Below are positions 1 to 64,000 of a DNA stretch of 64,000 nucleotides, piece by piece. Position numbers and translations under genes: made by a program. Origin of the DNA: an uncultured Conexibacteraceae bacterium (GTDB lineage: Bacteria; Actinomycetota; Thermoleophilia; Solirubrobacterales; 70-9). Location of the stretch: positions 46,897 through 110,896 of the forward strand of contig CAYXFL010000001.1 in assembly GCA_964464285.1 (NCBI GenBank), read 5' to 3'. Numbering within the stretch: the stretch's first letter is position 1; each line of letters begins with the position of its first letter. The notes beneath the pieces were generated by a model. It made no database searches. It saw only the letters and a program-made list of their open reading frames with translations, and had not been told where the DNA came from.

Positions 1-495
1 GCCGCCCGCCCGGCGCACCTGGGGGTGCAGCTTCGACTGGCTGCTGTCGAGCCGGAAGCGGGCGCCGACGGCGACCCGGCGGTCGCGGCCGGCGGCGGCC
101 AGCGGGGCGCGCCCCTTGACCCGGAAGTGGACGAGCTGCACGCGGGCGCGCTTGGCGCCCTTGCGCTTGACGCTGACCCGCAGCAGGTTGGCGCCGTGGC
201 GCAGCCCGTGGTCGGGGGAGACGCGCTGCTTGCGCAGGCGCTTTCGCGGCTGCGACCAGCCGCCGGTCGAGAGCACGCCGTTGAGGCGCACCCGCACGCG
301 GTCGCCGCGCTGGGCGCGGACCGCGACGGTCACCGGGCCCGCTTTGTAGGTGCCGGTGTGCTTGGGGGCGACGACGAGCTTGCCGCGCTTGGCCGCGGGC
401 CGCTCCGGCGCGGCGGCGGAGACGGACGCGGGGAGTGCGACGAGCAGTGCGAGCGCAACCGCGCAGAGCAGCGGCGCCCGCACGTGGACGGGCAT
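1..495 (-). CDS. exported protein, partial (C-terminus beyond window start)
   Basis: Absent from the ORF track because no stop lies in the window. The reverse frame anchored on ATG (complement of 493-495) is open to base 1, with G/C at nearly every third position. The N-terminus MPVHVRAPLLCAVALALLVALPASVSAAAP looks like a Sec signal peptide. Confidence 0.6.
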   Translation of the reverse strand, partial: MPVHVRAPLLCAVALALLVALPASVSAAAPERPAAKRGKLVVAPKHTGTYKAGPVTVAVRAQRGDRVRVRLNGVLSTGGWSQPRKRLRKQRVSPDHGLRHGANLLRVSVKRKGAKRARVQLVHFRVKGRAPLAAAGRDRRVAVGARFRLDSSQSKLHPQVRRAGG

Positions 496-612
496 GGTGC
501 GGAGCGAGCGGAGAATCATCGGCCGGGGAAGCTTCCACACAGGAATTCCTTTCCCTGCCTCGATGGACGCATCTTCGCGCCCGCCGGACGAATTACCGGC
601 CCGGGCTCCCGG

Positions 613-822
613 TCAGACGAAGGGGCGGCGCTGCGGTTCGGCAAGACGGTCGAGCACAGCCTCGAGGTCCTCGGCGACCAGCCCTGTCTCGGGATCGGCG
701 CGGATCTCGACCCGCGTCCCGAAGCCCTTCTCGGCCATCGTCACCTCGACGCCCTCGACCGCGGAGATCAGCTCCGCCAGCTCGGGCTCTGACTTCATCA
801 GCGTCCTCGATGCCTCGATCAT
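613..822 (-). CDS. small acidic hypothetical protein (69 aa)
   Basis: ORF track entry. GC3-rich codons. No family recognised. The start could also be the internal ATG (MKSEPEL...). Confidence 0.45.
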   Translation of the reverse strand: MIEASRTLMKSEPELAELISAVEGVEVTMAEKGFGTRVEIRADPETGLVAEDLEAVLDRLAEPQRRPFV

Positions 823-911
823 CAGCGCCGCTTTCTGCCGCCAGCGCCCCGTTCCTCCCGCAACCTCCAGGTGAAACGGACCGTTCAGGCGCCCCCGGGG
901 GGAGAGAAAGG

Positions 912-963
912 GCGCGCTTCCGACATTGACCCCAGTCAGGTGTGGTCAATGTCGGAAGCGCGC
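912..963. repeat. long hairpin element, copy 1 (20-bp stem, 12-nt loop); core 919-956
   Basis: GCGCGCTTCCGACATTGACC (912-931) pairs perfectly with GGTCAATGTCGGAAGCGCGC (944-963). The 38-nt core 919-956 is the exact reverse complement of 1820-1857. Confidence 0.9.
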
Positions 964-1830
964 TCAGCTCAAACGTGGAGATTGGCAGCGAGTCAGCACG
1001 GGGTGCTGGCGCGGCGGCAGCTCCTGGCGCTGGGGTTCAGCCAGAGCTCAATCGAGCACCGGGTGCGATACGGGCGCCTCCACCCAGTGATGCGTGGGAT
1101 CTACGCGGTCGGCTGGCCGCATCTGCACCGCCAGCGGCGCTGGGCAGCCGCGATCCTGGCCGGAGCGGCGGGCGAGCAGGGTACGCGGTTCCCCACCCAG
1201 CCTTACCTGGGGACAGGCGCCGCGCTCAGCCACCGCAGCGCCGCTGCGCTGTGGGGCATCGGATCGGAGGTGCCCGGGCGAATCGACCTGACTGTCAAGC
1301 GGCGCAACGCCCCAACGCTCGCCGGCCTCCACGTCCGGGCGCGGCCGTCCCTCTCCCCTCTCGCGATCCAGCTTCACGACGACCTCCCCGTCATCAGCCC
1401 CATCCAGACCCTGATCGACCTCGCCACCGAACTCACCCCGATCGAAACCGAGCGCGCCGTCAACGACGCCGACAAGCGCGACCTGATCGACCCCGAGGCG
1501 CTCCGCCTCGCCCTCGGCGATCACGCCGGCGAGCCCGGCGTCCGCCCCCTCCGCGAGATCCTCGACCGCCTCACCTTCCGCCTCTCCGACTCCGACCTGG
1601 AGATCTACTTCCGCCCGATCGCCACTGCCGCCGGCCTCCCCAGCCCGCAGAGCAAACAGTGGGTCAACGGCTTCGAAGTCGACTTCTTCTGGCCCGAGCT
1701 CGGCCTGGTGGTCGAGACCGACGGCCTCCGCTACCACCGCACCCCCTCGGCCCAGAAGCGCGACACCCGCCGCGTCCGCTCCGACCTAGAGCGCGCCGCC
1801 GCGCTGCTCCAGAAGCGCATCCGACATTGA
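949..1830 (+). CDS. DUF559 / Vsr-fold endonuclease-like protein with AbiEi-like N-terminal domain, possibly C-terminally truncated
   Basis: The N-terminus ...HGVLARRQLLALGFSQSSIEHRVRYGRLHPVMRGIYAV resembles the AbiEi_4-type antitoxin-like domain. The C-terminus VDFFWPELGLVVETDGLRYHRTPSAQKRDTRR matches the DUF559 core. The ORF track starts at 871, but I prefer ATG 949. The ATG and the TGA (1828-1830) both lie inside the flanking hairpin repeats. Confidence 0.7.
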   Translation: MSEARSAQTWRLAASQHGVLARRQLLALGFSQSSIEHRVRYGRLHPVMRGIYAVGWPHLHRQRRWAAAILAGAAGEQGTRFPTQPYLGTGAALSHRSAAALWGIGSEVPGRIDLTVKRRNAPTLAGLHVRARPSLSPLAIQLHDDLPVISPIQTLIDLATELTPIETERAVNDADKRDLIDPEALRLALGDHAGEPGVRPLREILDRLTFRLSDSDLEIYFRPIATAAGLPSPQSKQWVNGFEVDFFWPELGLVVETDGLRYHRTPSAQKRDTRRVRSDLERAAALLQKRIRH

Positions 1831-1865
1831 CCACACCTGACTGGGGTCAATGTCGGATGCGCTTC
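1812..1865. repeat. long hairpin element, copy 2 (21-bp stem, 12-nt loop), inverted relative to copy 1; probable bidirectional terminator
   Basis: GAAGCGCATCCGACATTGACC (1812-1832) pairs with GGTCAATGTCGGATGCGCTTC (1845-1865). The loop ACACCTGACTGG is the reverse complement of the copy 1 loop. It sits between the convergent stops at 1830 and 1875. Confidence 0.9.
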
Positions 1866-1874
1866 GGGCGCCGC

Positions 1875-3518
1875 TTAGAAGAACGCGCCGCCCTTGTATT
1901 CGCCGAAGACGTCGCGCATCGCTCCGCAGACCTCGCCGATCGAGGCGTCGGCGGCGAGGGCGGCGCGGATCGGGTGCAGGAGGTTGCCGTCGCCCTGGGC
2001 GACGTCCTTGAGGGCCTGCAGCTTCGCGGTGACGGCGGCCTGGTCGCGGGACTCCTTGAAGGCCTTGAGACGGGCGAGCTGGCGCTGCTCGGCCTCGGGG
2101 TCGACCTTGAGGATGTCGACGTCGTCGACCTGGTCGGTGACGTACTTGTTGACGCCGACGATGATGTCCTGGCCGGAGCGGTAGCGCTCGTGGTAGCTGT
2201 GCGCCGACTCCTCGATCTCGCGCTGCATGAACTCGAGCGCCTCGACCGAGCCGCCGAGCTCTTCGACCTTGTCCATCAGCTCCCAGGCGCGCTCTTCGAT
2301 CTCGTCGGTCAGCGACTCGATGAAGTAGGAGCCGGCGAAGGGGTCGACGGTGTCGGCGACGCCGGACTCGTGGGCCAGCACCTGCTGGGTGCGCAGGGCG
2401 ATCCGGGCGGAGCGCTCGGTCGGCAGGGCGAGCGCCTCGTCGAAGCCGTTGGTGTGCAGCGACTGGGTGCCGCCGGCGACCGCGGCGAAGCCCTGCAGGG
2501 CGACGCGGATGATGTTGACCTCCGGCTGCTGGGCCTGGAGGGTCACCCCGCCGGTCTGCGTGTGGAAGCGGATCTGCTGCGATTTCGGGTTCTCCGCCCC
2601 GAACCGCTCGCCGACGATCTTCGCCCACATCCGCCGCACGGCGCGGAACTTGGCGACCTCCTGGAAGACGTTGTTGTGGCAGTTGAAGAAGAAGGCCAGC
2701 CGGGGCGCGAACTCGTCGATCTTGAGGCCGCGCTCGAGCGCCGCTTCGACGTAGGCGATCGCGTTGGAGAGGGTGAAGGCGACCTCCTGCACGGCCGAGC
2801 AGCCCTTCTCGCGGATGTGGTACCCGGAGATCGAGATCGTGTTCCATTTCGGCACGTTCTCGCGGCAGTACTCGAACAGGTCGGTGGTCAGCCGCATCGT
2901 CGGCACCGGCGGGAAGATGTAGTTGCCGCGCGCCATGTACTCCTTCAGCACGTCGTTCTGGACCGTGCCGCGCAGCTTCTGTGAGGGCACCCCCTGCTCC
3001 TCGCCGACCAGCTCGTAGAGCAGCAGCAGGATCGCGGCGGGCGCGTTGATCGTCATCGAGGTGGAGACGCCGTCGAGCGGGATCTGGTCGAAGCAGATCC
3101 GCATGTCCTCGATCGTGTCGATCGGGACGCCGGTGCGGCCGACCTCGCCGTGGCAGAGCGGATCGTCGGAGTCGCGGCCGAGCTGGGTCGGCAGGTCGAA
3201 GGCCATCGAGAGCCCGGTCGAGCCGTGCTCGATCAGGTAGCGGTAGCGCTCGTTGGTGTCCTCGGGCGAGGCGAAGCCGGCGTACTGGCGCATCGTCCAG
3301 AGCCGGTCCCGGTACATGCCCTCGTGGATCCCGCGCGTGAACGGTGGCGCGCCGGGAACGCCGAGCCGCTCCTCGAGTCCGGGGGCGACGTCGTCGGCGT
3401 CGTAGAGCTGGTCGATCTCGATTCCGGAGTCGGTGAAGACGCGATCGTCGTCGGGACCGACCAGCGGGGCGATCGTGCGGTGCGCCGGCTCGGACGCGGT
3501 GCGGTCAGACGCAGCCAT
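1875..3518 (-). CDS. methylmalonyl-CoA mutase family, catalytic (large) subunit without B12-binding domain
   Basis: Typical acyl-CoA mutase TIM-barrel sequence ([53 protein letters not shown]...). It ends without a DxHxxG cobalamin-binding domain. Start taken at MAASDRT (3518); the ORF extends to 3566. Confidence 0.9.
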
Positions 3519-3697
3519 CGGCAGCAGGATATTGAGGTTCGACGCCCGGCCGCTTCCCGAGCGCAAAACCGGAACCTTGGCTGGCCAGCCGGGTTGTCAC
3601 TGGTAGCGACCGGGACTACGCTCGGTCGTAATCGACTTTGCCGCGAGTCGCTGAAGCGCTGTTCGCAGGGGGCGGCAAAAAAACGGAGGAACCCCCC

Positions 3698-4927
3698 ATG
3701 ATCGAAGCTCAGCCACGCGCGGCTAGGCGGAGAGTCTTGCCTGCCGGCATACTCGCGGCGGCGCTGATCGCGCTGCTCGCATTCGCCCCCCTCGCTTCCG
3801 CAAGCCCCGACCCGATCGGCAGCGGCAGCACCAAGGTCACCCTCAACAACGGCTGGACCAAATACCTGAACACCTTCGGGATCAAGATCCAGAAGATCGG
3901 CCCGGCGAAAGTGAAAGGCAAGCAGGTGACGATGCCCGTCACCGGCGGCTCACTCGACCCGCTCACCGGGCTCGGCGAAGTCACCCTCGGCGGCGGCCTC
4001 AAGTTCAAGGCCGGAAAGAAGACCGCGCCGGTCAAGGCACTGGTGCTCGACACGAGCAAAAAAGCGCTGTTCGCGAAAGTCGTGAACAAGAAAGTGAAGT
4101 TCGCCAGCATCGCCGGCTGGTCGTTCGCCCGCAACGGCTTCGGCACCAACCTGACGGTGAAAAACCTGAAGCTGACCAACGCGGCCGCCAGCCAGCTGAA
4201 CAAGAAGCTCGGCTACGCGAAGGGCAAGCCGAAGCCGTTCCTCAAGAACAAGGTGATCGGCAAGGCGAACGCGGAAGCGCAGCCGACCACGGTCGCCGTG
4301 ATCCCGAGCGGCAACGCGACCCTGTCGCTGAGCAAAGAGGCGCTCGAAAAACTGGCGAAAGTCGGGCCGACGGTTGAAGCCGCCCCGGGTGTGTTCGTCA
4401 ACCCGTTCGCGGTGAAACTGGCGACGGTCCCGCCGACCACGATCACCAACCCGGGCCCGCCGCCGACCGTGGCGTTCCCGATCTCGGGCGGCACGATGAG
4501 CCCGACCGGGACCTCCGGCGTCCTGCAGACGATCGGCGGCCTCACCCTCACCCAGGACCTGGAAGCGGCCGGGCCCAACGGCGCGGGCCAGACGACCCTG
4601 ACCATGGGCAACATCTGGATCGACCTGGGGACCAAACAGGCCTCGGTCGAAGTGACGATCACCAACCCGAAAACGCCCGCGGCCAACCTCGGGAACCTCG
4701 GGCGGGCCTCGATCGCCGACTTCGTGGTCGGTCCGGTGACGATCGACGCGGCGACCCGCACGGTCAGCGTCGCCAACGCCTCCGCCACCCTGCAGGCGGT
4801 GACCGCGGAGACGCTGAACTCGGTGTTCATCAAACCGATCGAAAACGTCACCAAAGCACCTGACGACGTCCAGTTCGCCGCCGGCGACCCGCTGGGCACC
4901 TTCTCCTTCACCGCCCAGACGCAGTAG
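3698..4927 (+). CDS. exported protein with two internally similar beta-rich halves (HtaA-like is only a guess)
   Basis: A GGAGG lies 8 nt upstream of ATG 3698. Signal peptide LPAGILAAALIALLAFAPLASASP. The remainder is Lys/Thr/Gly-rich. Confidence 0.7.
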   Translation: MIEAQPRAARRRVLPAGILAAALIALLAFAPLASASPDPIGSGSTKVTLNNGWTKYLNTFGIKIQKIGPAKVKGKQVTMPVTGGSLDPLTGLGEVTLGGGLKFKAGKKTAPVKALVLDTSKKALFAKVVNKKVKFASIAGWSFARNGFGTNLTVKNLKLTNAAASQLNKKLGYAKGKPKPFLKNKVIGKANAEAQPTTVAVIPSGNATLSLSKEALEKLAKVGPTVEAAPGVFVNPFAVKLATVPPTTITNPGPPPTVAFPISGGTMSPTGTSGVLQTIGGLTLTQDLEAAGPNGAGQTTLTMGNIWIDLGTKQASVEVTITNPKTPAANLGNLGRASIADFVVGPVTIDAATRTVSVANASATLQAVTAETLNSVFIKPIENVTKAPDDVQFAAGDPLGTFSFTAQTQ

Positions 4928-4954
4928 CTCCGGGCAGCGAAGAGATCCGAAGAG

Positions 4955-4979
4955 GGCGGCCCTGCGGGGCCGCCTTTTT
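4955..4979 (+). terminator. rho-independent terminator
   Basis: GGCGGCCC-TGCG-GGGCCGCC followed by TTTTT, 28 nt after the stop at 4927 and between convergent genes. Confidence 0.8.
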
Positions 4980-5001
4980 CATGCCGCGGACTGGAGGTGG
5001 A

Positions 5002-5949
5002 TCAGTCGGAGGCGCCGACGAGACGCTCGACGCCGCTCTGGTCGATCGTCCGGCGCAGGCCGTCGGAGAGGGCCACGGTCGGTTCCCAGCCGAGCAGGTC
5101 GCGGGCGCGGCCGATGTCGGGGCGGCGCTGCTGCGGGTCGTCGGTGGGCAGCGCCTCGTAGACGATCTCCGAACGTGAGTCGGTCACCTCGATCACCGAC
5201 TTGGCCAGTTCGAGCAGGGTGAACTCGTCCGGGTTGCCGACGTTGACCGGGGTGTGGACGTCGGACTCGGCGAGCGCGACGATGCCGCGGATCAGGTCGT
5301 CGACGTAACAGAAGCTGCGCGTCTGGCTGCCGTCTCCGAACACGGTCAGCGGCCGGTCCTGCAGCGCCTGGCGCAGGAAGGTCGGGATCGCGCGGCCGTC
5401 GTGCGGGCGCATCCGCGGGCCGTAGGTGTTGAAGATGCGGACGATCGCCGTGTCGACCCCCTGCTGGCGGTGGTAGGCCATCGTCAGCGCCTCGGCGTAG
5501 CGCTTCGCCTCGTCATAGACGCCGCGCGGGCCGATCGGGTTCACGTGGCCCCAGTAGTCCTCCTTCTGCGGATGGACCTGGGGGTCGCCGTAGACCTCGC
5601 TGGTCGAGGCGATCAGGAAGCGGGCGCGCTTGAACTTGGCGACGCCGAGCATGTGGTGGGTTCCGTGCGAGCCGACTTTGAGCGTGTGCAGCGGCAGCCG
5701 CAGGTAGTCGATCGGGCTCGCCGGCGAGGCCAGGTGGTAGACGAAGTCGACGTCCTCGGGAACGTCGACGTAGTTGGTGATGTCGACGTGGCGGAAGTCG
5801 AACGCGTCGTCGCGGATGTGGTCGACGTTCTCCAGCGACCCCGTCTCCAGGTTGTCGAGGCAGATCACCCTGTGCCCCTGGCCGAGCAGGTGCTCGCAGA
5901 GGTGGGATCCGAGGAAGCCGGCGCCGCCGGTGACCACGCAAGTGCTCAT
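5002..5949 (-). CDS. uxs: UDP-glucuronate decarboxylase (UDP-xylose synthase)-like SDR
   Basis: [13 protein letters not shown] Rossmann motif, YDEAKR catalytic Yxxx[15 protein letters not shown], and overall UXS-like length. Start at MSTCVV (5949). Confidence 0.8.
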
Positions 5950-6130
5950 CGCGGCCGATGCTATCGGCCCTTGCGGGAAGCGCACGCCTTCGTGCGCTTC
6001 CACCGCTCGCTGCAATTTCCGAACTTTCCGGATCGGTCCGTTCCAGAAAGGGGGGAGAGAACGCCCACCGCTGAGCTTTCGGTGGCATGTTTGCTACAGA
6101 GAGGTTTATTGCCCAGGGAGGGGCACAGCG

Positions 6131-7465
6131 GTGAACGAGGGTTGTGGACAGGGGGAGGGCGCCGGGCCGGCGCTGGAGCTGGACGCCGTGGGGGCGGCGC
6201 AGCCGGAGGGGGCGGAGGCGGCGGCGCGCAAGCGGGCCGCCGTCGAGACCTACTCGCGCCACGAGGAGACGCTGCGCCGCCAGGCGCGCCGCTTCTCGCT
6301 CTGCGCGGACGACGCCGACGACGCGCTGCAGCGGGCGCTTGAGATCCTCCTGCGCAAAGCGCCGACGACCGACGCGCGCGAGCTGATTCGCTGGACGCAG
6401 ACCGTGGTCAAGCACGAGGCGCTGGCGATCCGGCGCGAGCGCGAGCGGCTGCTCGGCGGGCCCGCGGGCGCCGACGGCGAGGAGGTCGACTGGGTCGCGC
6501 TGATCCCGGCCGAGGGCGCCGGCGTCGACGAGCGGGTCGAGCGGCGCGAGGCGATCGCCCGCAGCCGCGAGGCGCTGCAGGCCCTGAAGCCGCAGGAGCT
6601 GCGGGCGCTGAGCCTGCTCGCCGAGGGCTACTCCTACCGGGAGATCGGCGAGATGACCGGGTTCTCGCAGACCAAGATCAACCGCTGCCTGGCCGAGGGG
6701 CGGGAGCGCTTCCGCAGCCTGATTGCCCGCAGCGAGGACGGCAGCCGCTGCGCCGAGCTGCGGCCGCTGCTCTCCGCGTTCTGCGACGGCGAGGCCGGCG
6801 CCGCCGAGGAGCGGGAGCTGCGCGAGCACCTGCGCGCCTGCACCCACTGCCGCGCCACCCTGCGCGCCTACCGGGCGGTCCCGGCCGCGGCCGCGGCGCT
6901 GGCCCCGGCCCTCCCCCTGCACCGTTCCCTGTTCGAGCGCGCCCACGACGCGGCGCTCGGGCTCGCCGCCCGCTTCGGCGGCGGGGGCGGCGACAGCGCG
7001 CTCTCGGGGGTCGCCGCCTCGGGCGGCTCGCGCGGCGCCGGCATGGCGGTGCTGGCGAAGGCGCTCGCGGTCTGTGCCGGGACCGTCGGCGGCGCCGCCG
7101 CCTGCGCGGCGACCGGGGTGATCCCGGCGCCGCTGGCGCTCGACTCCGGCCGCGAGGAGCCGGCGATCGAGCGGCCGGCCAAGCCGCGCTCCGCCGCTGC
7201 GGCCGCGGCGACGGCAAGCGAAGCGCCGGCGGCCCCCTACGAGCCGGAACCGGCGACCGCCGAGCCGCAGCCGACCGCGGCGCCGGCCGAGCAGCGCAAG
7301 CAAGAGGCGCTCGCGCCCTCGCCCGAACCGGCGCCGGAGCCGGCCGCCGCGAGCGGCGCCGTCGAATACACGCCGCCTCCCCCGCCGCCGGTCGCGAGCA
7401 GCCCGGCGCCGAGCTCCGGGGGCGGCGGCTCCGCAGGCGACCCGGCCGGGGAGTTCGGGCCGTGA
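6131..7465 (+). CDS. single-chain ECF sigma factor fused to a ZAS-type anti-sigma domain, one TM helix and a Pro/Ala-rich tail
   Basis: GGGAGGGG precedes GTG 6131. Sigma region 2 (DDADDALQRALEILLRK) and region 4 (LSLLAEGYSYREIGEMTGFSQTKINRCL) are present. They are followed by the HLRACTHC (HxxxCxxC) motif, the TM segment GMAVLAKALAVCAGTVGGAAACAATGVI and a P/A-rich C-terminus. Confidence 0.8.
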   Translation: MNEGCGQGEGAGPALELDAVGAAQPEGAEAAARKRAAVETYSRHEETLRRQARRFSLCADDADDALQRALEILLRKAPTTDARELIRWTQTVVKHEALAIRRERERLLGGPAGADGEEVDWVALIPAEGAGVDERVERREAIARSREALQALKPQELRALSLLAEGYSYREIGEMTGFSQTKINRCLAEGRERFRSLIARSEDGSRCAELRPLLSAFCDGEAGAAEERELREHLRACTHCRATLRAYRAVPAAAAALAPALPLHRSLFERAHDAALGLAARFGGGGGDSALSGVAASGGSRGAGMAVLAKALAVCAGTVGGAAACAATGVIPAPLALDSGREEPAIERPAKPRSAAAAAATASEAPAAPYEPEPATAEPQPTAAPAEQRKQEALAPSPEPAPEPAAASGAVEYTPPPPPPVASSPAPSSGGGGSAGDPAGEFGP

Positions 7466-9576
7466 GGCAGGCGCCGCCGATCCTCAAGCGCCTGCTCGCG
7501 GCCTGCGCCTGCCTGGCGTCGGTCGCGCTCGCCCTCGCGGCGGGCGCGGCGGGCGCGGCCGAAGCGCGACTTGCGAGCCTGAACGTGAACGACGAGAGTG
7601 CCGACTGGTACCCAAGGAGCGACTTCGTGCTGCGATGGAGCTACACCCCGCCGGCCGTGGACACGAGGATCGTCCTCACCGGCTTCGGCTACCGCCTGCT
7701 CGACCCCGATGGGCACGAGATCGCACAGGATGGCGTCGCAGCGGACGCCCGCCTGACCACGGTGAACCTGCGCGCTTCGGCGCTGGGCGTGGCGCCGAGA
7801 CCCGGCTTCTACACAGTCGAGCTCTGGGCCCAAGAGCGACAGGGGCAGGACGCGGTGAACCCGGCGACAAGTGGCCCGCCGCTGACCAGGACGTTCGGCT
7901 TCGACGACGTCCGCCCCGGGCCGGCGGCCCCGGTGCCGGTCTCCGCCTGGGTGCGCGGCGACGAGGAACCCGTGCTGCGGATCGCCCACCCGGCGCAGCC
8001 GCGGCCGGTCTCGGGCATCCGCGGCTACGCCTTCTCGGTCCGTCAGGACTCGCCGGCGGCTCCCTGCGCCGGCGCCGCGCTCTGCAGCGAGCAGGAGACC
8101 GACCTGCGCGGCGGGATCGGCGACGACGCGATCCGGCTCGGGCTGCTGCCCGAGGGCCGCCACCACGTCAGCGTGGTCGCCGTCTCCAACGCCGGGCTGC
8201 GCTCCGCCGTCGCCGCGACCGCGGTCGTCGGCGTCGACGCCTCGCCGCCGGACATCGCCCTCGACGGTGTCGGCGGCGGCTGGTCGGACCGGCCGGTGAT
8301 CGTGCACGCGCGGGCCGGCGACTCGCTCTCGGGGATGCGCGCGGACGGGGTCACCGGGCCGCGGACGACGCTGGTCCTCGACGGCGGCACCCCGGTCCTC
8401 GCCGCAGGCAGCGAGGTCGCGATCACGGTCAGCGGCAGCGGCGTCCACCAGGTGGCGGCGAGCGCCCGCGACGCGGCCGGCCAGGTCCGCGGTGAGGACA
8501 GCGGGGTGCCGCCGGTTACCGGGCTCGTGCGGATCGACGAAACGCCGCCGCGGCTCGCCTTCGTCCGCGGCGGCGACCCGGCGGCGCCGGAGCTGATCGA
8601 GGCGACGGTCGCCGACCCCCACTCCGGCCCGGCCGCACGGGGCACGATCGCGGTGCGCCGGCTCGGTTCCGGCCAGCCGTTCGAGCCGCTGTCGACCGTC
8701 GCCGGCGAGGGCCGGCTGAGCGCCCGCTGGGACTCCGACGCCCACCCGGACGGGAGCTACGAGTTCCGGGCGACCGGCTACGACCGCGCCGGCAACGCGG
8801 GCAGCTCCGGGTCGCGCGCCAGCGGCACCGCGATGGTCCTGCTCAACCCGGTCAAGGCGCGCACCGCGGTCCGCTTCGGCTTCGGCGGGCGGCGCCTGAT
8901 CTGGCACCGCTGCGTGCGCAAGGGCGAGGGGCGGCGCTGCCGGCGCGAGGTGGTCGAGTCCTTCGGCCGGCGCCCGGCCAGCCGGACGGTCCCGTACGGG
9001 CAGCGGCTGCAGGTCGCCGGCCGGCTCGAAACCGCCGCCGGCGCAGCGCTCGGCGGGCGGCCGGTCGAGCTGGTCGAGACGTTCGCGCCGGGGTCCGGGA
9101 TCGAGAGCCGGGTGACCCGGCTGGAGACCGCCGCCGACGGCGGCTTCCTCGCCCGCCTCTCCCCCGGTCCGAGCCGCCGCCTCGAGGCCCGCTTCCCCGG
9201 CAGCCCACTGCTCACCCGGGCCACCAGCCCCGCGCTCGAGCTCGGCGTCCGCAGCCTGGTGCGGCTGCGCGCCTCGACCGCGTACGCCGCGGTCGGCGGC
9301 GCCCCGGTCGTGTTCAGCGGCCGGGTCGGCACCAGCGAAGCGCGCATCCCCGCCTACGGCCGCCCGGTCGGGCTCCAGTTCCGCCTGCCCGGCGCGCCCT
9401 GGACCGAGTTCCGCACCGTCCAGACCGACGCCCAGGGCCGCTTCCGCTTCCCCTACTCACTGAGCGACGACGACAGCCGCGGCGTCCGCTTCCTCTTCCG
9501 CGCCTACGCCCCACCCCAGCCCGGCTGGCCCTACGAGTCGGCGGCATCGCTGCCGGTCGCGGTCACGGGCCGGTGA
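7462..9576 (+). CDS. large exported hypothetical protein (704 aa)
   Basis: The GTG start overlaps the sigma-fusion stop (GTGA). Signal peptide LLAACACLASVALALAAGAAGAAEA. The sequence looks repetitive, beta-rich and Ig-like. Confidence 0.7.
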   Translation: MRQAPPILKRLLAACACLASVALALAAGAAGAAEARLASLNVNDESADWYPRSDFVLRWSYTPPAVDTRIVLTGFGYRLLDPDGHEIAQDGVAADARLTTVNLRASALGVAPRPGFYTVELWAQERQGQDAVNPATSGPPLTRTFGFDDVRPGPAAPVPVSAWVRGDEEPVLRIAHPAQPRPVSGIRGYAFSVRQDSPAAPCAGAALCSEQETDLRGGIGDDAIRLGLLPEGRHHVSVVAVSNAGLRSAVAATAVVGVDASPPDIALDGVGGGWSDRPVIVHARAGDSLSGMRADGVTGPRTTLVLDGGTPVLAAGSEVAITVSGSGVHQVAASARDAAGQVRGEDSGVPPVTGLVRIDETPPRLAFVRGGDPAAPELIEATVADPHSGPAARGTIAVRRLGSGQPFEPLSTVAGEGRLSARWDSDAHPDGSYEFRATGYDRAGNAGSSGSRASGTAMVLLNPVKARTAVRFGFGGRRLIWHRCVRKGEGRRCRREVVESFGRRPASRTVPYGQRLQVAGRLETAAGAALGGRPVELVETFAPGSGIESRVTRLETAADGGFLARLSPGPSRRLEARFPGSPLLTRATSPALELGVRSLVRLRASTAYAAVGGAPVVFSGRVGTSEARIPAYGRPVGLQFRLPGAPWTEFRTVQTDAQGRFRFPYSLSDDDSRGVRFLFRAYAPPQPGWPYESAASLPVAVTGR

Positions 9577-9631
9577 ACGACGAGCGCCCCGGGGGTCCGG
9601 GGCGCTCGGGTCCTGCGGGATGTCAGGTCGC

Positions 9632-10159
9632 TTACCTGAACGACGGGAGCTGGCCGGCGACCGAGCCGACGAGGTCCTGGGCGCGGCTGCCCTGCTCCTC
9701 GATCGCGCGGCGCACGCGCTGCTCGACGTCGTCGCGGTTGCGCTTGATCGTGCTCTCGACCGTCTGCTGGCGCTTGCGGGCTTCGCGCTCGACCCGGGTG
9801 CGGGTCTTGCGGGCCTCGGTGGTCGCCTTGCGGCGGGCGCTGCTGCCGCGACGCTCGGTCCGCTTCAGCGATTTGCGCAGCTGGGTGCGGTAGGCCTTGA
9901 TCTGCTTCTCGGCGCTGCTGCGGCCGGTCCACGGCTCGACCAGGTCGGTGACCCGGTCGCTGACGCTGAGCACGACGCCGACCGGGAAGTCGACGGCGCT
10001 TTCGGCGGCGGTGAGGACCTGGTTCTTCTCCGCGGCGGCGGCGCGCTTGCTGGCTTTGGCGCTCGCGCCAGCGGCTTTTTTGGCTTCCGTGGTCGCGCGT
10101 TTCGCCTGCGTTTTCGGTTTGCTGGTTTTGCTGCTTTTGGTGCTTTTGCTCTCTGCCAT
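9632..10159 (-). CDS. Lys/Arg-rich basic coiled-coil protein (HbhA-like / nucleoid-associated-like)
   Basis: The N-terminal KSTKSSKTSKPKTQAKRATTEAKKAAGASAKASKRAAAAEK low-complexity tract is followed by a long charged helical region. Similarity to the HbhA family is judged by eye only. Confidence 0.65.
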   Translation of the reverse strand: MAESKSTKSSKTSKPKTQAKRATTEAKKAAGASAKASKRAAAAEKNQVLTAAESAVDFPVGVVLSVSDRVTDLVEPWTGRSSAEKQIKAYRTQLRKSLKRTERRGSSARRKATTEARKTRTRVEREARKRQQTVESTIKRNRDDVEQRVRRAIEEQGSRAQDLVGSVAGQLPSFR

Positions 10160-10210
10160 GAAGTTGAGTGATCCCTTCGAGTTTTCGTTTGCCTGCCTCG
10201 GGCGTTCCCG

Positions 10211-10245
10211 AGTGTAGCGAACATATGTTCCACGAACACACGTTC
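10211..10245 (-). promoter_or_regulatory. tandem LexA-type (Cheo/SOS) boxes overlapping a candidate promoter
   Basis: CGAACATATGTTC (10218-10230) and CGAACACACGTTC (10233-10245) both fit CGAAC-N4-GTTC. On the minus strand a TACACT -10 candidate (complement of 10211-10216) lies just downstream of box 1. The site is 52-86 nt upstream of ATG 10159. Confidence 0.6.
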
Positions 10246-10307
10246 TTAAACGCCTTTCACCGCCTGGTTACAGGGGCGCCGCAGAGACCGCGAGATCGAG
10301 GCGCGGC

Positions 10308-11153
10308 TCAGACCGACTGCGCGGCGAGCACGGTCGCCAGGCCCGCCGCGCTGCTGGCGGCGGCGATCGGGTAGCGCGCGGCGAGGTCGAGCTGCGCCTC
10401 GGCCAGCGGGATCTCGCCGAAGGCGACCTCGCCGCCGGCCTCGCGCACGAAGAGCTGCGCGGCGGCGGCGTCGACCGAGCGGCAGGGGCGCAGGCTCAGC
10501 ATCGCGTCGAAGCGGCCCGTGCCGACGTAGGAGGCGGTGATCGCGATCGAGCCGACCACGCGCAGGCGGTAGGCGCGGCCCTCGAGCGCGGCGAGCACCG
10601 GCTGCGACCACTGCGGCTCGGCCGACTCCAGCCCGACCACCTCGAGCCGCTCGGCCGCGGGGGCGACCCGGGCCGGGACCGCGTGGACGCCGCCGGCGGC
10701 GTCCACGCGGCCGGCCGTCGCCCCCGCCCCGCGCTGCGCGACGAACTCCTCACCGGCGCCGAAGTCGTGGACGAAGCCGAGCTCGACGTCGGCCATCGAG
10801 GACCCGGAGGCGACCGCGATGCTGAGGCTGTGGGAGGGGATCGTGCGGCGCGCGTTGAGCGATCCGTCGATCGGGTCGACCACCACCCGGACCGGGCCGC
10901 CGCCGTTGAAGGCGGCCTCGCCGCGCTCCTCGGATACGGCGACGAAGGCGGCCCCCTGGGCGGCCAGCGCCTCGAGCTCGGAGAAGACCACGTCCTCGCA
11001 TTCGCGGTCGATCACCAGGGTGCGGTCGCCGCCCTCGCCGACCCCCTCGTAGACGGTGCGCTCGGCGCTGCTGGCGCTGGCCGCGAAGATCGCTCGCTGG
11101 GCGGCCACCGAGCGGCGGCAGATCCCCAGCCAGTCCGCGGAGAGAACGTCCAT
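10308..11153 (-). CDS. inositol monophosphatase / FBPase-family phosphatase
   Basis: This is the C-terminal 281 aa of the 1154-aa track ORF. Motifs SEERG, VVVDPIDGSLN and GSIAITASYVGTGRFDA are typical of the IMPase fold. Start at MDVLSADW (11153). Confidence 0.8.
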   Translation of the reverse strand: MDVLSADWLGICRRSVAAQRAIFAASASSAERTVYEGVGEGGDRTLVIDRECEDVVFSELEALAAQGAAFVAVSEERGEAAFNGGGPVRVVVDPIDGSLNARRTIPSHSLSIAVASGSSMADVELGFVHDFGAGEEFVAQRGAGATAGRVDAAGGVHAVPARVAPAAERLEVVGLESAEPQWSQPVLAALEGRAYRLRVVGSIAITASYVGTGRFDAMLSLRPCRSVDAAAAQLFVREAGGEVAFGEIPLAEAQLDLAARYPIAAASSAAGLATVLAAQSV

Positions 11154-11186
11154 CGGCCGGATCGTATGGCGCGCTAGCGTTGGGCG

Positions 11187-14129
11187 ATGCGCGACCCACG
11201 TCCAACCGCCGCCGCCCCGCCCGGCGAGCGCGTCGCCGCGCACGGCGAGGGCCCGCTGCTGATCGTCGGCGCGCCGGGCACCGGCAAGACCGAGCTGCTG
11301 GCCCGGCGCTTCGCCAACCTGGCCGCCGCCGAGGGCAGCGACCGGGTGCTGATGATCGGCTCGACCCGGGCCACCGCGACGCGCCTGCGCGAACGCGCCG
11401 AGGCGCTCCTGCGCGGGCCCTTCGAGGAGCTCTGGATCGGCAGCTGGGACACGCTCGGCGAGCGGCTGCTGCGCGAGCACTCCGAGGCCGCCGGCCTCGA
11501 CCCCTTCTTCGACGTGCTCGGCCCGGCCGAGCGGCTGGCGATGCTGCTCGACCGGCTCGACCAGCTGCCCCTGCGCCGCCACGAGATCCGCGGCAACCCG
11601 GCCGGCCTGCTGGCCCGGCTGCTCGCCCGGATCGACGCGCTGAAGGCGGACTCGACCGGGCCGACCTCGCTGGAGCGGCGCGCCCGCGCGGCCGAGGAGG
11701 CGGCGCGCAACGAGGCCGAGCGCGAGGCGGCGCGGCGCGAGCTCGAGTTCGCCGAGCTGTTCAGCGCCCACGACCGCATCCTCGCCGACGCCGGCAGCCT
11801 CGACCGCGGCGACGTCTTCCTGGCGCTCGAGTGCCTGCTGGTCGAGCGCCCCGACGTGCGGGCCGAGCTCGCCGCCCGCTTCCGCTTCCTGATGGTCGAC
11901 GAGCTCGAGGAGGCGACCGCCGCGCAGCGCACGCTGCTGCGCTCGCTCGCCGCCGACAACCAGAACCAGCTGTTCGTGCTCGAGGACGACAGCGAGGCCG
12001 AGCTCTGGTTCCGCGACCTCCACCCCGACGGCGAGGTCGTGGTGCTGGAGCGCCGCTTCCGCGATCCCGAGCTCGGCTTCTGGAGCTGCGAGAACGAGCG
12101 CGCGCAGGCGCAGGCGGTGGCCCGGGCGGCCGAGCAGCAGCTGGCGACCGGGACCGCGCCGGAGCAGATCTGCGTGCTGTTCGCCGACCCGGCGACCCAG
12201 GGCGGCGCGGTCGCCGCGGCGATGGAGGAGCGCGGCATCCCCTTTCACCTGGCCGGGGCGACGGCGCTGTTCCAGCGGCCCGAGGTGCGCGACGCGATCG
12301 CCTGGCTGCGGGTGCTCGCCGACCCCGGCGACTCGGCGGCGGCGGCGCGGGCGCTGACCCGGCCGCCGATCGAACTGCGCTCGGGCGACCTGGCGCGGCT
12401 GACCACGATCGCGCGGCGGCGCAAGCTCGACCTCGTCGCCGGCTGCGAGGCGGCGCTCGAAAGCCCCCAGTTCCAGCCCGAGGCGCGCGAGCGCTTCCAG
12501 TCCTTCCTGCGCCTCTACAACGCCGCGGCGGGGGCGATGGAGGAGCGCCGCGCCGACGTCTTCGTAAGGCGCCTGGTCGAGAACGTAGGGTTGCGCCGCC
12601 AGCGCCTCTTCGCCGCCCAGCCGGAGGTCGCCGAGCGGCTGCTCGGGCTCTCGCGCCTGGCCGAGCTGGCGACCGCCTGGGCGCGCCGCGAGCCGCACGG
12701 CTCGACCCGCGGCTTCGTCGCTTACCTGAGCGCCGTCGCCGAGGCCGGGGTCGAGCCGGTCGAGGGCGAGGACCCGCGCTCGCGCGGGTCGGTCCAGGGG
12801 ATGGCGGTGGAGGCCGCGAAGGGGATCGGGTTCGACCACGTCTTCGTGCTCGGGCTCGAGCACGAGCGCGACTGGTCGGGGATCGGCTGGCCGGCCCGCG
12901 ACGGGCTGGTGCTCTCGCGGCTGCGCCGCGGCGGCGAGAGCGAAGCGCGGCCGGCGCGTCACTTCGAGCAGGCCCTGGCCAGCGCCGAGGGGGTCGAGGA
13001 GCTGCACGAGGAGGAGCTGTTCGGGCCGGCCGAGGGCCTGCACGCGACCTACCGCCAGCTGCGCGAGCAGGTGCTGGAGGCCTCCTGGAAGGCGGGCCGC
13101 GAGCTCTCCGAGCCGCGCCTCGACACGGCGATCGACGTGAACCGGGCGATCGCCCGCTACCTCGAGCTGCTGAAGCTGGCGGCGCTGGCCCAGCGGCCCG
13201 GCGAGGAGGGCACCGCGGAGGCGATCCAGGCGGTCAACGGGCTGCTGCGCCAGGTGGCGACGCCCGAGCAGCAGGCCGAGCTCGACGCCTCCTCGCTCGA
13301 CTCCTACCTGCTCGGCTCGGAGAGCGAGCGCGGCCGCCGGCTGGAGCTGGTCGCGGCCCGCGAGGAGCCCTCGCTGGCGGCGTTCCTGCCGCGCCGCGGC
13401 GACGGCATGCTCAGCCTCTCGGCCTCCGACCTGACCCTCTACCTGACCTGCCCGCTGAAGTACAAGTTCGCCCGCGTCTTCGGGATCCCGCAGGAGCCGA
13501 CGATCAACCAGCGCTTCGGGATCCTGATCCACAACGTGCTCGAGCGCTTCCACAAGGAACCGCCGGAGGAGGGCGAGGACGGGCTGCGGGTGCTGAACCG
13601 GCTGTTCGAGGCGGGCTGGCGGCGGACCGGGTTCGGGAGCAGCGACGACGAGCTGCAGTTCCGCGACCGCGCCCGGGAGGCGCTGCGGCTCTACTGGGAC
13701 CAGGAGCGGGTCGCCGAGGGCGAACCGGTCTGGCTGGAGCGCAAGTTCGACTTCAAGGTCGGCGAGCACCACGTGCGCGGCCGGGTCGACCGGGTCGACC
13801 GCCTGCCCGACGGCGACTACGAGCTGATCGACTACAAGACCGGCGAGCGCAAGAGCGCCGAGGAGCTGGAGAGCGACCTGCAGCTCGCCCTCTACCGGCT
13901 CGCCGCCCGCGAGGCCTGGGAGGTCGAGGCGAGCGCCGGCTCCTACTACTACGTGCTCGACGGCGACAAGGTCGCCGCGCCGACCAGGCCCGACGACGCG
14001 GAGCGGGTCGAGCGCACCGTGCTCGGGGTCGGCGAGGGCATCCTCAGCCAGGACTTCGAGCCGCGGCCCTCACCGAGCGTCTGCTCCTGGTGCGACTACC
14101 GGCTGATCTGCCCCGCGGCCGAAGCCTGA
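11187..14129 (+). CDS. UvrD/AddB/AdnA-like helicase-nuclease with a degenerate SF1 motor and a C-terminal PD-(D/E)XK nuclease carrying a Cys cluster
   Basis: Walker A GAPGTGKT is intact. Motif II reads VDELEE, motif III is degenerate (LEDDSEAEL), and motifs V/VI are weak or absent. The nuclease core is GRVDRVDRL...ELIDYKTG...QLALY, with YLTCP plus C-terminal CSWCDYRLICP resembling an AddB/Cas4-type Fe-S ligand set. Confidence 0.8.
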   Translation: MRDPRPTAAAPPGERVAAHGEGPLLIVGAPGTGKTELLARRFANLAAAEGSDRVLMIGSTRATATRLRERAEALLRGPFEELWIGSWDTLGERLLREHSEAAGLDPFFDVLGPAERLAMLLDRLDQLPLRRHEIRGNPAGLLARLLARIDALKADSTGPTSLERRARAAEEAARNEAEREAARRELEFAELFSAHDRILADAGSLDRGDVFLALECLLVERPDVRAELAARFRFLMVDELEEATAAQRTLLRSLAADNQNQLFVLEDDSEAELWFRDLHPDGEVVVLERRFRDPELGFWSCENERAQAQAVARAAEQQLATGTAPEQICVLFADPATQGGAVAAAMEERGIPFHLAGATALFQRPEVRDAIAWLRVLADPGDSAAAARALTRPPIELRSGDLARLTTIARRRKLDLVAGCEAALESPQFQPEARERFQSFLRLYNAAAGAMEERRADVFVRRLVENVGLRRQRLFAAQPEVAERLLGLSRLAELATAWARREPHGSTRGFVAYLSAVAEAGVEPVEGEDPRSRGSVQGMAVEAAKGIGFDHVFVLGLEHERDWSGIGWPARDGLVLSRLRRGGESEARPARHFEQALASAEGVEELHEEELFGPAEGLHATYRQLREQVLEASWKAGRELSEPRLDTAIDVNRAIARYLELLKLAALAQRPGEEGTAEAIQAVNGLLRQVATPEQQAELDASSLDSYLLGSESERGRRLELVAAREEPSLAAFLPRRGDGMLSLSASDLTLYLTCPLKYKFARVFGIPQEPTINQRFGILIHNVLERFHKEPPEEGEDGLRVLNRLFEAGWRRTGFGSSDDELQFRDRAREALRLYWDQERVAEGEPVWLERKFDFKVGEHHVRGRVDRVDRLPDGDYELIDYKTGERKSAEELESDLQLALYRLAAREAWEVEASAGSYYYVLDGDKVAAPTRPDDAERVERTVLGVGEGILSQDFEPRPSPSVCSWCDYRLICPAAEA

Positions 14130-14164
14130 GCCGCCGCCGGGCGCGGCCCGGCTAGATTGGCGCC

Positions 14165-15031
14165 GTGGACCTCGAGGTGGTGATCGTCAGCCACGGCGCC
14201 GAAGCGCTGCTGCGCCGCACCCTGCGCTCGCTCGCCGAGCAGCCGCCGGCGACGGCGGCGATGCGGGTCAGCGTGGTCGACAGCGGCAGCCCCGACGGCA
14301 CCCCGGACATGGTCGAGCGCGAGTTCGGAGAGGTGCGGCTGCTGCGCCGCGCCAACATCGGCTTCTCGGCCGCCAACAACGCCGTCCTGCGCGACAGCGA
14401 GGCCGACGCGGTGCTGCTGCTCAACCCCGACACCGAGGTCTACGCGGGCGCCCTCGACGCGGCGCTGGCGCGGCTCGCGGTCGACCCGCGGATCGGCATG
14501 GTCGGGGTGAAGCTGGTGACCGAGTCGGGCGAGCTCGACCACGCCTGCAAGCGCTCCTTCCCCACCCCGCTCGCCGCCCTCGCCCACTTCACCGGGATCG
14601 GCCGCGGCGCCGACGCGCCGGGGGCGCTGAGCCAGTACCGGGCGACCGCGCTCGGCGACGACGAGCCCGGCGAGGTCGACGCGGTCAACGGCGCCTTCAT
14701 GCTCTGCCGGGCCGAGGCGGTGCGCGAGGTCGGCCTGCTCGACGAGGGCTACTGGCTCTACATGGAGGACCTCGACTGGTGCCACCGCTTCTGGGACGCC
14801 GGCTGGAAGGTCTTCTACGAGCCGGCCGGCACCGTCCTGCACGTCAAGGGCGGCTCCAGCGGTGGCCGCCGGGCGCTGCGCCAGGAGGTCGCCTTCCACC
14901 GCGGCATGGGCCGCTTCTACCGCCGCTTCGACGCCCCCGGGCACAACCCCCTGCTGAACGCCGCGGTCTATGCCGGGATCGGCGCCAAACTCGCCACCAG
15001 CCTCGCGATCAGCGCCACCCGCCGGGGGTAG
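14165..15031 (+). CDS. GT2 glycosyltransferase (WbbL/rhamnosyltransferase-like)
   Basis: VVIVSHG..., VVDSGSPDGT, NIGFSAANN, LLLNPD and YMEDLDWCHR are typical of the GT-A/GT2 fold. Confidence 0.8.
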   Translation: MDLEVVIVSHGAEALLRRTLRSLAEQPPATAAMRVSVVDSGSPDGTPDMVEREFGEVRLLRRANIGFSAANNAVLRDSEADAVLLLNPDTEVYAGALDAALARLAVDPRIGMVGVKLVTESGELDHACKRSFPTPLAALAHFTGIGRGADAPGALSQYRATALGDDEPGEVDAVNGAFMLCRAEAVREVGLLDEGYWLYMEDLDWCHRFWDAGWKVFYEPAGTVLHVKGGSSGGRRALRQEVAFHRGMGRFYRRFDAPGHNPLLNAAVYAGIGAKLATSLAISATRRG

Positions 15032-15041
15032 GCCGGGGCGC

Positions 15042-15081
15042 CTATCGAGTTATGCACCTATGGGCATGCATAACTCGATAG
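15042..15081. repeat. AT-rich perfect 15-bp inverted repeat (possible bidirectional terminator or protein-binding site)
   Basis: CTATCGAGTTATGCA (15042-15056) and TGCATAACTCGATAG (15067-15081) flank a 10-nt spacer. The repeat lies between convergent stops at 15031 and 15098, has no T-tract, and is conspicuously AT-rich for this DNA. Confidence 0.5.
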
Positions 15082-15097
15082 CCCGCCTGAGCCGGGC

Positions 15098-16699
15098 CTA
15101 CGGTGTCTCCGGCGGGTGGCGGGTGATCGCGGAGGAGCGGCCCTGGGTGGCGAGGGTCCAGCGCGAGCGGCGGGTGAAGATCGGGCCGGTCTTGACGCGG
15201 TCGGTCCTGCGGACGAGCAGGAAGCAGGCGAGGGCGCCGAGCAGGGCGATCCCGCCGGCGGCGAAGTAGGTGACCTGGAAGGCGACCACGTGGGCATCGA
15301 TCACGGTCGGGACGATCGTGTCGGCGAGCTGACTCTCCGGCAGGTGTTTGATCCCCGACTGCTCGGCTTCGATGATGACGTCGCGAGCCGCCGCTTCCTG
15401 GTCGGGGGTCGGGTGCAGGCCGGCGGAGGCGATTTTGTCGCGGATGTGGCCGAAGTTGACGCCGAGCTCGACCGCGGTCAGGATCGCGATCCCGAAGGCG
15501 CCGCCGAACTGCTCGGAGGTGTTGATCATCCCCGAGGCCTCGCCGCCGTCCTCCGGCGGCACCGCGGTCAGCCCGGTCGGGTCGTTGACGGTGAGCACGA
15601 TGCCAAGGCCGAGGCCCTGCAGCAGCAGGCCGGGAATCAGCGCGAGCGCGCTCTCCTGGGTGACCGAGACGGCCAGCACGACGCCGGACGCGGCGAGCAC
15701 GAGGAAGCCGGCGACCAGCGGCCAGCGGCCGCCGAAGCGGTCGAAGGCACGGCCGGCCAGCGGGCCGGCGAGGATGATCGGGATCGTCGCCGGGATCAGC
15801 GCGATCCCGGCGGTCGCCGGCGAGACGCCGACCACGAGCAGGAGGAAGAACGGGGTGAGGAAGCCGAGCCCGAGCTCGACCATCCCGGCGAGGAACTGGC
15901 TGATGTTGGCGGCGAGGAAGTTCTCGTGGCGCAGGAGCCGGAACTGGATCATCGGGTTCTTCGCCCGGCGCTCGATCACGACGAAGACCGGGAAGAGCAG
16001 GACGCCGACGACGATCGGGACCACCGTCTGCGGTTCGCCCCAGCCTTCGGTCGCCCCCTGGCTGAGCCCGAAGACGAGCGCGCCGATCGCCAGCGCGAAG
16101 GTCGTGACCCCTGGCAGGTCGAGGTCGCGGGGCGCGCCGGGGTCGGGGTCCAGGCGCGGGGTCGCGCGCAGGGTGAGGAAGATCGCGAGCAGCGCCAGCG
16201 GCACGTTGACGAGGAAGACGAGGCGCCAGTCGATCGAGGTGAGCAGGCCGCCGAGCACCGGCCCGAGCGCGGCGAAGAAGGCCGAGGCGCCGGCCAGGAT
16301 CCCCAGCGCCTGGCCCTTCTTCTCGGCCGGGAAGACGGCGCTGACGATCGCCAGCGCGGTCGGCATCATCAGCGCCGCCCCGGCGCCCTGGAAGGCGCGG
16401 GCGGCGATCGCGAACGGCATGTCGGGCGCCGCCCCCATCGCCGTGGTCGCGACGGCGAACAGGACCGCGCCCCAGAGGAAGACGCGGCGCAGCCCGAAGA
16501 GGTCGCCGAGCCGGCCGCCGAAGACCATCAGCGCCGCCAGCGGCAGGATGTTGGCGGTCATCAGCCACTGCCCCTCGGAGACGCCGCCGCCGAGGTCGTG
16601 GATCGCGTCGGGGCTGGCCAGCGGCACGGCCGTCTGGTCGACCAGGATCATCGAGCTCGACAGCGTCATCGCCGCCAGCGTGATCCTGGCCTTGTTCAT
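15098..16699 (-). CDS. MFS transporter, DHA2 (14-TMS, EmrB/QacA-like)
   Basis: GGRLGDLFGLRRVF (MFS motif A-like), about 14 hydrophobic segments, 533 aa. It starts 4 nt after the rmlC stop. Confidence 0.8.
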   Translation of the reverse strand: MNKARITLAAMTLSSSMILVDQTAVPLASPDAIHDLGGGVSEGQWLMTANILPLAALMVFGGRLGDLFGLRRVFLWGAVLFAVATTAMGAAPDMPFAIAARAFQGAGAALMMPTALAIVSAVFPAEKKGQALGILAGASAFFAALGPVLGGLLTSIDWRLVFLVNVPLALLAIFLTLRATPRLDPDPGAPRDLDLPGVTTFALAIGALVFGLSQGATEGWGEPQTVVPIVVGVLLFPVFVVIERRAKNPMIQFRLLRHENFLAANISQFLAGMVELGLGFLTPFFLLLVVGVSPATAGIALIPATIPIILAGPLAGRAFDRFGGRWPLVAGFLVLAASGVVLAVSVTQESALALIPGLLLQGLGLGIVLTVNDPTGLTAVPPEDGGEASGMINTSEQFGGAFGIAILTAVELGVNFGHIRDKIASAGLHPTPDQEAAARDVIIEAEQSGIKHLPESQLADTIVPTVIDAHVVAFQVTYFAAGGIALLGALACFLLVRRTDRVKTGPIFTRRSRWTLATQGRSSAITRHPPETP

Positions 16700-16703
16700 C
16701 AGC

Positions 16704-17252
16704 TCACCAGGGGAGGGAGTCGGCGATCTCGGAGAGCTTCGGGGCGCTCTGGTCGCGGGCCGAGAGCTGCGGGTCGGCGACGCCCCAATCGACCCCGACC
16801 TCGGGGTCGTCCCAGGCGATCCCGGCCTCGGTCGTCGGGTCGTAGACGCTGGAGACCAGGTAGCAGACGTCGGCCACCTCGCTGAGCACGACGAAGCCGT
16901 GCGCGAACCCGACCGGGATGAAGAGCTGGCGGTGGCGCTCGTCGTCGAGCACGTGCCCCTCCCACTGCCCGTAGGTGGGTGAGTCGCGGCGCAGGTCGAC
17001 GGCGACGTCGAAGATCTGCCCGCGCGCGCAGCGCAGGAGCTTTGCCTGGCCCGGCTCGGTCTGGAAGTGCAGGCCGCGCAGGATGCCCTGGCCCGAGCGC
17101 GAGTGGTTGTGCTGGACGAACTCGGGCTCGACCCCCTGCGCCGCCCAGGCCTCGTGGCTGTAGGTCTCGACGAAGAAGCCGCGCTCGTCGCCGTGGACCT
17201 GGGGCTCGAGCAGGACGACCCCGTCGAGCTTGGTCGCGAGCCGCTCGGGCAT
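16704..17252 (-). CDS. rmlC: dTDP-4-dehydrorhamnose 3,5-epimerase
   Basis: DERGFFVETY, GILRGLHFQ, KLLRCARGQIFDVAVDLR and FIPVGFAHGF are canonical RmlC cupin motifs. Confidence 0.93.
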   Translation of the reverse strand: MPERLATKLDGVVLLEPQVHGDERGFFVETYSHEAWAAQGVEPEFVQHNHSRSGQGILRGLHFQTEPGQAKLLRCARGQIFDVAVDLRRDSPTYGQWEGHVLDDERHRQLFIPVGFAHGFVVLSEVADVCYLVSSVYDPTTEAGIAWDDPEVGVDWGVADPQLSARDQSAPKLSEIADSLPW

Positions 17253-17258
17253 CGGTCC

Positions 17259-18245
17259 CTAGCCCCCCAGCGCCTTCCCGTACTGCTTTTCGTAGTACTC
17301 CCGGTACTCGCCGGAGCGGATCGGCCCCCACCAGTCCTCGTTGTCGCGGTACCAGGCGACGGTTTTCTCGAGCCCCTCGGCGAAGTGGACCTGGGCCTCC
17401 CAGCCGAGCTCGTCGCGCAGCTTCTGCGAGGAGAGCGAGTAGCGGCGGTCGTGGCCGGGGCGGTCCTTGACGTACTCGATCAGCGACTCGTCGGCGCCGG
17501 TCAGCTCGATCACCCGCTGCACCACCTCGAGGTTCTCGCACTCGTCGGGCCCGCCGACGTTGTAGGCCTCGCCGGGGCGGCCGTTCATCAGCACCGCGTG
17601 GATGCCGCGGCAGAAGTCCTCGACGTAGAGCCAGTTGCGGACCTGCTTGCCGTCGCCGTAGATCGGCAGCGAGTCGCCGTGGATCGCGTTCAGGACCATC
17701 AGCGGGATCAGCTTCTCCGGGTACTGGCGCGGGCCGTAGTTGTTCGAGCCGCGCACGATCGAGGCCTCGATCCCGTAGGTGTGGACGTGGGCGGAGACGA
17801 GCAGGTCGCCGGCCGCCTTGGTCGCCGAGTAGGGCGAGGAGGGGTCGAGCGGCGAGGTCTCGGTGAACGAGCCCGACTCGATCGAGCCGTAGACCTCGTC
17901 GGTGGAGACCTGCAGGTAGCGGGAGACGCCGAGCTCGCGGGCGGCGTCGAGCAGGGTGCCGGTGCCGATCACGTGGGTGCGGGCGAAGGCGTCCTGGTCC
18001 TCGATCGAGCGGTCGACGTGCGACTCGGCGGCGAAGTTGACGACCGCGTCGACGCCCTGCATCGCTTCGCGGACGACGGCCGGGTTCTCGATCCCGCCCT
18101 CGATCAGTGTGGTGCCCTCGGGCAGGTTCTCGCGCCGGCCGGCGTAGGTGAGCTTGTCGAGGACGACGACGTCGTGCTCGGTGCCGGCGATGCGGACGTA
18201 GGTCGAGCCGATGAAACCGGCGGCGCCGGTCACCAGGAGCTTCAT
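17259..18245 (-). CDS. rmlB: dTDP-glucose 4,6-dehydratase
   Basis: MKLLVTGAAGFIGS, STDEVYG, YSATKAAGD and DRPGHDRRY. The start at 18245 overlaps the rmlD stop (ATGA). Confidence 0.93.
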   Translation of the reverse strand: MKLLVTGAAGFIGSTYVRIAGTEHDVVVLDKLTYAGRRENLPEGTTLIEGGIENPAVVREAMQGVDAVVNFAAESHVDRSIEDQDAFARTHVIGTGTLLDAARELGVSRYLQVSTDEVYGSIESGSFTETSPLDPSSPYSATKAAGDLLVSAHVHTYGIEASIVRGSNNYGPRQYPEKLIPLMVLNAIHGDSLPIYGDGKQVRNWLYVEDFCRGIHAVLMNGRPGEAYNVGGPDECENLEVVQRVIELTGADESLIEYVKDRPGHDRRYSLSSQKLRDELGWEAQVHFAEGLEKTVAWYRDNEDWWGPIRSGEYREYYEKQYGKALGG

Positions 18246-19090
18246 GAGGTTTCCTCCCCTTTGCGTTGGGCCAGATAGCCGGCCAGCCCGTCCTGCCAGG
18301 AGGGCAGCCGGATCGCGTGCTCGCGCTGGCTGGTCAGGGCCGAGAACGGCGGACGTGCCGCCGGCCGGCCGAATTCCTCGGTCGAGACCGAGAGGACTTT
18401 GCAGTCGACCTTCGCCTGCTCGAAGATCTCGCGCGCGAACTCGTACCAGGAGCACTGCCCGGCGGCGGCCATGTGGTAGATCCCGAACTCGGGTCCCTCG
18501 ATCAGCCGCACGATCCCGTAGGCGAGATGCCAGGTGTAGGTCGGCGAGCCGATCTGGTCGCGCACGACCAGGACCTCGCTCTGGCCGTCGGCCAGCCGCA
18601 GCATCGTCTCGACGAAGTTGTTGCCGCCGGCGCCGAAGAGGCCGGCCGAGCGGACCACGAAGTGGCGGCTGTTGGCGGTCGCGGTCGCCTCCTCGCCGGC
18701 CAGCTTGGTGCGGCCGTAGGCGGAGAGCGGGGCGGGCTGGTCGCTCTCGACGTAGGGCTCGCCCTTGGCCCCGTCGAAGACGTAGTCGGTGGAGACGTAG
18801 ACGACGCTGGCGCCGACCGCGGCGGCCGCCGCGGCGACGTTGCCGGCGCCGGCGCCGTTGACCGCGAGCGCCTCGGGCTCGGCCGTCTCGGCCCCGTCGA
18901 CGTCGGTCCAGGCGGCGCTGTTGATCACCACGTCGGGCCGCTCGAGCTCGATCTTGCGGCTGACCTGCGCGGCGTCGGCGACGTCGAGCTCGGTGCGCCC
19001 GAACCCGACCACCTCGTGGCCGGCGTTGCCGGCGGCGAGCATCAGGTCACGGCCGAGCATCCCGGCGGCCCCGGTGACGAGGAGCTTCAC
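18242..19090 (-). CDS. rmlD: dTDP-4-dehydrorhamnose reductase
   Basis: MKLLVTGAAGMLG, STDYVFDG, YGRTKLAGE and VRDQIGSPTY are typical RmlD motifs. Confidence 0.92.
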   Translation of the reverse strand: MKLLVTGAAGMLGRDLMLAAGNAGHEVVGFGRTELDVADAAQVSRKIELERPDVVINSAAWTDVDGAETAEPEALAVNGAGAGNVAAAAAAVGASVVYVSTDYVFDGAKGEPYVESDQPAPLSAYGRTKLAGEEATATANSRHFVVRSAGLFGAGGNNFVETMLRLADGQSEVLVVRDQIGSPTYTWHLAYGIVRLIEGPEFGIYHMAAAGQCSWYEFAREIFEQAKVDCKVLSVSTEEFGRPAARPPFSALTSQREHAIRLPSWQDGLAGYLAQRKGEETS

Positions 19091-19150
19091 GCGAAGGTCA
19101 CTTTGGGCGGACAGTCCTGCATTCCGGGCACAGTAGTGATTGCGCCCGGC

Positions 19151-20422
19151 TCAAGCGACGAAGGACCAGAGCGCGAACTGGGCCGTGAGCGCCCCCATCG
19201 CCGCGGCGGAGACGGCAACCGCGGCCGTCGTCGCCCGGCGCCGCTCGCAGACCACCGCCAGCCAGATGAAGACCGGGAAGAGCACGGCGACGAAGCGCGG
19301 CACCGACCACAGCGGCGTGCCCGGCGCCTGCGACATCAGCAGCGGCAGCAGCGAGACGAGGACCCAGGCTCCGTAGGCGGCCGGGAGGATGCGCAGCGCC
19401 CCGACCCCGCCGACGACGGCGAAGGCGAAGAACGCAAGCCCGATCAGGTTGAGGTAGGCGTGAGTTCCCGCGGCGGTGCCCTCGGCGAGGTCGCCGATCG
19501 CGATCCCCGCCTCCCGCACCCCGGCCCAGGCGCCGTTCAGGGGGTCGACGGTCTGGCGGCCGAACACCTCCTGCGCGTCGAGCCAGGCACTCGCGTCGCC
19601 GACCGCGAAGTGCAGGTAGAGGCTGAAGGCGAGCAGCCCGAGCGGCGCCAGCGCCAGCCAGGCCAGGTCGGGGCGCAGCGGGTAGCGCGGCCGCCAGCCG
19701 CGCCGCGGGCCCGGCTCACGATCGGAGCGCGGCCCGTACAGGTAGAGCAGGGCGACCGGGACGACGAGCAGCAGGCCCGGCGCGCGGACCGCCGAGGCGA
19801 GCGCGAGGACGAGGCCCGCCACCGCCCAGTGGCCGGTTCGGGCGGCCAGGAAGGCGGCGACCGCGAGCAGCAGGAAGAGCGACTCGGAGTAGGGGATGCC
19901 GTAGAAGAACGCGGCCGGGAAGAAGGCGAGCAGGAGCAGCGCCGGCCGCGCGTAGCGGGCGCCGAGCTCGATCGCGATCAGCCGGTGCAGCAGCGTGAGC
20001 GCGGCGAAGAAGCAGGCGAGCGAGACCGCGTAGGCGACGATCAAGACCAGGGCGGGGCTGGCCGCGAAGCCGCTCAGCAGGTGCACCGCGCCGGGGAAGA
20101 GCGGGAAGAAGGCCGCCCGCCGGTCCTCCGCCGGCAGGCCGGGCTGGCCTTCCGCGTAGCCGTCGACGGCGATCGTCAGGTAGTGCAGGCTGTCCCACTT
20201 CGCCAGCGGCGCGAAGGTGACGTCGAGCAGGTTGGTCGCCGGCCAGGCGGCGAACGGGTGCGCGAGCTGGTCGTAGACCGGCTCGGCGGCAAACGGCAGG
20301 GCGGCGAGGACGACCCAGGCGGCGACCGCGAAGACGACCAGGCGGCTGGTCCAGAAGACCCGCCAGGCTTCCCCGGCGCTCTCGCGCCAGTCCCAGCTGA
20401 TCCTCCCCCACCAGCCCTTCAT
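19151..20422 (-). CDS. polytopic membrane glycosyltransferase, PIG-V/GT76-like (GT-C fold)
   Basis: WDSLHYLTIAVDGY ... AFFPLFP resembles the PIG-V mannosyltransferase signature. About 10 TM segments. It sits between rmlA and rmlD. Confidence 0.6.
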   Translation of the reverse strand: MKGWWGRISWDWRESAGEAWRVFWTSRLVVFAVAAWVVLAALPFAAEPVYDQLAHPFAAWPATNLLDVTFAPLAKWDSLHYLTIAVDGYAEGQPGLPAEDRRAAFFPLFPGAVHLLSGFAASPALVLIVAYAVSLACFFAALTLLHRLIAIELGARYARPALLLLAFFPAAFFYGIPYSESLFLLLAVAAFLAARTGHWAVAGLVLALASAVRAPGLLLVVPVALLYLYGPRSDREPGPRRGWRPRYPLRPDLAWLALAPLGLLAFSLYLHFAVGDASAWLDAQEVFGRQTVDPLNGAWAGVREAGIAIGDLAEGTAAGTHAYLNLIGLAFFAFAVVGGVGALRILPAAYGAWVLVSLLPLLMSQAPGTPLWSVPRFVAVLFPVFIWLAVVCERRRATTAAVAVSAAAMGALTAQFALWSFVA

Positions 20423-20440
20423 TCGGCCCCCGCAGGCGGT

Positions 20441-21520
20441 CTAGACGATTTTGATCTCGGAGCGGTCGCCGACCAGCAGGCGGAGGGTTTTCGGAACCCC
20501 GTCGGAGCGGGTCAGCTTCACGTTGCGACCCAGCAGGCTGGCCTCCATCCGGGTGCCGAGGTCCTCGACCACCGAGCCGCTGAGGATGATCGAGTGCTCG
20601 ACCTCGGAGCGGCGCACGTGGACGCCCTCGCCGATCGAGGTGTAGGGGCCGATGTAGGCGTCCTCGATCTCGGCGCCGGCGCCGATCACGGCGGGGCCGC
20701 GGACGACCGAGCGGTGCAGCTTGGCGCCGGGCTCGAGCACGACCCGGCCCTCGACCCGGGAGTCCTCGTCGACCTCGCCCTCGACCGAGGTCTGCAGCTC
20801 CTCGAGGACCAGGCGGTTGGCCTCGAGCATGTCGGCGAGCTGGCCGGTGTCCTTCCACCAGCCGCGCACCACCTCCGACTGGACCGGGCGCCGGTCGTCG
20901 ATCAGCTTCTGGATCGCCTCGGTGATCTCGAGCTCGCCGCGCCAGGAGGGCTCCAGCGAGCGGGCGGCCTCGAAGATCGAGGTGTTGAAGAGGTAGACGC
21001 CCACCAGGGCGAGGTTCGAGGGCGGGTCTTTGGGCTTCTCGATCAGCCGCACGATCCCGCCGTTGCCGTCGAGCTCGGCGACGCCGTAGGACTGCGGGTC
21101 GTCGACCGGGGTGAGCAGGATCAGCGCCTCCGGCTCGTCGGCGCGGAAGGTCGAGACGAGGCCGCGCAGGCCGTCGCGCAGGAGGTTGTCGCCGAGGTAC
21201 ATGACGAACGGCGAGGAGCCGATGAACGGCTCCGCGGTCAGCACCGCGTGGGCGAGCCCGGCCGGCTTGTCCTGGACGATGTAGGTGATCTCGGCGCCGA
21301 ACTGGGAGCCGTCGCCGGCCGCCTCGCGGATCTCCTCGCCGGTCTCCGGGGCGATGATGATCCCGATCTCCTTGACGCCCGCGTCGACCAGCGCCTCGAT
21401 CCCGTAAAACAGCACGGGCTTGTTGGCGACGGGCACGAGCTGCTTCGCCGAGGTGTGGGTGATGGGGCGCAGGCGGGTGCCGGCGCCGCCGGAGAGGATC
21501 AGTCCCTTCAGGGGCTCCAT
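20441..21520 (-). CDS. rmlA: glucose-1-phosphate thymidylyltransferase (long form with C-terminal LbH domain)
   Basis: This is the C-terminal 359 aa of the 669-aa track ORF. It has the GLILSGGAGTRLRPITHTSAKQLVPVANKP nucleotidyltransferase signature, followed by a hexapeptide-repeat-like tail. Confidence 0.9.
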   Translation of the reverse strand: MEPLKGLILSGGAGTRLRPITHTSAKQLVPVANKPVLFYGIEALVDAGVKEIGIIIAPETGEEIREAAGDGSQFGAEITYIVQDKPAGLAHAVLTAEPFIGSSPFVMYLGDNLLRDGLRGLVSTFRADEPEALILLTPVDDPQSYGVAELDGNGGIVRLIEKPKDPPSNLALVGVYLFNTSIFEAARSLEPSWRGELEITEAIQKLIDDRRPVQSEVVRGWWKDTGQLADMLEANRLVLEELQTSVEGEVDEDSRVEGRVVLEPGAKLHRSVVRGPAVIGAGAEIEDAYIGPYTSIGEGVHVRRSEVEHSIILSGSVVEDLGTRMEASLLGRNVKLTRSDGVPKTLRLLVGDRSEIKIV

Positions 21521-21556
21521 GCGAGGCTGCAACCCTACCCACTGCGGAAAGGTGCT

Positions 21557-22486
21557 GTGCGCGCGACGGTTTACATCCCAAACTTCGAAGGCGAGCGCTG
21601 GCTCGGCCGGGCGCTGGCGAGCCTGCGCGAGCAGAGCCGCCCAGCCGACGTGGTCGTGGTCGACAACGGCTCCGCCGACGGCTCGATCGAGCTGGTCCGG
21701 ACCGGGTTCCCGGAGGTGCGGCTGCTGGAGCTGGGGAGCAACCTCGGCTTCGGCGCGGCGCTGAACCGGGCGGTGGCCGCGCACCCGGCCGAGGCGATCG
21801 TGCTGTTCAACAACGACGCCGCCGCCGAGCCGCGCTTCCTCGAGGCGCTGCTCGCCGGGCTCGGCGCCGGGATCGACTCGGTGGCCGGGGTGCTGACCCA
21901 GGAACGCGACCCCGGCCTGATCGACTCTGCCGGCGTGGTCGCCGACGCGACCCTGATGGGGTTCGACCACCTGCACGGAGAGGCGGCCGAGGCGGCGCTG
22001 GCGGCACCGGACCCGCTCGGCCCGACCGGCGGCGCGGCGCTCTACCGCGGCGACGCCTTCGCCGCGGTCGGCGGCTTCGACGAGCGGATCTTCCTCTACT
22101 ACGAGGACCTCGACCTGGCCCTGCGGATCGCCGCCAACGGCGGCCGCTGCCGGCTCGCCGGCGAGGCGCGCGCGATCCACGCCTACTCGGCCAGCCTCGG
22201 CGCCGGCTCGGGCCGCAAGTACGAGCGCACCGGCTGGAGCCGCGCCTACATGCTGCGCCGCTACGGCGTCATGCGCGACCCCCACCTGGCGCTGCGCGCG
22301 CTCGCCTGCGAGGGAGCCCTCTGCGCCGGCCAGCTGCTCAGGGACCGCACCGCCAAGGGCGTCACCGGACGGCTGCGCGGCTGGCGCGACGCGGCCGGGC
22401 TGGCGCGACGCGACGTCGACGGTGCCCCGCTGCTCGACCTCAGCGCCCACGAGGCGCTGGCCCTGCGGCGACGCCGTCGGGGCTAG
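21557..22486 (+). CDS. GT2 glycosyltransferase
   Basis: This is the C-terminal part of the 1406-aa track ORF. Motifs VVVVDNGSADGS, NLGFGAALN, LFNNDA and YYEDLDLALR. In-frame GTG at 21557; the start is uncertain by a few codons. Confidence 0.75.
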   Translation: MRATVYIPNFEGERWLGRALASLREQSRPADVVVVDNGSADGSIELVRTGFPEVRLLELGSNLGFGAALNRAVAAHPAEAIVLFNNDAAAEPRFLEALLAGLGAGIDSVAGVLTQERDPGLIDSAGVVADATLMGFDHLHGEAAEAALAAPDPLGPTGGAALYRGDAFAAVGGFDERIFLYYEDLDLALRIAANGGRCRLAGEARAIHAYSASLGAGSGRKYERTGWSRAYMLRRYGVMRDPHLALRALACEGALCAGQLLRDRTAKGVTGRLRGWRDAAGLARRDVDGAPLLDLSAHEALALRRRRRG

Positions 22487-22495
22487 CGCGCTGGC

Positions 22496-22915
22496 CTAGC
22501 GCGCGATCCGCGCAAAGAGACGACGGGCGGCGCCGCGCGGGCCGGAGCGCAGGTGGGCGACGGTCGCGGCGAGCTCGGCGTTGTCGGCCTCGAGCTGGGC
22601 GACGTGGGTGCGCAGCTGCTCGATCGCGCCGCGCTGCTCGCGCTGGCCGGCCAGCGCCTCCTGGAAGTGCGCCTCGATCGCGTCGCGTTCGGCGATCAGG
22701 CGGGCGAGACGGCGCGAGGCCGGCATCGAGTCCTGGCGCGGAGCCTGGCTGCGGCCCGTGCTGAGGCTGCGGACTTCAGCGGCGAGGCGGGTGTTCACGC
22801 GCAGCAGCTCCTCGACCCGGCGGTCCTCGTCGGCCGGGGGCCCGGGAGCGGCCGGCGGCGCGGCGGCGGCCGGCTCGGCCGCGGGCCGGCTCAGCTCGGG
22901 GCCGGAGCTATCCAT
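22496..22915 (-). CDS. small coiled-coil protein with P/A-rich N-terminus
   Basis: Heptad-like sequence EELLRVNTRLAAEVRSL ... AIEQLRTHVAQLEADNAELAATVAHL. It overlaps the 3' end of the upstream GT gene by 25 nt. Confidence 0.5.
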   Translation of the reverse strand: MDSSGPELSRPAAEPAAAAPPAAPGPPADEDRRVEELLRVNTRLAAEVRSLSTGRSQAPRQDSMPASRRLARLIAERDAIEAHFQEALAGQREQRGAIEQLRTHVAQLEADNAELAATVAHLRSGPRGAARRLFARIAR

Positions 22916-24816
22916 CGCGTGCGCCGTGTCCGGTTGCGCGAGACCGATTCGGCCCAGCCGTGGTCCTGCAGCTCCTGGCCGTGGCCGCGCAGGACCGAGC
23001 CGGGCAGGACCCGGTAGCGGGCGAGACGCTCGGGGACGACGGCGCCGAAGCGGCCCTCCTGGCGCAGCCAGCGGTAGAGCTCCCAGTCGGAGTGCATCGA
23101 GCCCTCCGGCCCGTAGTGGTAGCCGAGCTCGGTGAACAGGCGGCGCGGCAGCATCGCCAGCGTGTCGCCGTCCCAGTTGCGATCGTCGTCCTCGACCACG
23201 CCATTTCCGAGCGCAGCGTAGCCGTGTTCGGGCGGCATTTCCTCACCATTTTCGTCGATCATCCGCAGCCAGCAGGTGACGTAGGAGAGGTCCGGGCGGG
23301 CCGCGTAGGCGCGCAGGGCGCGCTCGACGAAGCGCGGCTCGAGCAGGTTGTCGGCGTCGAGCATGACCAGGTACTCGCCGCGGGCGAGGACGGCAGCGAG
23401 GTTGCGGGCCGAGGACTCGCCCGCGTTGGCCTGGGTGACGACGGTGACCCGCGGGTCCTCGGCGAGCTCCCCGAGCACCGCGTCGGCGGGCGCGAAGGAG
23501 CCGTCGTTGACGACCAGCACCTCGAGCAGCCGGTGGGTCTGGGCGAGCGCCGAGCCGACCGCCTCGGCGACGAAGCGCGAGGCTCCGTGGTAGGGCACGA
23601 TCGCGCTGACCGCCGGCTCCGCGACCGGCGTCAGAACCGCGCCCGGGCGGGGCGCCGGGGCGGGCGGCAGCGGCTGGGCGCCGCGCGCCGCGCCGAGCTC
23701 GACCGCGAGGCCGTCGTAGGCGGCGAGCGTGCGCGCCGGGTCGGCGAGCCGGGCCGCGTGGGCGGCGATCGCGCCGTCCGCGCGCAGGCGCTCGAGCCGC
23801 TCGGGCGCGGCGAGCAGCGGCGCGAGGGCGCGGGCGAGCGCCCGCGGCCCGAAGTCCTCGGCGAGCCAGCCGGTGACGCCGTCGACGACCAGCTCGGTGT
23901 GGCCGCCGACCGGCGTCGCCAGCAGCGGCAGGCCGGCGCCCAGGGCGAGCTCGCCGACCTCGCTCGCGGCCTGCACCCGGTCGGCGAGGACGACCAGGTC
24001 GGCAGCGGCGAGCAGCGCCGCGCCGCCGTCCCCGGGCTGCTCGAGCACCCGCACCCGCGGGTCCTCGTCGGCCATCGCCGCGAGGCTCTCGCGCACCGAC
24101 TGGCCCATCGTCGCGGTGCGGGTGTCGGCGCCGGCCAGGGTCAGCTCCCAGCCGTCGTGGTCGAGCGAGAGACAGGCGGAGAGCAGGTCGAGGACGCCGC
24201 GCGAGCGGCGCAGCTCAGCGAGGCAGAGGATGCGCAGCGGCCCGCCCGGGGACGGCCGCGGCGACGGCGGCGGCGACGGCGGCGGCGACGCGGCGGGCGG
24301 CACGCCGGCGCGCAGGCCGATCGCCGGCGCAGCGGCGCCGTAATAGCGGCTGTAGAGGGCGAGCGTGTCGCCGCCGGCGGCCAGCAGGCGGTCGGCCCCG
24401 GAGAGCTGCCAGCGCTCGAGCTCGGCCGCGCGCCGCTGCTCGGGCAGGCCGATCAGGCCGTCGTGGAGCGCCCGCAGCTCGGCGCTCGGCGCCGCCCGCA
24501 CGCCGACCGCGGTGGCCGTGAGCAGCGGGTCGCCGGTCTGCCGCGCCTGCAGCGCGACGAAGCCGAGCGGCTCGCCGTCGCGGACCTCGAGGTAGTCGGG
24601 GCCGCGCTCGCCGTAGTGGGCGCGGATCGCCTCCATCACCCCGGCCGCGCGCCGGTGCCCCTCGCCGCAGAAGGTGAGGGCCAGCGCCTCCTCGCTCGGC
24701 TCGGCCGGCGGCTCGACCACGACGACCTCGTGCGCGCCGCCGAGCAGCGCCGCCAGGCGCCGGACGCTCGCGTCCCCCGGCCGCCCCTGCCCCGGCGCGA
24801 CCAGGCAGATCCTCAC
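22891..24816 (-). CDS. bifunctional glycosyltransferase: N-terminal GT-B (GT4-like) fused to C-terminal GT2
   Basis: The GT4-like part reads LLATPVGGHTELVVDGVTGWL. The GT2 part reads VSAIVPYHG..., VVNDGS and VMLDADN. A (PPPS)n linker joins them. The GTG start overlaps the upstream stop. Confidence 0.8.
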   Translation of the reverse strand: MRICLVAPGQGRPGDASVRRLAALLGGAHEVVVVEPPAEPSEEALALTFCGEGHRRAAGVMEAIRAHYGERGPDYLEVRDGEPLGFVALQARQTGDPLLTATAVGVRAAPSAELRALHDGLIGLPEQRRAAELERWQLSGADRLLAAGGDTLALYSRYYGAAAPAIGLRAGVPPAASPPPSPPPSPRPSPGGPLRILCLAELRRSRGVLDLLSACLSLDHDGWELTLAGADTRTATMGQSVRESLAAMADEDPRVRVLEQPGDGGAALLAAADLVVLADRVQAASEVGELALGAGLPLLATPVGGHTELVVDGVTGWLAEDFGPRALARALAPLLAAPERLERLRADGAIAAHAARLADPARTLAAYDGLAVELGAARGAQPLPPAPAPRPGAVLTPVAEPAVSAIVPYHGASRFVAEAVGSALAQTHRLLEVLVVNDGSFAPADAVLGELAEDPRVTVVTQANAGESSARNLAAVLARGEYLVMLDADNLLEPRFVERALRAYAARPDLSYVTCWLRMIDENGEEMPPEHGYAALGNGVVEDDDRNWDGDTLAMLPRRLFTELGYHYGPEGSMHSDWELYRWLRQEGRFGAVVPERLARYRVLPGSVLRGHGQELQDHGWAESVSRNRTRRTRWIAPAPS

Positions 24817-25781
24817 GCCCCGGCCGTCCTCGCCCCGAGCCAGCGCCGCGCCCGTCCCGGGTCGCCCTCGCGGCGCAGGCGGCGGCGCTCGCCGAGCAGC
24901 CGCGGCAGCCAGCGCAGCCCTTCCAGCTTGCCGCGGGCGGTGGCGCGGAAGCGGCGCTCGGTGGCCGCCCTCGCCAGCGCCCCGACCTCGACCGCGGCGA
25001 TCCGCGGCAGCGCCGACGCCGGCATGAACTTGGCCTGGGTGGCGAGCCGGTTGCGGGCGACGAGCCGCGCGTTCTCCGCCCCGGGGCGCTCGAACCCGGC
25101 CTGCCAGGAGGCGTTGCCGACATGCCAGACGACCGCCTCGGGCACGTAGGCGAAGCGCCAGCCGGCGATCCGCGCCCGCACGTTCAGGTCGACGTCCTCA
25201 TAGAAGGAGACGTAGCGCTCGTCGTAGCCGCCGAGCGGGGCGGCGAACAGCTCGCGGCGCAGCAGGCAGGCGGCGCCGCAGACGCCGAAGACCTCGTGCT
25301 CGCGCAGGTGCCCGGGGGCGAGCGGCTCCCCCGCCCCCTCCTCGAGCGCCCGGCCGTCGGCGCTGAGCGCCTGGCCGACGCTGTAGACGCGGGCCGCGTC
25401 CGGGTCGCGCCGCTCCCCCTCGAGCTGCAGGATGCGCGGCTGCGCGCCGCCCAGCTTCGGGTCGGCGGCGAGCGCCGCCGCGAGCGCCGCCACGCAGCCC
25501 GGCTCCAGCGCGGTGTCGACGTTCAGCACCAGCACCGCCGGCGCCTTCACCCGCGCCGCGCCGAGGTTGACGGCGGCGGCGAAGCCGCGGTTCTCCGCCA
25601 GCCGCAGGCACTGGATCCCGCGCTCCTCCACGTACTCCGCCGAGCCGTCGGTCGAGCCGTTGTCGACGACCAGCAGCTCCAGCTCGCCGCCCTGGCCGGC
25701 GAGCGAGTCGAGGCAACGCGGCAGCAGCTCGACCGAGTTCCAGCTCGGGATCACAACCGCGACGGAGGGAGACGAGCTCAT
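24813..25781 (-). CDS. GT2 glycosyltransferase
   Basis: VAVVIPSWNS, LLVVDNGSTDGS, NRGFAAAVN, VLNVDT and FYEDVDLNVR. Start at MSSSPS (25781). Confidence 0.85.
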   Translation of the reverse strand: MSSSPSVAVVIPSWNSVELLPRCLDSLAGQGGELELLVVDNGSTDGSAEYVEERGIQCLRLAENRGFAAAVNLGAARVKAPAVLVLNVDTALEPGCVAALAAALAADPKLGGAQPRILQLEGERRDPDAARVYSVGQALSADGRALEEGAGEPLAPGHLREHEVFGVCGAACLLRRELFAAPLGGYDERYVSFYEDVDLNVRARIAGWRFAYVPEAVVWHVGNASWQAGFERPGAENARLVARNRLATQAKFMPASALPRIAAVEVGALARAATERRFRATARGKLEGLRWLPRLLGERRRLRREGDPGRARRWLGARTAGA

Positions 25782-25846
25782 CGGGTGCAAGCCTGACAGG
25801 TAAACCGCCGCTCGCCCCACCCGAATCTGAAGGTAGCCTCCACCCC

Positions 25847-26734
25847 GTGAGCACCGTGGAAAAGTCCGGCAAGGGGCCGGCGACCCAGCTCGACCCCCTG
25901 CCGATCTACATGAACGCCCGCGCGGTCTTCGCCGACTGCTACCTGCTCGGCGAAGGACTGGAGATCGGCCCCCTGCACCAGCCGCTGGCGATCCCGGCCC
26001 ACGCCAAGGCCAGCTACGTCGACCGGATGACGGTGCCGGACCTGCGCCGCGAGTACCCCGAGCTGACCGACTGGAACCTGACCGAGGTGGACATCGTCGA
26101 CGACGGCGAGACGCTGGCGACGATCGCGCCGGAGAGCCAGGACTTCATCGTCGCCAACCACTTCCTCGAGCACACCGAGAACCCGATCGGGACGATCGAG
26201 ACGCACCTCGGCAAGCTGAAGCCCGGCGGCGTCCTCTTCTACGCGGTCCCCGACAAGCGCTTCACCTTCGACTTCCGGCGCCCGGTCACCCCGCTCGAGC
26301 ACATGGTCGCCGACTACGAGCAGGGGCCGGCCGCCTCGCGCGCCGGGCACTACGAGGAATGGTGCCGCTACGTGGTCGAAGAGGGCGGCCTGCGCAGCTC
26401 CGACGAGGAGCCCCCGGAGGAGTGGATCGCCGCGCACGCGAAGGCGCTCGACGAGGACTCCTACTCGATCCACATGCACGTCTGGACGCAGGCCGAGTTC
26501 ATGCGCCTGATCCTGGAGCTCCGCGACCGGCTCGACGAAGCCTTTGACGTCGAGGCGGCGGCGCGGGTGGGGATCGAGTTCATCGTCGTCCTGCGCAAGC
26601 GCGGGCCGCTGCCGGTGCCCGGCAACGCTCCACCACCGCCGCCGCGCTGGCGGGTGCTCGCCTCGCGCGCCAAGCACGGTCTGCTGAAGGCGCGGAACGA
26701 GCTGCGCCGGCGGAGGCGACCATCGGCGCCGTGA
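25847..26734 (+). CDS. class I SAM-dependent methyltransferase
   Basis: GLEIGP..., FIVANHFLEHTENP and LKPGGVLFYAVPD. Its stop overlaps the wzt GTG start (GTGA). Confidence 0.7.
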   Translation: MSTVEKSGKGPATQLDPLPIYMNARAVFADCYLLGEGLEIGPLHQPLAIPAHAKASYVDRMTVPDLRREYPELTDWNLTEVDIVDDGETLATIAPESQDFIVANHFLEHTENPIGTIETHLGKLKPGGVLFYAVPDKRFTFDFRRPVTPLEHMVADYEQGPAASRAGHYEEWCRYVVEEGGLRSSDEEPPEEWIAAHAKALDEDSYSIHMHVWTQAEFMRLILELRDRLDEAFDVEAAARVGIEFIVVLRKRGPLPVPGNAPPPPPRWRVLASRAKHGLLKARNELRRRRRPSAP

Positions 26735-27966
26735 CCGGCCCGGGCGCCGACGCGCCGCTGGCGATCGAAGCGCGCGGCCTCGAGAAGACGTTCCACATCC
26801 CGACCCACCGGGTCGACTCGCTGAAGGAGCGCATCGCCCACCCGTTCGCACAGCAGGACGTGCGGGTGCTGCGGGTGCTCGACGACGTCTCCTTCGACAT
26901 CCACCAGGGGGAGTTCTTCGGGATCGTCGGCCGCAACGGCTCGGGCAAGAGCACGCTGCTGAAGCTGCTCGCCAGCATCTACCGGGCCGACGCCGGGACA
27001 ATCCGGATGGCCGGCCGCCTGGCGCCCTTCATCGAGCTCGGGGTCGGCTTCAACCTCGACCTCACCGCGCGCGAAAACGTCGTCCTCAACGGGGTGATGA
27101 TGGGCCTGACGCCACAGGAGACGCGGGCGCGCCTCGACGGCGTGATCGAGTTCGCCGAGCTCGAGGACTTCGCCGACCTGAAGCTGAAGAACTACTCCTC
27201 GGGAATGCTGGTCCGGCTCGCCTTCTCGGCGATGCTGCAGGTCGACGCCGACGTGCTGCTGATCGACGAGGTGCTGGCGGTCGGCGACGCCGCCTTCCAG
27301 CAGAAGTGCGCTGACGCCTTCCGCGAGATGAAAGAGGCCGGCAAGACGATCGTCCTGGTCACCCACGAGATGTCGACGGTGGAGACCTACTGCCACCGGG
27401 CGATGCTGATCGACGGCGGTCGGATCCGCCAGATCGGCGACCCCGGGGAGATCGGCCGCGAGTACCTGCAGCTGAACTTCGAACGCGGCAGCCCCGAGGA
27501 CCACGCCACGGCGCTCGGCGGCAGCGAGGAAGTGCGGCTGCTCGAGGCCTGGATCGAGGATGCGCAGGGCGAGCGGGTGGAGAACCTCGAACACGGCGTG
27601 CGCTTCCGCCTGCGGGCGCGTCTGGAGGTGCTGCGCGACAGTCCCGGCGTCGGCATCGCCTTCAGCGTGACGAACGCCGACGGGGTCCCCGTCTTCGAGC
27701 TCGCCGCCCCGGTCGTCGACGGCGTGCGAGCGCACCCGCCGCGGGTCGGCGAGGAGCTCGAGGTCAACGCCGAGATCGAGAACCTGCTCAACCCGGGCCG
27801 CTACTTCGTCCACGTCGGGGTCAACCGGGCCGAGCCGCAGCCCGGCGTGGCCCTCTACGTCCACAACGCGCTCGACTTCGTCGTCTTCGGCACCGGGGGC
27901 GCCGGCGGCATGGTGACGCTGCCGCACGAGATCAAGGCCTGGGCGCAGGACGGGGGGTCGCGATGA
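26731..27966 (+). CDS. wzt: polysaccharide ABC exporter ATPase (Wzt/TagH-type) with C-terminal beta-rich extension (Wzt_C-like)
   Basis: Walker A GRNGSGKST, signature YSSGMLVRLAF, Walker B LLIDEVLAVGD. About 160 extra C-terminal residues. Confidence 0.9.
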   Translation: MTGPGADAPLAIEARGLEKTFHIPTHRVDSLKERIAHPFAQQDVRVLRVLDDVSFDIHQGEFFGIVGRNGSGKSTLLKLLASIYRADAGTIRMAGRLAPFIELGVGFNLDLTARENVVLNGVMMGLTPQETRARLDGVIEFAELEDFADLKLKNYSSGMLVRLAFSAMLQVDADVLLIDEVLAVGDAAFQQKCADAFREMKEAGKTIVLVTHEMSTVETYCHRAMLIDGGRIRQIGDPGEIGREYLQLNFERGSPEDHATALGGSEEVRLLEAWIEDAQGERVENLEHGVRFRLRARLEVLRDSPGVGIAFSVTNADGVPVFELAAPVVDGVRAHPPRVGEELEVNAEIENLLNPGRYFVHVGVNRAEPQPGVALYVHNALDFVVFGTGGAGGMVTLPHEIKAWAQDGGSR

Positions 27967-28817
27967 GCGAGCCGCCACGACCGATCGGACCGCTGCGCGA
28001 GGTGACCGGGCCGTCGGCGCTCGGCGGCGGCACCCAGCGCTTCTTCAGCCTGCTCTGGCTGCTCGGGGTGACCGAGTTCAAGCGCACCTACTTCGGCACC
28101 GTGCTCGGCTACATCTGGTCGCTGATCCGGCCGCTGGCGCTGTTCGGAGTGCTGCTCTTCGTCTTCACCAAAGTCTTCAAAATCGGCGCCGAGCTGCACA
28201 ACTACCCGGTCATCCTGCTGCTCGGGATCGTCCTCTACACGCTCTTTCAGGAAGCGACGCAGAACGCGGTCACCTCGGTCGTCCAGCAGGAGGCGATCGT
28301 CCGCAAGACCCAGTTCCCGCGCCTCGCGATCCCGCTCTCGACCGTGCTCACCAGCTGCTTCAACTTCGGGCTCAACCTGGTCATCGTCCTGGCCTTCATC
28401 CTCGCCTGGGGCGTCGACCCGACCTGGACCTGGCTGCTCTTCCCGTTCGCGGTCCTGGCGCTCGGGACGCTCACCTGCGCGATGAGCATGATCCTCTCGG
28501 TCCTCTACGTGCGCTTCCGCGACATCGCGATCATCTGGGTCGTGCTCGCGCAGGTGCTCTTCTACGCGACCCCGGTCCTCTACCCGATCGAGTTCCTCAA
28601 GGACGAAACGATCGAACGCATCCTGATGCTGAACCCCCTGGCGGTGATCTTCCAGCAGGTGCGCGTCTGGGTGATCGAACCAAGCGCCCCGACCGCCACC
28701 GAAGTGACCGGGGGCGGCATCTACCTGCTGCCGGCCGCGCTGATCTTCGTCGCCATCTGCATCTACGCGGTCTGGGTCTTCAGACGCGAGGCACCGCGGA
28801 TCGCCGAGGACATCTAG
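27963..28817 (+). CDS. wzm: ABC-2 type polysaccharide exporter permease (Wzm/TagG-type)
   Basis: Six hydrophobic segments, ABC-2 family appearance, ATGA overlap with wzt. Confidence 0.88.
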   Translation: MSEPPRPIGPLREVTGPSALGGGTQRFFSLLWLLGVTEFKRTYFGTVLGYIWSLIRPLALFGVLLFVFTKVFKIGAELHNYPVILLLGIVLYTLFQEATQNAVTSVVQQEAIVRKTQFPRLAIPLSTVLTSCFNFGLNLVIVLAFILAWGVDPTWTWLLFPFAVLALGTLTCAMSMILSVLYVRFRDIAIIWVVLAQVLFYATPVLYPIEFLKDETIERILMLNPLAVIFQQVRVWVIEPSAPTATEVTGGGIYLLPAALIFVAICIYAVWVFRREAPRIAEDI

Positions 28818-28856
28818 CGCGGTCGCCGCGGGACGGGGGTGCTTCGAGGGCTCTTT

Positions 28857-28906
28857 CGCGCTCGCGACATTGAGGCCCCCAGAGGGGCCCTAATGTCGCG
28901 AGCGCG
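28857..28906. repeat. imperfect 23-bp-stem hairpin sharing a CGACATTGA core with the 912/1812 elements; likely bidirectional terminator
   Basis: CGCGCTCGCGACATTGAGGCCCC - CAGA - GGGGCCCTAATGTCGCGAGCGCG, with two mismatched positions. It lies between convergent stops at 28817 and 28940. Confidence 0.75.
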
Positions 28907-28939
28907 ATTTGGGACGCCCTCTCCCCGGCCTCGGACGGC

Positions 28940-30595
28940 CTAGCCGCCCGGCGGGCAGACGTGGGCGGGTTGGGTGGCGTCGAGTCGCAGGCGCCAGGGG
29001 CGCTGGACGGAGTCGCGGGGGATGCGGAGGACGGTCACCGCGCCGCCCGGGAGGTCGGCGAGCTCGACCGGGCGGGCGCCATTGCCGAAGCGGTACAGCT
29101 CGAGGGTGGCGTCGGGTCCTGGGGTCAGCTCGATCCGGGTGAGGCCGGGAGCCAGCGCCAGCTCGGTGCCGGCGCCTGGGGCGAATGGGACGCAGGCGCT
29201 GGAGGCGCCGGCCGCGCCCGCGCGCGGGCGGGTCGCGGCCGTGATCGGCAGCGCCGCGGCAAGCGTCTCGTCGGCCCAGCGGCGGGCCCGGGGGCCGGCC
29301 GCGGCGACCTCGGCCGGCGAGTAGGCCGGCGATCCGTACTCGTCGGCGGCGCTCAGGTAGGGACCGGCGAAGACGTTGATCAAGGTCGGGGTACCGGTGA
29401 TTTCCGGGTTCATCTGCAGGACCGGATCGACGGCCCGGCGGGCGATCTCCACCGCCCCGAGGTCGGCGCGGGTCAGTTCCGCCTGCCGCTTCAGGATGCG
29501 GTTCCCGGCTTCCAGCTCGGTGACGTTGATCGCGACCGCGAGCGCGGTCAAGAGCGCCGCCAAGGCCAGGGCCGGGCGGCTGAGGCGAACGCCCTGGAAC
29601 ACGTTCGCGAGGATCAGCAGCACGAAGATTGCGCCGGCGTAGAGGTAGCGGCTGGCGGTCGGCGAGCGGCCGGCGACGTCGTTGAACGCGGTCAGGAACC
29701 AGCTCGAGCCGGCGATCGCGAGCACCGGCCAGAGGCCCGGGTGAAGACGCGGCCCGCGCCAGACGCGGTAGGCGATCGCGAGGCAGAGGAAGACCGCGAC
29801 GAGCCGGTCCCAGAGCAGGCCCTCGACCTGGTTGAACGGGTTGCCGCGGAACTGGAACACGGCCCCCGCGGCGGCGGCGACCTCGTCGGCGACGAAGCGC
29901 GGCGAGCTCAGCACGTTGCCGGCGGTCATGTTCGAGCCGGCGTCGGCCCCCCAGCCGAAGTACCAGACCGCGAACAGGGCGACGGGGACGCCGACCACGT
30001 AGGCGCGGCGCAGCCAGGCCTCCCGCGGCCCGACCAGGATCGCCACCGCCCCGCCGAGCAGGAAGGGCAGCCCGAGGCTGGAGAAGCCGAGGCCGAGGGT
30101 GAGCAGGAGACAGGCGGCGAGGTCGCCCCAGCGGTCTTCGCGTTCCAGCGCCAGCAGCGCCGCCAGGCCGCAGAGGACGGGGCCGACGAAGGTGATCTCG
30201 AACGGCCACAGCAGCACCTCCCAGGCCGGCCCGAGGGTGAGCACGACGATCGCCGCGAAGAGCGCCAGCCAGGGCCCGACGCGGCGCTTGACGTAGACGT
30301 AGAGCACCGCCGAGGTGGCGAGGAGGAAGATCCCGAGGAGCACGTATTCGGGCATCGCCGAGCTCATCCCGAAGAGCCGCAGGATCACCTGCTCGAAGAG
30401 CACCGGGAAGAGGATCAGGTGCTCGTTGTGCGGCTGCAGGAAGGCGTCGAGCGAAGGGTCGCGCCGGTTCATCAGCAGCGCCCAGGTGTCCGCGTAGAAG
30501 GTCAGCTTCGAGGCCCACGCCAGGGTCACGGCGAGCACCGTGAGCTGGGCCGCGACGAGGAGCAGAACCGGCGCGTTTCGGGCGATCCTCTCCAC
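28940..30595 (-). CDS. polytopic membrane protein with C-terminal extracytoplasmic domain (GT-C-like candidate)
   Basis: This is the C-terminal 551 aa of the 908-aa track ORF. GTG start at 30595 (VERIARNAPVLLLV...). About 11 TM segments followed by a soluble tail of roughly 150 aa. Confidence 0.6.
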   Translation of the reverse strand: MERIARNAPVLLLVAAQLTVLAVTLAWASKLTFYADTWALLMNRRDPSLDAFLQPHNEHLILFPVLFEQVILRLFGMSSAMPEYVLLGIFLLATSAVLYVYVKRRVGPWLALFAAIVVLTLGPAWEVLLWPFEITFVGPVLCGLAALLALEREDRWGDLAACLLLTLGLGFSSLGLPFLLGGAVAILVGPREAWLRRAYVVGVPVALFAVWYFGWGADAGSNMTAGNVLSSPRFVADEVAAAAGAVFQFRGNPFNQVEGLLWDRLVAVFLCLAIAYRVWRGPRLHPGLWPVLAIAGSSWFLTAFNDVAGRSPTASRYLYAGAIFVLLILANVFQGVRLSRPALALAALLTALAVAINVTELEAGNRILKRQAELTRADLGAVEIARRAVDPVLQMNPEITGTPTLINVFAGPYLSAADEYGSPAYSPAEVAAAGPRARRWADETLAAALPITAATRPRAGAAGASSACVPFAPGAGTELALAPGLTRIELTPGPDATLELYRFGNGARPVELADLPGGAVTVLRIPRDSVQRPWRLRLDATQPAHVCPPGG

Positions 30596-30652
30596 GGGGG
30601 GCCGGAAGTGTACCGCCGGTCCGGAGGGGGTTCCTGAGTACACTGCGCCCCG

Positions 30653-31633
30653 ATGGCCGAACAGGCAACCTCGACCGAGGCCGCCCGCCAGGAGCCCTCG
30701 GCGCCCGAGTACGGCGCCAGCTACTTCGCCAACTACTGGGGCGGCGGCGGACCCTATGAGCGCAACGAGCGCTGGCTTGAGTTCTTCGGCAAAGTCGCCG
30801 AGGGCCTGGTCCGCGACCTGCACCCGTCGAGCGTGCTCGACGCCGGCTGCGCGATGGGCTTCCTGGTCGAGGAGCTGCGCAAGCGCGGCGTCGACGCGAG
30901 CGGCGTCGACGTCTCCGAGTACGCGATCTCCGCGGCCCACGAGTCGGTCGCCGAGCACGTCCGGGTCGGCTCGCTGAGCGAGCCGCTGGGCCGGCGCTAC
31001 GACCTGATCGTCTGCATCGAGGTGCTCGAGCACGTCCCCGCGGCCGAGATCGACCGGGTGCTCGACAACCTCGGCGTCGCCAGCGACCGGCTGGTGATCT
31101 CCACCACCCCGGGCGACTTCGGCGAGGCCACCCACCTCAACGTGCAGCCGCCCGAGTACTGGTCGGCGAAGCTGGCCGAGCGCGGCTTCGCCCGCGACCT
31201 CGACCGCGACCTCAGCTACGTCTCCCCCTGGGCGGCGCTCTACGTGCGCGAGGACGAGGCGAACGTGCTGGAGACGGTGCGCCGCTACGACCGCAGCTGG
31301 TGGCGACTGCGCAGCGAGGCGAGCGAGGTGCGCAAGGCGCTGCTCGCCTCCCAGCAGAAGATCGCCGAGCTGGAAGCGAGCCCGGCGCCCGAGCCGCAGG
31401 CCGAGCTGAGAGCCGAGCTCGAGAACAGCAACGAGGAAGTCCTCCGCCTGCGCGACCTGCTGATCGCCAAGGAGATCGAACTCGGCGCCGCCAGGGGCAA
31501 GGTGGCCGAGCTCGAAGACCGCTGGGAACGGATCGTCGGGGTCAAATCGAACTTCGAATCGAAAGTCCCCCTGCTCGGGACCATGCTGCGGCTGCTGCGA
31601 TGGCCGCTGCGGCTGCTGCGGGGACGGCGCTAG
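30653..31633 (+). CDS. SAM-dependent methyltransferase fused to a C-terminal coiled coil (WbdD-like architecture)
   Basis: VLDAGCAMGFLV (motif I) and DLIVCIEVLEHV. From about residue 215 the sequence is heptad-rich: WWRLRSEASEVRKALLASQQKIAELE...LRLRDLLIAKEIELGAARGKVAELE. Confidence 0.75.
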   Translation: MAEQATSTEAARQEPSAPEYGASYFANYWGGGGPYERNERWLEFFGKVAEGLVRDLHPSSVLDAGCAMGFLVEELRKRGVDASGVDVSEYAISAAHESVAEHVRVGSLSEPLGRRYDLIVCIEVLEHVPAAEIDRVLDNLGVASDRLVISTTPGDFGEATHLNVQPPEYWSAKLAERGFARDLDRDLSYVSPWAALYVREDEANVLETVRRYDRSWWRLRSEASEVRKALLASQQKIAELEASPAPEPQAELRAELENSNEEVLRLRDLLIAKEIELGAARGKVAELEDRWERIVGVKSNFESKVPLLGTMLRLLRWPLRLLRGRR

Positions 31634-31637
31634 CGCC

Positions 31638-33287
31638 GTGGCGGCGCCCCGCTTCTCGATCCTCACCCCCGTCTACGAAACCCCGGCGGGCGTGCTGGGC
31701 AAGATGATCTCCTCGGTGCGGCGCCAGAGCGACGGCGACTGGGAGCTCTGCCTGGTCGACGACGGCTCGGCCGAGCCGCACGTGCGCGCCCTGCTCGACG
31801 AGGCCGCCGCCAAGGACGCGCGCATCCACGTCGCCTACCGCGAGCAGAACGCCGGCATCGTCGCCGCCTCCAACGACGCGCTGGCGATGGCCCGGGGCGA
31901 GTTCGTCGCCCTGCTCGACCACGACGACATGCTGCACCCCGACGCGCTCGCCCACGTCGCCGAGGCGATCGACTCCCGCCCCGCCGTCGACTACGTCTAC
32001 ACCGACGAGGACAAGATCGACCTCGGCGGCCGCCACTCCCAGCCCTTCTTCAAGCCCGACTGGTCGCCGGAGCGGATGCGCACGCAGATGTACACCTGCC
32101 ACTTCAGCGTCCTGCGCCGCGAGCTGGTCGAGCAGGTCGGCGGCTTCGATCCCGACTACGAGGGGTCGCAGGACTGGGACCTGGTCCTGAAGGTGACCGA
32201 GCGGGCGCGCGAAGTCGTGCACGTGCCGCGCGTCCTCTACCACTGGCGGATGATCGCGACCTCGGCGGCGAGCGGCGGCGAGGCGGTCAAGCCGTACGCC
32301 TTCGAAGCCGGCGCCCGCGCGGTGCAGGCGCACTGCGAGCGGATCGGGCTGCCGGCGCTGGTCGAGCGCGACCCCGAGGACTCCGGCGTCCTGCACCTGC
32401 GCCCGCGGCTGCGCGAGCAGCCCGCGGTCAGCATCGTGATCCCGACCGCGGGGCAGGTCCGCGACGTCCGCTTCAAGCCGACCGTGCTGGCGGTCAACTG
32501 CGTGCGCAGCATCGTCGAGCGCTCCAGCTACGAGAACTACGAGGTCGTCTGCGTGGTCGACGACCTGGTCAGCGCGGCGGTGCGCGAGGAGCTGCTCGCG
32601 GTCGGCGGCGAGCGGATCCGGCTGGTCGAGTTCGAGGGACCGTTCGACTTCTCGGCGAAGATCAACCTCGGCGCCGTGCGCAGCGCGGGCGAGCACCTGC
32701 TGCTGCTCAACGACGACATCGAGGTGATCGAGCCCGACTGGCTGGAGCGGCTGGTGATGTACAGCGCCCACGAGGGGATCGGCGCGGTCGGCGGCCGCCT
32801 GCTGTTCGGCGACGGCCGGCTCCAGCACGTCGGGATCGGGTTCGACGACGGGCTGCCCGGCCACACCTACCGCCTCTTCCACGGCGAGTTCCGCGGCTAC
32901 GCCAACCACGTCTGGATCGCCCGCGACTGCCTCGCCGTGACCGGCGCCTGCCTGATGACCCCGCGCGCGGTCTTCGAGGAGGTCGGCGGGCTCTCGCGCG
33001 AGCTCCCGGTCAACTTCAACGACGTCGACTACTGCCTCAAGGTCTGGGCCTCCGGGCGGCGCATCGTCTACGACCCCGACCTCGTCCTCTTCCACTTCGA
33101 GTCGGCGACCCGCGACCCGGTCGTGCAGGCCTGGGAGAAGGAAATGCTGGTCGACCGCTGGGGGTCGATGGTCGCGACCGACCCCTACAACAACCCGAAC
33201 CTCAAACGGGGGCGGCCGCGGATCTCGTCGTTCGCGAGCTGGGCGCGTCGCCGGACTCCCCGTCTGCGTCAGCTGCTTCCGGCCTAG
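31638..33287 (+). CDS. dual-domain GT2 glycosyltransferase
   Basis: There are two GT-A modules. The first has FSILTPVYE.., LVDDGS, LLDHDD and EGSQDWDL. The second has VSIVIPT..., LLLNDDIEV and NFNDVDYCLK. Confidence 0.85.
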   Translation: MAAPRFSILTPVYETPAGVLGKMISSVRRQSDGDWELCLVDDGSAEPHVRALLDEAAAKDARIHVAYREQNAGIVAASNDALAMARGEFVALLDHDDMLHPDALAHVAEAIDSRPAVDYVYTDEDKIDLGGRHSQPFFKPDWSPERMRTQMYTCHFSVLRRELVEQVGGFDPDYEGSQDWDLVLKVTERAREVVHVPRVLYHWRMIATSAASGGEAVKPYAFEAGARAVQAHCERIGLPALVERDPEDSGVLHLRPRLREQPAVSIVIPTAGQVRDVRFKPTVLAVNCVRSIVERSSYENYEVVCVVDDLVSAAVREELLAVGGERIRLVEFEGPFDFSAKINLGAVRSAGEHLLLLNDDIEVIEPDWLERLVMYSAHEGIGAVGGRLLFGDGRLQHVGIGFDDGLPGHTYRLFHGEFRGYANHVWIARDCLAVTGACLMTPRAVFEEVGGLSRELPVNFNDVDYCLKVWASGRRIVYDPDLVLFHFESATRDPVVQAWEKEMLVDRWGSMVATDPYNNPNLKRGRPRISSFASWARRRTPRLRQLLPA

Positions 33288-34950
33288 GCCGCAGGGCGAG
33301 GAAGGCGAAGCCGCCCAGCGCCAGGGCCGCGAGCAGCGCCGCCTGCGGCGAGAAGACGCTGCCGGCGGGCGGGTCGAGCGACGGCGCGTAGAGCGCCAGG
33401 CTGAGCAGCGAGGCGATGCCGACGTACCAGGTCGCGAAGCGCGGGTAGACCGCCCGCATCCCGACCACCGCGCCGACGATCCCGAGCAGCGGCAGCAGGT
33501 AGCTGCTGACGTGCTTGATCGTGCGGTCCTCGGCGTTGCCGAAGAGGAGCAGGCCCCAGATCACGGCGCCGAACGCGAAGACCGCGAAGCAGGAGAGCGC
33601 CAGCCTCCACTCGGCCGGCTCGGGGCTGCCGCGCCGGCGCGCCCAGGCGAACGCCATCAGCACCGGGCCGAGCAGCAGCAGCCCGAGTCCGGGCACGATG
33701 TAGAAGAACTGGATCGCGCGCAGCGAGCGCGCCACCTGGCCGGGCTCACCGGTCTCGATGCTGGCGCGCAGCCCGTCGACCATCGGCTCGCCGCCGGACA
33801 TCGTCGCGAAGTTCTGCCACTTGTTCTCGATCGTGCCGCCGACCCCGGCCTCCTCGTAGCCGTCGACGATCGTCTCGAGGACGCCGCGGTCGTCGATCTC
33901 GGTGAAGCCGCCCAGGGTCCACTTGGTCAGGCGGTCGCCGGGCGGGTCGCCGTATTTCTGGTACGCCGACCAGGAGCCGACGAGGACGAGCCCGACCGCG
34001 GCGGCGACGCCGAGCCAGCGCCAGCTCGGCATCCCGCGCCAGGCGGCGACGATCGCCAGGGGGACGATCCCGAAGACGCTGGAGCCGTGGCCGAGGTAGG
34101 CGAGCGCGGCGAGCGCGGCGACCAGGGCCGCGGCCCAGAGCTTGCCGCGCAGCTCCTCCCAGAGCGGGGTGAGGACGAGAGCGGCGAGCGCCACCAGCAG
34201 CGCCGCCGGCAGCAGCTTCGGCCAGACGTAGAACCCGTTGACGATCGCCAGGTCGCTGAGCAGGACCGCGACCATCGCCAGGCCGCGGGTCAGCGGCCGC
34301 ACCCGGGCGGCGAGCAGCAGCGCCCAGAGGCCGACGATCCAGAGCTGCTGGAGCAGCACCCCCATCACCTGGTAGTCGAGCTGGTCGGCGCGCCAGCCGA
34401 ACGGGCGCTGGCTGAGCGCGTAGCCGACCTGCAGCGGCGGTCGGTCGCTGGAGAGCCAGCCGGCGTAGTCGGGCGGGGTGCCGTTGTGACCGTGCACGGC
34501 GAACCATTCGGTGAAGTGGAGCGGCAGGTAGTTGTCGCCCGGCAGGGTGTGCGAGAAGCGCGACATCGCGGTCACCATCGGGTCGGTGGCACCGCCGTGC
34601 ACGAAGCCGAGGAAGAGGACGAAGGCCGAGCCGAGCGCCCAGAGCCCGAGCGGGACGGCGAGGCGCCAGAGCAGATCCCGGTCGAGCTCCCACCGGTACA
34701 GCGACCAGCCGGCCAGGAGGAGTGACCCGAGGAGGACGAAGAAGGCGTACGTCTCGCCGAGCCCGCGGCTGCCGTAGAAGGTCCAGAACCCGAGCAGGCC
34801 GAGCAGGCCGCTGACCGCGAGGCCGATCGCGAGCAGCACCGGGACCTGCCGCACACCCTGCCGGGCCGCGAACAGAACCGCCGCGGCGAACGGCAAACCA
34901 GTCAGCAGCAGATGCTTCGCGAACAGCAGGAGCATGTCGCTGGAGTCCAT
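33202..34950 (-). CDS. polytopic membrane protein (GT-C-like candidate)
   Basis: 582 aa with at least 12 hydrophobic segments. The 3' end overlaps the convergent GT2 gene by 86 nt. Confidence 0.6.
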   Translation of the reverse strand: MDSSDMLLLFAKHLLLTGLPFAAAVLFAARQGVRQVPVLLAIGLAVSGLLGLLGFWTFYGSRGLGETYAFFVLLGSLLLAGWSLYRWELDRDLLWRLAVPLGLWALGSAFVLFLGFVHGGATDPMVTAMSRFSHTLPGDNYLPLHFTEWFAVHGHNGTPPDYAGWLSSDRPPLQVGYALSQRPFGWRADQLDYQVMGVLLQQLWIVGLWALLLAARVRPLTRGLAMVAVLLSDLAIVNGFYVWPKLLPAALLVALAALVLTPLWEELRGKLWAAALVAALAALAYLGHGSSVFGIVPLAIVAAWRGMPSWRWLGVAAAVGLVLVGSWSAYQKYGDPPGDRLTKWTLGGFTEIDDRGVLETIVDGYEEAGVGGTIENKWQNFATMSGGEPMVDGLRASIETGEPGQVARSLRAIQFFYIVPGLGLLLLGPVLMAFAWARRRGSPEPAEWRLALSCFAVFAFGAVIWGLLLFGNAEDRTIKHVSSYLLPLLGIVGAVVGMRAVYPRFATWYVGIASLLSLALYAPSLDPPAGSVFSPQAALLAALALGGFAFLALRPRPEAADADGESGDAPSSRTTRSAAAPV

Positions 34951-35027
34951 CGGCGCGCTAGGTTCGCATATCCATCAGCATCCGCAGGCCGCGATCAACC
35001 GCTTAATCAAGGAGCAAATCGCCCCAG

Positions 35028-35675
35028 ATGAACTACGAGCGTCTCTACACCTACCGATTCCGCGACATCGACCAGGACGGCCGGCTCGCCGTCTGGGGTG
35101 AGATCGCGCCGCACGTGCACGGCATCATGGGCAGCCCGCAGAAGGTGCTCGACCCGGCCGCCGGGCGCGGCGAGTTCATCGGCAAGGTGCCCGCCCGCGA
35201 GACCTGGGCGGTCGACGCGGTCAGCTACGACGAGGCGGCCCACAAGCCGGACACCAAGGTGATCACCTCGATGATCATGGACGCGGAGCTGCCGCAGGGG
35301 CACTTCGACGGCGTCTTCGTCTCCAACTTCCTCGAGCACCTCTACGACCAGGAGGCGATCTCCGCCTTCCTCGAAAAGATGCACGGACACATGGAGCAGG
35401 GCGGCCGGATCGCGATCATGGGGCCGAACTACCGTTACTGCTCCGACGAGTACTGGGACTGCGCCGACCACTACGTCGCGCTCACCCACGTGGCGATCGG
35501 CGAGCACCTCTACGCCGCCGGCTTCGAGATAGAGCGCACGATCCCGCGCTACCTTCCCTACTCCTTCCGCGGCATCCTGCCGCCCTCGCCGACCCTCACC
35601 CGCACCTACCTGAAGACCCCGCTCGCCTGGAAGCTGCTCGGCAAGCAGTTCCTGGTGATCGGGCGCAAGGACTGA
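35028..35675 (+). CDS. class I SAM-dependent methyltransferase
   Basis: VLDPAAGRGEF (motif I-like), VFVSNFLEHL and GGRIAIMGPN. Confidence 0.7.
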   Translation: MNYERLYTYRFRDIDQDGRLAVWGEIAPHVHGIMGSPQKVLDPAAGRGEFIGKVPARETWAVDAVSYDEAAHKPDTKVITSMIMDAELPQGHFDGVFVSNFLEHLYDQEAISAFLEKMHGHMEQGGRIAIMGPNYRYCSDEYWDCADHYVALTHVAIGEHLYAAGFEIERTIPRYLPYSFRGILPPSPTLTRTYLKTPLAWKLLGKQFLVIGRKD

Positions 35676-35683
35676 CGGAGCCC

Positions 35684-37807
35684 CTACCGGCGCGGCACCA
35701 GGCGGACGAGTTCGAGGCCCGAGGGGTCGACCCGAACCGGGACGAAGCGGAAGCGCCGCTGCAGGACGTCGAGCGCCGCGAGCTGAATCGAGAAGAACTC
35801 CGGCTGCGCGCCGGGCACCGGCGGGGAGGGCTCTGAGGTGAGCAGGACGGTTCCGGCGGGCACCCGCTCGGCGGCTGCTTCGACGCGCTCCCCGCTGGAC
35901 TCGATCAGGTCGTCCTCGGCGGCGTGTGAGATCGGCAGGACGTTGCGGCGGTCGGCGTCGAGCAGGATCTGCGTGGTCAGGTCCGAGCCGGCGATCACCA
36001 GCGCCGGCTCGCCCGGCGGCAACTGCTCGGCCAGCAGCGCCGTCCCGACCGGGACACGGGGGTCCAGCACGGGGTTGTCGGCCATCGCGCCCACCGCGCT
36101 GCCGAGCGTCCCCCCGCCCGGGGCGAGCAGCCCGAGGGCGGTGGATCCCCGCTTCGCTTCGAACGCGGGCCAGGCGGCGACCGCGATCATCGCCATGCCC
36201 AGCGCCAGCGCGCCGGCCGCCCCGGTGCGCCACCACGATCTCCCGGCCAGCAGCACCTGCATCCAGAGCGCGCAGATCGCGACCACGGGAACGAGCAGGA
36301 CGAGCAGGTTGTTGGGGTGGGAGCGGCCCAGGTAGTAGGTGAAGGCGAGGATCGCGAACCCGGTGAAGCCGGCGAGCGCCGTCCGCATCGCCGGCGCGAG
36401 CGCGGCGGGGGACGCGCGCACCAGCCAGAGCAGCATCACCGCGCTGGCGAACAGCACCGCCGCCATCAGCGGCCCCGCCGAGAAGAACTGGATCGAGACC
36501 TGCGAGAGGCCGTCGACCGAGTAGAGCGTCAGGTACTCGACGTACGGGCCCCAGTCGAGGTGCCCGCTCAGCACCAGGGTGGCGAGGCTGAAGGCAGCGA
36601 ACGCGGCGGCGCTGACGGCGAGGCCGACGAGGGCGGCGCGGAGGACGCGGCGGCCGGCGCCGTCCCCGGCGGCCAGCGCCTCGACCAGGACCAGGGCGCC
36701 GAAGGTCCCGGCGGCGTAGGCGAAGGTCTCGAGGCTCCAGACCGCGGCCAGCGCCAGCAGCGCGAGCACGGCGATCCGGCTGGGCCGCGCCAGGCGGGGG
36801 GCCGTCGCCCCGAGGACCGCGGCGAGAACCATCAGGTAGGGAATCCCGAAGCGCAGCGGCGAGGTGCTCGGGAAGACGACGTAGGCGTCGAGCGTGGCGA
36901 ACAGGTTGCCCAGCGCGGCGACCGCGATCGCGATCATCGTGAGCAGGAAGCCGAGGCCGGCCAGGCGCAGGATCGCGTAGACGCAGAGGTACAGGAGCGC
37001 GGTCAGGATCACGACGCCGAGCGCCAGCGTCCCGAACCCGATCGGGACCACCTTGAAGGCCAGGCCGAGCGCGTCGATCAAGCCGACGCCGTACTGCGAC
37101 CAGGCGGTGCCCACCATCGCCTGACCGTGGGCGACGTCGTTGGCCGGGCCGAGGAAGTAGAGGTGGTGGATCCAGAGGTTGCCCGAGTAGGGCACGAGGC
37201 CGGGGAGCTGGACCACGACCAGGACGATCGCCACGCAGGCGAGCAGCTCGAGCGCGGCGCGCGCCGTTCGCGACAGGGAGAGGGGGCGGCGCAGCCGCAG
37301 CGCCAGAACCGCGAGGGTGGCCAGGGCCAGGGCCGGCAGCAGCGCCGCGGGCTCCAGCGCACCGCGAGGCACGAACAGCAAGATCACGAAGACGGCCGAG
37401 AGCACGCTGACCACGCGCGCCAGCTCGCGCTCGCGGTCGTCCGGGTCGACCCAGAGCCGGGCGGCGAGGAACGGCGCACCCAGTGCGACCAGAGCCGCCA
37501 GCGCTAGAACGGCGTGGTGGAGCGCGTCGCCGGCACCCGTGCGCCGCACCAGGAAGGCGAGCGCGAGCGCGAGCAGGCCGACCGCGAGGCCGCGGGCCGC
37601 GGCCGCCGGCGCCGCGGCCGCGAGAACGCGCTCCTGACGGGCGGCGAGGAGCAGGCCGCCGGGAAGGGCCAGCGCGAGCACCAGGGCCCAGGCGCGGGTC
37701 TCGCTCGACTTCGACGCGCCGGCGGCGAGCACCAGCAGGCCGACCGCGAGGATCGCGAGGGCAGCGCAGGCAAGCAGGCGCAGAGCTCCGGCGTCGAGTG
37801 CCGCCAT
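35684..37807 (-). CDS. large polytopic membrane protein with C-terminal soluble domain (GT-C-like candidate)
   Basis: An AAGGAG lies just upstream of ATG 37807 (MAALDAG...); the track ORF extends to 37885. It has many TM segments and a C-terminal soluble region of about 130 aa. Confidence 0.6.
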   Translation of the reverse strand: MAALDAGALRLLACAALAILAVGLLVLAAGASKSSETRAWALVLALALPGGLLLAARQERVLAAAAPAAAARGLAVGLLALALAFLVRRTGAGDALHHAVLALAALVALGAPFLAARLWVDPDDRERELARVVSVLSAVFVILLFVPRGALEPAALLPALALATLAVLALRLRRPLSLSRTARAALELLACVAIVLVVVQLPGLVPYSGNLWIHHLYFLGPANDVAHGQAMVGTAWSQYGVGLIDALGLAFKVVPIGFGTLALGVVILTALLYLCVYAILRLAGLGFLLTMIAIAVAALGNLFATLDAYVVFPSTSPLRFGIPYLMVLAAVLGATAPRLARPSRIAVLALLALAAVWSLETFAYAAGTFGALVLVEALAAGDGAGRRVLRAALVGLAVSAAAFAAFSLATLVLSGHLDWGPYVEYLTLYSVDGLSQVSIQFFSAGPLMAAVLFASAVMLLWLVRASPAALAPAMRTALAGFTGFAILAFTYYLGRSHPNNLLVLLVPVVAICALWMQVLLAGRSWWRTGAAGALALGMAMIAVAAWPAFEAKRGSTALGLLAPGGGTLGSAVGAMADNPVLDPRVPVGTALLAEQLPPGEPALVIAGSDLTTQILLDADRRNVLPISHAAEDDLIESSGERVEAAAERVPAGTVLLTSEPSPPVPGAQPEFFSIQLAALDVLQRRFRFVPVRVDPSGLELVRLVPRR

Positions 37808-37936
37808 CGGCTCCTTCCGCGCTGGCCGGGCCACCTTCTTCGCGCCACTGGTCCGGTACCGAACAGATGCCGTATCGATCGCCAAGCGCGCAACCCTATA
37901 GGGATCGCCGGTAACCTCCCCGAGCGCTCGAACGAC

Positions 37937-38692
37937 TCAGATCGGGCGCTTCAGGGTTGGCTCGCGCACCTGGTAATCCCCCCGGCTGAGGGTCATCTCG
38001 AGCCACACATAGAGGGTGATGAAGAGGTAGCGGCTGCCCATCTCCTTCATCTTCAGCTTGGCGACGCCGGTGGTGCGGTTGGTCCAGTTGGTCGGGATGA
38101 CCTCGTAGGAGTGGCCGCGGACGATCGCCTTCAGCGGCATCTCGACCGTGAGGTTGAAGTGCTTGGAGAGCAGCGGCTGGATCGTTTCGACGACCTCGCG
38201 CCGGTAGGCCTTGAAGGCGTTGGTGGTGTCGTTGTAGCGGTGGCGGAAGAGGATGCGGATGAACTGGTTGGCGAGCCGGTTGACGTAGTACTTGAGCCGC
38301 GGGTAGTCGTGGACCTGGGCGCCGGGGACGAAGCGGGAGCCGAAGGCGCAGTCCCAGCCCTCTTCGAGCAGGGCGTGGTAGCGAACCAGGTCCTCGGGGT
38401 TGTCGGAGGCGTCGGCCATCACGATCACGACCGCGTCGCCCTCGAAGACGTCGAGGCCGGCGCGGATCGCCATCCCGAAGCCGCGCTCGTAGTGGGAGCG
38501 GTGGCAGCGCACCCGCGGGTTCTCGGCCCCGATCGCGTTGACGACCGCTTCGGTCGAGTCCTCGGAGTCGTCGTTGACGACGATCACCTCGTAGTCGATC
38601 GAGCCGCGCTCCAGCGCCGCGACGACGCCTTCGACCGTGGCCCCGACCGACCCCTCCTCGTTCTGGGCCGGCATCACCACCGAGAGCTTCAT
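37937..38692 (-). CDS. GT2 polyprenyl-phosphate glycosyltransferase (DPM1/GtrB/ArnC-like, soluble form)
   Basis: LSVVMPAQNEE, VIVVNDDSEDST, GFGMAIRAGL, VIVMADASD and NAFKAYRREV. Its ATG 38692 overlaps the vapC stop (ATGA). Confidence 0.8.
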   Translation of the reverse strand: MKLSVVMPAQNEEGSVGATVEGVVAALERGSIDYEVIVVNDDSEDSTEAVVNAIGAENPRVRCHRSHYERGFGMAIRAGLDVFEGDAVVIVMADASDNPEDLVRYHALLEEGWDCAFGSRFVPGAQVHDYPRLKYYVNRLANQFIRILFRHRYNDTTNAFKAYRREVVETIQPLLSKHFNLTVEMPLKAIVRGHSYEVIPTNWTNRTTGVAKLKMKEMGSRYLFITLYVWLEMTLSRGDYQVREPTLKRPI

Positions 38693-39078
38693 GATGAGTG
38701 GAGCTCCAGACCTGGGAGTGCGGTGCAGATGCGCTCGAAATCCGCGTCGAAGCTCCAGAGCCTGTGGCCGCCCCGAGCAGCCGCAACCGCGATCACCAGA
38801 TCGGTCAGAGGAAGGGTCTGCCCTTTGCCGCGCAAGTCGGCGGCAACGGTTCCCACTTCCCTCCACGAGTCCGCGTCCAGCTCGGCCCAGGGAAGCGAGG
38901 CGAGGGTCCCCCACATCCGTTCCGCCACATCTCCCTTGGCCCCGGCCAGGAGCTCCGCCGCGACCGGTCCGCAGGTCGCCACTTCACCGCCATCCAGCAG
39001 GGCGGCGAGCCCTGCGGCACGTCCAGCCGATCCACGGCGGGAGAACTCGATCCAAACGGAGGTATCCGGAAGCACCAC
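38689..39078 (-). CDS. vapC: PIN-domain ribonuclease toxin VapC
   Basis: VVLPDTSVWIEF ... LPLTDLVIAVAAARGGHRLWSFDADF shows the PIN acidic residues (D near the N-terminus, TD, D-x-D-F at the C-terminus). GTG start at 39078, 4 nt after the vapB stop. Confidence 0.8.
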   Translation of the reverse strand: MVLPDTSVWIEFSRRGSAGRAAGLAALLDGGEVATCGPVAAELLAGAKGDVAERMWGTLASLPWAELDADSWREVGTVAADLRGKGQTLPLTDLVIAVAAARGGHRLWSFDADFERICTALPGLELHSS

Positions 39079-39082
39079 AGGT

Positions 39083-39286
39083 TCAGATCCGGCGGTCCGC
39101 CGCGCGCATTTCCGCGGACGCGTCTTCGATCTCGATCTTGCCGGCGTTCTCGAGCAGCCAATCGACGGCGCCGCGCCGCACATGGTCGACGATCGCCGCT
39201 TCGACAGCCTTGGTCTTGGTCTCACCCGGGTGGCGCGCCATGAGCGCGTGCATGAGGCGATCATCGAGGTCGAGCGTGGTTCTCAT
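39083..39286 (-). CDS. vapB: VapB-family type II antitoxin
   Basis: The MRTTLDLDDRLMHALMA N-terminus is the typical signature of this antitoxin family. 67 aa, immediately upstream of the PIN gene. Confidence 0.8.
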   Translation of the reverse strand: MRTTLDLDDRLMHALMARHPGETKTKAVEAAIVDHVRRGAVDWLLENAGKIEIEDASAEMRAADRRI

Positions 39287-39302
39287 GCCATAAATATGGC
39301 AT
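39285..39302. promoter_or_regulatory. AT-rich palindromic operator candidate overlapping the vapB start codon
   Basis: ATGCCATA-AA-TATGGCAT is a perfect 8-bp inverted repeat. It lies in the 43-nt gap between the upstream SDR gene and vapB. Confidence 0.5.
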
Positions 39303-39329
39303 ACGCATTTCCAGCGACCAAGCGGCCCT

Positions 39330-40403
39330 CTATGCCGGGGCCGCCGTCCAGCGCTCGAGGTTCTGCTCGTACATCTCCTGGAGGATCTCCTCGATCCCGT
39401 AGCGCAGCTCGAAGTCCGGGTAGTCGGCTTCGAACGGGGCCAGGTCGGAGATCCACCAGCGGTGGTCGCCGATCCGCGGCTCCTCGCCCATCTCCCACTG
39501 CAGCTGGCGGCCGGCGACCCGCTCGCAGACGTCGATCGCCTCCAGCATCGAGCAGTTGGAGAAGCGGCCGCCGCCGATGTTGTAGACGGCGTGGGCGCGC
39601 GGCGCCTTGCGGAAGGCGTCGAAGGCGGCGATCAGGTCGGCGCTGTGGATGTTGTCGCGGACCTGCTTGCCCTCGTAGCCGAACACCGTGTACGGGGTGC
39701 CGGTGACGGTGCACTTCATCAGGTAGGCGAGGAAGCCGTGCAGCTTCGCGCCGGCGTGCTGGGGGCCGGTCAGGCAGCCGCCGCGGAAGCAGACGGTGGG
39801 CATCTCGAAGTAGTACCCGTACTCCTGCACGAGCAGGTCGGCGGCGGCCTTCGAGACCCCGAACAGCGAGTGGGTCGCGGTGTCGATCGACATCGAGGTG
39901 TCGATCCCCTTGTAGTAGGGATGGTCCTCGGGCAGCTCCAGCCGCTTCTCCAGCGACTGCAGCGGCAGCCGGTTCGGCGTGTCGCCATAGACCTTGTTGG
40001 TCGAGCAGAAGATGAACGGCGCCTCGAGGCAGTGGGCGCGCGCCGCCTCGAGCAGGTTGAGGGTGCCGTTGGCGTTGACGCCGAAGTCGGTCTGCGGGTC
40101 GCTCGCGGCCCAGTCGTGCGAGGGCTGGGCGGCGGTGTGGACGACCAGCTCGATGTTGCCGGCGTGCTTGGCGAAGATCCGCTCGACCGCGGCGGTGTCG
40201 CGGATGTCGGCGTTCTCCCAGTGGAAGCTGGAGTGCTCGGAGACCAGCCGCTCGGTCACGTGCGAGGTCGAGGACTCGGGGCCGAAGAAGCTGGCCCGCA
40301 TGTCGTTCTCGATCCCGACCACGTCGAAGCCCTCGGCGATGAAGTGCTCGACCGCCTCGGAGCCGATCAGCCCCCCCGCTCCCGTGATGATCGCAACCGG
40401 CAT
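39330..40403 (-). CDS. NAD-dependent sugar epimerase/dehydratase (extended SDR; CDP-paratose 2-epimerase-like by eye)
   Basis: [29 protein letters not shown] (YxxxK equivalent region) and [15 protein letters not shown]. Confidence 0.75.
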
Positions 40404-40430
40404 CTCGCTCGCTCTCTCTTCTCAGTTGGC

Positions 40431-41498
40431 TTAGACGTTCAGCGCGGCCGCGATCCGCTCCGGATCGGAGGCCACCCACGCGTGTATATCGGTCAACACC
40501 TGCCGGGCGCTTCGACGCGGCCGCCACCGGTCGAGCTCGAACAGCCGCGCGCAGTCGGACAGGTAGATCGGGACGTCGCCCTGGCGCGTCTCCAGGACCG
40601 GCTCGATCGGCACCTCGTTGCCGGTCAGCTCCTGGCAGATCGCCGTCGTCTCCTGCAGCGAGAGCGAGCACTCGCGGCCGCCGCCGACGTTGACGGTGCG
40701 CCCGTTCCACTCCTCCGGGGCGAGCAGCTGGCGCTCGACCAGCTCGACCAGGTCCTCGACGTGGAGCAGGTCGCGGACCTGCTTGCCGGTGCCGCCGAAG
40801 CCGATGTAGGTGAGCGGCTTGGAGAACTGGTGGGCGAGCATCCAGTGGGTGAAGACCCCCTGGTCGACCTTGCCCATCTGCCAGGGGCCGGCGATCACGC
40901 CGCAGCGGTCGATCACCGCGGGCACCCCGAGGGCGCCGCGGAACTCCTCGATCAGCAGCTCGGCGGCGAGCTTGGTCGCCCCGTAGAGGGTGCGCTCGCC
41001 ATCCAGCGGGAAGGCCTCGGAGATCCCGGCCGGGGAGACCCCCGGCAGCGCCTGCTCGGCGGCGATCTCGAACCGCGTCTCCGCCTCCTCGAGCTCGATC
41101 TCGAGCTGCGGGGCGACCGGGTAGACGCGGCTGGTCGAGAGGAAGACGAGGAAGGCGCCGTCGCGGCGGGCCAGCTCGAGGCAGTTGTAGGCGCCGGTCA
41201 GGTTGGTGTGGACGAGGTAGCCGGTCTCGCCGTCGACACCGCTCATCACCGAGGGCTCGGCCGAGCACTCGATCAGGGCGTCGATCGTCCCCAGCTTTGC
41301 CAGCTCCTGCGGCTCGCGCACGTCGCCGCGCACGAACTCGACTCCGGCCTCGGCCAGGCGCGGCAGGTTCAGTTCGGAGCCGCGCCGGTAGAGGTTGTCG
41401 AAGGCGACGATCTCCCAGTCAGCGTGGCGCTCGGCCAGCGAGACCGCGAGGTTCGAGCCGACGAACCCGGCGCCGCCGGTGATCAGGAGGCGCTTCAC
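40431..41498 (-). CDS. NAD-dependent sugar epimerase/dehydratase (extended SDR)
   Basis: LLITGGAGFVGSNL, STSRVY and YGATKLAAE (YxxxK). GTG start at 41498. Confidence 0.8.
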   Translation of the reverse strand: MKRLLITGGAGFVGSNLAVSLAERHADWEIVAFDNLYRRGSELNLPRLAEAGVEFVRGDVREPQELAKLGTIDALIECSAEPSVMSGVDGETGYLVHTNLTGAYNCLELARRDGAFLVFLSTSRVYPVAPQLEIELEEAETRFEIAAEQALPGVSPAGISEAFPLDGERTLYGATKLAAELLIEEFRGALGVPAVIDRCGVIAGPWQMGKVDQGVFTHWMLAHQFSKPLTYIGFGGTGKQVRDLLHVEDLVELVERQLLAPEEWNGRTVNVGGGRECSLSLQETTAICQELTGNEVPIEPVLETRQGDVPIYLSDCARLFELDRWRPRRSARQVLTDIHAWVASDPERIAAALNV

Positions 41499-41528
41499 GG
41501 CGAGGGACGCTACCTGACCCGCTCCCGC

Positions 41529-43499
41529 CTAACTTCCCCCACCGGTGGCCGAGGGTTTCGGCAGCAGGAATTCGTAAGCGCCGACCGAGGCCGCGGTCTC
41601 GAAGTTGTCGAGCACGTAGTTGGTCAGCGGCGTATCGGGAGCCGGTTCGCCGTGCAGGTAGGGAGCCGCCAGCTCGTCGTTGCGGATCGCGCAGGGCTTC
41701 GGCGAGGCGCTCAGGTCTTCCACCGCCTGCCGCTGCTGGGCGTCGTCGAGCGCGCTGAACCAGGCGTTCGGTGGCTGCGGCCGCGGCGCCGGCAGCTCCG
41801 ACCACAGGTACATGCTGCCGACGGTTGGGAAGCCGATGAAGGTCGTGCACCCGTTGGCGCGCAGGAGGCCGACCAGGCGCTCGTAGCTTTCCGCCGTTTC
41901 GGGGGGGACCCGCATCAGCGACGCGCCGGGCAGGTCGAGCTTCGCCAGGCTGCGGTGGTTGTTGATCGCGGTGGCGCCGGGCAGCAGGACCGCGACCAGG
42001 ACGAAGAGCCCGGCCAGGGCGACGCCAGCCACCGTCAGCGTGCCGGCCAGCCGCCGCGCCCGCTCGCCGGCGCCGCCGGCGAAGACCGCGCGCAGCTCGG
42101 TCGTCGCGTCGGCCAGGCAGAGCGCCCCGACGGTGACGAAGCTGACCGAGGCGATCCCAAGCTGGCTGCCGGGAACCGGGTAGACCTGGAGGGTCTCGGC
42201 GACCGCCAGGGCCGGCAGCAAGACGCGCAGGAAGCGCTTGTACTGGGTCTCCTCGACCCCGGCCGGCGGGATCACCGCGATCCAGGCGAGCAGCATCGGG
42301 ACGATCACCGGGTTGGCGCTGGAGGGGTTGAGCCCGACGACGACGATGTGGGCGACCGTTAGCCAGATCGCCAGCCCGGCCAGCGCCCGTAGCAGCGCCG
42401 ACCAGAGCGCCGGACGGCCGTCCGGGCTGCGCAGGACCCGGGTCGCGACGAACGAGGCGGCGAGCGCGCCGACCGCCCAGGTCAGCACCGTCACCTGCGG
42501 GAACGGGGTCTGGCCGAGCAGCAGATCGCGGATCCCGAGCGCCTTGGTGATGATCCCTTCGTAGGCGTCGCCGAGCGAGGGACCGGTGAGCAGGAGGACA
42601 AGGACGATCGCGACGATCGCGACCGCGAACCCGGCGACGCCGCCGAGCAGGACGCGGAGCAGCGGCCGGTCAGGGCCGGTCGGCCGCAGCGGCCGGGCGG
42701 CGACCAGCACGCTGCCCAGCGCCAGCATCACCAGGAGCGTCAGTTCACGCGCCCAGCCGAGGTCGAGGTCGCGGTTGATGACGGCCAGCGGCAGGGCCAG
42801 GAGGGCCGCGCCGACCAACCAGCGGACCCAGGCCCGGCCGGCGAACGGCCAGGCCGTGAAAGCGGCGGCCGCGACCGCGGCGGCGATCGCGAAGATGCCA
42901 AGGTTGACCTTGGTCAGGAGCAGCGCCGCGAGCAGCGCTCCGCACCCGGCCCCGAGCCAGAGCGGCCGCTTCGAGGGCCCGCGGACGGCCAGCAGGGCGA
43001 AGGCGCCGAGCAACAGGACGCAGAGACCCTGGGGGTGCATGGGCTCGTTGGCGAGCACCCCGAGCGAGCCGAAGGCGGCGACCATGGCGGTCAGACCGAG
43101 CGGCAGGCTGCGGGTCAGCCGCTGGGCGGCGAGGCCGAAGAGGAGGCTGGTCCCGACCCAGACCAGGAGCACCACGGTGCGCGAGGAGTCGGTGCTGACG
43201 TCGAGCCCGAACAGCGAGAAGAGGCCGCCGAAGAACTCGTAGTAGAAGGGGCCGTAGACCGACCAGACGTCACGGTAGAGCGGGTCGCCGTCGAGGAAGG
43301 CACGCAGGGTGATCAGCAGAGTGCCCTCGTCGTCGTAGGACGCGAAGGTGGTGAAGATCGTGAAGTAGGCGGTGACCGTGGCGGCGATCGCGACCACCGC
43401 GTAGGCGGCCACCGAGGTCAGCTCGGGGTTGCGATCGGCCAGCTCCTGAATGCGGCCAAACGGCTTCTCCGGCCGGGGCTGTCCTGAGCGCTCGGTCAC
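41529..43499 (-). CDS. large polytopic membrane protein, GT-C-like (acidic DDE motif in first loop)
   Basis: 656 aa. FASYDDEGTLLITLRAF follows TM1, resembling the GT-C D/E-x-D/E loop. At least 13 TM segments and a C-terminal soluble domain. Confidence 0.6.
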   Translation of the reverse strand: MTERSGQPRPEKPFGRIQELADRNPELTSVAAYAVVAIAATVTAYFTIFTTFASYDDEGTLLITLRAFLDGDPLYRDVWSVYGPFYYEFFGGLFSLFGLDVSTDSSRTVVLLVWVGTSLLFGLAAQRLTRSLPLGLTAMVAAFGSLGVLANEPMHPQGLCVLLLGAFALLAVRGPSKRPLWLGAGCGALLAALLLTKVNLGIFAIAAAVAAAAFTAWPFAGRAWVRWLVGAALLALPLAVINRDLDLGWARELTLLVMLALGSVLVAARPLRPTGPDRPLLRVLLGGVAGFAVAIVAIVLVLLLTGPSLGDAYEGIITKALGIRDLLLGQTPFPQVTVLTWAVGALAASFVATRVLRSPDGRPALWSALLRALAGLAIWLTVAHIVVVGLNPSSANPVIVPMLLAWIAVIPPAGVEETQYKRFLRVLLPALAVAETLQVYPVPGSQLGIASVSFVTVGALCLADATTELRAVFAGGAGERARRLAGTLTVAGVALAGLFVLVAVLLPGATAINNHRSLAKLDLPGASLMRVPPETAESYERLVGLLRANGCTTFIGFPTVGSMYLWSELPAPRPQPPNAWFSALDDAQQRQAVEDLSASPKPCAIRNDELAAPYLHGEPAPDTPLTNYVLDNFETAASVGAYEFLLPKPSATGGGS

Positions 43500-43548
43500 G
43501 AGCGGGGCAACTTATCGCGTCGTACCCGATTCGCTAGGGTGCCCCCGG

Positions 43549-44358
43549 ATGTCGCGCATGAACGCAAGCGAGCGGGAGCGCTACGCCGACGCGATCCGCC
43601 GGACGATCATCGACCAGTCCTACCGGGCAGGGGTGGGGCACATCGGCTCCGCGCTCTCGATCGCCGACCTCGTCGCCGCCGTGATCGGGGGTGCCGCGGG
43701 CGCCGACGTCGGTGCTGACCGCGATCGGGTCGTCCTCTCCAAGGGCCACGCGGCGCTGGCGCTGTACGCGGCGCTGCATCACGACGGCCGGCTCGAAGAC
43801 GGCGCGATCGACACCTACTGCGGCGAGGGCACGCTGCTCGGCGTCCACCCCGAGCACGGTCTCGAGGGGGTCGACTTCTGCACCGGCTCGCTCGGCCAGG
43901 GCCTCTCGCTCGGCGCCGGCGCCGCGCTCGCCGGCAAGCGCCACGGCTCCGGCCGGCGGGTCTTCGTGATCATGAGCGACGCCGAGCTCAACGAGGGCTC
44001 GACCTGGGAGGCGGTGATGTTCGCCGCCCAGCACCGGCTCGACAACCTCCACCTGGTGATCGACCTGAACGGCCAGCAGGCGCTCGGCTACACGCCCGAC
44101 ATCCTCGACCTCGGCGCCGTCGAGGAGAAGCTCGCCGCCTTCGGCTGGAGCGCCGAACGGGTCGCCGGGCACGACCAGGAGGCGCTCGGCGCGGCGCTTG
44201 CGAAGAGCGCACCCGGCCAGCCCCGCGCGCTGGTCGCCGAGACCACCTTCGGCTACGGCGTCTCCTTCATGGAGTCCGAAATCAAGTGGCACTACCTGCC
44301 GCTCGACGAGCAGACCTACGCCACCGCCTGCTCCGACCTCGAGGCGGCGGCCGCATGA
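43549..44358 (+). CDS. transketolase, N-terminal (ThDP pyrophosphate-binding) subunit
   Basis: GHIGSALSIADL, LSKGHAALALYA, GSLGQGLSLGAG and VIMSDAELNEGSTWEA are canonical for the transketolase N-terminal section. Confidence 0.88.
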   Translation: MSRMNASERERYADAIRRTIIDQSYRAGVGHIGSALSIADLVAAVIGGAAGADVGADRDRVVLSKGHAALALYAALHHDGRLEDGAIDTYCGEGTLLGVHPEHGLEGVDFCTGSLGQGLSLGAGAALAGKRHGSGRRVFVIMSDAELNEGSTWEAVMFAAQHRLDNLHLVIDLNGQQALGYTPDILDLGAVEEKLAAFGWSAERVAGHDQEALGAALAKSAPGQPRALVAETTFGYGVSFMESEIKWHYLPLDEQTYATACSDLEAAAA

Positions 44359-45278
44359 GGAACGAGTTCGTCGCGGAGCTGGTCGAGCTCGCCGAGGCCG
44401 ACGAGCGGGTGATGCTGCTGACCGGCGACCTCGGGTTCATGGTCCTCGAAGAGTTCGAGCGGCGCTTCCCCGACCGCTTCATCAACTGCGGGGTCGGCGA
44501 GCAGAACATGCTCGGCGTGGCAACCGGGCTGGCCGAGGCCGGCTTCGTCCCCTTCGCCTACTCGATCGCCACCTTCTCGGCCCTGCGCCCCTACGAGTTC
44601 ATCCGCAACGGCCCCGCCCTGCACGACCTGCCGGTGCGGATCGTCGGGGTCGGCGGCGGCTTCGACTACGGCCACAACGGGATCACCCACTTCGCCCTCG
44701 AGGACTACGCGGTGATGCGCGCCCAGCCGGCGGTCGCGACCGTCGCCCCGGCCGACGCGGCGCAGGCGCGGACCGCAGTGCAGGCGACCGCGAACCACGC
44801 CGGGCCGATCTACTACCGGGTCAGCAAGCGCGGCGACAGCCTGCCCGGCCTCGACGGCCGCTTCGAGCTCGGCCGGCTCGAGCTCCTCCGCGAGGGCGCC
44901 GACGCGGCGATCCTCGCGATCGGCTCGATCGCCCACGAGGCGGTCGCCGCCGCCGAGCAGCTCGCGGCCGCCGGCATCGAGGTCAGCGTCGCCCTCGTCT
45001 CCTCCTTCAACCCGGCCCCGATCGAGGAAATCTCCGCCCTGCTCGCCGGCGTCCCCGCGGCGCTCACCGTCGAGGCCCACTACCGCAACGGCGGCCTCGG
45101 CTCGCTGGTTGCCGAGACGATCGCCGAGCAGGGCCTCGAGTGCCGCCTCCTGCGCGCCGGCGTCGAGACGATGCCGCGCGGCGAAGCCGGCTCCCAGGCC
45201 CACCTCGAGGACCGCCACCAGCTGACCGCTCCGCACCTCGCCGAGCGCCTCCAGCGGGTCCTCAGCCTCAGTGCCTGA
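44355..45278 (+). CDS. transketolase, C-terminal (pyrimidine-binding plus C-terminal domain) subunit
   Basis: FINCGVGEQNMLGVATGLA, FSALRPYEFIRN and GITHFALEDYAVMR. ATGA overlap with the N-terminal subunit gene. Confidence 0.88.
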   Translation: MRNEFVAELVELAEADERVMLLTGDLGFMVLEEFERRFPDRFINCGVGEQNMLGVATGLAEAGFVPFAYSIATFSALRPYEFIRNGPALHDLPVRIVGVGGGFDYGHNGITHFALEDYAVMRAQPAVATVAPADAAQARTAVQATANHAGPIYYRVSKRGDSLPGLDGRFELGRLELLREGADAAILAIGSIAHEAVAAAEQLAAAGIEVSVALVSSFNPAPIEEISALLAGVPAALTVEAHYRNGGLGSLVAETIAEQGLECRLLRAGVETMPRGEAGSQAHLEDRHQLTAPHLAERLQRVLSLSA

Positions 45279-45331
45279 ACCGGGCTGCGTCACCGGCGCG
45301 TACCGGGATGACGACGGATAGGCTCCGCGCG

Positions 45332-46354
45332 ATGAAGATCTCCGCAGTCATCGCCTGCTACCGCGACGAGCCGGCGGTCCCGATCATGCACGAGCGCCTG
45401 GTCGCCGCCTTCGCCGAGATCGGCTGCGAGTACGAGATCATCTTCGTCAACGACGGCTCGCCCGACGAAGCGGGCCGCGTGCTCGCCGAGCTGGCCGAAC
45501 GGGACCCGGGCGTGGTGGTGATCAACCACGCGCGCGCCTTCGGCTCCCAGAGCGCCTTCACCTCGGGGATGAGGATCGCCACCGGCGACGCCGTGGTGCT
45601 GCTCGACGGCGACCTCCAGGACCCGCCGGAGATGATTCCCAAGTTCGTCGAGAAATGGCGCGAGGGCTACGACGTGGTCTACGGCAAGCGGGTCCAGCGC
45701 GAGGCACCGCGGCACATGCAGCTCTTCTACAAGGGCTTCTACCGCGTCTTCAAGCGGCTCGCCTACGTCGACGTCGCGGTCGACGCGGGGGACTTCAGCC
45801 TGATCGACCGGCGCGTGGTCGACGCGATGAACGCGATGCCCGAGTCCCACCGCTTCCTGCGCGGGCTGCGCGCCTGGGTCGGGTTCAAGCAGATCGGCGT
45901 GCCCTACGTCCGCCCGGAGCGGATGTTCGGCACGACCACCAACAGCTTCCGCAAGAACATGGGCTGGGCGCGGCGCGCGATCGTCTCCTTCTCCTACGCC
46001 CCGCTCGACCTGATCACCGGCGTCGCCCTGGTGGTCACCGCCGCCTCCTTCGTCAGCCTGATCGTGCAGCTTGCCCTGCGCATCGCCGCGCCCGGCACGG
46101 CGCCGCCGGGGATCACCACGCTGATCGTCATCGTCCTCTTCCTCGGCGGCATCCAGCTGCTCTGCCTGGCGATCATCGGCACCTACCTCGGGCACATGTA
46201 CGAGGAGGTGAAGCGCCGGCCGGCCTTCGTGGTCGAGTCGGTGCTCAACCGGCCAGAGGGCCAACCGGCGCCGGGCCACGGGGGGGTTGCCCAACCGCCG
46301 TCGCCGTCGCCGTCCAGCCCAGGCAGTCCACCGAGCCGTCCCGGCGCAGGCTGA
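45332..46354 (+). CDS. GT2 polyprenyl-phosphate glycosyltransferase (GtrB/ArnC-type with two C-terminal TM helices)
   Basis: ISAVIACYRDE, IIFVNDGSPD, VLLDGDLQDPPE and two C-terminal TM segments. An alternative ATG lies at 45308. The P/S-rich tail overlaps the convergent gene. Confidence 0.85.
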   Translation: MKISAVIACYRDEPAVPIMHERLVAAFAEIGCEYEIIFVNDGSPDEAGRVLAELAERDPGVVVINHARAFGSQSAFTSGMRIATGDAVVLLDGDLQDPPEMIPKFVEKWREGYDVVYGKRVQREAPRHMQLFYKGFYRVFKRLAYVDVAVDAGDFSLIDRRVVDAMNAMPESHRFLRGLRAWVGFKQIGVPYVRPERMFGTTTNSFRKNMGWARRAIVSFSYAPLDLITGVALVVTAASFVSLIVQLALRIAAPGTAPPGITTLIVIVLFLGGIQLLCLAIIGTYLGHMYEEVKRRPAFVVESVLNRPEGQPAPGHGGVAQPPSPSPSSPGSPPSRPGAG

Positions 46355-47072
46355 GCCCGCCGACCAGGGCGAGGCCGGCGACCAGCGGCGAGAGCAGCAG
46401 CGCCGCCAGCCGCCGCGGGCCGAACCCGCCCCCGGGCGGGAGCAGCGCGGGCAGCAGCAGCGCCATCGCCTTGTAGGCGGCGACGGTGAGCTCGTTGCCG
46501 CGCGCGGTCACCACCGGGTCGCCGAAGCCGTTGCCCTCCAGCATCGTGCGCAGGCTCGAGGGGGTGAAACGCCAGTAGTCGTGTGGCACGTAGTGCCAGC
46601 GGGCGGCGAAGGGCACGGTCAGGATCAGCCGCCCGCCCGGACGCAGCACGCGCCGCGCCTCGGCGAGGAAGGCGGACGGTTCCGGCACGTGCTCGAGCGT
46701 CTCGGTCGCCAGCACCAGGTCGACCGCCGCGTCCTCGACCGGCCAGGTCTCGCCCTCGAAATACTCGGTGTCGGGCACGTCGTAGCCGAACGCCTCGCGG
46801 GCCAGGACCGAGTCGATCGCCCGGTAGCTGGCTGTCGCCGGGACCAGCGGCCGGTAAGGCTGGGCACCGGCGCCGACGTCGAGCACGACCCCGCGCGCGT
46901 CGCCCAGCTCGCACCTCAGATCGGCCCAGATCGACGCCGCCTGCAGGTCGAAGCGGCGGCGCGCAGCCGCGGTCAGGCGCCCACGCAGGCCCCGCCCGCC
47001 GTGGAAGCCGGGTGGCTGCCAGGGCTCGGCGCTGCGGTGGACGAGGTTCTCGCGCTGGGCCCGCTCAGGCAC
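46245..47072 (-). CDS. class I SAM-dependent methyltransferase with C-terminal hydrophobic tail
   Basis: VLDVGAGAQPY (motif I), LVLATETLEHV and LRPGGRLILTVP. GTG at 47072 overlaps the upstream stop (GTGCCTGA). Confidence 0.7.
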   Translation of the reverse strand: MPERAQRENLVHRSAEPWQPPGFHGGRGLRGRLTAAARRRFDLQAASIWADLRCELGDARGVVLDVGAGAQPYRPLVPATASYRAIDSVLAREAFGYDVPDTEYFEGETWPVEDAAVDLVLATETLEHVPEPSAFLAEARRVLRPGGRLILTVPFAARWHYVPHDYWRFTPSSLRTMLEGNGFGDPVVTARGNELTVAAYKAMALLLPALLPPGGGFGPRRLAALLLSPLVAGLALVGGLSLRRDGSVDCLGWTATATAVGQPPRGPAPVGPLAG

Positions 47073-47997
47073 GTACGCCCCAGGCGAGCATGTTGCCGAC
47101 GGGGACGGTGAGCGGGCGGGCGGCCAGCCCGCTGCGCTCCAGTCCCCTCGACAAACCGCCGGCCAGCCGCTCGGGGAGCGGGGCCAACCTCGCCCAGTAA
47201 CGCACCGGGTAACGGTTGCGGATCGGCTCCTGGCCGACCTCGCGAAGTTCGCCGCGCCGCAGGAGCTCGGCGATGCTCTGGGGGGAAAAGAGCTGCATGT
47301 GCTCGACGTCCATGATCGGCGACCGCATACCCAGGGTGCGGTTGATCCATGCACGGCGGTTGTGGCAGACGATCGCCAGGATCCCGCCCGGCTTCAGCAG
47401 CTCGGCCGCGGCGGCGACGAAGGCGGCCGGGTCGGGCACGTGCTCGATCGTCTGGAAGCAGGTGATCAGGCTCAGCGTGCCGGGCTCGCGCAGGCCGGGG
47501 CGGAAGACGTCGTGCTCGATCAGCGGCGCGATCTCCGGCGCCGCCTCTTCGATCGGCGCGGTCGAGGGCTCGACCCCGCCGACCGCGGTGAAGCCGAGCC
47601 GCAGCAGCTCGGCGAGGAAGGCGCCCTCGCCGGTGCCGACGTCGATCGCGCCGTCGCGGTCGGGCAGGCGCCCCAGCAGCGGGGCGAGCGCGTCGGCGTA
47701 GGTGCGGGCCGCGAAGCGGGCCTCCTCGCCGCTGTCGAAGGCGGCCGCCTCATAGGCACCGGCCAGCGCCTCGGGGGCGGGCAGCGGGCTCGCGTAGGCG
47801 AGGTCGCAGTCGGGGCAGCGGACCAGCCGCAGGCGCATCCGCTCGGGCCGCTTGCGGGAGGCGAAGGCGTGCTCGCCGAGCGCCTCGAGGTCGAGCCGCT
47901 GGGTCGCGAAGAGGTCGGCGTCGTCGCGCGAGCCGCAGATCGGGCAGGCGCGCTCGGTCATCTGCCCGAGCAGGTCGGAGGCGGGGCCGGCGCTCAC
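47065..47997 (-). CDS. SAM-dependent methyltransferase with N-terminal Cys4 zinc-ribbon
   Basis: CPICGS...CPDCDL zinc ribbon, followed by IDVGTGEGAFL (motif I), ITCFQTIEHV and LKPGGILAIV. Confidence 0.75.
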   Translation of the reverse strand: MSAGPASDLLGQMTERACPICGSRDDADLFATQRLDLEALGEHAFASRKRPERMRLRLVRCPDCDLAYASPLPAPEALAGAYEAAAFDSGEEARFAARTYADALAPLLGRLPDRDGAIDVGTGEGAFLAELLRLGFTAVGGVEPSTAPIEEAAPEIAPLIEHDVFRPGLREPGTLSLITCFQTIEHVPDPAAFVAAAAELLKPGGILAIVCHNRRAWINRTLGMRSPIMDVEHMQLFSPQSIAELLRRGELREVGQEPIRNRYPVRYWARLAPLPERLAGGLSRGLERSGLAARPLTVPVGNMLAWGVRA

Positions 47998-48086
47998 GGG
48001 CGCCAGGATATGGGATCGCGGCGGCTCTCTAATATTGCCGCCGTGCGCGGGGAGAGCCCAGAGACCTCAGACGCGGTCGGCGCCCG

Positions 48087-49058
48087 GTGAGGGCGGTCGT
48101 CACCGGCGCCGGCGGGTTCGTCGGCGCCAACCTCGCCTCCTCCCTGCTGGCGGCCGGCCACGAGGTGGTCGCCTGGACCCACCCGGGCGGCTCGGAGTGG
48201 CGCCTCGACCACCTGCGCGGCGAGCTCGAGGTGGCCCCGGTCGAACTGCTCGACCCGGAGGCGATCGAGGCCGGCGTGAAGAGCGCCCGACCCGACTGGG
48301 TCTTCCACCTCGCCGCCCACGGCGCCTACTCCTGGCAGCGCGACGCGGAGCGGATCCTGCAGACCAACCTGGTCTCCACCGTCCACCTGCTGGCGGCCTG
48401 CCAGCGCCACGGCTTCGAGTCGTTCGTCAACGCCGGGTCCTCCTCGGAGTACGGGTTCCAGGACCACGCTCCGAAGGAGTCCGAGCTGCCCGAACCGAAC
48501 AGCGACTACGCGGTGATGAAGGCGGCCGCGACCCTGCACTGCCGCTTCGTCGCCCAGCGCGACGACGTCCACGCCGTCACCCTGCGCCTCTACTCCGTCT
48601 ACGGCCCCTGGGAGGAGCCCGGCCGGCTGATGCCGACCCTGGTCGCCCGCGGCCTCGAGGGCGGGCTGCCGCCGCTCGTCTCCCCCGACACCCCGCGCGA
48701 CTACATCAGCGTGCGCGACACCGACCGCGCCTTCCTGCAGGCCGCCGAACGCACCGACCTCGAGCGCGGCTCCGTCTTCAACATCGGTTCCGGCCGCGAA
48801 ACGAAGCTGCGCGAGGTGGTCGAGGTGTGCCGCGCCGAGATGGGCGTCGAGGCGGAGCCCGAGTGGGGCACCGAGCCGCCCCGCGCCTGGGATGCCGCGG
48901 TCTGGGTCGCCGACCCGGCCCGCGCCCGCGAGAGCCTCGGCTGGCAGGCCGAGGACGACCTCGCGACCGGCTTCGGGGCGCTGGCCGAGTGGCTGCGCGA
49001 GCACCGAGAGCTCTGGGGCCGCTACGAGATCGGGACGGCGGGCGCGGTCGGCGGCTAG
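48087..49058 (+). CDS. NAD-dependent sugar epimerase/dehydratase (extended SDR)
   Basis: VVTGAGGFVGANL, GSSSEYG and YAVMKAAAT (YxxxK). GTG start. Confidence 0.8.
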   Translation: MRAVVTGAGGFVGANLASSLLAAGHEVVAWTHPGGSEWRLDHLRGELEVAPVELLDPEAIEAGVKSARPDWVFHLAAHGAYSWQRDAERILQTNLVSTVHLLAACQRHGFESFVNAGSSSEYGFQDHAPKESELPEPNSDYAVMKAAATLHCRFVAQRDDVHAVTLRLYSVYGPWEEPGRLMPTLVARGLEGGLPPLVSPDTPRDYISVRDTDRAFLQAAERTDLERGSVFNIGSGRETKLREVVEVCRAEMGVEAEPEWGTEPPRAWDAAVWVADPARARESLGWQAEDDLATGFGALAEWLREHRELWGRYEIGTAGAVGG

Positions 49059-50245
49059 CGGCGGCGCAGGCGGGTGGTGAGGGCGCGCAGCGGCGCCGTC
49101 ACCCGCCAGCTGAAGGTGTTCTCGTAGCTGTGGCGCAGCTTGCCCTCGACCACCCGGCCGTAGGCAGCCCGCTGCTCCTCGGCCCGCTCCTCGGCGTCGA
49201 GGAGCTCGTCGCGCAGCTTCACGTTCTCGTGGCTGAGCGCGTGGACTTCGGCCCGCGCCCGCCACTCCAGGCGCACCAGGCGCGCCATCTCGTCGAGCGC
49301 CTCGCGCGAGCGCGCGGGCGGCGATCCGAGCCGGCCCAGCAGCCCGACCAGCTCCTGCGCGTGGACGTTGGCGCGGTGGTGGGCGATCACGAGGTCGTGG
49401 TTGACCGGCCCCATCGCGGCCGAGTAGCCGCCCAGGTCCTCGGCCAGGCGCTCGCCGTCGACGATCGTGCGCCCGTTGCGGGCGGCGATCCCGTCCGCCT
49501 CGATCGCCGCGTAGCTCTCGGCGGTGACCCAGCCGTCGCCGCCGTTCCAGTCGTAGACGTAGGCGGCCCGGCCGCAGGCCATCGCCTCGAGGATCGAGCG
49601 GCCATAGCCGATCACGAGGTCGGCGTCGTTTAGGGCCGAGCGCGGGTCGCTCGACTGGCCGCCGATCCCGCCCAGCCGGACCAGCTCGATCCCGTTCGCC
49701 GCGCAGGCCCGTTCGAGCAGCGCCAGCCGGTCGGCAACCGGGGTGTTGCTGAGCAGCAGCGCCCGCCGCGGAACCTCGGACAGGGGGTTGCGCGAGGTGA
49801 AGCGCTCGGTGTCGATCGGCTGCCGCAGCCGCACCACCTCCGGCGCCATTGCCAGCGAGCGCAGCCGCGCGGCGACGCGGTCGTTGAGCGCCACCGCGAT
49901 CTGCACCGCGCCCTCGAGCTGCGGCGGCGACTGCACGTCGAAGCTCTCGCTGTGGGCGACGAAGAGCTGCGGCAGCGCCGGCAGCAGCCGCGCGAGCTGG
50001 TGGGAGACGGCGGCATCCTGGACCAGCGCCGCGTCGCACTCCGCCGGCAGCCCGGTCTCATCGACGACCACGATCCCGCGGTCGGTCGCCGGCTTCACCC
50101 CGACGCCGCCCTCGGGGGCGAAGAGGACGACCTCGTGACCGAGCCGGTCGAGCTGCTCGGCCACCGTGAGCAGGTAGGACTCGCTACCGCCTAGACCGAG
50201 ATGGCTGGTCGCGAGGACGAGCTTCACTTTTGTGAGCGTACCCAC
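49055..50245 (-). CDS. GT-B (GT4-like) glycosyltransferase with C-terminal coiled coil
   Basis: GLGGSESYLLTVAEQLDRLGHEV and GRSILEAMACGRAAYV. The C-terminus reads RLEWRARAEVHALSHENVKLRDELLDAEERAEEQ. The start is uncertain (GTG 50245 or 50227). Confidence 0.65.
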   Translation of the reverse strand: MGTLTKVKLVLATSHLGLGGSESYLLTVAEQLDRLGHEVVLFAPEGGVGVKPATDRGIVVVDETGLPAECDAALVQDAAVSHQLARLLPALPQLFVAHSESFDVQSPPQLEGAVQIAVALNDRVAARLRSLAMAPEVVRLRQPIDTERFTSRNPLSEVPRRALLLSNTPVADRLALLERACAANGIELVRLGGIGGQSSDPRSALNDADLVIGYGRSILEAMACGRAAYVYDWNGGDGWVTAESYAAIEADGIAARNGRTIVDGERLAEDLGGYSAAMGPVNHDLVIAHHRANVHAQELVGLLGRLGSPPARSREALDEMARLVRLEWRARAEVHALSHENVKLRDELLDAEERAEEQRAAYGRVVEGKLRHSYENTFSWRVTAPLRALTTRLRRR

Positions 50246-50301
50246 TTCTTTGGTACGAAATGGGGCCGGTTCCGGGATCGCCGCTCGACTATGTTTCGCC
50301 C

Positions 50302-51945
50302 ATGCAGAGGGGGGCTGCAGCGTGCGGGGCGCTGGGGAGATACGACCCCGGACGGGTGGAGCGGATGGCCGCGCTGTGCGGCGGCGAGGCTCCGCGACCG
50401 GTGCACACGGACGAGAGCTCGATCCTCTTCCTCGACCGCGAGCCACTGCGCTGGCAGGGAGCCCGCGGCCACGGGCTCGCCTGGCTCGGCACCGACGCCT
50501 GGAACGACACCCGGCCCGACGACTGGAAGGGAGCCGCCCGGGCCGGCGCCAACGGGCTGGTGATCGAGGGGCGCAAGCGCTTCCTGCACAGCTCGGTGAG
50601 CGGCCTGGCGCCGCTCTACTGGCTCGACGACGGCGGCGCGACCTACTTCTGCTCGCGCCTGGACCCGCTGGTGCGCGCGGCCGGCCGGCGCTTCTCGCTC
50701 GACTGGGAAGCCTGGGCGGCGATCATCGCCCTGCGCTTCCCACTCGGCCAGCGCACCCCGTTCGCCGAGGTGCGGCGGCTCGAGCAGTTTGCGACCCTGG
50801 GCCGGCGCCTCGGCCGCGGCCGCTCGCGCTCGCACCGCTGGCCCTGGGCCGAGGTCGAGCCGCTCGCCGGGCTCGACGCCGCCGCCGACGCCGCCGTGGA
50901 GGGCATGCGGCAAGCGCTCGCCGGCGTTCCCGCCGGGGTCGTCTGCCCGCTCAGCGGCGGCCGCGACTCGCGGATGCTGTGCGCGATCCTCGCCGCCGAC
51001 GGGCGCGCCGGGGGAGCGATCACCGCCGCCGACGACGAGGGGGAAGCGATCGAGGAGGACCTGGCCGCGGCCGTCGCCGGCTACTACGGCCTGCCGCACG
51101 AGCGGCTCGCCGGCGCGGCCGCCGACTACCGGGCCGACTGGGAGGAGCGGGCACGAAGGGTCGAGCACCAGTTCGTCGACCACGCCTGGCTGATGCCCGC
51201 GGTGCGGCGCCTGGAAGGCGACCCGGCGCCGCTGCCCGACGGCTTCGGGATCGACATCTTCGTCCAGTCCGAGCGCCACTTCAATCCGCCCGAGGCGCTC
51301 TACGCGACGGACGGACGCGCCGCCGCCCTCGCCCTGCTCGAGGCGCTGCGCCGCTACGGCGCAACCCAGATGGCGCTCGCGCCCGAGTTCCGCGAGCCGC
51401 TGCTGGAGCGCGTCCGCGACCAGTTCCTCGCCGCGGTGCGACCGCTCGAGGGCCACCCGTCCCAGAACGTACTCTCGGTCTACGCGACCCGCTCGCGCCG
51501 CGGCGTCGGCTCCTACGCCGCCGGGCTGTGGGGCGACGGCGGCCAGGTCCTCGCCCCCGGCGCCGGCGACGAGGTCGTCTGCGCGACCCTCTCGGCCAGC
51601 CAGCGCGAAAAAGACGACGGCCGCCTCTACGAGGCGATCTTCGCCCGCATCGCCCCCGATGTCGGCCGCCTGCCCTCGACCACCAACACCGCGCGCAGCG
51701 GCCCCGCCCTGCCGCGCCGCTGGCGCTCGCAGCCGGCGCTGGAGATGCACCGCGAGCTGCTCGCCGAGGGTCCGCTGGCACCCCACCTCTCAGCCGAGCT
51801 GCGGGCCTGGCTCGAGCGGCCCGGCGGCGCCGAGCTGCCCGGCGACCTGCGGCTGGGGATGGAGGGTGTGAGCCTGTTGCACAGCTGGTGGCGGCGCTAC
51901 CGCGACCTCCTCTCCCCCACCGACGCCACCGCCCTCCGCGGCTGA
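50302..51945 (+). CDS. asparagine synthetase B-like PP-loop ATP pyrophosphatase lacking the N-terminal Cys nucleophile
   Basis: SGGRDS PP-loop at 50953-50970. The N-terminus MQRGAAACG... has no Met-Cys Ntn glutaminase start. Overall AsnB-like length. Confidence 0.65.
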   Translation: MQRGAAACGALGRYDPGRVERMAALCGGEAPRPVHTDESSILFLDREPLRWQGARGHGLAWLGTDAWNDTRPDDWKGAARAGANGLVIEGRKRFLHSSVSGLAPLYWLDDGGATYFCSRLDPLVRAAGRRFSLDWEAWAAIIALRFPLGQRTPFAEVRRLEQFATLGRRLGRGRSRSHRWPWAEVEPLAGLDAAADAAVEGMRQALAGVPAGVVCPLSGGRDSRMLCAILAADGRAGGAITAADDEGEAIEEDLAAAVAGYYGLPHERLAGAAADYRADWEERARRVEHQFVDHAWLMPAVRRLEGDPAPLPDGFGIDIFVQSERHFNPPEALYATDGRAAALALLEALRRYGATQMALAPEFREPLLERVRDQFLAAVRPLEGHPSQNVLSVYATRSRRGVGSYAAGLWGDGGQVLAPGAGDEVVCATLSASQREKDDGRLYEAIFARIAPDVGRLPSTTNTARSGPALPRRWRSQPALEMHRELLAEGPLAPHLSAELRAWLERPGGAELPGDLRLGMEGVSLLHSWWRRYRDLLSPTDATALRG

Positions 51946-51970
51946 CCGCGCGGGCGCCAAACTGTGGCGC

Positions 51971-52633
51971 ATGTCTCGACCGACGGATCGCGACGCCCCC
52001 GCCGCGCCGCTCCCGGGTGAAGCCCATCTCTGGCTCGCCGACCTCGATGCGGCGGCGGAGCCGCCGGACGGGGTGCTGAGCGCGGCCGAGCGCGAACGCG
52101 CCGCGGGAATCCGCGCGGCCGTCGACGCCCGTCGCTGGGCGACCTCGCGCTGGGCGCTGCGCGAGGTCCTCGCCCGCTACCTCGGGGTGGCGGGGAGCGC
52201 GATCGAGCTGGCCCGCGGCGAGCACGGCAAGCCGCGGCTGGCCGCCGCCCCGGCGCCGCTCGAGTTCAACCTCAGCCACTCGCACGGGCGCGTCCTGGTC
52301 GGGGTCGCCGCCGCCGGCCAGCCGCTCGGGGTCGACATCGAGCGGATCGTCCCGCGGCGCGACTTCCTCGCGCTCGCCCGCCGGGCGCTCGGCGAGGCCG
52401 AGGCCGAGGCGATCGCCGCCGCCCCGCAGGAGCGCCGCGCCGGCCTCTTCTACGCCGCCTGGACCGCCCACGAGGCGCACCTGAAGTGCGGCGGTGGCGG
52501 CTTCGGCGTCGCCGCCCCCACGGGCACGCCGGGCGCGCGGCCGGTAGACGTCGGTGACGGCTACGCGGCGGCCTTCGCGCTCGCCGCCGCCGGCGACCCG
52601 CGCGGGCGGCTCTACCGGCTCGACCTGCGCTGA
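51971..52633 (+). CDS. Sfp-type 4'-phosphopantetheinyl transferase
   Basis: HGKPRL, FNLSHSHG, GVDIERI and WTAHEAHLK are the canonical Sfp/EntD family motifs. Confidence 0.8.
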   Translation: MSRPTDRDAPAAPLPGEAHLWLADLDAAAEPPDGVLSAAERERAAGIRAAVDARRWATSRWALREVLARYLGVAGSAIELARGEHGKPRLAAAPAPLEFNLSHSHGRVLVGVAAAGQPLGVDIERIVPRRDFLALARRALGEAEAEAIAAAPQERRAGLFYAAWTAHEAHLKCGGGGFGVAAPTGTPGARPVDVGDGYAAAFALAAAGDPRGRLYRLDLR

Positions 52634-53349
52634 GCGAGGCGCAGCCGCGGCACCCGCCAGATCGCCTCGGCGACGATCGCGGCGTTCATCTTCGAGCTGC
52701 CGCGCTGGCGTTCGTGAAAGGTGATCGGCACCTCGACCACGCGGCCGCCCAGCCGGATCGCGCGGTAGGTCATCTCGACCTGGAAGGCGTAGCCCTTCGA
52801 GTCGACCGCGTCGAGGTCGATCGCCTCCAGCAGCTCGCGGCGGAAGCACTTGAAGCCGCCGGTCAGGTCGCGCACCCCGACCCCGAGCACCGCCCGGGCG
52901 TAGACGCTGCCGCCGCGGCTGACCGCACGCCGCAGCGGCCCCCAGTCGCCGATCCCGCCGCCGGGCACGTAGCGCGAGCCGATCGCCAGGTCGGCCTCGG
53001 CGCTGGCCGCGAGCAGCCGCGGCAGGTCGGCCGGGTCGTGGGAGAAGTCGGCGTCCATCTCCAGCACCAGGCCGGCTCCGGCGGCGAGCGCGTGGCGGAA
53101 GCCGGCGATGTAGGCGGGGCCGAGCCCTTCCTTGCGCGGCCGGTGCAGGACCTCGATCGCCGGCTCGGCGGCGGCCAGCCGGTCGGCGAGCTCGCCGGTG
53201 CCGTCGGGGGATCCGTCGTCGACGACCAGCACGCGGGCGCCGGCAGGCAGGTGGGAAATCGCCGCCGCCAGCAGCAACTCCAGGTTGTCTGCCTCGTTGT
53301 AGGTGGGAAGGACCAACCAGGCAGGTCCGCGAGCGCCGACGTCGGACAT
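52612..53349 (-). CDS. ppm1: polyprenol-phosphate mannose synthase (Ppm1/DPM1-type GT2)
   Basis: VLPTYNEADNL, VVDDGSPDGT, GLGPAYIAGF, EMDADFSHDP, TGGFKCFRRE and GYAFQVEMT. Confidence 0.85.
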   Translation of the reverse strand: MSDVGARGPAWLVLPTYNEADNLELLLAAAISHLPAGARVLVVDDGSPDGTGELADRLAAAEPAIEVLHRPRKEGLGPAYIAGFRHALAAGAGLVLEMDADFSHDPADLPRLLAASAEADLAIGSRYVPGGGIGDWGPLRRAVSRGGSVYARAVLGVGVRDLTGGFKCFRRELLEAIDLDAVDSKGYAFQVEMTYRAIRLGGRVVEVPITFHERQRGSSKMNAAIVAEAIWRVPRLRLAQRRSSR

Positions 53350-53357
53350 CTCGCACG

Positions 53358-54935
53358 ATGCTATTAGCTACCTTGAAACCGGTGATTCGGATCGCGACGG
53401 CAACCGCCGTCCTACTCGCGCTGGTGGGGACCGGTAGCGCAGGGGCGGCCTCCCTGCAGCAGGTCGGCGTCTTCGACCAGCCGATCCACGTCACCTCCGC
53501 CCCCACCGACCCCGACCGCCTCTTCGTCAGCGAGCGCCGCGGCAAGGTGAAGGAAGTCCGCGGCGGCGTGGTCACCCTGCTCGCCGACCTCAGCGGAGCG
53601 GTCGGCTGCTGCGCCGGCGAGACCGGGCTGCTCTCGATCGCGATCGCCCCCGACTTCGCCACCAGCGGCCGCTTCTACGCCTTCTACACCGGCTTCGAAG
53701 GGGAGATCCGGGTCTCGGAACTGACCGCCGGGCCGGGCGGCGCCCCGCTCTCCTCGCTGCGCCCGGTGCTGCAGATCCCCCACCCCGGCCAGAACAACCA
53801 CTACGGCGGCCAGCTCCAGTTCGGGCCCGAAGGCCTGCTCTACGTCTCCACCGGCGACGGCGGCGGCCAGAACGACGAAGGCCACAACGCCCAGAACCCG
53901 GAAAGCCTGCTCGGCAAGATCCTGCGGATCGACCCGCGGCCGGCCGGCCTCGCCCCCTACTCGATCCCGGCCGGCAACCCGTTCGCCGGCGTGCCCACGT
54001 ACGACCCCGCGATCTGGAGCCTCGGCCTGCGCAACCCCTACCGCTTCTCCTTCGACCGCGAAGGCAGCGCGATCGCGATCGGCGACGTCGGCCAGGACGG
54101 CCGCGAGGAGGTCGACTACGCGCCCGGCCCCGCCGCCGGCAAGGGCGCCAACTACGGCTGGAACTGCATCGAGGGCATCCTGCCCGGCCCGGCGACCGAC
54201 CCCCGCTGCGCCGAGGTGCCGCCCGGCGGCTTCACCCCGCCGCTCTTCGACTACGGCCACAACGAAGCGGGGATCGGATCGCGCTGCGCGATCGTCGGCG
54301 GCTACGTGGTCCGCGACCGCGCCCTCGGCAGCCTCTTCGGCCGCTACCTCTACGGCGACTACTGCGGCGAAGACCTGCGCTCCTTCGACCCGGCGAACCC
54401 GCGCGGCACCGACCGCGCCGAGTACGTCGGGCTCGGTCGCCAGCTGACCTCGTTCGGCGAGGACTCCTGCGGCCGCCTCTACACCGCCCAGGCCGGCGAA
54501 GCCTCCCAGGGCGGCGGGCGCGTCGCGATGCTGGTCGGTGAAAACGGCGCCAACGCCTGCAAAGAGGCGGCGCCGCGCAGCTTCTCGATGGTCGGGATCA
54601 AGGCCCAGAGCCGCAAGCTGAAGAAGCGCACGCGCGCCTCGATCACCGCCTGGGTCTCCCCCTGCGCCGGCCGCCGCGGCGAGCCGGTGAAGCTGATGCG
54701 CGGCCGCACCCACCTCGGCACCCGCCGCCTCGACCGCGCCTGCACCGTCCGCTTCCGCCCCCGGATCACCCGCCGCGCCAACTTCCGCGCGACGATCGCC
54801 GAAGACGCCAACTACGTCGCCGCCACCTCACGCAAGCTCAGCGTCGTGATCCGCCACGCCAAGGGCGCCAAGAAGCCCCGCAAGCACTCCCGCGGCACGC
54901 GGCGCTGGGCCATGGCCCGGCCCTCGATGGGTTAA
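53358..54935 (+). CDS. secreted PQQ-dependent (soluble aldose/sorbosone) sugar dehydrogenase-like beta-propeller with basic C-terminal extension
   Basis: A signal peptide is followed by GLLSIAIAPDF, NHYGGQLQFGPEGLLYVSTGDGG, GLRNPYRFSFD and GDVGQDGREEV. About 130 extra C-terminal residues are rich in R/K. Confidence 0.75.
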   Translation: MLLATLKPVIRIATATAVLLALVGTGSAGAASLQQVGVFDQPIHVTSAPTDPDRLFVSERRGKVKEVRGGVVTLLADLSGAVGCCAGETGLLSIAIAPDFATSGRFYAFYTGFEGEIRVSELTAGPGGAPLSSLRPVLQIPHPGQNNHYGGQLQFGPEGLLYVSTGDGGGQNDEGHNAQNPESLLGKILRIDPRPAGLAPYSIPAGNPFAGVPTYDPAIWSLGLRNPYRFSFDREGSAIAIGDVGQDGREEVDYAPGPAAGKGANYGWNCIEGILPGPATDPRCAEVPPGGFTPPLFDYGHNEAGIGSRCAIVGGYVVRDRALGSLFGRYLYGDYCGEDLRSFDPANPRGTDRAEYVGLGRQLTSFGEDSCGRLYTAQAGEASQGGGRVAMLVGENGANACKEAAPRSFSMVGIKAQSRKLKKRTRASITAWVSPCAGRRGEPVKLMRGRTHLGTRRLDRACTVRFRPRITRRANFRATIAEDANYVAATSRKLSVVIRHAKGAKKPRKHSRGTRRWAMARPSMG

Positions 54936-54951
54936 GGGCGCTATAGCGCCC
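54936..54951 (+). terminator. stem-loop immediately after the stop codon (no T-tract)
   Basis: GGGCGC-TATA-GCGCCC is a perfect palindrome starting 1 nt after the TAA at 54933-54935. Confidence 0.4.
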
Positions 54952-54999
54952 GCAAGGCATCGAGCGCAAAATTCCAACGGACTTCGGAGCGCTTCGTTG

Positions 55000-55126
55000 G
55001 GAGGGGTCGGTGGTGTCCTTCGTACGAGCGGCGTTAGCGATTCGCCCAACTGCGCATCTCGGACGGGAGGGTTGCGATCCAGGCGAATTCGCCCAGCGAA
55101 GGTAGAAGGACACCACCGACCCCTCC
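55000..55126. repeat. 127-bp element bounded by perfect 22-bp inverted repeats (MITE-like or structured RNA candidate)
   Basis: GGAGGGGTCGGTGGTGTCCTTC (55000-55021) is the exact reverse complement of 55105-55126. The 83-nt interior contains the direct repeat ATTCGCCCA (55040 and 55086 regions). Confidence 0.7.
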
Positions 55127-55179
55127 GGCGGAAACCCCCCGAAGCACGCCGTCCCGCGGACGGCCTGTCCAGCCCCGCC

Positions 55180-56322
55180 TTAGGGCCGCGGCTTGCCGCG
55201 GCTGATCTTCACGAACGCGTGCCAGGCCGGCTTCGGCTTGAACCCGCTGCCTTCGCGGAAGAGACCGACCGAGTCGCAGAAGCTGCACGAGTCCTTGAGG
55301 TCCTTCCACGAGAACCAGTAGGCCGCTTTCAGGTTGAGGCGACCGCGGTTCTCGAGCATGTACGTGTAGGAGTCGCGCAGCTGCTTGACCTGACCGCGCG
55401 GGCCCTGCTCGAAGGCGACCTGCTGGAAGTTGTTCTCCGACCCCCAGCCAAGCTCGGTGATGTAGAAGCCGGGACGATCGCGGCTTTCCCTGGTCACCTG
55501 GTGGATCTCCTCGACCATTTCCTCGAGCGATTCCGCGTCGACCGAGTAGGGGTGCAGGGAGATCGAGTCGAAGCGGTTCTTGATCCCGGGGTAGCGGTAG
55601 AGCTGTTTGAGGAACTCCGCCGCGTCCATCCCTTTCGGGCCTTTCTGCTTCGGTTCGCCGAACAGGCCGCTGAGCATCACGTTGGCCTTCGGGTCGACCG
55701 ACTTGATCGCCGCCCCGGAGATGTTGATCAGGCGCGCGTAGCGCGGCACCGAGACGGGGTAGGCGAAGTAGAAGAAGTTGACCTCGTTCCAGATCTGCCA
55801 GTCGCGGATCGGCTGCGGCCGGCGGATCGCTTCGCTTTCGTAGGAGACGACGCCGGGAGCGCGCTCCGCCCAGAATTTGCCGCCCGGGCCGTAGCGGCCG
55901 ACCAGCGCCTTGAGGAACCGGGTCCAGTTGCCGCGCTGGCGCGCGTTGTCGACCGGCAGCCGCCGTTCGTCGCGGTTGAGCCAGCGCGGGGTGCCGTAGA
56001 CGAAGGGCAGCAGGCGCATCCCCTTGCGGCTCGCCGCCTCGACGATCGGGTCGAGGACGGCCCACTGGTATTCGCCCTTCTCGGTCGGCTGGACCGCCCC
56101 CCAGGGCACCAGCTGGCGGATGCTGCCGATCCCGCCGGCCCGCATGTATTCGAGGTCCTTTTCGGTGAACGCGCTCTGCGGGCCGATCCCGAAGAAGGTC
56201 TTCGGCGCGCGCGGCGGCTGTTTGGCGTCGCCGGGCTTGGCGCCGGCGACGAGCACCGTGGCGGTGGCGAGGACGGCGGTGAGCAGGAGGGCAAGCGGCA
56301 GGTATCTGTTTCGTCTGATCAT
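55180..56322 (-). CDS. secreted clan GH-A (TIM-barrel) glycoside hydrolase
   Basis: Signal/TM segment LPLALLLTAVLATATVLVAG. WQIWNEVN (acid/base NE motif) and FYITELGW (nucleophile E). Start at MIRRNRY (56322). Confidence 0.7.
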   Translation of the reverse strand: MIRRNRYLPLALLLTAVLATATVLVAGAKPGDAKQPPRAPKTFFGIGPQSAFTEKDLEYMRAGGIGSIRQLVPWGAVQPTEKGEYQWAVLDPIVEAASRKGMRLLPFVYGTPRWLNRDERRLPVDNARQRGNWTRFLKALVGRYGPGGKFWAERAPGVVSYESEAIRRPQPIRDWQIWNEVNFFYFAYPVSVPRYARLINISGAAIKSVDPKANVMLSGLFGEPKQKGPKGMDAAEFLKQLYRYPGIKNRFDSISLHPYSVDAESLEEMVEEIHQVTRESRDRPGFYITELGWGSENNFQQVAFEQGPRGQVKQLRDSYTYMLENRGRLNLKAAYWFSWKDLKDSCSFCDSVGLFREGSGFKPKPAWHAFVKISRGKPRP

Positions 56323-56398
56323 CGAGTCGCGCAGGGTAGCGGGCCGGTCCGGTTGGAACCCACCCAAAGGTCGGATGTAGCGGCGGCGGCCCAGGGGG

Positions 56399-56866
56399 TC
56401 AGTAGGTGCCGCCGAGCTTGCGGTGGTCCCAGCTTGCGGTGCGCCTGGCGACGAACTGGATCGCGACCCGCTTCGGCGCCTGCGCCGCCAGCGCCTCCCG
56501 CATCCCGGCGTCGAGCTCGTCGAGGCCCTCCGCATAGCGCAGGGTGAGCTCCTCGGCGAAGCCGAGCACGACCTCGGGGTCGCGGTGGATCACCGCCTCG
56601 GACTCGATCATCGCCCCGCGCAGCTCGCCGTACTCGTGGCCGGTCTCGACCAGCAGCGTCGCCCGCGGGTCGCGTTCGAGGTTGCGCACCTTCTGCGACT
56701 TCGCGTAGGTCCAGATCCAGATCTCGCCGGCGCGGACGACGAACCAGAGCGGCATCGAGTGCGGCCAGCCGTCCGGGCCGAGGCTGGAGACGACGACGAT
56801 CCGCTCCTCCCCGAGCAGCTCCTCCAGCTCGCCCTCGCCGAGCACGATCTGATCGCGGCGGCTCAC
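56399..56866 (-). CDS. pyridoxamine 5'-phosphate oxidase-family (PPOX class, probably F420/FMN-binding) protein
   Basis: Split-barrel family appearance, with GWPHSMPLWFV and C-terminal WDHRKL. GTG start. Confidence 0.65.
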   Translation of the reverse strand: MSRRDQIVLGEGELEELLGEERIVVVSSLGPDGWPHSMPLWFVVRAGEIWIWTYAKSQKVRNLERDPRATLLVETGHEYGELRGAMIESEAVIHRDPEVVLGFAEELTLRYAEGLDELDAGMREALAAQAPKRVAIQFVARRTASWDHRKLGGTY

Positions 56867-56879
56867 CGAGGGCAGTGTC

Positions 56880-57527
56880 TCAGGCGCTGGCCCAGATGCG
56901 GGTGAAGCGGCCGCGGAAGACCTCGACCAGCTCCGGGTCGAGCTGCGTCCCGGCCTCGGCGGCGAGCACGTCGAGGGCGGCCCGGTGACCGATTGCGCCG
57001 CGGTAGGGGCGCTGGGTGGTGAGCGCGTCGAAGGTGTCGCAGACCGCGATCACGCGGGCGCCGAGCGGGATCTCCTCGCCGGCGAGGCCGTCGGGATAGC
57101 CCTCGCCGTCGTAGCGCTCGTGGTGGTGGCGGACGATCGCGGTCAGCTCGGGATCGCCGAGGCCGGCGACCATCGCGGCCCCGATCAGCGCGTGGCGGCC
57201 GACCAGCGAGCGCTCCCAGCCGGTCAGCGCGCCGGGCTTGTTGAGGATCTCGCTGGGCAGCTTGGTCTTGCCGACGTCGTGGATCGCCCCGGCGCGGCGA
57301 ATCCGCCGCCGCTCGGTCCGCGTGAGCCCGAGTACGCGCCCGACCTCGCCCGCGTAGAGGCCGACCCGCTGCGAGTGACCGTAGGTCCCGGGCGCCCGGG
57401 ACTCGAGCGCCAGCACCAGCCGCTCGAGGGTGCGGGCGGTCGGCCCCTGGCCGATCCCGACGCGGCCAAGCAGGCGCTGCCCGATCGGCGGCTCTCCCAC
57501 GAGCGGGGTTTTCAGCAGCGCTTCCAT
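56880..57527 (-). CDS. HD-GYP domain protein (putative c-di-GMP phosphodiesterase)
   Basis: HSQRV, IHDVGK and HHERYDGEGYP are diagnostic HD-GYP motifs. Start at MEALLK (57527); the ORF extends to 57572. Confidence 0.85.
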   Translation of the reverse strand: MEALLKTPLVGEPPIGQRLLGRVGIGQGPTARTLERLVLALESRAPGTYGHSQRVGLYAGEVGRVLGLTRTERRRIRRAGAIHDVGKTKLPSEILNKPGALTGWERSLVGRHALIGAAMVAGLGDPELTAIVRHHHERYDGEGYPDGLAGEEIPLGARVIAVCDTFDALTTQRPYRGAIGHRAALDVLAAEAGTQLDPELVEVFRGRFTRIWASA

Positions 57528-57724
57528 CCAGTCCCTTCGACTCGGCCTCCCAGGCCGCACCGAGCTTCCCACTCAGCGCAGACTGCATCTTGTATCACAG
57601 CCCTACCCAATTCTAGCACTGAATACTCATGCCTTTTTACGGACATGTGTCCATCCGCACACTAACCGTCCCGGCGGTTGCGAAGCGGAACTGGTGCAAA
57701 GGAGGGTACTTGTCTTTGGCGGAA

Positions 57725-60115
57725 TTAGCGGGATCCGCGCGGGAGCAGCTCGAGCTCCTGCCACGGGCCCTCGCCGCACATCGGCTGCGTCCGCCCCTCG
57801 AGCCAGTCGGCCTGCAGGTCGTCGTAGTGGGGGCTGGCGGGGTGGCCGGACTGGCCGGTGAACATCTGCCAGCGCGAGCGGTCCGGGTCGCAGGGGTCGG
57901 CGACGATCCGCCAGCTCGGCGCCCAGACGGCGCGGTAGGGATCGTTTGGGTCGTAGGCGATCTGGCTCACCGTCTCCTGGGCGCCGCCCGCCCGCAGGCG
58001 CCGGTTGAGCAGCTTGCGCAGCAGCGGGTTGGCTTCGCCGAGCGGGTGCGGGAACTCCATCTCGTGCACGCGGCCCCAGCGCCAGGTGCCGGGGTCGGGC
58101 CCGAAGCGCTCCTCGAGGTCGTCGAGGGCGCCGGCCAGCGCCTCCAGCGCCAGCCCCTCCCAGGGCCGGCCGATCAGCTCCGGGTCGGCTTCCTCCCAGA
58201 GCGCCATCAGGTGCGAGTGCCAGCGCCAGGGCGAGGTCGAGTGGGCGGTGAAGCCGTTGTCGGAGCGGTCGAGCCAGCGCTCGCAGAGGTCGCGGTCGCC
58301 GATCGCCGCCCGCGCCACCTCGCGCGCCAGGCGCAGGATGAAGGCCTGGTAGATCGAGCCGGCGACGGTCTCGGTGTCGAGCCGCCCGTCCCAGCTGCGC
58401 AGCCGCTCGATCGCGCTGCGCTCGCGCTGGCCCTGCGGGTGCAGCCGCGCCAGCCGCGCCGCCGCCTCCAGCCCGGGCAGCGAGACGACGTCGGTCTGGA
58501 TCGACTCGAAGCTCTCGAGGTCGTGGCGCTCGCGCTCGGCCAGGCGTTCCTCGATCCGCTTGGCCCGGAACCCGTCGAGGTACTCGCTGGTGATGTGGTG
58601 GGGGTAGTCGTCGCCGACGATCCGGTTGTTGGCGGTGATCAGGTAGCCGCTCTCCGGGTCGACGACCTCGGCCATCTCCGCGTAGGGCACCGTGCCCTCC
58701 CACTCGAACTCGCCGCTCCAGCCCGGCTTCGGCAGGTCCGGGCAGCCGCCGCGGCGGATCGGGATGCGGCCGATCAGCTTGTAGCCGATCGAGCCGTGGC
58801 GGTCGGCCCAGACCATGTTCGAGGCCGGCGCGGTGTGGCCCTCGAGGCGGCGCACCAGGTCCGGCCCGGAATCGATCTCGAGCAGCTCGAACATGCCGGC
58901 GAAGGCGGTCGGCTCGTCGAGCGCCGCCCAGCGCAGCGCCAGCGGCTCGGCCTCGTCGGCACCGAGCGCCGCGTTGACGAGCGGCCCGTGGTGGGTCGAG
59001 CGAATCTCGATCGGCTCCGGCTCGCGCCCCTTCACCGGGATCTCCTCGCGCACCGTCTCGACCGGCAGCCACTCGTCCCCGAACAGGTAGCGGTCGCCCT
59101 CGATCCGCTCGACGAAGAGGTCCTGGACGTCGCCCATCGCGTTGGTGATCGTCCAGGCGACGTCGTTGCCCTGGCCCATGTAGATGCCCGGCATCCCCGG
59201 CAGCGAGGCGCCGCGCACGAAGCGCTCGCCGTGGCGCAGGCTGACCTCGTACCAGATGCCCGGCATGCTCGGGGGCAGGTGCGGGTCGCCGGCGATCAGC
59301 GGCATCCCGGTTTCCGAACGGGCGCCGCTGACCGCCCAGTTGTTGGAGCCGCTGGCCTCGGCGGCGAGCCCCATCGAGCGCCTGACCGCGTCGATCTGGC
59401 CGGCGATCGCGACCCCGTCGCCGCTCCACGCTTCCTGGCTGACGACCGGGTTGCCGCCCGGGTAGGTCGGGTCGAGGCGCGCGGTCAGCTCGGGCCCGAG
59501 CTCGCGCAGCATGTCGGCGCGGACCAGCTCGCGCTCCCAGTTGGTCGAGAGGCCGAAGGCGAGCAGCTTGCCGAGGCTGAGGATGTCGACCGGCTGCCAC
59601 GGCTCCCACTTCAGTCCCAGCAGGCGCATCTCGAACGGCGGCGCCTTCGCCTCGGCGGCGGCCGCGTTGACGCCGGCGCAGAAGCGCTCGAGCTGGGCGC
59701 GCAGCGCCGGGTCGAGCGCCGCCGCCTCGCGCTCGGCGGTGCGCCGGACCCCGAGCGTGCGCAGCAGCCGGTCGATCGGCAGCCCCTCCGGCCCGGCCAT
59801 CTCGCTGACCCGGCCGCGAACCACGCGGCGGTAGAAGTCGAGCTGCCAGAGCCGGTCCTGGCCGTGGCAGAAGCCGAGCCCGTAGTAGAGGTCCTCGCGC
59901 TCGTCCGCCTCGACGTGCGGCACGCCCCAGCGGTCGCGCCGCACCCGCACCCGGCCGGCCAGCCCCTCGAGCTCGATCGCCCCCTTCACCTGCGGCAGCG
60001 CCCGCCGCGCCAGCAGGTGCCAGAGCGTCGCCACCGAGGCGGCGGCGAGCCCGGTTCCGGCCACGCCGGCGAGCACCCCGATCCGCGCCGCCTTGTTGCC
60101 GCTCGAACGTGCCAT
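57725..60115 (-). CDS. penicillin acylase family Ntn hydrolase (S45; AHL-acylase-like)
   Basis: WGVPHV, GFCHGQDRLWQLD and GSNNWAV (the Ser nucleophile created by autoprocessing). 796 aa with an N-terminal TM/signal segment. Confidence 0.88.
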   Translation of the reverse strand: MARSSGNKAARIGVLAGVAGTGLAAASVATLWHLLARRALPQVKGAIELEGLAGRVRVRRDRWGVPHVEADEREDLYYGLGFCHGQDRLWQLDFYRRVVRGRVSEMAGPEGLPIDRLLRTLGVRRTAEREAAALDPALRAQLERFCAGVNAAAAEAKAPPFEMRLLGLKWEPWQPVDILSLGKLLAFGLSTNWERELVRADMLRELGPELTARLDPTYPGGNPVVSQEAWSGDGVAIAGQIDAVRRSMGLAAEASGSNNWAVSGARSETGMPLIAGDPHLPPSMPGIWYEVSLRHGERFVRGASLPGMPGIYMGQGNDVAWTITNAMGDVQDLFVERIEGDRYLFGDEWLPVETVREEIPVKGREPEPIEIRSTHHGPLVNAALGADEAEPLALRWAALDEPTAFAGMFELLEIDSGPDLVRRLEGHTAPASNMVWADRHGSIGYKLIGRIPIRRGGCPDLPKPGWSGEFEWEGTVPYAEMAEVVDPESGYLITANNRIVGDDYPHHITSEYLDGFRAKRIEERLAERERHDLESFESIQTDVVSLPGLEAAARLARLHPQGQRERSAIERLRSWDGRLDTETVAGSIYQAFILRLAREVARAAIGDRDLCERWLDRSDNGFTAHSTSPWRWHSHLMALWEEADPELIGRPWEGLALEALAGALDDLEERFGPDPGTWRWGRVHEMEFPHPLGEANPLLRKLLNRRLRAGGAQETVSQIAYDPNDPYRAVWAPSWRIVADPCDPDRSRWQMFTGQSGHPASPHYDDLQADWLEGRTQPMCGEGPWQELELLPRGSR

Positions 60116-60152
60116 GGCGGCAGTTTAGCCAGGACTGGCCAGGCAGCCAGTT

Positions 60153-60887
60153 TTACTCGCGGAGCTGCTCCGGGAGGCGCCCCTCGTGCTCGAGCTTTTC
60201 GAGGTGGGCCTCCATCGCCATCGCCGCCATCGGCAGCAGCTCGACCGGGACGTCGTTCCAGACGGTGGCGAGCAGCTCGGCGCGGGAGCGCTCGCCGGCG
60301 GCGAGCGCCTCGAGCAGGCGGCGCTCGCGCATCTCGCGGTGCTCGACGTATTCGGCCAGCTTCGCCGCCGGGTCGGTGATCCAGGGGCCGTGTCCGGGCG
60401 CGATCATCTCCAGCGGCTCGGCCTGGAGGCGGCGCAGCGAGCTCATGAAGGCGGCCAGCGAGTTACCGCCGGGCGGGACGATCGTCGAGCCGAGCCCGAG
60501 CACCAGGTCGCCGCTGAAGCAGACGCCGCCGGCAGCGAGGAAGGCGACGTGGTCGGCGGCGTGGCCGGGGGTCGCGACCGCGCGCAGGCCGCCGTGCTCC
60601 TCGCCGTCCTCGGGCAGCACCACCGCGGCGCCGAGCCGGCCGGCCCCGCTCGCGTGGTCGCCGTGCGAGTGGGTGAGCAGGACGGTGCCGATCCCGCCGC
60701 GCTCCGCCGCCGCCGCCTCGATCGCCGCCAGGTGGCCGGCGTCCTCGGAGCCCGGGTCGATCACCACGCAGGGCTCCGCCCCGTAGACGTAGGTGTTCGT
60801 CCCTTCCAGCGTCATCGGCCCCGGGTTCGGCGCCAGGATCCGCAGCACCTCGGGATGCCCCGGTGCCTCTTCGGTCGCTTGATGCAT
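60153..60887 (-). CDS. MBL-fold metallo-hydrolase
   Basis: LLTHSHGDHASG (HxHxDH) and TPGHAADH. Start at MHQATEE (60887). Confidence 0.85.
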   Translation of the reverse strand: MHQATEEAPGHPEVLRILAPNPGPMTLEGTNTYVYGAEPCVVIDPGSEDAGHLAAIEAAAAERGGIGTVLLTHSHGDHASGAGRLGAAVVLPEDGEEHGGLRAVATPGHAADHVAFLAAGGVCFSGDLVLGLGSTIVPPGGNSLAAFMSSLRRLQAEPLEMIAPGHGPWITDPAAKLAEYVEHREMRERRLLEALAAGERSRAELLATVWNDVPVELLPMAAMAMEAHLEKLEHEGRLPEQLRE

Positions 60888-60921
60888 CGAGCCGCCTATA
60901 GCCGGCCTAACGCGACGAGCG

Positions 60922-62973
60922 TCAGTCCGAGACCTCTTTGGCGATCGCGTCGCGGGCGTCCTGGGGTTCGAGCACGACGAGGTCGCCGGCGCCGCGCAGG
61001 ATCTCCCGCACCAGCCAGGGCTTGCCGGCGTAGGGAAGCTCGACAACGACGGCGCCGTCGGCCAGCTCCTCGACCACGGTGCGCTCCTCGCGCAGCCAGC
61101 GCGCCCGCTCCGGCGAGACCCAGACCCGGGCGACCTCGGCGGTCGGCACCTCGCCGTGGGTCATCCAGCCCTCGACCCCGGCGAACTCCTCGACTTCCGG
61201 GCGCGGCTCGAAGCTCTGCTCGGAGAGCGTCGCCTCCTTGATCCGGTCGAGCTTGAAGTGGCGGACGCCCTCTTTGCCGAGGTCGTAGCACTCGACGTAC
61301 CAGCCCTCTTTGCCGTTCTCGAGCCGGTAGGGCTCGACCCGGCGGTCGGTGAGCTGGTCCTCGTTCTCCTTGTAGTAGGAGAGCTCGAGCACGCGGCTCT
61401 TCGCGATCGCGTCGTTGACGAGGCGGGCGACGGCGGCGTCGCCGCCGCCGGTCGGGACGATCTCGAGGCCCTCCTCGGAGGGGTCGTGACCGAGCGCGCC
61501 GACGATTTTCTCGCGGGCGCTCTGCAGGTCGGACTGCGGCAGGTGGTCGCCGAAGAGGTCGATCGCGGCGACCAGCGCCTTCGCCTCCAGCGGCAAGAGG
61601 CGGGCCGGGCGGGCGAAGTTGTCGCCGTAGGGCTGCGAGTCGACCTCGATCTCGTCGCCGAGGATCTCCGCGTAGAGCACGTAGGTGCCGCCGCCGAAGT
61701 TGACCACGTTGAGCAGCTCGACGTCCTCGCGCAGCTCGTCGTCGGTCAGCTCCAGCCGCTGGCGCAGCTCGGCGATCTGCAGCCGCTCGCCCTTTTTCGC
61801 CGCTTCGATCAGCAGGCCGGCGAGGGTGACCAGGCGGGCGAAGCGCTCCGGGCGGATCGCCGCCTCGCCGCGGCCGTTGGAGCGGCCGCGGCGGGGCGCG
61901 TCGCGCAGCGGCCGGTCGACCACCTGGGCCGGCTTGAACCCGTTCTCGTGGCGGTCGCGCAGCAGCGAGACCCGGCTCTCGGCCTCCGCGCGCAGCTCCG
62001 CCGGCTCCAGCACGCGGGCGTTCTGGCGCCAGCGCAGGACCCAGGCGATCAGCTCGCGGTGCGAGGCGTACTCGGTCTCGAACACCTTGCCCTTGCCCGG
62101 CGCCCCGTCGGACTTCTTGGCGTCGCGAAGCTCGCCGTACTCGCCGAAGTCGCGCTCGATCAGCCAGGCGATCCGCTCGCGGATGAAGATCTTCGCGGTG
62201 CCCTGGGTCTCCCCCAGCTGCCAGTCGGCGCGGCTGCCGTAGTCGCGGCGGTCGAAGTTCTCCGGCGGTGAGAAGTCGTGCTCGGCCTTGGACGCATATC
62301 CGACCTTGCCCTGGATCCGCGAGAGCCGGAAGACCCGCACCGCGTCGCGCTCGTGCGAGTGGCCGATCAAGTAGAACTGGCCGCCGCGGAAGACCAGGTG
62401 GAAGGGGTCGACCTTGCGCTTCTCGGTCTCGCCCCGCTCCATCGTGAAGTAGGTGAACTCGATCGTCTTGCGGCGGCTGATCGCGGTCTCGATCTTGGAG
62501 AGGCGCTGGGAGAGGTCGCGGCCGCCGGCGGAGGCGGTCATCGCCATCTCGACCGGGGCGCGCTCGCCCTCGTGCAAGGGGTTGGGATGGCCCCAGGCGA
62601 CCTGCTGCAGGGCCAGGCGCAGCGGCTCCGCGTAGGCGAAGCCGCCGTCGGTGAGCAGCAGCAGCGCGGTCGAGAGCGCCGCCAGCTCGTCGTCGGAGAA
62701 GGAGATCGCGTCGAGGTAGAAGTTCTCCGGCGGCAGCGAGTAGAGCTCGGCCTCGAAGAACCCCTCGCCGGGCTTCTCGACCCCGAGCTGGATCCCGAGG
62801 CTCTCGAGCTCCGCCCGGTCCGCGTAGAAACGACGCGCGAACGCGTCGTCGTTCATGTCGCTATAGCCCTCCACCTCACGCTTGATCTCCAGGGCCGAGA
62901 CTGGGCGGCCCTGGGCCATCAGGAACGAGATCAGAGAGAGCTGGCGGATCAGCTTCTCGGTGTCCTTCGCCAC
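60922..62973 (-). CDS. pafBC: fused PafB-PafC-like transcriptional regulator (two HTH-WYL-WCX modules in one chain)
   Basis: Module 1 has LIRQLSLISFLM... (HTH) and TIEFTYFTMERGETEKRKVDPFHLVFRGGQFYLIGH (WYL). Module 2 has RFARLVTLAGLL... and VLELSYYKENEDQLTDRRVEPYRLENGKEGWYVECYD (WYL). GTG start at 62973. Confidence 0.8.
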   Translation of the reverse strand: MAKDTEKLIRQLSLISFLMAQGRPVSALEIKREVEGYSDMNDDAFARRFYADRAELESLGIQLGVEKPGEGFFEAELYSLPPENFYLDAISFSDDELAALSTALLLLTDGGFAYAEPLRLALQQVAWGHPNPLHEGERAPVEMAMTASAGGRDLSQRLSKIETAISRRKTIEFTYFTMERGETEKRKVDPFHLVFRGGQFYLIGHSHERDAVRVFRLSRIQGKVGYASKAEHDFSPPENFDRRDYGSRADWQLGETQGTAKIFIRERIAWLIERDFGEYGELRDAKKSDGAPGKGKVFETEYASHRELIAWVLRWRQNARVLEPAELRAEAESRVSLLRDRHENGFKPAQVVDRPLRDAPRRGRSNGRGEAAIRPERFARLVTLAGLLIEAAKKGERLQIAELRQRLELTDDELREDVELLNVVNFGGGTYVLYAEILGDEIEVDSQPYGDNFARPARLLPLEAKALVAAIDLFGDHLPQSDLQSAREKIVGALGHDPSEEGLEIVPTGGGDAAVARLVNDAIAKSRVLELSYYKENEDQLTDRRVEPYRLENGKEGWYVECYDLGKEGVRHFKLDRIKEATLSEQSFEPRPEVEEFAGVEGWMTHGEVPTAEVARVWVSPERARWLREERTVVEELADGAVVVELPYAGKPWLVREILRGAGDLVVLEPQDARDAIAKEVSD

Positions 62974-63003
62974 TGGTGCGCAGGATAGTCTGCGGCGCAC
63001 GGC

Positions 63004-63357
63004 ATGGACATCCTGCGCAACCTCTTCGGCAGCCTGACCTCCGGCATTATCCGACTATTGGTGACGGTCGGAATCATCGCCGCGGTCGGCTATTTCATCG
63101 TCAAGCCGACCCTCGACACGACCAATCGGGCGATCGACGGGGCCAACAACGCGTTTCGCGAATCGCTGCAGCCGGGCAGCGCCGGGGTCACCGACGTGAA
63201 AGGGATGATCGAGGGCGTCAACAAGGAGATCCAGCGCGATCTGCGCCGCTCGTTCAAGGTGGCCGAGCGCGAGGGCAACCCGCACCGGCTGATCCGCTGC
63301 ATCAAGCGCGCCAACGGCGACGTCGCGAAAATCCAGCGATGCACGCTGAAATTCTGA
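63004..63357 (+). CDS. small membrane-anchored hypothetical protein (117 aa)
   Basis: The N-terminal TM segment IIRLLVTVGIIAAVGYFIV is followed by a charged soluble part. Divergent from pafBC with only a 30-nt spacer. Confidence 0.55.
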   Translation: MDILRNLFGSLTSGIIRLLVTVGIIAAVGYFIVKPTLDTTNRAIDGANNAFRESLQPGSAGVTDVKGMIEGVNKEIQRDLRRSFKVAEREGNPHRLIRCIKRANGDVAKIQRCTLKF

Positions 63358-63376
63358 GCGGGTAGGGCCTGCCGCG

Positions 63377-64000
63377 ATGGCCGCGCCGACCGCCAGCGAG
63401 GAGCCGCCGCGCGCGCTGCCGCCGGCGCTGGCCGCCGCCACCGTGTTCGTCGCCGCCGGCGCGGTGCTGGTCCTGGAGATCCTCGCGGTGCGGCTGCTCG
63501 CGCCCTACGTCGGCCTCACCCTGGAGACGACGACCTCGATCATCGGCGCGGCCCTGGCCGGGATCGCCGCCGGCGCCGCGCTCGGCGGCTACCTCGCCGA
63601 CCGCACCGACACCCGCCGCCTGGTCGTGATCCTGCTGGTCGCCGGCGGGGCGCTGGCGATGCTGACGCTGCCGATCGTGCGCCTGCTCGGCGAGGCCCTG
63701 CAGGGCGAGGGCGACGCGGCGGCGCTGCTGATCACGGTCGTCGCCCTGGTCCCGGCGGCGGCGCTGCTGAGCGCGGTCTCGCCGGCGGTCGCCCACCTGC
63801 AGCTGCACGACCTGCGGGTCAGCGGCACCGTGGTCGGGCGGCTCTCGGCATGGGCGACGGCGGGGGCGCTGACCGGCACCTTCGGCACCGGCTTCGTGAT
63901 CGTGCCGCTGATCCCGGTCGGCACCGCGGTCCTGCTGACCGGCGGCCTGGTCGCGCTGTTCGGGCTCGGGCTGGCCGCCTGGGGCCGGATCGTGCCGGCC
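63377..64000 (+). CDS. polytopic membrane protein, partial (N-terminal membrane domain as in fused MFS/spermidine-synthase-like proteins)
   Basis: Absent from the ORF track because no stop lies in the window. ATG 63377 begins an open, GC3-rich frame to the window end. VLEILAVRLLAPYVGLTLETTTSIIGAALAGIAAGAALGG resembles the membrane domain of spermidine-synthase-like proteins. Confidence 0.55.
   Translation, partial: MAAPTASEEPPRALPPALAAATVFVAAGAVLVLEILAVRLLAPYVGLTLETTTSIIGAALAGIAAGAALGGYLADRTDTRRLVVILLVAGGALAMLTLPIVRLLGEALQGEGDAAALLITVVALVPAAALLSAVSPAVAHLQLHDLRVSGTVVGRLSAWATAGALTGTFGTGFVIVPLIPVGTAVLLTGGLVALFGLGLAAWGRIVPA

What the first reader, a model, noticed from the sequence alone, without database searches (positions are those of the whole stretch)
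912..1865. Nuclease-fold (DUF559) gene boxed in by two inverted copies of a 38-bp hairpin element
Seen: 919-956 (TCCGACATTGACC CCAGTCAGGTGT GGTCAATGTCGGA) and 1820-1857 are exact reverse complements. Each copy is itself a hairpin. The stems are lengthened by flanks that differ between the copies yet remain self-complementary (20 bp at 912-931/944-963; 21 bp at 1812-1832/1845-1865), so structure is conserved by compensation. Only the 12-nt loops reveal orientation, and they are inverted, so the pair behaves like terminal inverted repeats around a unit of about 0.9 kb. The ATG (949) and TGA (1828) of the enclosed ORF both lie inside the repeats. The protein stops soon after the ETDGLRYH...RDTRR core, without the terminal segment I expect in DUF559 proteins. 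The unit sits directly 3' of a mutase catalytic-subunit gene that lacks its B12-binding partner. Inference: this is either a small selfish or non-autonomous cassette built around a Vsr-fold nuclease gene, or a REP-like palindrome family that bounds (and perhaps truncated) the gene and also acts as bidirectional terminators.
Basis: partly seen in the sequence, partly recalled or inferred. Interest (0 to 1): 0.6.

Follow-up and report, generated by a model that had tools for sequence, protein, structure and literature searches.

The report
AbiEi-nuclease gene flanked by own palindromes
A soil actinobacterium carries a gene for a DNA-binding protein fused to a nuclease that is bracketed by two copies of a 50-bp palindrome, most likely that protein's own binding site; the layout recurs across a large uncharacterised gene family and hints at, without proving, a selfish or REP-like element.

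Summary
Window 919-956 and 1820-1857 are exact reverse complements, and each lies in a 50-60-nt hairpin (DNA-fold z -9 and -11).

The enclosed gene is one of about 20 paralogs in this uncultured Solirubrobacterales genome. They encode an AbiEi-antitoxin-like DNA-binding module fused to a Vsr/DUF559 nuclease.

Every paralog, and about 70 of 78 relatives elsewhere, starts with the same architecture: a purine box (GGGGGAGA), then a palindrome of two 20-24-bp arms with the start codon at its centre. The arms covary strongly but show no G·U bias. Their geometry matches published AbiEi operators (two 23-bp inverted repeats). I read hairpin 1 as the protein's own operator, probably on a leaderless promoter.

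Hairpin 2 is a second copy overlapping the stop codon. This 5'+3' arrangement recurs in 16 of 78 loci and several subfamilies, with either loop orientation.

The hairpin does not truncate the protein. It has an in-frame 25-aa deletion in the nuclease core.

The box-to-hairpin-2 unit is present or absent at this site among congeners and occurs in other contexts. ORF-less palindromes of the class sit mostly at gene 3' ends and are not found in three related genomes lacking the protein. Binding, cleavage and the mobility mechanism are inferred, not shown.

The parts
897..912 (+). Purine box GGGGGGAGAGAAAGGG, the first conserved bases of the cassette. Possibly the -35 region of a leaderless promoter.
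   Evidence: A GGGGGAGA-like box lies upstream of 16 of 18 paralog leaders in this genome (no box was found at C3 and C54) and of most relatives. Its first G lies 36-39 nt from the loop start codon in 43 leaders. At the p69-mutase site, homology between occupied and empty alleles ends just before it, after ...ACCGTTCAG.
912..963 (+). Hairpin 1: a palindrome of two ~23-bp arms around a 6-12-nt centre that holds GTG 940 and ATG 949. Proposed operator or recognition site of the encoded AbiEi-like module.
   Evidence: Best hit of covariance model R1 (59.4 bits). Same position and architecture in all paralogs and in about 70 of 78 other loci. Covariation: 82% of cells paired against 59% in shuffles, and 20 of 22 pairs compensatory.
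940..1830 (+). ORF (GTG 940 or ATG 949 to TGA 1828-1830) encoding an AbiEi-like module fused to a damaged DUF559/Vsr-like nuclease domain.
   Evidence: About 20 paralogs in the genome.
976..1575 (+). AbiEi-antitoxin-like region (wHTH AbiEi_4 plus the AbiEi C-terminal domain), residues ~10-209.
   Evidence: PADLOC AbiEi models at E 1e-26 over residues 7-209 of the window protein. Pfam AbiEi_4 scores 23.9 bits, just under the cutoff of 25. A relative's model matches AbiEi 6y8q (prob 1.0, TM 0.64).
1663..1779 (+). Remaining part of the DUF559/Vsr-like nuclease core (EVDFFWP...VVETDGLRYH...RDTRR).
   Evidence: Only weak Pfam hits for the window protein: DUF559 13.4 bits and MTES_1575 14-16 bits. 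Full-length relatives pass the DUF559 cutoff and their fold matches I-Bth0305I 3r3p (TM 0.79).
1768..1773 (+). Junction of an in-frame 75-nt (25-aa) deletion in the nuclease core.
   Evidence: Alignment with 7 relatives. DNA comparison shows CGCCGCG microhomology at the junction. The deleted segment equals L087 residues 274-298, which include the invariant residues R275, H279, G283, L287, R288, F289 and H291.
1812..1865 (+). Hairpin 2: a second copy of the same palindrome with its loop inverted relative to hairpin 1. It overlaps the stop codon and ends 10 nt from the stop of the convergent mutase gene.
   Evidence: Conserved in syntenic orthologs in G004, G037, G039, L087, L088 and others.
613..822 (-). 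Conserved 69-aa gene (p69), the left flank of the insertion site.
   Evidence: Found in 35 of 41 genomes of the genus and used as the synteny anchor. No Pfam or NCBIfam hit.
1875..3566 (-). Methylmalonyl-CoA mutase-type catalytic subunit gene, the right flank, convergent with the cassette gene.
   Evidence: PF01642 at E 2e-216 and TIGR00641. It is adjacent to p69 in genomes that lack the cassette.
28854..28909 (-). ORF-less palindrome of the same class. It is the type found at the leader of the truncated paralog at G000:C1:11245-11559.
   Evidence: R1 scores 59.0 bits. 89% identical to that paralog's leader. DNA-fold z -9.65.
54916..54971 (+). Weaker ORF-less palindrome of the class, next to a 22-bp-TIR MITE (Rep-B).
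   Evidence: R1 scores 33.3 bits. Fold z is only -1.6. Rep-B has 61 copies in the genome.

Best explanation
The two hairpins are two copies of the cognate palindromic DNA site of the protein encoded between them. That protein is an AbiEi-antitoxin-like DNA-binding module (winged helix plus AbiEi C-terminal domain) fused to a Vsr/DUF559 (EDxHD-type) nuclease domain.

The 5' copy, together with the purine box about 36-40 nt upstream of the start codon, is the standard promoter-operator region of this gene family. Two protein molecules would bind the two ~23-bp arms and repress their own gene, as AbiEi does. Because the start codon sits at the centre of the palindrome, the mRNA is probably leaderless.

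The 3' copy overlaps the stop codon and abuts the stop of the convergent mutase gene. It most likely serves as a second binding site and/or as a hairpin that ends transcription from both directions.

The stretch from the box to hairpin 2 is a discrete accessory cassette of about 0.95 kb. An ancestor acquired it between p69 and the mutase gene. It has since been lost or replaced in many congeners and has occasionally been copied to other loci.

The window copy has lost 25 residues of the nuclease core. It is probably nuclease-dead but may still bind DNA.

Shown here: the sequence anatomy, its conservation, the covariation, the domain and fold assignments, the site polymorphism, and the dispersed copies. 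Inferred: protein binding to the palindrome, autorepression, the leaderless start, and any cleavage.
For: (1) Family-wide architecture.
- 16 of 18 paralog leaders in the genome show a GGGGGAGA box; the leaders examined carry a 15-24-bp-arm palindrome with ATG or GTG in its centre. The palindrome sequences differ between paralogs.
- The same holds in other genomes of the genus and in sister families, and in about 70 of 78 loci from public MAGs.
- In distant Actinomycetota families, inverted repeats at the start occur in 5 of 29 loci against 0 of 87 intragenic control windows. Those often have 13-19-nt spacers.

(2) Covariation on a gap-free alignment of 53 sequences.
- 82.4% of cells are paired, against 58.8% in shuffles (0 of 500 reach it) and 33-43% when the partner columns are slid.
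- 20 of 22 pairs show compensatory changes.
- There is no wobble bias towards sense RNA: 26 G·T/T·G against 56 A·C/C·A. This is what is expected if both arms are read as duplex DNA by the same protein.

(3) Protein identity.
- PADLOC AbiEi at E 3e-31 over residues 10-209.
- Pfam AbiEi_4, AbiEi_1 and DUF559 pass their cutoffs in full-length relatives.
- The AF2 model has pLDDT 88.7.
- Foldseek: residues 1-215 match AbiEi 6y8q (prob 1.0). The C-terminal domain matches homing endonuclease I-Bth0305I 3r3p (TM 0.79), NGO0050 3hrl and Vsr 1cw0.

(4) Published geometry. AbiEi binds two 23-bp inverted repeats 3 bp apart. Rv2827c binds 23-bp pairs 13 bp apart. Both overlap the protein's own promoter, both repress, and neither binds non-cognate sites (PMC7319586). 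Here the arms are 20-24 bp and 4-12 nt apart.

(5) The box-to-start distance is fixed at 36-39 nt.

(6) A 3' copy of a gene's own palindrome occurs in 16 of 78 loci and in at least 5 different palindrome types. It usually overlaps the stop codon.

(7) Cassette behaviour.
- Occupied, empty and solo-hairpin alleles exist at the same site.
- Occupancy needs at least 3 changes on the flank tree.
- The same unit is found in other contexts, with homology running from the box to about 6 nt past hairpin 2.

(8) Co-occurrence. Model R1 gives 63, 39 and 23 matches in three genomes that carry the protein, and 0 in three same-order genomes that lack it.
Against: - No binding, transcription-start or cleavage data exist.
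- The box does not resemble a known -35 element, and no sigma-70-type promoter is found.
- A dimeric repressor does not need palindromy that runs almost to the centre, so a nucleic-acid hairpin function may act as well.
- Solo hairpins at the p69-mutase site keep their pairing through compensatory changes in genomes where no cognate gene was found. That suggests these hairpins can function without the protein, for example as terminators.
- Many ORF-less copies were amplified as part of larger mosaic repeats (Rep-A + box + palindrome), so their number need not reflect any action of the protein.
- The co-occurrence test has only three negative genomes from two families, and model R1 is tuned to this genus (G020 has the protein but gives 0 hits).
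Confidence: 0.6

Rival explanations
1. Self-mobilising or homing cassette, analogous to REP/RAYT. The fused nuclease recognises its palindrome through the AbiEi module and nicks or cuts there. This would drive copying or movement of the gene, or of the palindromes alone. The two flanking copies would be the element's ends, and the dispersed solos would be its products or targets. This extends the best explanation rather than excluding it.
For: - The gene is bracketed by its own palindrome in several subfamilies.
- There are about 20 paralogs per genome, and 6-15 in every congener.
- Solos matching the leader types of specific paralogs are dispersed in the genome.
- The unit is found at different loci with sharp boundaries.
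- The site is polymorphic.
- The nuclease domain's closest solved fold is a homing endonuclease.
- The palindromes co-occur with the protein family.
Against: - No target-site duplication is seen.
- Loop orientation is not conserved.
- Most paralogs lack a 3' copy of their own palindrome.
- The empty homolog of the L085 site has no cognate hairpin, so homing into a cognate solo is not supported.
- The high-copy solos were amplified as part of larger mosaic repeats that are never next to a paralog.
- Patchy occupancy can arise from ordinary homologous recombination in the conserved flanks.
- The cassette at this locus is old: orthologs are only 55-72% identical.
Confidence: 0.2
2. Generic REP-like or terminator palindromes with no functional tie to the protein. 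The gene merely lies between two members of an intergenic hairpin family that stabilise or terminate transcripts.
For: - By a crude GC3-based ORF call, at least 24 ORF-less sites of the class lie in intergenic DNA, and 14 of them lie within 20 nt of a gene's 3' end (examples after L1, OsmC and YdeI-like genes).
- Hairpin 2 lies between two convergent stop codons.
- Solo hairpins occupy the same spot in genomes without the cassette and keep their pairing.
- The genome is rich in other small repeats.
Against: - This does not explain why every paralog, including ones at 30% identity in other families, has its own palindrome centred exactly on its start codon, at a fixed distance from a conserved box.
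- It does not explain the match to AbiEi operator geometry.
- It does not explain the absence of the class from related genomes that lack the protein.
- There is no T-tract.
Confidence: 0.12
3. RNA-level leader. Hairpin 1 folds in the mRNA and hides the first codons to throttle translation of a potentially toxic nuclease, as in IS200 or type I toxin mRNAs. Hairpin 2 is a transcription terminator.
For: - The stems are very stable as RNA, at -35 to -55 kcal/mol.
- The start codon lies in the apical loop in nearly all members.
- The purine box could be a Shine-Dalgarno sequence at the foot of the stem.
Against: - G·U-compatible mismatches on the sense strand are half as frequent as A·C ones: 26 against 56.
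- The box lies 36-39 nt from the start codon, too far for a Shine-Dalgarno sequence.
- In distant relatives the repeat arms are separated by 13-19 nt of unpaired spacer, which is typical of protein sites.
- No Rfam family matches.
Confidence: 0.1

Closest known systems
AbiEi antitoxin of the type IV AbiE toxin-antitoxin / abortive-infection system (S. agalactiae AbiEi, M. tuberculosis Rv2827c)
   Same: - Two-domain AbiEi fold and sequence (PADLOC E 3e-31; Foldseek 6y8q).
- Paired ~23-bp inverted repeats at the gene's own 5' end with a short spacer.
- Each homolog has its own repeat sequence (PMC7319586).
   Different: - There is no AbiEii (DUF1814) toxin gene. A Vsr/DUF559 nuclease domain is fused in cis instead.
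- The family is multi-copy, with about 20 genes per genome.
- The palindrome is centred on the start codon.
- A second copy often lies at the stop codon.
- ORF-less copies are dispersed in the genome.
REP elements with their RAYT (REP-associated tyrosine transposase) genes
   Same: - A single-copy-type gene is bracketed by inverted copies of a hairpin-forming palindrome.
- Further copies of that palindrome are scattered in intergenic DNA, mostly at gene 3' ends.
- Different gene copies go with different palindrome types.
   Different: - The protein is not a Y1/HUH transposase.
- There is no conserved GTAG-type tetranucleotide.
- Copy numbers of each palindrome type are low (2-24).
- Only some genes have the 3' copy.
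- No transposition chemistry is known for this fold acting alone.
Vsr-fold (EDxHD) homing endonuclease I-Bth0305I and free-standing homing endonuclease genes
   Same: - The C-terminal domain has the same fold (3r3p, TM 0.79) and the E..D..H signature (VVETDGLRYH).
- The gene behaves as an optional, occasionally relocated cassette in intergenic DNA.
   Different: - It is not intron- or intein-borne.
- The recognition site, if it is the palindrome, is kept intact on both sides of the gene rather than being disrupted.
- No cleavage has been shown.
- The empty site examined lacks the palindrome.
Bacterial interspersed mosaic elements / MITE-like mosaic repeats
   Same: In the same genome, ORF-less box + palindrome modules are embedded in modular high-copy repeats: Rep-A (46 copies) and Rep-B (61 copies, with 22-bp TIRs).
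   Different: The window unit carries a gene. It lies beside neither Rep-A nor Rep-B. Its palindromes belong to the gene family's leader class.

Membership tests
AbiEi antitoxin family (type IV AbiE system) | N-terminal winged-helix AbiEi_4 domain | tested here: met
   PADLOC AbiEi models score E 1e-26 on the window protein. Pfam AbiEi_4 scores 23.9 bits, just below the cutoff of 25, in the window protein and 27-30 bits in full-length relatives.
AbiEi antitoxin family (type IV AbiE system) | AbiEi C-terminal (antitoxicity) domain | tested here: met
   The PADLOC alignment spans residues 7-209. Pfam AbiEi_1 scores 22.8 bits against a cutoff of 22.2 in paralog C32. Foldseek matches 6y8q over 215 columns with prob 1.0.
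AbiEi antitoxin family (type IV AbiE system) | Adjacent AbiEii (DUF1814 nucleotidyltransferase) toxin gene in a bicistronic operon | tested here: not met
   The cassette holds a single ORF. Its neighbours are the 69-aa gene and the convergent mutase gene. The same holds in syntenic orthologs.
AbiEi antitoxin family (type IV AbiE system) | Paired ~23-bp inverted repeats at its own promoter, bound by the protein for autorepression | tested here: inconclusive
   The repeats are present with the right geometry (PMC7319586). Binding and repression cannot be tested with these tools.
DUF559 / Vsr-like endonuclease (PD-(D/E)XK superfamily) | Pfam PF04480 match above the gathering score | tested here: not met
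   The window protein scores 13.4 bits against a cutoff of 20.6, because of the 25-aa deletion. Full-length relatives score 22-38 bits and pass.
DUF559 / Vsr-like endonuclease (PD-(D/E)XK superfamily) | Vsr-type fold of the C-terminal domain | tested here: met
   Shown for the relative L087: 3r3p TM 0.79 and rmsd 3.1; 3hrl TM 0.63; 1cw0 also listed. The window copy lacks part of helix 266-281, strand 285-290 and helix 291-296.
DUF559 / Vsr-like endonuclease (PD-(D/E)XK superfamily) | Conserved acidic and histidine active-site residues | tested here: inconclusive
   E243, D245, E256, D258, H263 and H279 are invariant in 35 relatives. The window keeps EVDF and ETDGLRYH but lacks R275, H279 and H291. 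Catalytic roles have not been assigned experimentally.
REP / RAYT system | Y1 (HUH) transposase-like protein | tested here: not met
   Pfam, PADLOC and the fold search give AbiEi + DUF559 only.
REP / RAYT system | Gene flanked by inverted REP copies, with the same REP dispersed in the genome | tested here: met
   The flanking copies are shown. Two close and about 6 diverged solos of the window type, and about 37 sites of the class, are found in the genome.
TIR transposon / MITE | Terminal inverted repeats with a fixed orientation, plus a target-site duplication | tested here: not met
   Loop orientation varies among orthologs. Comparison of occupied and empty junctions shows no duplication.
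Intrinsic (Rho-independent) terminator | GC-rich hairpin followed by a T/U tract | tested here: not met
   The hairpin is present, but the scan finds no terminator-like site at 912-963 or 1812-1865. Actinobacterial terminators without a T-tract cannot be excluded.
Any curated RNA family (Rfam 15) | Covariance-model match at the gathering score | tested here: not met
   Only sub-threshold generic hairpin hits were found, such as miRNA precursors and 6C.

The most novel reading that the evidence does not exclude
AbiEi-Vsr/DUF559 fusion genes and their cognate ~50-bp palindromes form a previously unrecognised kind of selfish element in Actinomycetota. It would be a functional analogue of REP/RAYT or of free-standing homing endonucleases. 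A PD-(D/E)XK-type nuclease, aimed by an antitoxin-type winged-helix module, would nick its own palindrome to copy the gene cassette and/or to seed solo palindromes at gene 3' ends. The same palindrome would serve as the gene's operator.
Probability: 0.2. Interest if true: 0.85.

Novelty: new variant of a known kind. Interest (0 to 1): 0.55.

Why it matters
The AbiEi_4-DUF559 fusion family is very large. More than 6,000 proteins match at E ≤ 1e-10, and 39 of 151 sampled Actinomycetota genomes carry it, often in 5-20 copies. It has no assigned function. I found no paper that links DUF559 with AbiEi, or that links DUF559 proteins with hairpin repeats.

Three results make the family experimentally tractable:
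- Each member carries its own long palindrome centred on its start codon.
- The palindrome recurs at the stop codon and at other gene ends.
- Its geometry matches the AbiEi operator.

Together these give a specific DNA ligand to test for binding and cleavage. They also suggest how an antitoxin-type repressor module may have been recruited to aim a nuclease. If the nuclease acts on these sites, the system would be a new route to REP-like repeat families and to gene-cassette mobility in high-GC bacteria. If it does not, the result still explains a conspicuous class of intergenic palindromes as operators or terminators.

Tried and rejected
- **Rfam scan of 700-2000**: only generic hairpin noise.
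- **Reversed-genome control for my hairpin scanner**: useless, because reversing a sequence preserves palindromes. The loose two-tier hairpin scan was swamped by GC-rich coding hairpins and only became informative at 15 or more paired bases.
- **Sense-RNA hairpin idea:** the wobble count went the wrong way.
- **Concerted evolution of the 5' and 3' copies:** within-genome arm identity of 0.775 is barely above the between-genome value of 0.746. Only L084 and L085 show all four arms changed together, so I make no claim.
- **MITE-like origin of the mosaic repeats by internal deletion of cassettes:** rejected, because Rep-A and Rep-B never lie within 500 nt of a paralog.
- **Homing into a cognate solo hairpin:** the empty homolog of the L085 site (G070, L171) has no such hairpin. 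The flanks are only about 80% identical, so the junction cannot be resolved.
- **Cognate gene for the G007 solo hairpin:** a pattern search found no second copy in that genome.
- **Plasmid collection, protein mode:** no hit.
- **NCBIfam:** no model matches the protein.
- **Flank tree:** only 243 aa, poorly resolved, with 4 well-supported branches.
Full report
**1. The observation.**
Window 919-956 and 1820-1857 are exact reverse complements; no match occurred in 100 shuffles. The longer arms 914-961 and 1815-1862 are 96% complementary. Each copy is itself a hairpin: arms 912-934/941-963 (23 nt, 96%) and 1803-1835/1842-1874 (33 nt, 88%). Folded as single-stranded DNA they give -28.7 and -30.4 kcal/mol, with z-scores of -9.0 and -11.0. 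ATG 949 and TGA 1828-1830 lie inside the repeats, and an in-frame GTG at 940 lies in the loop of hairpin 1.

**2. The gene and its family.**
The window belongs to a 3.1-Mb assembly of 133 contigs. Record titles of the nearest public relatives place it in uncultured soil Solirubrobacterales.

The ORF has about 20 paralogs in the same genome at 31-55% identity. Each of 18 congeners searched holds 6-15 copies, and sister families also carry it.

Domain and fold evidence:
- PADLOC AbiEi models match residues 7-209 of the window protein at E 1e-26, and a full-length relative at E 3e-31.
- Full-length relatives pass Pfam's cutoffs for AbiEi_4 and DUF559, and AbiEi_1 is seen in the middle.
- An AlphaFold model of relative L087, built with a 35-sequence alignment, has mean pLDDT 88.7.
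- Foldseek splits that model into two parts. Residues 1-215 match AbiEi (6y8q, prob 1.0, TM 0.64). The C-terminal 96 residues or so match the catalytic domain of the homing endonuclease I-Bth0305I (3r3p, TM 0.79), the DUF559 protein NGO0050 (3hrl) and Vsr (1cw0).

The protein is therefore an AbiEi antitoxin homolog fused to a Vsr-fold nuclease. No AbiEii toxin gene is present.

The family is large. More than 6,000 proteins match at E ≤ 1e-10, and they are annotated only generically. It was found in 39 of 151 sampled Actinomycetota genomes. I found no paper linking DUF559 with AbiEi, or DUF559 proteins with hairpin repeats. The PD-(D/E)XK survey PMC3424549 groups Vsr, DUF559 and DUF2726 with a group I intron homing endonuclease.

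**3. The protein is not truncated by the hairpin.**
Alignment with seven relatives shows an in-frame internal gap of 25 residues in the window protein. The missing segment corresponds to ...RRDRAHILAGMTPLRFTHYEIRYEP..., residues 274-298 of L087. The tail VRSDLERAAALLQKRIRH aligns with the relatives' tails.

At the DNA level this is a 75-nt deletion at a CGCCGCG microhomology, near window 1768-1773. It removes half of a helix, the last core strand and a short helix. It also removes seven invariant residues, among them H279 and H291. This is why DUF559 falls below threshold in the window protein.

Full-length orthologs at the same locus also end inside hairpin 2. Examples are ...LLERRIRY* in G004 and ...LLQKRIRH* in L088. 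In some, the stop codon falls in the loop in another frame (...SDIDHT*).

**4. Hairpin 1 is the family's standard 5' leader.**
Sixteen of 18 paralog leaders in the genome have a purine box (GGGGGAGA). About 5-8 nt downstream lies a long palindrome whose sequence differs between paralogs. The centre of the palindrome contains the in-frame ATG or GTG (ATA in two copies). Homology between close paralogs begins exactly at the box.

The same architecture is seen elsewhere:
- in 29 loci from other genomes, including other families;
- in about 70 of 78 loci from public MAGs, at -35..+12 relative to the ATG.

A gap-free alignment of 53 loop-centred palindromes gives 82.4% of cells paired. Shuffles give 58.8% (0 of 500 reach the observed value), and slid controls give 33-43%. 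Twenty of 22 pairs show compensatory changes. One caveat applies: the sequences were chosen for having a palindrome, although about 90% of loci have one.

The distance from the box to the start codon is fixed at 36-39 nt in 43 leaders.

**5. DNA site or RNA hairpin?**
Across 47 gene-linked leaders, mismatches that would be G·U in the sense RNA number 26. Mismatches that would be G·U only on the other strand (A·C or C·A) number 56. There is thus no sign of selection for sense-RNA pairing.

PMC7319586 reports the operators of two AbiEi-family proteins:
- AbiEi binds two 23-bp inverted repeats separated by 3 bp.
- Rv2827c binds pairs of 23-bp repeats separated by 13 bp.
- Both sets overlap the protein's own promoter, both proteins autorepress, and neither binds the other's repeats.

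The palindromes here have arms of 20-24 bp separated by 4-12 nt. In distant families the inverted repeats at the start often have 13-19 nt of non-palindromic spacer: 5 of 29 leader windows score ≥10, against 0 of 87 intragenic control windows.

The simplest reading is that the palindrome is the operator of the encoded AbiEi-like module. The arm-to-arm covariation then arises because one protein reads both arms, and the differences between paralogs keep them from cross-reacting.

If transcription starts at the central ATG or GTG, giving a leaderless mRNA, the box falls at about -39..-31 and the conserved TT at about -11/-10. That is promoter geometry with the operator centred on the start site. 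The leaderless promoter therefore remains an inference.

**6. Hairpin 2 and the two-copy arrangement.**
Sixteen of 78 loci carry a second copy of their own leader palindrome at the 3' end. It usually overlaps the stop codon (from -35 to +34 relative to the stop). This is seen for the window type and for at least four other palindrome types (L109, L147, L149, L152).

The loop of the 3' copy is inverted in 9 loci and direct in 6, and both states occur among orthologs of the window gene. The inverted orientation in the window is therefore not a conserved feature. Small loop inversions between hairpin arms are a known kind of change (my own knowledge, not tested here).

Within each hairpin the two arms stay strictly matched while the sequence drifts. 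The 5' and 3' copies share the 13-16-nt core, but each has its own conserved outer stem, so I make no claim of concerted evolution. Other subfamilies have an unrelated 3' hairpin that also contains the stop codon. Neither window hairpin is followed by a T-tract.

**7. The unit is an optional, occasionally relocated cassette.**
I used the 69-aa neighbour (p69) as an anchor in 41 genomes of the genus. The p69-mutase interval then falls into several states:
- Occupied by this gene with both hairpins, or by remnants of it, in G000, G004, G037, G039, G044, G006, G017 and G032.
- Truly empty, with 8-18 nt between the genes, in G009, G015, G016 and G033.
- Holding a single ORF-less palindrome of the same architecture but a different sequence, in about 11 genomes. 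These solos show compensatory changes between genomes.
- Holding other inserts, in a few genomes.

The insert begins right after ...ACCGTTCAG, at the box, and ends about 10 nt before the mutase stop codon.

A tree of the flanks is weakly resolved, but its supported branches force at least 3 changes of the occupied state. For example, occupied G004 is sister to solo-hairpin G002. At least 18 public MAG loci have the cassette at this same site, with proteins only 55-72% identical, so it has been resident for a long time.

The same unit also lies in other contexts: L085, L112, and L024 in G007. Comparing L084 with L085, homology runs from the box to about 6 nt past hairpin 2. The site homologous to L085 in G070 lacks both the cassette and any cognate hairpin. 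No target-site duplication is seen.

**8. Dispersed ORF-less palindromes.**
The assembly has only two exact 38-mers, but about 8 related copies of this type lie elsewhere. A covariance model built from the leaders (R1) finds about 37 sites in the genome:
- 5 are paralog leaders.
- 1 is hairpin 2.
- 24 are intergenic solos.
- 7 may lie inside ORFs.

Fourteen of the 24 intergenic solos lie within 20 nt of a gene's 3' end. That figure rests on a crude GC3-based ORF call. Two of the solos are in the window, at 28854-28909 and 54916-54971.

Solos matching the leader types of particular paralogs are common: 24 of the C88 type, 12 of the C79 type, 4 of the C34 type and 3 of the C1_11547 type. The high-copy types were amplified as part of a mosaic repeat of about 190 nt, made of a Rep-A hairpin, a box-like motif and the palindrome. 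Rep-A (46 copies) and the MITE Rep-B (61 copies) never lie next to a paralog.

R1 gives 63, 39 and 23 matches in three genomes that carry the protein, and 0 in three genomes of the same order that lack it. In sister families with the protein it gives 34, 2, 2, 2 and 0. The model is tuned to this genus and the negative genomes are few and related, so this supports a link but does not prove one.

**9. Verdict.**
The finding is real and more interesting than a chance repeat. The most likely explanation has a known logic: an AbiEi-type repressor with a palindromic operator, here fused to a nuclease. The unusual features are:
- the operator is centred on the start codon;
- a second copy lies at the stop codon;
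- a REP-like population of solos is scattered through the genome;
- the unit behaves as a cassette;
- the family is multi-copy.

Whether the nuclease acts on these palindromes is open. Such action would make this a REP/RAYT-like or homing-like selfish element. I put that at about 0.2. The window copy itself is probably nuclease-dead. I rate the finding as a new variant of a known kind, with interest 0.55.

Noticed in passing
window 55000-55126; G000:C5:25635-25865 and about 60 other places: Rep-B is a MITE-like element of about 130 nt with 22-bp terminal inverted repeats (GGGAGGGGTCGGTGGTGTCCTTC...). It has about 61 copies in the genome, and contigs often end inside it. The window copy lies immediately after the weak palindrome at 54916-54971.
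   Followed up: partly
G000:C110:1051-1120, C5:25408-25470 and about 45 other places (none in the window region studied): Rep-A is a hairpin repeat of about 60 nt (CCGGGCCAGGAGCCACACC...GGTGTGGCTCCTGGCCCGG) with about 46 copies. It is frequently followed by a purine box and then by a palindrome of one of at least five paralog-leader types. Together these form a mosaic repeat of about 190 nt with sharp ends.
   Followed up: partly
L057 (G040) and L059 (G006), p69-mutase interval: Another small palindromic repeat (GGACGCAGGGAGCCCGAATAGCAGCGCTATTCGGGCGACTGAGGACG) occupies or accompanies the same intergenic site in two congeners. The site appears to be a hotspot for small inserts.
   Followed up: no
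L064 (G036) and L069 (G008), p69-mutase interval: A different insert of about 700 nt, not homologous to the DUF559 gene, sits at the same junction right after ...ACCGTTCAG. Its content was not analysed.
   Followed up: no
G000:C32:22740-22800 and C25 (paralog 3' ends); L037: A different subfamily has a conserved 3' hairpin (TGACCCGCACCCC...GGGGTGCGGGTCA) whose 5' arm contains the TGA stop codon. This hairpin is unrelated to that subfamily's own 5' palindrome.
   Followed up: no
G000:C39:16853-17467 and downstream: A paralog lacking its N-terminal ~86 residues ends next to a tRNA gene on the opposite strand. It may be a remnant at a tRNA-linked site.
   Followed up: no
window 613-822 (-): The 69-aa acidic protein upstream of the cassette was found in 35 of 41 genomes searched in the genus (74-90% identity) and always lies next to the mutase gene. 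It has no Pfam or NCBIfam match.
   Followed up: partly
G026 (sister family f4): This genome has only 2 strong matches to the protein query but 34 matches to the palindrome model R1. That is an outlier for the gene-to-palindrome ratio.
   Followed up: no

Follow-up and report, generated by a model that had tools for sequence, protein, structure and literature searches.

SOS promoters with more than one LexA operator are known from the lexA, recN and colicin genes of Escherichia coli and from the lexA/yneA region of Bacillus subtilis, and the operators of the Actinomycetota and Firmicutes belong to the Cheo type, CGAAC-N4-GTTCG. For actinobacterial LexA, a consensus of tCGAAC-N4-GNNCGa was set by ChIP-seq and SPR in Streptomyces venezuelae (PMC9380542). 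Two protein systems are of interest beside these operators: in Rhodococcus jostii RHA1, the PAKKA tail of MLDS binds DNA non-specifically and the loss of MLDS lowers UV survival (PMC5504291), and in Deinococcus, the lineage-specific damage-regulon protein DdrC binds DNA and protects it from nucleases (PMC6300522). Here, we compare with these systems a gene for an uncharacterised protein of 175 amino acids, located in a window of 64,000 nucleotides (the whole stretch of DNA that was analysed) from an uncultured member of the Solirubrobacterales. Its promoter shares with the Cheo-type operators the core, an N4 rich in A/T and, as far as its elements can be predicted, an operator site over the promoter, and with the multi-operator SOS promoters the presence of two adjacent putative LexA sites, an arrangement that implies tight repression and late or high-threshold induction. 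It departs from them in that the regulated gene is new, recA shows no box on the contig with its 5' end, the spacing of the two sites varies and does not imply cooperativity, and the second box appears to be an addition made at the level of the genus. The regulon itself is well known; the gene, its conserved promoter and its uncharacterised protein family are very probably a new, order-specific addition to it.

The gene (GC3 0.91) is preceded by two palindromes of the CGAAC-N4-GTTC type, CGAACATATGTTC and CGAACACACGTTC, whose centres lie 15 bp apart. Both had been noted in a preliminary description of this DNA, and reading the sequence together with a pattern search reproduced their coordinates (Table 1) and returned them as the only two matches in the window. 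Shuffled windows held 0.39 matches on average, and two or more matches anywhere, adjacent or not, turned up in 9 of 100 shuffles. In each box the GAAC-N4-GTTC core is perfect and one CGAAC/GTTCG half-site is complete; the other half-site is missing its outer C. Their AT-enriched setting, also part of that description, is borne out by a GC content of 50.5% in 10160-10260, upstream of the gene, against 72.4% for the window. On the coding strand the elements are ordered GTAACC-N14-GTTTAA-GAACGTGTGTTCG-tg-GAACATATGTTCG-c-TACACT, followed by a 52-nt leader and the ATG. The proximal box, box B, thus ends one base before TACACT, the -10 candidate that had been proposed to follow it, and the distance of 52-86 nt upstream of the ATG that was given for the boxes is the span of the -10 candidate and both boxes. 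Variation within this candidate among the genus loci is confined to the nnn positions, as expected for TAnnnT. A generic sigma-70 scan found no promoter before the gene, and the -35 element that goes with TACACT is poor in this genus.

The leader has features of its own. At the Shine-Dalgarno position, GAAGGG/GAAGAGG is kept in the alignment of 22 loci, and the palindrome that opens the leader may act as a DNA site or, in the RNA, form a 5'-proximal hairpin. Most loci have a hairpin at this position of the leader, rich in GC within this genus and with the sequence CTTAGAAnTAAG in other genera; an Rfam scan of 9550-10350 returned sub-threshold noise only. Because the upstream neighbour, a gene of the inositol-monophosphatase family on the same strand, has its 3' end at 10308, the 175-aa gene is the sole gene downstream of the boxes, in agreement with the earlier view that it is the only one they can control. 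On the other side, a GC-rich hairpin sits between the 175-aa gene and a convergent gene with a 704-aa product; a terminator scan did not list this hairpin, whose stem is without a T-tract. With the hairpin taken as a bidirectional terminator, the 175-aa gene is likely to be monocistronic.

Table 1. Features of the locus (nucleotide positions in the window) and of the encoded protein (residues).
Feature	Position	Strand	Basis or remark
Gene of the 175-aa protein, ATG at 10159	9632..10159	-	
Likely bidirectional terminator, GC-rich hairpin with 11-bp stem	9582..9607	.	read from sequence
Shine-Dalgarno-like AAGGGA, 12 nt before ATG	10172..10177	-	sequence read
Palindrome CTCGGGAACGCCCGAG at leader start	10197..10212	-	leader folding
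-10 candidate TACACT (TAnnCT in all genus loci)	10211..10216	-	sequence read and 22-locus alignment
Proximal LexA box, box B (box 1 of the preliminary description)	10218..10230	.	19.3 bits; coding strand reads gGAACATATGTTCG
Distal LexA box, box A (box 2 of the preliminary description)	10233..10245	.	18.7 bits; coding strand reads aGAACGTGTGTTCG
GTTTAA, counterpart of the TTTACA/GGTACA -35 hexamer of single-box promoters elsewhere	10246..10251	-	anchored promoter comparison
Invariant GTAACC, fixed 14-15 nt upstream of the -35-like hexamer	10266..10271	-	22-locus alignment
Inositol-monophosphatase-family gene	10308..11153	-	PF00459, E 2.5e-19
UvrD-type helicase with PD-(D/E)XK nuclease	11187..14129		
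Two WYL-domain ORFs	about 61228..62502		
N-tail, Lys/Ala/Ser/Thr-rich, net +10	residues 1-46		
Acidic/hydrophobic core, invariant D57, V60-G61, D68-R69, P76-W77	residues 47-79		
Arg/Lys/Glu helix, net +17, invariant KRTERRG...ARR...VEREAR	residues 80-150		
Short neutral C-terminus	last segment		helix runs to 174

The host genome comprises 3.1 Mb with 71% GC in 133 contigs, and its close relatives are all uncultured Solirubrobacterales MAGs. It contains 36 GAAC-N4-GTTC cores, of which those flanked as CGAAC/GTTCG and having an N4 rich in A/T lie between genes. The lexA gene (PF01726 and PF00717; LexA_DNA_bind and Peptidase_S24) does not carry a different motif: the box CGAACAAGTGTTCG lies 61 nt upstream of it. 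The same motif precedes uvrA, the Y-family polymerase gene dinB and an imuA'-like/dnaE2 cassette (genes assigned by Pfam), whose last gene encodes a DnaE2-type polymerase and whose site is the best of the genome, and it recurs at an intein-interrupted radical-SAM gene of the repair type, an XRE regulator and a DUF1508-like protein. The earlier expectation that the motif would mark the SOS genes of this organism is therefore correct for lexA, uvrA, dinB and the imuA'-like/dnaE2 cassette, and is not borne out for recA. The latter gene is divided between the ends of two contigs; it comes immediately after cinA and a 2H-phosphoesterase gene, and the 3.5-kb contig with its 5' end contains no box, so that recA is no marker of the motif in this genome and the regulon is not fully classical. 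The host LexA (207 aa) keeps, as read from its sequence, the AAG cleavage site and the GESM and VKR motifs (Ala-Gly site, Ser and Lys).

To score the boxes we used a 20-nt matrix made from 11 other sites, with the two test boxes left out. In the genome-wide ranking, box B took the 13th and box A the 15th place; the 15 top-scoring sites all lie between genes or at their edges, and the score then falls to 16.7. With a threshold of 18 bits, 15 matches were counted in the real genome and 2 in the reversed-sequence control, and the locus of the 175-aa gene holds the genome's sole pair of strong sites. Judged by its sequence and by the genes it precedes, the motif is the LexA box of this organism, and it matches the actinobacterial consensus. 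The affinity may be modest, given the half-site without an outer C here and the replacement of CGAAC by CAAAC in other families.

Comparison with relatives puts this promoter into a broader perspective. At 60-110 nt upstream of the start, a perfect GAAC-N4-GTTC core is present at least once in each of the 22 same-genus loci (our genome included) and twice in 13 of them. When the 22 loci are aligned, GTAACC, GGTTTA(A/C), box A, box B and TAnnCT stand out as conserved islands, with the remaining spacer free to vary; the distance from box to box ranges from 15 to 19 bp among the genus relatives, so cooperative, phase-dependent binding is not supported. In an independent set of 44 named Solirubrobacterales MAG loci, 42 have at least one perfect core: 30 have two, and 12 have one, usually with a one-mismatch partner box added, and the other 2 have one-mismatch boxes only. 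In other genera and families, a single box with at most one core mismatch is found in 20-21 of 24 distinct loci, usually as CAAAC-N4-GTTCG and with a perfect GAAC core in five; one family is the sole one without a box among the loci compared. This single box takes up the spacer of a predicted promoter close to consensus, (T/G)TTACA-16/17 nt-TAnnnT, and unlike in a standard Cheo-type operator its CAAAC half-site is fixed and at the same time forms the end of the -35 hexamer. Box A is the counterpart of the single box kept by the other families. Complete genomes of four other families are enriched in CGAAC-N4-GTTCG (for example, 19 sites versus 0 and 11 versus 2 in the control), which argues for a LexA specificity common to the order, and their sites have the spacers ATGT, ATAT and GTAT in common with the motif described here. 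The simplest history would be an ancestral SOS promoter with a single operator, followed in this genus by the gain of another one, placed between the original box and the -10 element. As far as these alignments tell, the promoter architecture is conserved more strictly than the protein sequence, for which dN/dS values of 0.37-0.77 against the genus orthologues indicate moderate constraint only.

The GTAACC element extends this conservation upstream of the boxes. It is present in all 22 genus loci and in 41 of the 44 named MAG loci, and, with few exceptions, the loci of the other genera and families have GTAAC(C) 26 nt upstream of the box. The combination GTAACC-N12-17-GTTTA is unique in the genome, and GTAAC is absent from the other SOS promoters of the genome, which means that it is not a general feature of SOS promoters. 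An ECF-sigma promoter was considered, as GTAAC-N14-CGTT looked ECF-like, and was rejected: the sigma orthologues keep a different upstream block, GCAATTTCCG...TCCGTCCA. An ECF/ZAS fusion gene 3 kb away, with CCGAAC-N14-CGTTCC upstream, was likewise dismissed as a partner of GTAACC, being a neighbour only within the genus.

The encoded protein has a mass of 19.3 kDa and a pI of 11.2, and its Lys/Ala/Ser/Thr tail and Arg-rich helix agree with the earlier characterization as strongly basic and of low complexity. An AF2 model built with 33 homologues has a continuous helix from residue 80 to 174 (pLDDT above 90), a short helix from 60 to 78, and an N-tail of low confidence (pLDDT about 50) in which residues 1-17 are modelled as coil. 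Hydrophobic residues at i and i+4 recur every 11 residues, a repeat that fits a two-stranded coiled coil, and the region 80-175 contains only about 12% non-Ala hydrophobic residues and has a net charge of +17. Composition analysis found no transmembrane segment and no N-terminal hydrophobic helix. The best explanation of the model and the composition would be a cytoplasmic, very basic, all-helical product.

Of 24 genomes of the same genus, 21 carry an orthologue, and so do most families of the order; the family is nevertheless small, and 1.84 billion proteins yielded 212 clusters of it (50% identity). None of 125 genomes from other orders of the class carries it, and a family profile gave weak partial matches only, with no full-length homologue, in 281 Actinomycetota genomes outside the order; by these searches, the family is confined to the Solirubrobacterales. 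Across the order, a PVG...ERRG...R(T/N)...ER core is conserved; the tail differs widely in length, from about 10 to 110 residues, and is always basic and rich in Thr, Ala and Ser. In some genera the tail bears APKK/AAKK repeats that resemble the PAKKA motifs of MLDS. The 175-aa protein matched no Pfam or NCBIfam family above threshold (PF00430, ATP-synt_B, 26.1 bits against a Pfam cut-off of 28; NCBIfam TIGR01144, E 0.99) and nothing in PHROGs; a sequence search of the PDB gave weak repeat-helix matches only, and a Foldseek search of the AF2 model against the PDB gave none. The Apolipoprotein model PF01442 weakly matched 9 of 46 diverse family members (best E 2.2e-6) and not the 175-aa protein itself, and the family profile weakly matched apolipophorin-III, apolipoproteins A-I and A-IV, V-ATPase G and ATP synthase b in the PDB. 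We attribute the sub-threshold ATP-synt_B and apolipoprotein-type matches to the hendecad pattern. With ATP synthase b and V-ATPase G, the protein shares an 11-residue hydrophobic periodicity, a likeness of helix geometry only; an identity as ATP synthase subunit b was rejected, the match being below the cut-off, the N-terminal membrane helix missing and the gene lying outside an atp operon, between the inositol-monophosphatase-family gene and a gene for an exported protein. Apart from the likely LexA control, the protein also shows no likeness to the SOS cell-division inhibitors SulA, YneA, ChiZ, DivS, SosA and SidA: it has no transmembrane segment, LysM or SulA match. Apparent domain fusions in longer family members proved to be only gene-calling read-through into an upstream Zincin_2 gene.

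The label "HbhA-like", which the preliminary description had attached to the protein, applies to its architecture and not to its descent. A long repeat helix and a basic, low-complexity, Lys/Ala-rich tail of the histone H1 type are indeed common to this protein and MLDS/HbhA/TadA, yet neither the family libraries nor the phylum-wide profile search detected homology, the tail here is N-terminal instead of C-terminal, and the helix carries much more charge and has a less hydrophobic character. Control differs as well, since MLDS is controlled by MLDSR and the 175-aa gene by predicted LexA operators. The Deinococcus Ddr proteins are similar in another respect: they too are lineage-restricted, are of unassigned fold and are conserved in the damage regulon of their clade. 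Their sequences are, however, unrelated to the 175-aa family, and their genes are controlled by DdrO/IrrE via the RDRM motif and not by LexA.

Based on the promoter comparison, the 175-aa gene is in all likelihood repressed by LexA and induced by damage, and its uncharacterised product very probably takes part in the response to DNA damage; the earlier proposed membership of the gene in the SOS regulon gains support from footprinting across the genus and the order. In an undamaged cell, LexA dimers would occupy the two adjacent Cheo-type operators, one abutting the -10 element and the other covering the -35 region, and together shut the promoter, which would be freed upon DNA damage by RecA-stimulated self-cleavage of LexA. 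For the product, we tentatively favor non-specific binding of DNA or the nucleoid, and the whole explanation, that is, a LexA-controlled SOS gene with such a product, we would put at somewhat below an even chance. That the protein binds DNA or another polyanion, as its charge and composition suggest, is a possibility we hold with slightly less conviction. The charge, the H1-like tail, the Arg-rich rod and the strongly built damage promoter are most simply read as those of a non-specific DNA or nucleoid binder. Such a basic protein, with a disordered, histone-H1-like tail and a probably dimeric Arg-rich rod, would coat, bridge or shield damaged DNA; MLDS and DdrC, neither of them a homologue, offer precedents. 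The near-consensus promoter of the other genera, the leader hairpin and the good ribosome-binding site fit an abundant, stoichiometric product. No DNA-binding fold or family was detected in Pfam, NCBIfam, PHROGs, PDB sequences or by Foldseek. In a more speculative and rather doubtful extension, the family would be a class of damage-inducible nucleoid proteins confined to the Solirubrobacterales, dimeric hendecad coiled coils with Arg-rich faces and an H1-like tail that, once freed from LexA control, coat or bridge broken DNA much as the Ddr proteins may do in Deinococcus and aid the persistence of these soil bacteria under desiccation and UV, with GTAACC as a second input.

These readings have competitors at the level of both regulation and function. 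At the promoter, the palindromes might have arisen by chance or might serve another regulator, in which case LexA would not use them and the gene would not be damage-inducible. The one imperfect half-site in each box would suit this idea, and the invariant GTAACC suggests that another factor probably acts on the promoter, but it is hard to reconcile with two of the top 15 sites lying 15 bp apart in a single promoter, with the other top sites all marking SOS genes or intergenic regions, with the retention of the sites in the genus and the MAG loci, and with an N4 preference that equals that of bona fide sites in sister genomes; we consider it very unlikely. If LexA control is accepted, the product could be an SOS checkpoint effector that delays division or replication via an acidic partner (e.g., of the divisome or replisome) and not via DNA. 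Repression through two operators would make sense for a product whose leaky expression does harm, a recognisable SOS division inhibitor was not seen, and lexA is flanked by a tRNA and an integrase gene, with no small divergent gene. The Gram-positive and actinobacterial inhibitors YneA, ChiZ, DivS and SosA are small membrane or LysM proteins, whereas the 175-aa protein has neither a transmembrane segment nor LysM, and with 19 kDa, an extreme charge and a strongly built promoter it looks more like a protein with a bulk structural role. Although Streptomyces is likewise without a known SOS division inhibitor (PMC9380542), a point in favor of the effector, we regard this function as improbable.

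A LexA-controlled tether similar to MLDS, TadA or HbhA, whose helix would lie on lipid droplets or the membrane while the basic tail holds DNA or another polyanion, has a precedent in MLDS (PMC5504291). The weak apolipoprotein-type matches of family members and of the profile point in this direction, as do the three WS/DGAT genes of the genome, one of them beside the LexA-boxed dinB. We nevertheless consider it decidedly unlikely: the helix, with its few non-Ala hydrophobic residues and high net charge, is too polar for a lipid-binding helix of class A, the 175-aa protein itself does not match the Apolipoprotein model, the equal weak matches to ATP synthase b and V-ATPase G speak for hendecad periodicity and not for lipid binding, and the phylum-wide search found no homologue in other Actinomycetota. 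Another LexA-controlled product would be an RNA or ribosome binder, whose Arg-rich helix would influence translation or the stability of RNA during damage. Helices rich in Arg bind RNA just as well, similar basic tails are also found on ribosome-associated proteins, and the long Arg-rich helix with its invariant ERRG and RxxxR motifs would be suited to such a role. Against it, no RNA-binding family was matched in Pfam or NCBIfam, and we know of no precedent for an SOS function in RNA or ribosome binding, so that its chance seems to us as slender as that of the lipid tether.

The Solirubrobacterales are among the most abundant soil Actinomycetota and few of them are cultured; to our knowledge, they have not been studied genetically. 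The present analysis provides a first in silico outline of the LexA regulon in this order, with lexA, uvrA, dinB, the imuA'-like/dnaE2 cassette and the intein-bearing radical-SAM gene as predicted members, and recA does not appear to belong to it. Within this predicted regulon, the 175-aa gene is a near-core, order-specific member, and the strict conservation of its promoter marks it as a priority candidate for a lineage-specific function in DNA damage or desiccation. Should the product prove to be a DNA-coating factor, an SOS-controlled nucleoid protein would join the short list of damage-induced DNA protectors.

Some observations concern the surroundings of these genes. The dinB gene with the LexA box adjoins one of the genome's three WS/DGAT genes; as support for a lipid-droplet role, this link was discarded, since the adjacency is common, its orientation varies, and boxes were seen before dinB orthologues in only 6 of 30 loci with the upstream range used. 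In the DNA analysed here, the helicase-nuclease that the preliminary description had placed near the 175-aa gene was identified as a UvrD-type helicase with a PD-(D/E)XK nuclease, and the PafBC-like regulator reported for the same window has its counterpart in two WYL-domain ORFs (Table 1).

The promoter of the gene for the 175-aa basic protein carries a GTAACC hexamer, which is invariant and lies 14 to 15 nt 5' of the −35-like GTTTAA/TTTACA in essentially all orthologous promoters of the order, being retained even in the family that has no LexA box. Within the genome, the combination GTAACC-N12-17-GTTTA occurs only once, at this promoter, and the hexamer probably either binds a second factor or acts as an upstream promoter element. 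The leader itself begins with a hairpin, either CTCGGGAACGCCCGAG or GGGCTTCCCCAAGCCC in the genus and of the CCTTAGAAATAAGG type in other genera, so that its sequence differs among loci while its structure is preserved; it may be an mRNA-stabilizing 5' stem-loop or a protein site.

Features of the study-gene promoter, the window and its genome (G000, the window's own genome, with C-numbers for contigs; bare coordinates, window; L034-L052, orthologous loci of the study gene; site score from the genome-trained LexA matrix)
Feature	Position	Strand	Remark
GTAACC	10266-10271	minus	paired with −35-like hexamer 10246-10251
Hairpin/palindrome	10197-10212		extreme 5' end of study-gene leader; also in L034-L052 leaders
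Conserved block	6012-6059		5' of ECF-sigma/anti-sigma fusion gene
Two neighboring WYL-domain matches	about 61228-62502	minus	77 and 70 bits
DnaE2 cassette	G000:C7:54924-59654		
Radical-SAM gene	G000:C9:28709-30820		703-aa product
dinB region	G000:C21:11828-14430		with LexA box
LexA-like site CGAACGATCGTTTG	G000:C36:25470-25565		one mismatch, 19.1 bits
lexA region	G000:C10:44056-46700		
recA	G000:C118:1145-3555 and G000:C21:46519-46962		split over two contig ends

Elsewhere in the genome, the top LexA site, TACGAACATATGTTCGTA, precedes a 360-aa protein (without a match in Pfam), an 83-aa ORF and a DnaE2-type polymerase, which together look like an imuA'/imuB-like mutasome cassette. A near-perfect box, ATACGAACATACGTTCG, extends across the start region of the radical-SAM gene, whose product is split by an intein that carries a LAGLIDADG endonuclease domain. 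A further box is found in the interval that separates dinB from a divergent 92-aa gene; 25 nt after dinB follows one of the genome's three WS/DGAT (wax ester/triacylglycerol synthase) genes, and dinB and WS/DGAT adjoin in most genomes of the order, with differing orientation and spacing. CGAACGATCGTTTG may mark an additional member of the LexA regulon; it has a consensus TTGACA-N17-TATGAT promoter on one side and a 553-aa gene on the other.

Upstream of lexA, we found a tRNA-like gene (judged by eye) and a 426-aa integrase-like ORF rather than a divergent small SOS gene; this upstream region may be a former integration site. Immediately 5' of recA are cinA and a 2H-phosphoesterase (thpR-like) gene. 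Because the contig carrying these three genes has no LexA box, recA may be outside direct LexA control; it may otherwise be served by a distant promoter or by a LexA-independent one, perhaps of the PafBC type. A PafBC-like regulator had been proposed for the window in the preliminary description, and the adjacent WYL matches are compatible with a pafB/pafC-like pair. Also in the window, the block before the ECF-sigma/anti-sigma fusion gene is kept in the genus as GCAATTTCCG-N17-20-TCCGTCCA-N3-6-GGGGGGAGAG, an arrangement that likely represents the σ factor's own promoter and ribosome-binding site.

Follow-up and report, generated by a model that had tools for sequence, protein, structure and literature searches.

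The question raised by this locus is what a 39 kb stretch of DNA encodes, and whether its genes belong to a single pathway. The window, that is, the whole stretch of DNA analysed (64 kb; 64,000 nucleotides), comes from a Solirubrobacterales genome (class Thermoleophilia, Actinomycetota), and the nearest homologues, as well as all 80 related loci, were from Solirubrobacterales or Thermoleophilia MAGs. Genes of the 39 kb stretch were called by GC3 and then scanned with Pfam and NCBIfam. It is a real gene cluster, common to many uncultured soil Solirubrobacterales, and its product is most likely a rhamnose-containing surface polysaccharide that is made inside the cell, exported, and decorated outside, this last step most likely being the job of membrane enzymes from previously unrecognised families. 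Almost every item of an earlier, sequence-only reading was found where it had been placed, including rmlA-D, Wzm/Wzt, five methyltransferases, three extra SDRs, a split transketolase, nine GT2 domains and five large polytopic membrane proteins.

The rhamnose genes and two of their neighbours were as follows.

14165-15031, plus strand: GT2a, a GT2 glycosyltransferase (Pfam Glycos_transf_2, 56 bits)
15098-16699, minus strand: DHA2-family MFS efflux permease (Pfam MFS_1, 183 bits; TIGR00711 EmrB subfamily, 253 bits, cut-off 230)
16704-17252, minus strand: RmlC, dTDP-4-dehydrorhamnose 3,5-epimerase (Pfam dTDP_sugar_isom, 233 bits)
17259-18245, minus strand: RmlB, dTDP-glucose 4,6-dehydratase-type SDR (Pfam GDP_Man_Dehyd and Epimerase)
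18242-19090, minus strand: RmlD, dTDP-4-dehydrorhamnose reductase (Pfam RmlD_sub_bind, 311 bits)
20441-21520, minus strand: RmlA, long form, glucose-1-phosphate thymidylyltransferase (TIGR01208 rmlA_long, 478 bits, cut-off 320)

At the level of their families, RmlA-D make dTDP-L-rhamnose. The Pfam matches of RmlB begin at residue 71 of a long open reading frame, and its start was placed so that it overlaps rmlD by 4 bp, following the annotation of relative L001, which also supplied the 359-aa call for RmlA; a spurious antisense reading frame extends RmlA over the GT2 gene at 21557-22486. RmlB orthologues in relatives share 86-93% identity. Whole-cell hydrolysates of cultured Solirubrobacter contain rhamnose, along with xylose, galactose and ribose (PMC10722151), which supports a rhamnose-containing product. 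GT2a is 36% identical to GT2b (below), and its orthologues in L056, L077 and L089 (80-89% identity) are found at the rml end. The MFS permease, whose role here is uncertain, adjoins RmlC syntenically in L056, L068 and L078.

The candidate chain-building enzymes and the exporter are listed next, together with a small coiled-coil protein and three of the methyltransferases.

21557-22486, plus strand: GT2 glycosyltransferase with the ninth GT2 domain, transcribed divergently from rmlA (GC3 0.95; 35% identical to GT2b)
22496-22915, minus strand: small coiled-coil protein (weak DivIC-like Pfam matches only)
22891-24816, minus strand: accessory GT4 (GT-B) and GT2 fusion glycosyltransferase (Pfam domains)
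24813-25820, minus strand: GT2b, core GT2 glycosyltransferase (Pfam, 86 bits)
25847-26734, plus strand: MT1, SAM methyltransferase (Pfam Methyltransf_23, 34 bits)
26731-27966, plus strand: Wzt, ABC ATPase with C-terminal carbohydrate-binding Wzt_C (Pfam ABC_tran, 75 bits; Wzt_C, 59 bits, gathering threshold 30.4)
27963-28817, plus strand: Wzm, ABC-2 permease (Pfam ABC2_membrane, 56 bits)
30653-31633, plus strand: MT2, SAM methyltransferase (Pfam Methyltransf_23, 50 bits)
31638-33287, plus strand: core double-GT2 glycosyltransferase (two Pfam Glycos_transf_2 domains)
35028-35675, plus strand: MT3, highly conserved SAM methyltransferase (Pfam methyltransferase families)
49055-50227, minus strand: probable GT-B (GT4-like) glycosyltransferase (Glyco_transf_4, 25.5 bits, below the gathering threshold)

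Wzm and Wzt belong to the polysaccharide-type ABC exporters in which the ATPase bears a Wzt_C carbohydrate-binding domain, and were present in 70 and 68 of the 80 relatives, respectively. The double GT2 (71/80, median identity 67%) was closest in the PDB to the chondroitin polymerase K4CP (2z86) and could be the polymerase. Orthologues of GT2b were found in 59 relatives (median identity 71%) and of the gene at 21557-22486 in 53 (median identity 71.5%). In the fusion protein, present in seven relatives, Glyco_trans_1_4 and Glycos_transf_1 match residues 189-346 and Glycos_transf_2 matches residues 404-529; in 15 relatives the coiled-coil reading frame occurs together with this fusion or GT2b. 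The nine GT2 domains are thus one each in GT2a, the gene at 21557-22486, the C-terminal half of the fusion, GT2b and three small GT2s (below), and two in the double GT2. Two GT-B domains had also been proposed; that in the N-terminal half of the fusion is clear, whereas that of 49055-50227 is a weak match. Orthologues of the latter gene (~64-67% identity) adjoin SDR2 (below) in L012-L014. Similarity of the locus GT2s to a rhamnosyltransferase model was weak (28-30 bits), so that a rhamnan backbone is no more than possible. MT1, which overlaps the wzt start by 4 bp and occurs in 22 of the 80 relatives, is a candidate chain-end capping enzyme; in a PDB search it did not resemble WbdD, a known terminator. 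MT2 was found in 24 relatives and MT3 in 49 (median identity 85.6%). Within the 64 kb window, no initiating phosphoglycosyltransferase, no lipid-sugar flippase of the GtrA, SMR, MATE or Wzx type, and no LCP-type ligase is encoded.

Three small GT2s had been read as polyprenyl-phosphate enzymes, and they do resemble DPMS, ArnC, GtrB, PgfS and PpgS. They are listed here with two SDRs.

37937-38692, minus strand: GT2dpm, DPMS-like soluble GT2 (Pfam GT2)
39330-40403, minus strand: SDR1, core CDP-tyvelose-2-epimerase-like extended SDR (top PDB match 1orr, E 1e-29)
40431-41498, minus strand: SDR2, core CDP-tyvelose-2-epimerase-like extended SDR (top PDB matches 9rl0, E 4e-35, and 1orr)
45332-46354, plus strand: GtrB/PgfS/ArnC-type GT2 with a C-terminal TM hairpin (Pfam GT2, 97 bits)
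52612-53349, minus strand: Ppm1/PpgS/DPM1-like soluble GT2 (Pfam GT2, 104 bits)

The top PDB matches of GT2dpm were the Pyrococcus Dol-P-Man synthase (5mlz, E 1.5e-18), ArnC and GtrB, and its NCBIfam matches (AglJ, Dol-P-hexose transferase, PgfS, ArnC) were all below cut-offs. The GtrB-type GT2, with two C-terminal TM segments, matched the PgfS (249 bits) and ArnC (156 bits) models over its full length, both below equivalog cut-offs. The third, 31% identical to GT2dpm, matched PpgS, AglJ and ArnC models below cut-offs, and its orthologues (65-78% identity) occupy various positions within the locus of relatives. At family level these are enzymes of the DPMS/ArnC/GtrB/PpgS kind, which load sugars on polyprenyl phosphate, and judging by sequence each is a candidate polyprenyl-phosphate sugar synthase.

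The five large membrane proteins are the following.

19151-20422, minus strand: PIG-V-like GT-C membrane glycosyltransferase (Pfam Mannosyl_trans2, 46 bits, gathering threshold 22.4)
28940-30595, minus strand: m28940, core polytopic membrane protein of a large unannotated family, candidate GT-C
33202-34935, minus strand: m33202, core membrane protein of a new sequence family, GT-C fold from an AF2 model
35684-37807, minus strand: m35684, accessory large polytopic membrane protein of a rare family
41529-43499, minus strand: m41529, membrane glycosyltransferase of a new sequence family, GT-C-A fold from an AF2 model

An extracytoplasmic GT-C role had been suggested for up to five of them, and three (19151, m33202 and m41529) are of GT-C type at family level, by Pfam or predicted fold. 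The protein at 19151, with about 10 hydrophobic segments, proved to be the one with the PIG-V-like signature. The DDE first-loop motif lies in m41529, where Y55-D56-D57-E58-G59-T60 is invariant after TM1, as are C551 and C603 (57 homologues). No Pfam, NCBIfam or PDB sequence match was found for m41529, which has more than 561 homologues; its AF2 model (pLDDT 89.3, pTM 0.90) gave 23 best Foldseek matches that were all GT-C at probability 1.00, led by DPY19 (E 6.6e-6) and then STT3, AglB, ArnT, AftA, PglB and Pmt4. By this confident model m41529 is a DPY19/STT3/ArnT-like GT-C; it also has the invariant YDDEGT loop. For m33202, none of 60 members had a Pfam match, and each of its more than 1249 homologues is named 'hypothetical'. 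Its model (pLDDT 88.8, pTM 0.91) matched ALG12 (E 4.9e-3, probability 1.00, TM 0.39/0.46), then ALG9 (0.98) and ArnT and AftB (0.95), with ALG9, ArnT, AftB, STT3 and PglB spanning 0.8-0.98, while transporters scored <0.3 (TM about 0.12). The predicted fold is therefore that of an ALG12/ALG9-like GT-C, a modest match and weaker than that of m41529. Every sequence and profile comparison was negative for m28940 and m35684, neither of which had a Pfam, NCBIfam or PDB match. The m28940 family (3808 representative clusters at E<=1e-3) has near-invariant D36, W38, R44 and P55 (consensus PHNEH) after TM1, invariant C468/C547 in the C-terminal domain, and members fused to Wzy_C or to GT2; m28940 adjoins Wzm in 60 of the 80 relatives. 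Only 64 homologues of m35684 (about 16-18 hydrophobic segments) were found; in the loci that carry it, m35684 is always close to the GtrB/41529/SDR2 region.

Next to m41529 lies a sugar cassette built around a thiamine enzyme.

43549-45278, plus strand: split transketolase, with N-terminal (43549-44358; Pfam Transketolase_N, 104 bits) and C-terminal (44355-45278; Transket_pyr and Transketolase_C) subunits
46245-47997, minus strand: SAM methyltransferases MT4 (46245-47072) and MT5 (47065-47997) (Pfam)
48087-49058, plus strand: SDR3, epimerase/dehydratase-type SDR (Pfam Epimerase, 157 bits)

The transketolase gene calls are those of L004, and each half matches NCBIfam transketolase models. MT4 and MT5 co-occur with the cassette in L009, L015 and L092, and SDR3 does so in L009 and L092; the window's own cassette contains no nucleotidyltransferase. 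In all eight contexts examined, m41529 homologues stood beside an orthologue of the GtrB-type GT2 (61-84% identity) and a thiamine-enzyme sugar cassette, of one of two unrelated types per context. In L007 the alternative cassette combines an AKR and an ALS-like thiamine enzyme with RfbF, RfbG and RfbH, all three of which pass the cut-offs of their NCBIfam equivalog models; the yersiniose branched-sugar pathway has the same composition (PMC9306805). This constant association suggests lipid-linked branched sugars as the donors for m41529. Its acceptor could be a protein, given that DPY19, STT3, PglB and Pmt4, among its top structural matches, are protein glycosyltransferases.

The description of the stretch as nearly uninterrupted by unrelated genes needs some adjustment, as it also holds the MFS efflux gene, the coiled-coil reading frame and the first and third of these genes.

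38689-39286, minus strand: VapBC-type toxin-antitoxin pair (PIN domain, 39 bits)
50302-51945, plus strand: weakly AsnB-like protein (Pfam Asn_synthase, 19 bits, below the gathering threshold; TIGR01536, 29 bits)
51971-52633, plus strand: Sfp-type 4'-phosphopantetheinyl transferase (Pfam ACPS; HetI and AcpT models below cut-offs)

The putative VapB-type antitoxin, a 67-aa upstream reading frame (39083-39286), fits by size and position and matched no NCBIfam model. GC falls to 0.668 at the VapBC pair, which is found in none of the 80 relatives and is an insertion in the operon, outside the pathway. The PPTase adjoins a 2119-aa NRPS in L006 and is probably unrelated to the glycan. The AsnB-like gene of the inventory is present but a weak match.

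Synteny, scored over 10 kb to each side of m33202 in 80 species-level genomes, revealed a shared core with gene order kept (SDR2-SDR1-GT2-MT-33202-doubleGT2-28940-Wzm-Wzt-GT2-rml). The core was syntenic in most relatives, and a split of the locus into independent islands was not seen. RmlA was found in 34 relatives, GT2dpm in 41 (median identity 84.5%), SDR1 in 32 (87.6%) and SDR2 in 34 (82%); across the order, the members of this trio share 82-88% identity, compared with about 59% for m33202. A single super-locus holds for this core but not for the accessory, lineage-variable parts: 19151, m35684 (3/80), the VapBC pair and the block of m41529, GtrB-type GT2 and transketolase. In all 80 relatives the 10 kb on either side of the m33202 homologue lacked a homologue of 19151, and rmlA and rmlD are adjacent in those carrying both; 19151 is a lineage-specific insertion between them. 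The core is fixed throughout the order, and the decoration modules differ from relative to relative, like serotype determinants.

The proposed two-part logic fits the gene content, and the overall interpretation is partly supported: we consider it moderately probable that this is a conserved Solirubrobacterales cell-envelope glycan locus, in which the product of an ABC-transporter-dependent pathway is afterwards decorated on the outside. We infer its product, acceptors and donors as follows. Soluble GT2/GT4 enzymes, including the K4CP-like double GT2, would assemble a chain that contains rhamnose, carried on a lipid at the inner membrane face; MT1, translationally coupled to wzt, would cap it, and Wzt_C would recognise the cap, after which the chain would be exported. 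Outside, GT-C enzymes would attach side branches from polyprenyl-phosphate sugars, with the exported polymer as the presumed acceptor rather than lipoglycans or proteins. The core enzyme m33202 is probably supplied by the conserved trio, namely the DPMS-like GT2 and the two SDRs that resemble tyvelose epimerases. The accessory module, made up of m41529, the GtrB-type GT2 and the thiamine-enzyme sugar cassette, would add a strain-variable side sugar, probably branched-chain. The polymer may also be heavily branched, O-methylated and wall-linked, as had been proposed.

This overall two-part logic is already known from streptococcal rhamnose polysaccharides and from mycobacterial arabinogalactan, and a case is known in which a GT-C enzyme adds side chains and an auxiliary SDR acts on the lipid-linked sugar (PMC11127046). 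What is new here is the enzyme families, and the link of m41529 to thiamine-enzyme cassettes.

The gene content that a sequence-only reading had given for the glycan locus at 14165-53349 was confirmed, and the pathway read from it was partly supported. Raw ORF lists were full of artefacts because the G+C content of the window is about 72%; genes were called by third-position GC (GC3), verified against the gene calls of identical metagenomic contigs, and assigned to families with Pfam and NCBIfam scans. All four enzymes of the dTDP-L-rhamnose pathway (RmlABCD) were found: RmlA in its long form (TIGR01208, 478 bits against a cut-off of 320), an RmlB-type SDR (Pfam, 232 bits), RmlC (Pfam, 233 bits) and RmlD (Pfam, 311 bits). 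The Wzm/Wzt pair (Pfam), five methyltransferases, all of the class-I SAM type by Pfam (MT1-MT5), three additional SDRs of the extended type and a split transketolase (Pfam/NCBIfam) were likewise present, as were the five polytopic membrane proteins, named here by their start coordinates (19151, 28940, 33202, 35684 and 41529). One of the two proposed GT-B domains was clear but the other lay below threshold, and the AsnB-like enzyme was found, but with a weak match. All nine GT2 domains were real, as judged by Pfam, GC3 and orthologues. A 669-aa minus-strand ORF (20441-22450) was rejected as a single gene, as it consists of RmlA (20441-21520) and a spurious antisense extension that masks a real GT2 on the plus strand, illustrating that genes in high-GC DNA may go unseen beneath long shadow ORFs:

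21557-22486, plus strand, ninth GT2 (309 aa), with a GC3 of 0.95 and orthologues in 53 of 80 relatives

The earlier description of the locus as nearly uninterrupted needs correction, as genes of other kinds lie in it: one for a DHA2-type MFS efflux protein, a small coiled-coil ORF, a VapBC pair and one for an Sfp-type PPTase. The MFS gene was dropped as evidence of an 'unrelated' interruption, being syntenic with rmlC in three relatives. This DHA2/EmrB-type permease (15098-16699, minus strand) lies between GT2a (14165-15031) and rmlC, and occupies the same place in the related loci L056, L068 and L078. It might be a lipid-sugar flippase, a bare candidate raised by the lack of a recognisable one in the locus. 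The PPTase was rejected as a pathway member, given that a PPTase stands beside an NRPS in the related locus L006. That NRPS, a 2119-aa, two-module enzyme with a thioesterase, occupies 3621-9980 of L006 (ERZ25039485 contig_461), between the PPTase and a 41529 homologue; the corresponding area of the window holds the weak AsnB-like gene and a GT4-like gene instead. In the VapBC pair, a PIN-domain toxin is preceded by a 67-aa ORF in an antitoxin-like position, which no NCBIfam model matched, and the GC content falls locally to 0.668. It was absent from all 80 related loci and so looks like a recent insertion. This pair, and features on the flanks of the locus, are as follows:

38689-39286, minus strand, VapBC-type pair, inside the operon between SDR1 (a CDP-tyvelose-2-epimerase-like SDR) and the DPMS-like GT2
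3638-4927, plus strand, HtaA-like protein, flank
5002-6015, minus strand, further epimerase/dehydratase-type SDR, flank
57725-60115, minus strand, penicillin amidase, flank
60922-63000, minus strand, WYL/WCX (PafBC-like) regulator, flank

The right-flank set (penicillin amidase, PNPOx and glycoside hydrolase) lies wholly or partly beside the locus in L009, L012, L013, L022 and L091, with the penicillin amidase itself recurring in L009 and L091, which indicates that the chromosomal neighbourhood is conserved.

Conservation of the locus was assessed in 80 species-level loci centred on homologues of 33202 and reaching 10 kb to either side, onto which all window proteins were mapped. All 80, and the closest homologues of several proteins, were from MAGs labelled Solirubrobacterales, Conexibacteraceae, Thermoleophilia or Actinomycetes/Actinomycetota, which makes the source of the window an uncultured member of the Solirubrobacterales. 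The gene order was [variable edge]-SDR2-SDR1-DPMS-like GT2-MT3-33202-double GT2-(MT2)-28940-Wzm-Wzt-(MT1)-GT2b, followed by (GT4-GT2 fusion, coiled-coil ORF)-GT2-RmlA-RmlD-RmlB-RmlC-(MFS)-GT2a.

Occurrence within the 10 kb flanks of 33202 homologues
Double GT2 (31638-33287), 71 of 80 loci
Wzm (27963-28817), 70 of 80 loci
Wzt (26731-27966), 68 of 80 loci
28940, 60 of 80 loci
GT2b (24813-25820), 59 of 80 loci
MT3, 49 of 80 loci
DPMS-like GT2, 41 of 80 loci
RmlA, 34 of 80 loci
SDR1/SDR2, 32-34 of 80 loci

Rather than splitting into independent islands, the core holds together, with its gene order kept across the 80 loci compared. The view of the whole as a single super-locus applies to this fixed core, but 19151, 35684, the VapBC pair and the 41529/transketolase/GtrB block are accessory. 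No counterpart of 19151 was found in the 80 loci (10 kb flanks), and its gene splits the rmlA-rmlD pair, the two being adjacent in relatives that carry both. 35684 was present in 3 of the 80 loci, and the 41529/transketolase/GtrB block in some loci only. The most conserved proteins of the locus were the DPMS-like GT2, SDR1 and SDR2, at 82-88% identity compared to about 59% for 33202.

That the membrane proteins are GT-C glycosyltransferases was borne out for 19151 by Pfam and for 41529 and 33202 by predicted fold, but sequence searches with 28940 and 35684 were negative. 19151 scored 46.1 bits against PIG-V/Mannosyl_trans2 (PF04188; E 5.7e-12), above the Pfam gathering score of 22.4, although the match is partial, spanning profile positions 47-205 of 443. 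The other four had no Pfam, NCBIfam or PDB sequence match. No usable signal came from phmmer and profile hmmsearch of these four against the PDB, from Pfam searches (E<=1) of every sequence in the 35684 and 33202 alignments or from hhalign against the PIG-V-like protein, and the four showed no detectable paralogy to one another by pairwise BLASTP or by hhalign between family alignments.

For 41529, more than 561 homologues were found, every one named 'hypothetical'. An AlphaFold2 model built from 57 homologues (pLDDT 89.3, pTM 0.90) was compared with the PDB using Foldseek, and the best 23 matches were all GT-C, with TM of 0.25-0.44 and probabilities of 1.00 except for one at 0.99. DPY19 came first (E 6.6e-6), and further matches were STT3, AglB, ArnT, AftA, PglB and Pmt4. 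The DDE motif noted earlier in the first loop was upheld: Y55-D56-D57-E58-G59-T60 is invariant in the 57 homologues, directly after TM helix 1; in the model it falls in the first extracytoplasmic loop, after helix 25-48 and ahead of helix 57-69. By its predicted structure, 41529 has a GT-C fold, and the GtrB-type GT2 adjacent to it in 8 of 8 contexts makes a polyprenyl-phosphate sugar its candidate donor. 33202 (more than 1249 homologues; model pLDDT 88.8, pTM 0.91) is also predicted to be GT-C, less certainly, as its match is weaker than that of 41529. Its best Foldseek match was ALG12 (E 4.9e-3, probability 1.00, TM 0.39/0.46), and other GT-C proteins gave probabilities of 0.98 (ALG9), 0.95 (ArnT, AftB), 0.90 (STT3) and 0.82 (PglB), compared with 0.30 or less throughout, and TM of about 0.12, for transporters. 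Invariant residues of 33202 are D134 and S163-D164-R165-P166-P167, both located in the long loop that follows helix 4, and also W238-P239-K240.

For export of the chain, the locus has the Wzm/Wzt pair. Wzm matched ABC2_membrane (56 bits), and Wzt matched ABC_tran (75 bits) and Wzt_C (59 bits; gathering threshold 30.4); NCBIfam models for TagH and for galactan export matched below their equivalog cut-offs, the galactan-export models scoring 168 bits with Wzt and 51 bits with Wzm. At family level, the pair is an ABC-transporter-dependent polysaccharide exporter with a Wzt_C carbohydrate-binding domain, and at the same level the locus has a dTDP-rhamnose supply, three GT-C enzymes and three GT2s of the DPMS/GtrB kind. 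The sugars of cultured Solirubrobacter, as determined in hydrolysed whole cells, include rhamnose, xylose, galactose and ribose (PMC10722151), and the rhamnose fits a rhamnose-containing glycan. In the pathway proposed as the most likely, soluble GT2 and GT4 enzymes would assemble a rhamnose-containing chain on a lipid carrier. A candidate polymerase is the double GT2, which among solved structures is closest to K4CP, a chondroitin polymerase with two domains. MT1, the methyltransferase whose gene overlaps the start of wzt, may cap the chain, and Wzt_C may then recognise the cap; among solved structures in the PDB, MT1 showed no similarity to WbdD or any other. After export, the GT-C enzymes would attach side branches. 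The window held no recognisable initiating phosphoglycosyltransferase, lipid-sugar flippase or LCP-type ligase.

This lack of a recognisable flippase or ligase bears on 28940 and 35684. The 28940 family is very large (3808 representative clusters at E<=1e-3, clustered at 50% identity), and the names of its members are uninformative, all being 'hypothetical'. The 35684 family is small (64 matches), with no link to a known fold by sequence or profile search, and hhalign of both against the families of 41529, 33202 and 19151 gave probabilities below 3%. There is a considerable chance, somewhat short of even, that one or both are not glycosyltransferases but would act as a lipid-sugar flippase, polymer-to-anchor ligase or polymerase. 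Consistent with this, 28940 is fixed beside Wzm in 60 of the 80 genomes, its family includes fusions with Wzy_C, an O-antigen ligase/polymerase domain, as in P0344, and the short first loop and roughly 16-18 hydrophobic segments of 35684 are atypical of GT-C. However, the first loop of 28940, directly after TM1, carries a near-invariant Asp (FxxDxW) and a PHNEH-like motif, and this layout, together with a C-terminal domain containing two invariant cysteines, is typical of GT-C enzymes with an outside accessory domain. One family member (P0363) is instead fused to a GT2, and several Solirubrobacterales carry two 28940 paralogues per locus (for example L022, L057, L061, L073 and L086), as expected of transferases differing in specificity.

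Three GT2s resemble polyprenyl-phosphate sugar synthases and are candidates for that function, with all of their scores below equivalog cut-offs. In 45332, a GT2 domain (97 bits) is followed by two C-terminal TM segments forming a hairpin, and the full-length protein scored 249 bits on the PgfS model (cut-off 500) and 156 bits on the ArnC model (cut-off 529), so that it is of the same kind as GtrB/ArnC/PgfS but not an equivalog. The best PDB match of the DPMS-like GT2 (37937) was Pyrococcus DPMS (5mlz, E 1.5e-18), followed by ArnC and GtrB, while 52612, the Ppm1-like GT2, resembles PpgS, AglJ and ArnC; NCBIfam matches of these two (AglJ, Dol-P-hexose transferase, ArnC, PpgS) were all far below cut-offs. 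SDR1 and SDR2 were both closest to CDP-tyvelose 2-epimerase in the PDB search, and the trio that they form with the DPMS-like GT2 might remodel a sugar once it is attached to the lipid.

Eight contexts gave a view beyond the 41529 homologue (the window, L006, L007, L009, L015, L090, L091 and L092), and in all eight it stood beside an orthologue of the GtrB-type GT2 (61-84% identity) and a thiamine-diphosphate enzyme cassette. The cassettes are of two non-homologous kinds. One, found in the window, L009, L015 and L092, comprises the split transketolase, methyltransferases and an SDR; the other, carried by L006, L007, L090 and L091, comprises glucose-1-phosphate cytidylyltransferase, CDP-glucose 4,6-dehydratase, RfbH, an acetolactate-synthase-like enzyme and an aldo-keto reductase, the first three of which each exceed NCBIfam equivalog cut-offs in L007. 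The transketolase-type cassette of L092 (10981-12866; JGI 3300055048), also beside a 41529 homologue, includes its own 259-aa nucleotidyltransferase and 365-aa dehydratase-type SDR, counterparts of which are absent from the window. In the yersiniose pathway, the thiamine enzyme YerE puts a two-carbon branch on CDP-4-keto-3,6-dideoxyglucose (PMC9306805). The two kinds of cassette replace each other at one position while the neighbouring lipid-sugar synthase and GT-C stay constant, and this gene context suggests a branched-chain deoxy side sugar that would be passed on through a polyprenyl-phosphate intermediate and would vary between strains. A more specific scheme, tentative and on balance doubtful, would have 45332 load a cassette-made, two-carbon-branched deoxy sugar on polyprenyl phosphate and 41529 transfer it outside the cell, with cassette swapping producing serotype-like variation. 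If true, branched-chain sugars linked to lipid phosphate and serving as donors would add a new substrate class for GT-C enzymes.

It is conceivable, but unlikely, that two or more separate envelope pathways are co-located here, the exported rhamnose polymer being one of them, and that the GT-C and lipid-sugar modules serve other acceptors: PIM/lipomannan-type lipoglycans in the case of the Ppm1-like GT2 and the PIG-V-like enzyme or 33202, and surface proteins in the case of 41529. The lipids of cultured Solirubrobacter include phosphatidylinositol mannosides (PMC10722151), which leaves room for a lipoglycan role of some GT-C/Ppm1-like genes. ALG12, ALG9 and PIG-V are mannosyltransferases on lipid-linked acceptors, and the top structural matches of 41529 (DPY19, STT3, AglB, PglB and Pmt4) are protein glycosyltransferases, but structural likeness among GT-C families is no predictor of acceptor. 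The Ppm1-like GT2 shifts position between genomes, and the 41529/GtrB/cassette block comes and goes independently of the core; where present, however, this block is always at the same edge of the locus, and in most of the 80 genomes 33202 lies between the double GT2 and the trio of DPMS-like GT2 and SDRs, near Wzm/Wzt. It is very improbable that the deoxysugar, methyltransferase and thiamine-enzyme genes specify a glycosylated natural product rather than an envelope glycan: a PPTase lies within the stretch, L006 has its NRPS beside the 41529 homologue, and antibiotic clusters commonly hold branched deoxysugars and thiamine-dependent branching enzymes, but neither an NRPS nor a PKS occurs in the window, the cassette always accompanies a membrane-anchored GtrB-type GT2 and GT-C, not soluble GT1 glycosyltransferases of natural-product type, and the block lies within a locus for Wzm/Wzt-exported polysaccharide.

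Read as the locus of one exported, rhamnose-containing polysaccharide with side branches added by GT-C enzymes, it would represent an order-wide genetic blueprint for the main surface polysaccharide of Solirubrobacterales, a poorly studied lineage. Members of this order are abundant in soil, and a limited literature search turned up lists of whole-cell sugars but no other account of their envelope glycans. At least two GT-C sequence families without a Pfam or NCBIfam model are also defined by the locus, which draws attention as well to the family of 28940, a very large and unannotated one of membrane proteins (about 3800 clusters). The fixed pair of GtrB-type synthase and GT-C with its interchangeable thiamine cassettes provides a testable lead to lipid-linked branched sugars in uncultured Actinomycetota and points to strain-level surface variation among them; the transfer of such sugars by a new GT-C family would, if borne out, be new.

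Among known systems, the mycobacterial assembly of arabinogalactan and LAM involves WbbL, galactan export by Wzm/Wzt, Ppm1, PpgS/Rv3779 and the Emb/Aft GT-C enzymes. The logic of the window resembles it in part: the phylum is the same, a rhamnose-containing polymer would be exported by Wzm/Wzt, Ppm1/PpgS-like GT2s are present, several GT-C enzymes are candidate users of polyprenyl-phosphate sugars, and AftA, AftB and EmbC are among the structural matches of the window proteins. However, the window lacks a UbiA-type phosphoribosyltransferase, DprE1/DprE2 and galactofuranosyl genes, the lack of a Pfam match sets its GT-C families apart from Emb/Aft and GT87, and its components are gathered in one locus that is partly strain-variable. 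In the ABC-dependent O-antigens of E. coli O8/O9a, a terminal methyl cap added by WbdD is read by the C-terminal domain of Wzt. The window is alike in having a Wzt_C domain above the Pfam threshold and a methyltransferase gene overlapping the start of wzt, but MT1 has no detectable similarity to WbdD, is only a putative capping enzyme, and lies near the core in 22 of 80 relatives.

The rhamnose-rich wall polysaccharide loci of streptococci, lactococci and enterococci, such as S. pyogenes gac (GacI/GacL) and S. mutans SCC (PMC9574508, bioRxiv 10.1101/180810, PMC11754754), share with the window the dTDP-rhamnose genes and, by the proposed pathway, cytoplasmic GT2/GT4 assembly, ABC export and the extracellular attachment of side chains, for which GT-C enzymes draw on polyprenyl-phosphate sugars supplied by GtrB-type GT2s; the 249-bit score of 45332 was on the streptococcal PgfS model. 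Those loci belong to a different phylum, however, and the likeness is at domain level. They have one or two GT-C/lipid-sugar synthases, compared with at least three GT-C enzymes and three synthases in the window, where two GT-C enzymes are from sequence families without a Pfam model and Wzt has a Wzt_C domain, and where a GacH-type glycerol-phosphate transferase, Wzx/GtrA-type flippase and LCP gene are absent.

The pentofuranose side-chain system of Citrobacter youngae O1/O2 (PPPRS, a MATE flippase, a GT136 GT-C and an optional SDR epimerase; PMC11127046) resembles the proposed pathway in its post-polymerisation decoration by a GT-C outside the cell from a polyprenyl-phosphate sugar, in having a GT-C with a C-terminal outside domain, and as a precedent for an auxiliary SDR that alters the identity of a lipid-linked sugar (PMC11127046). 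It differs in using PRPP-dependent UbiA-type synthases where the window has GT2 lipid-sugar synthases, and the window SDRs resemble CDP-tyvelose 2-epimerase. Neither a UbiA-type protein nor a MATE protein is encoded among the window genes found, so that the locus works similarly but is not a member of the Citrobacter-type system. The yersiniose-type route to branched 3,6-dideoxyhexoses (RfbF/G/H, the thiamine enzyme YerE and the reductase YerF; PMC9306805) has the same make-up as the second kind of cassette in L006, L007, L090 and L091, where it lies beside a GtrB-type GT2 and a 41529 homologue. In Yersinia the CDP-sugar goes to cytoplasmic transferases, whereas the cassette of these relatives is paired with a polyprenyl-phosphate-type GT2 and a GT-C, and the window has in its place a split transketolase, not homologous to it, along with two methyltransferases and an SDR. 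Overall, the locus differs from known systems in having more decoration components and at least two GT-C families without a curated model, and further in its conserved trio of a GT2 and two tyvelose-epimerase-like SDRs and its link to thiamine cassettes.
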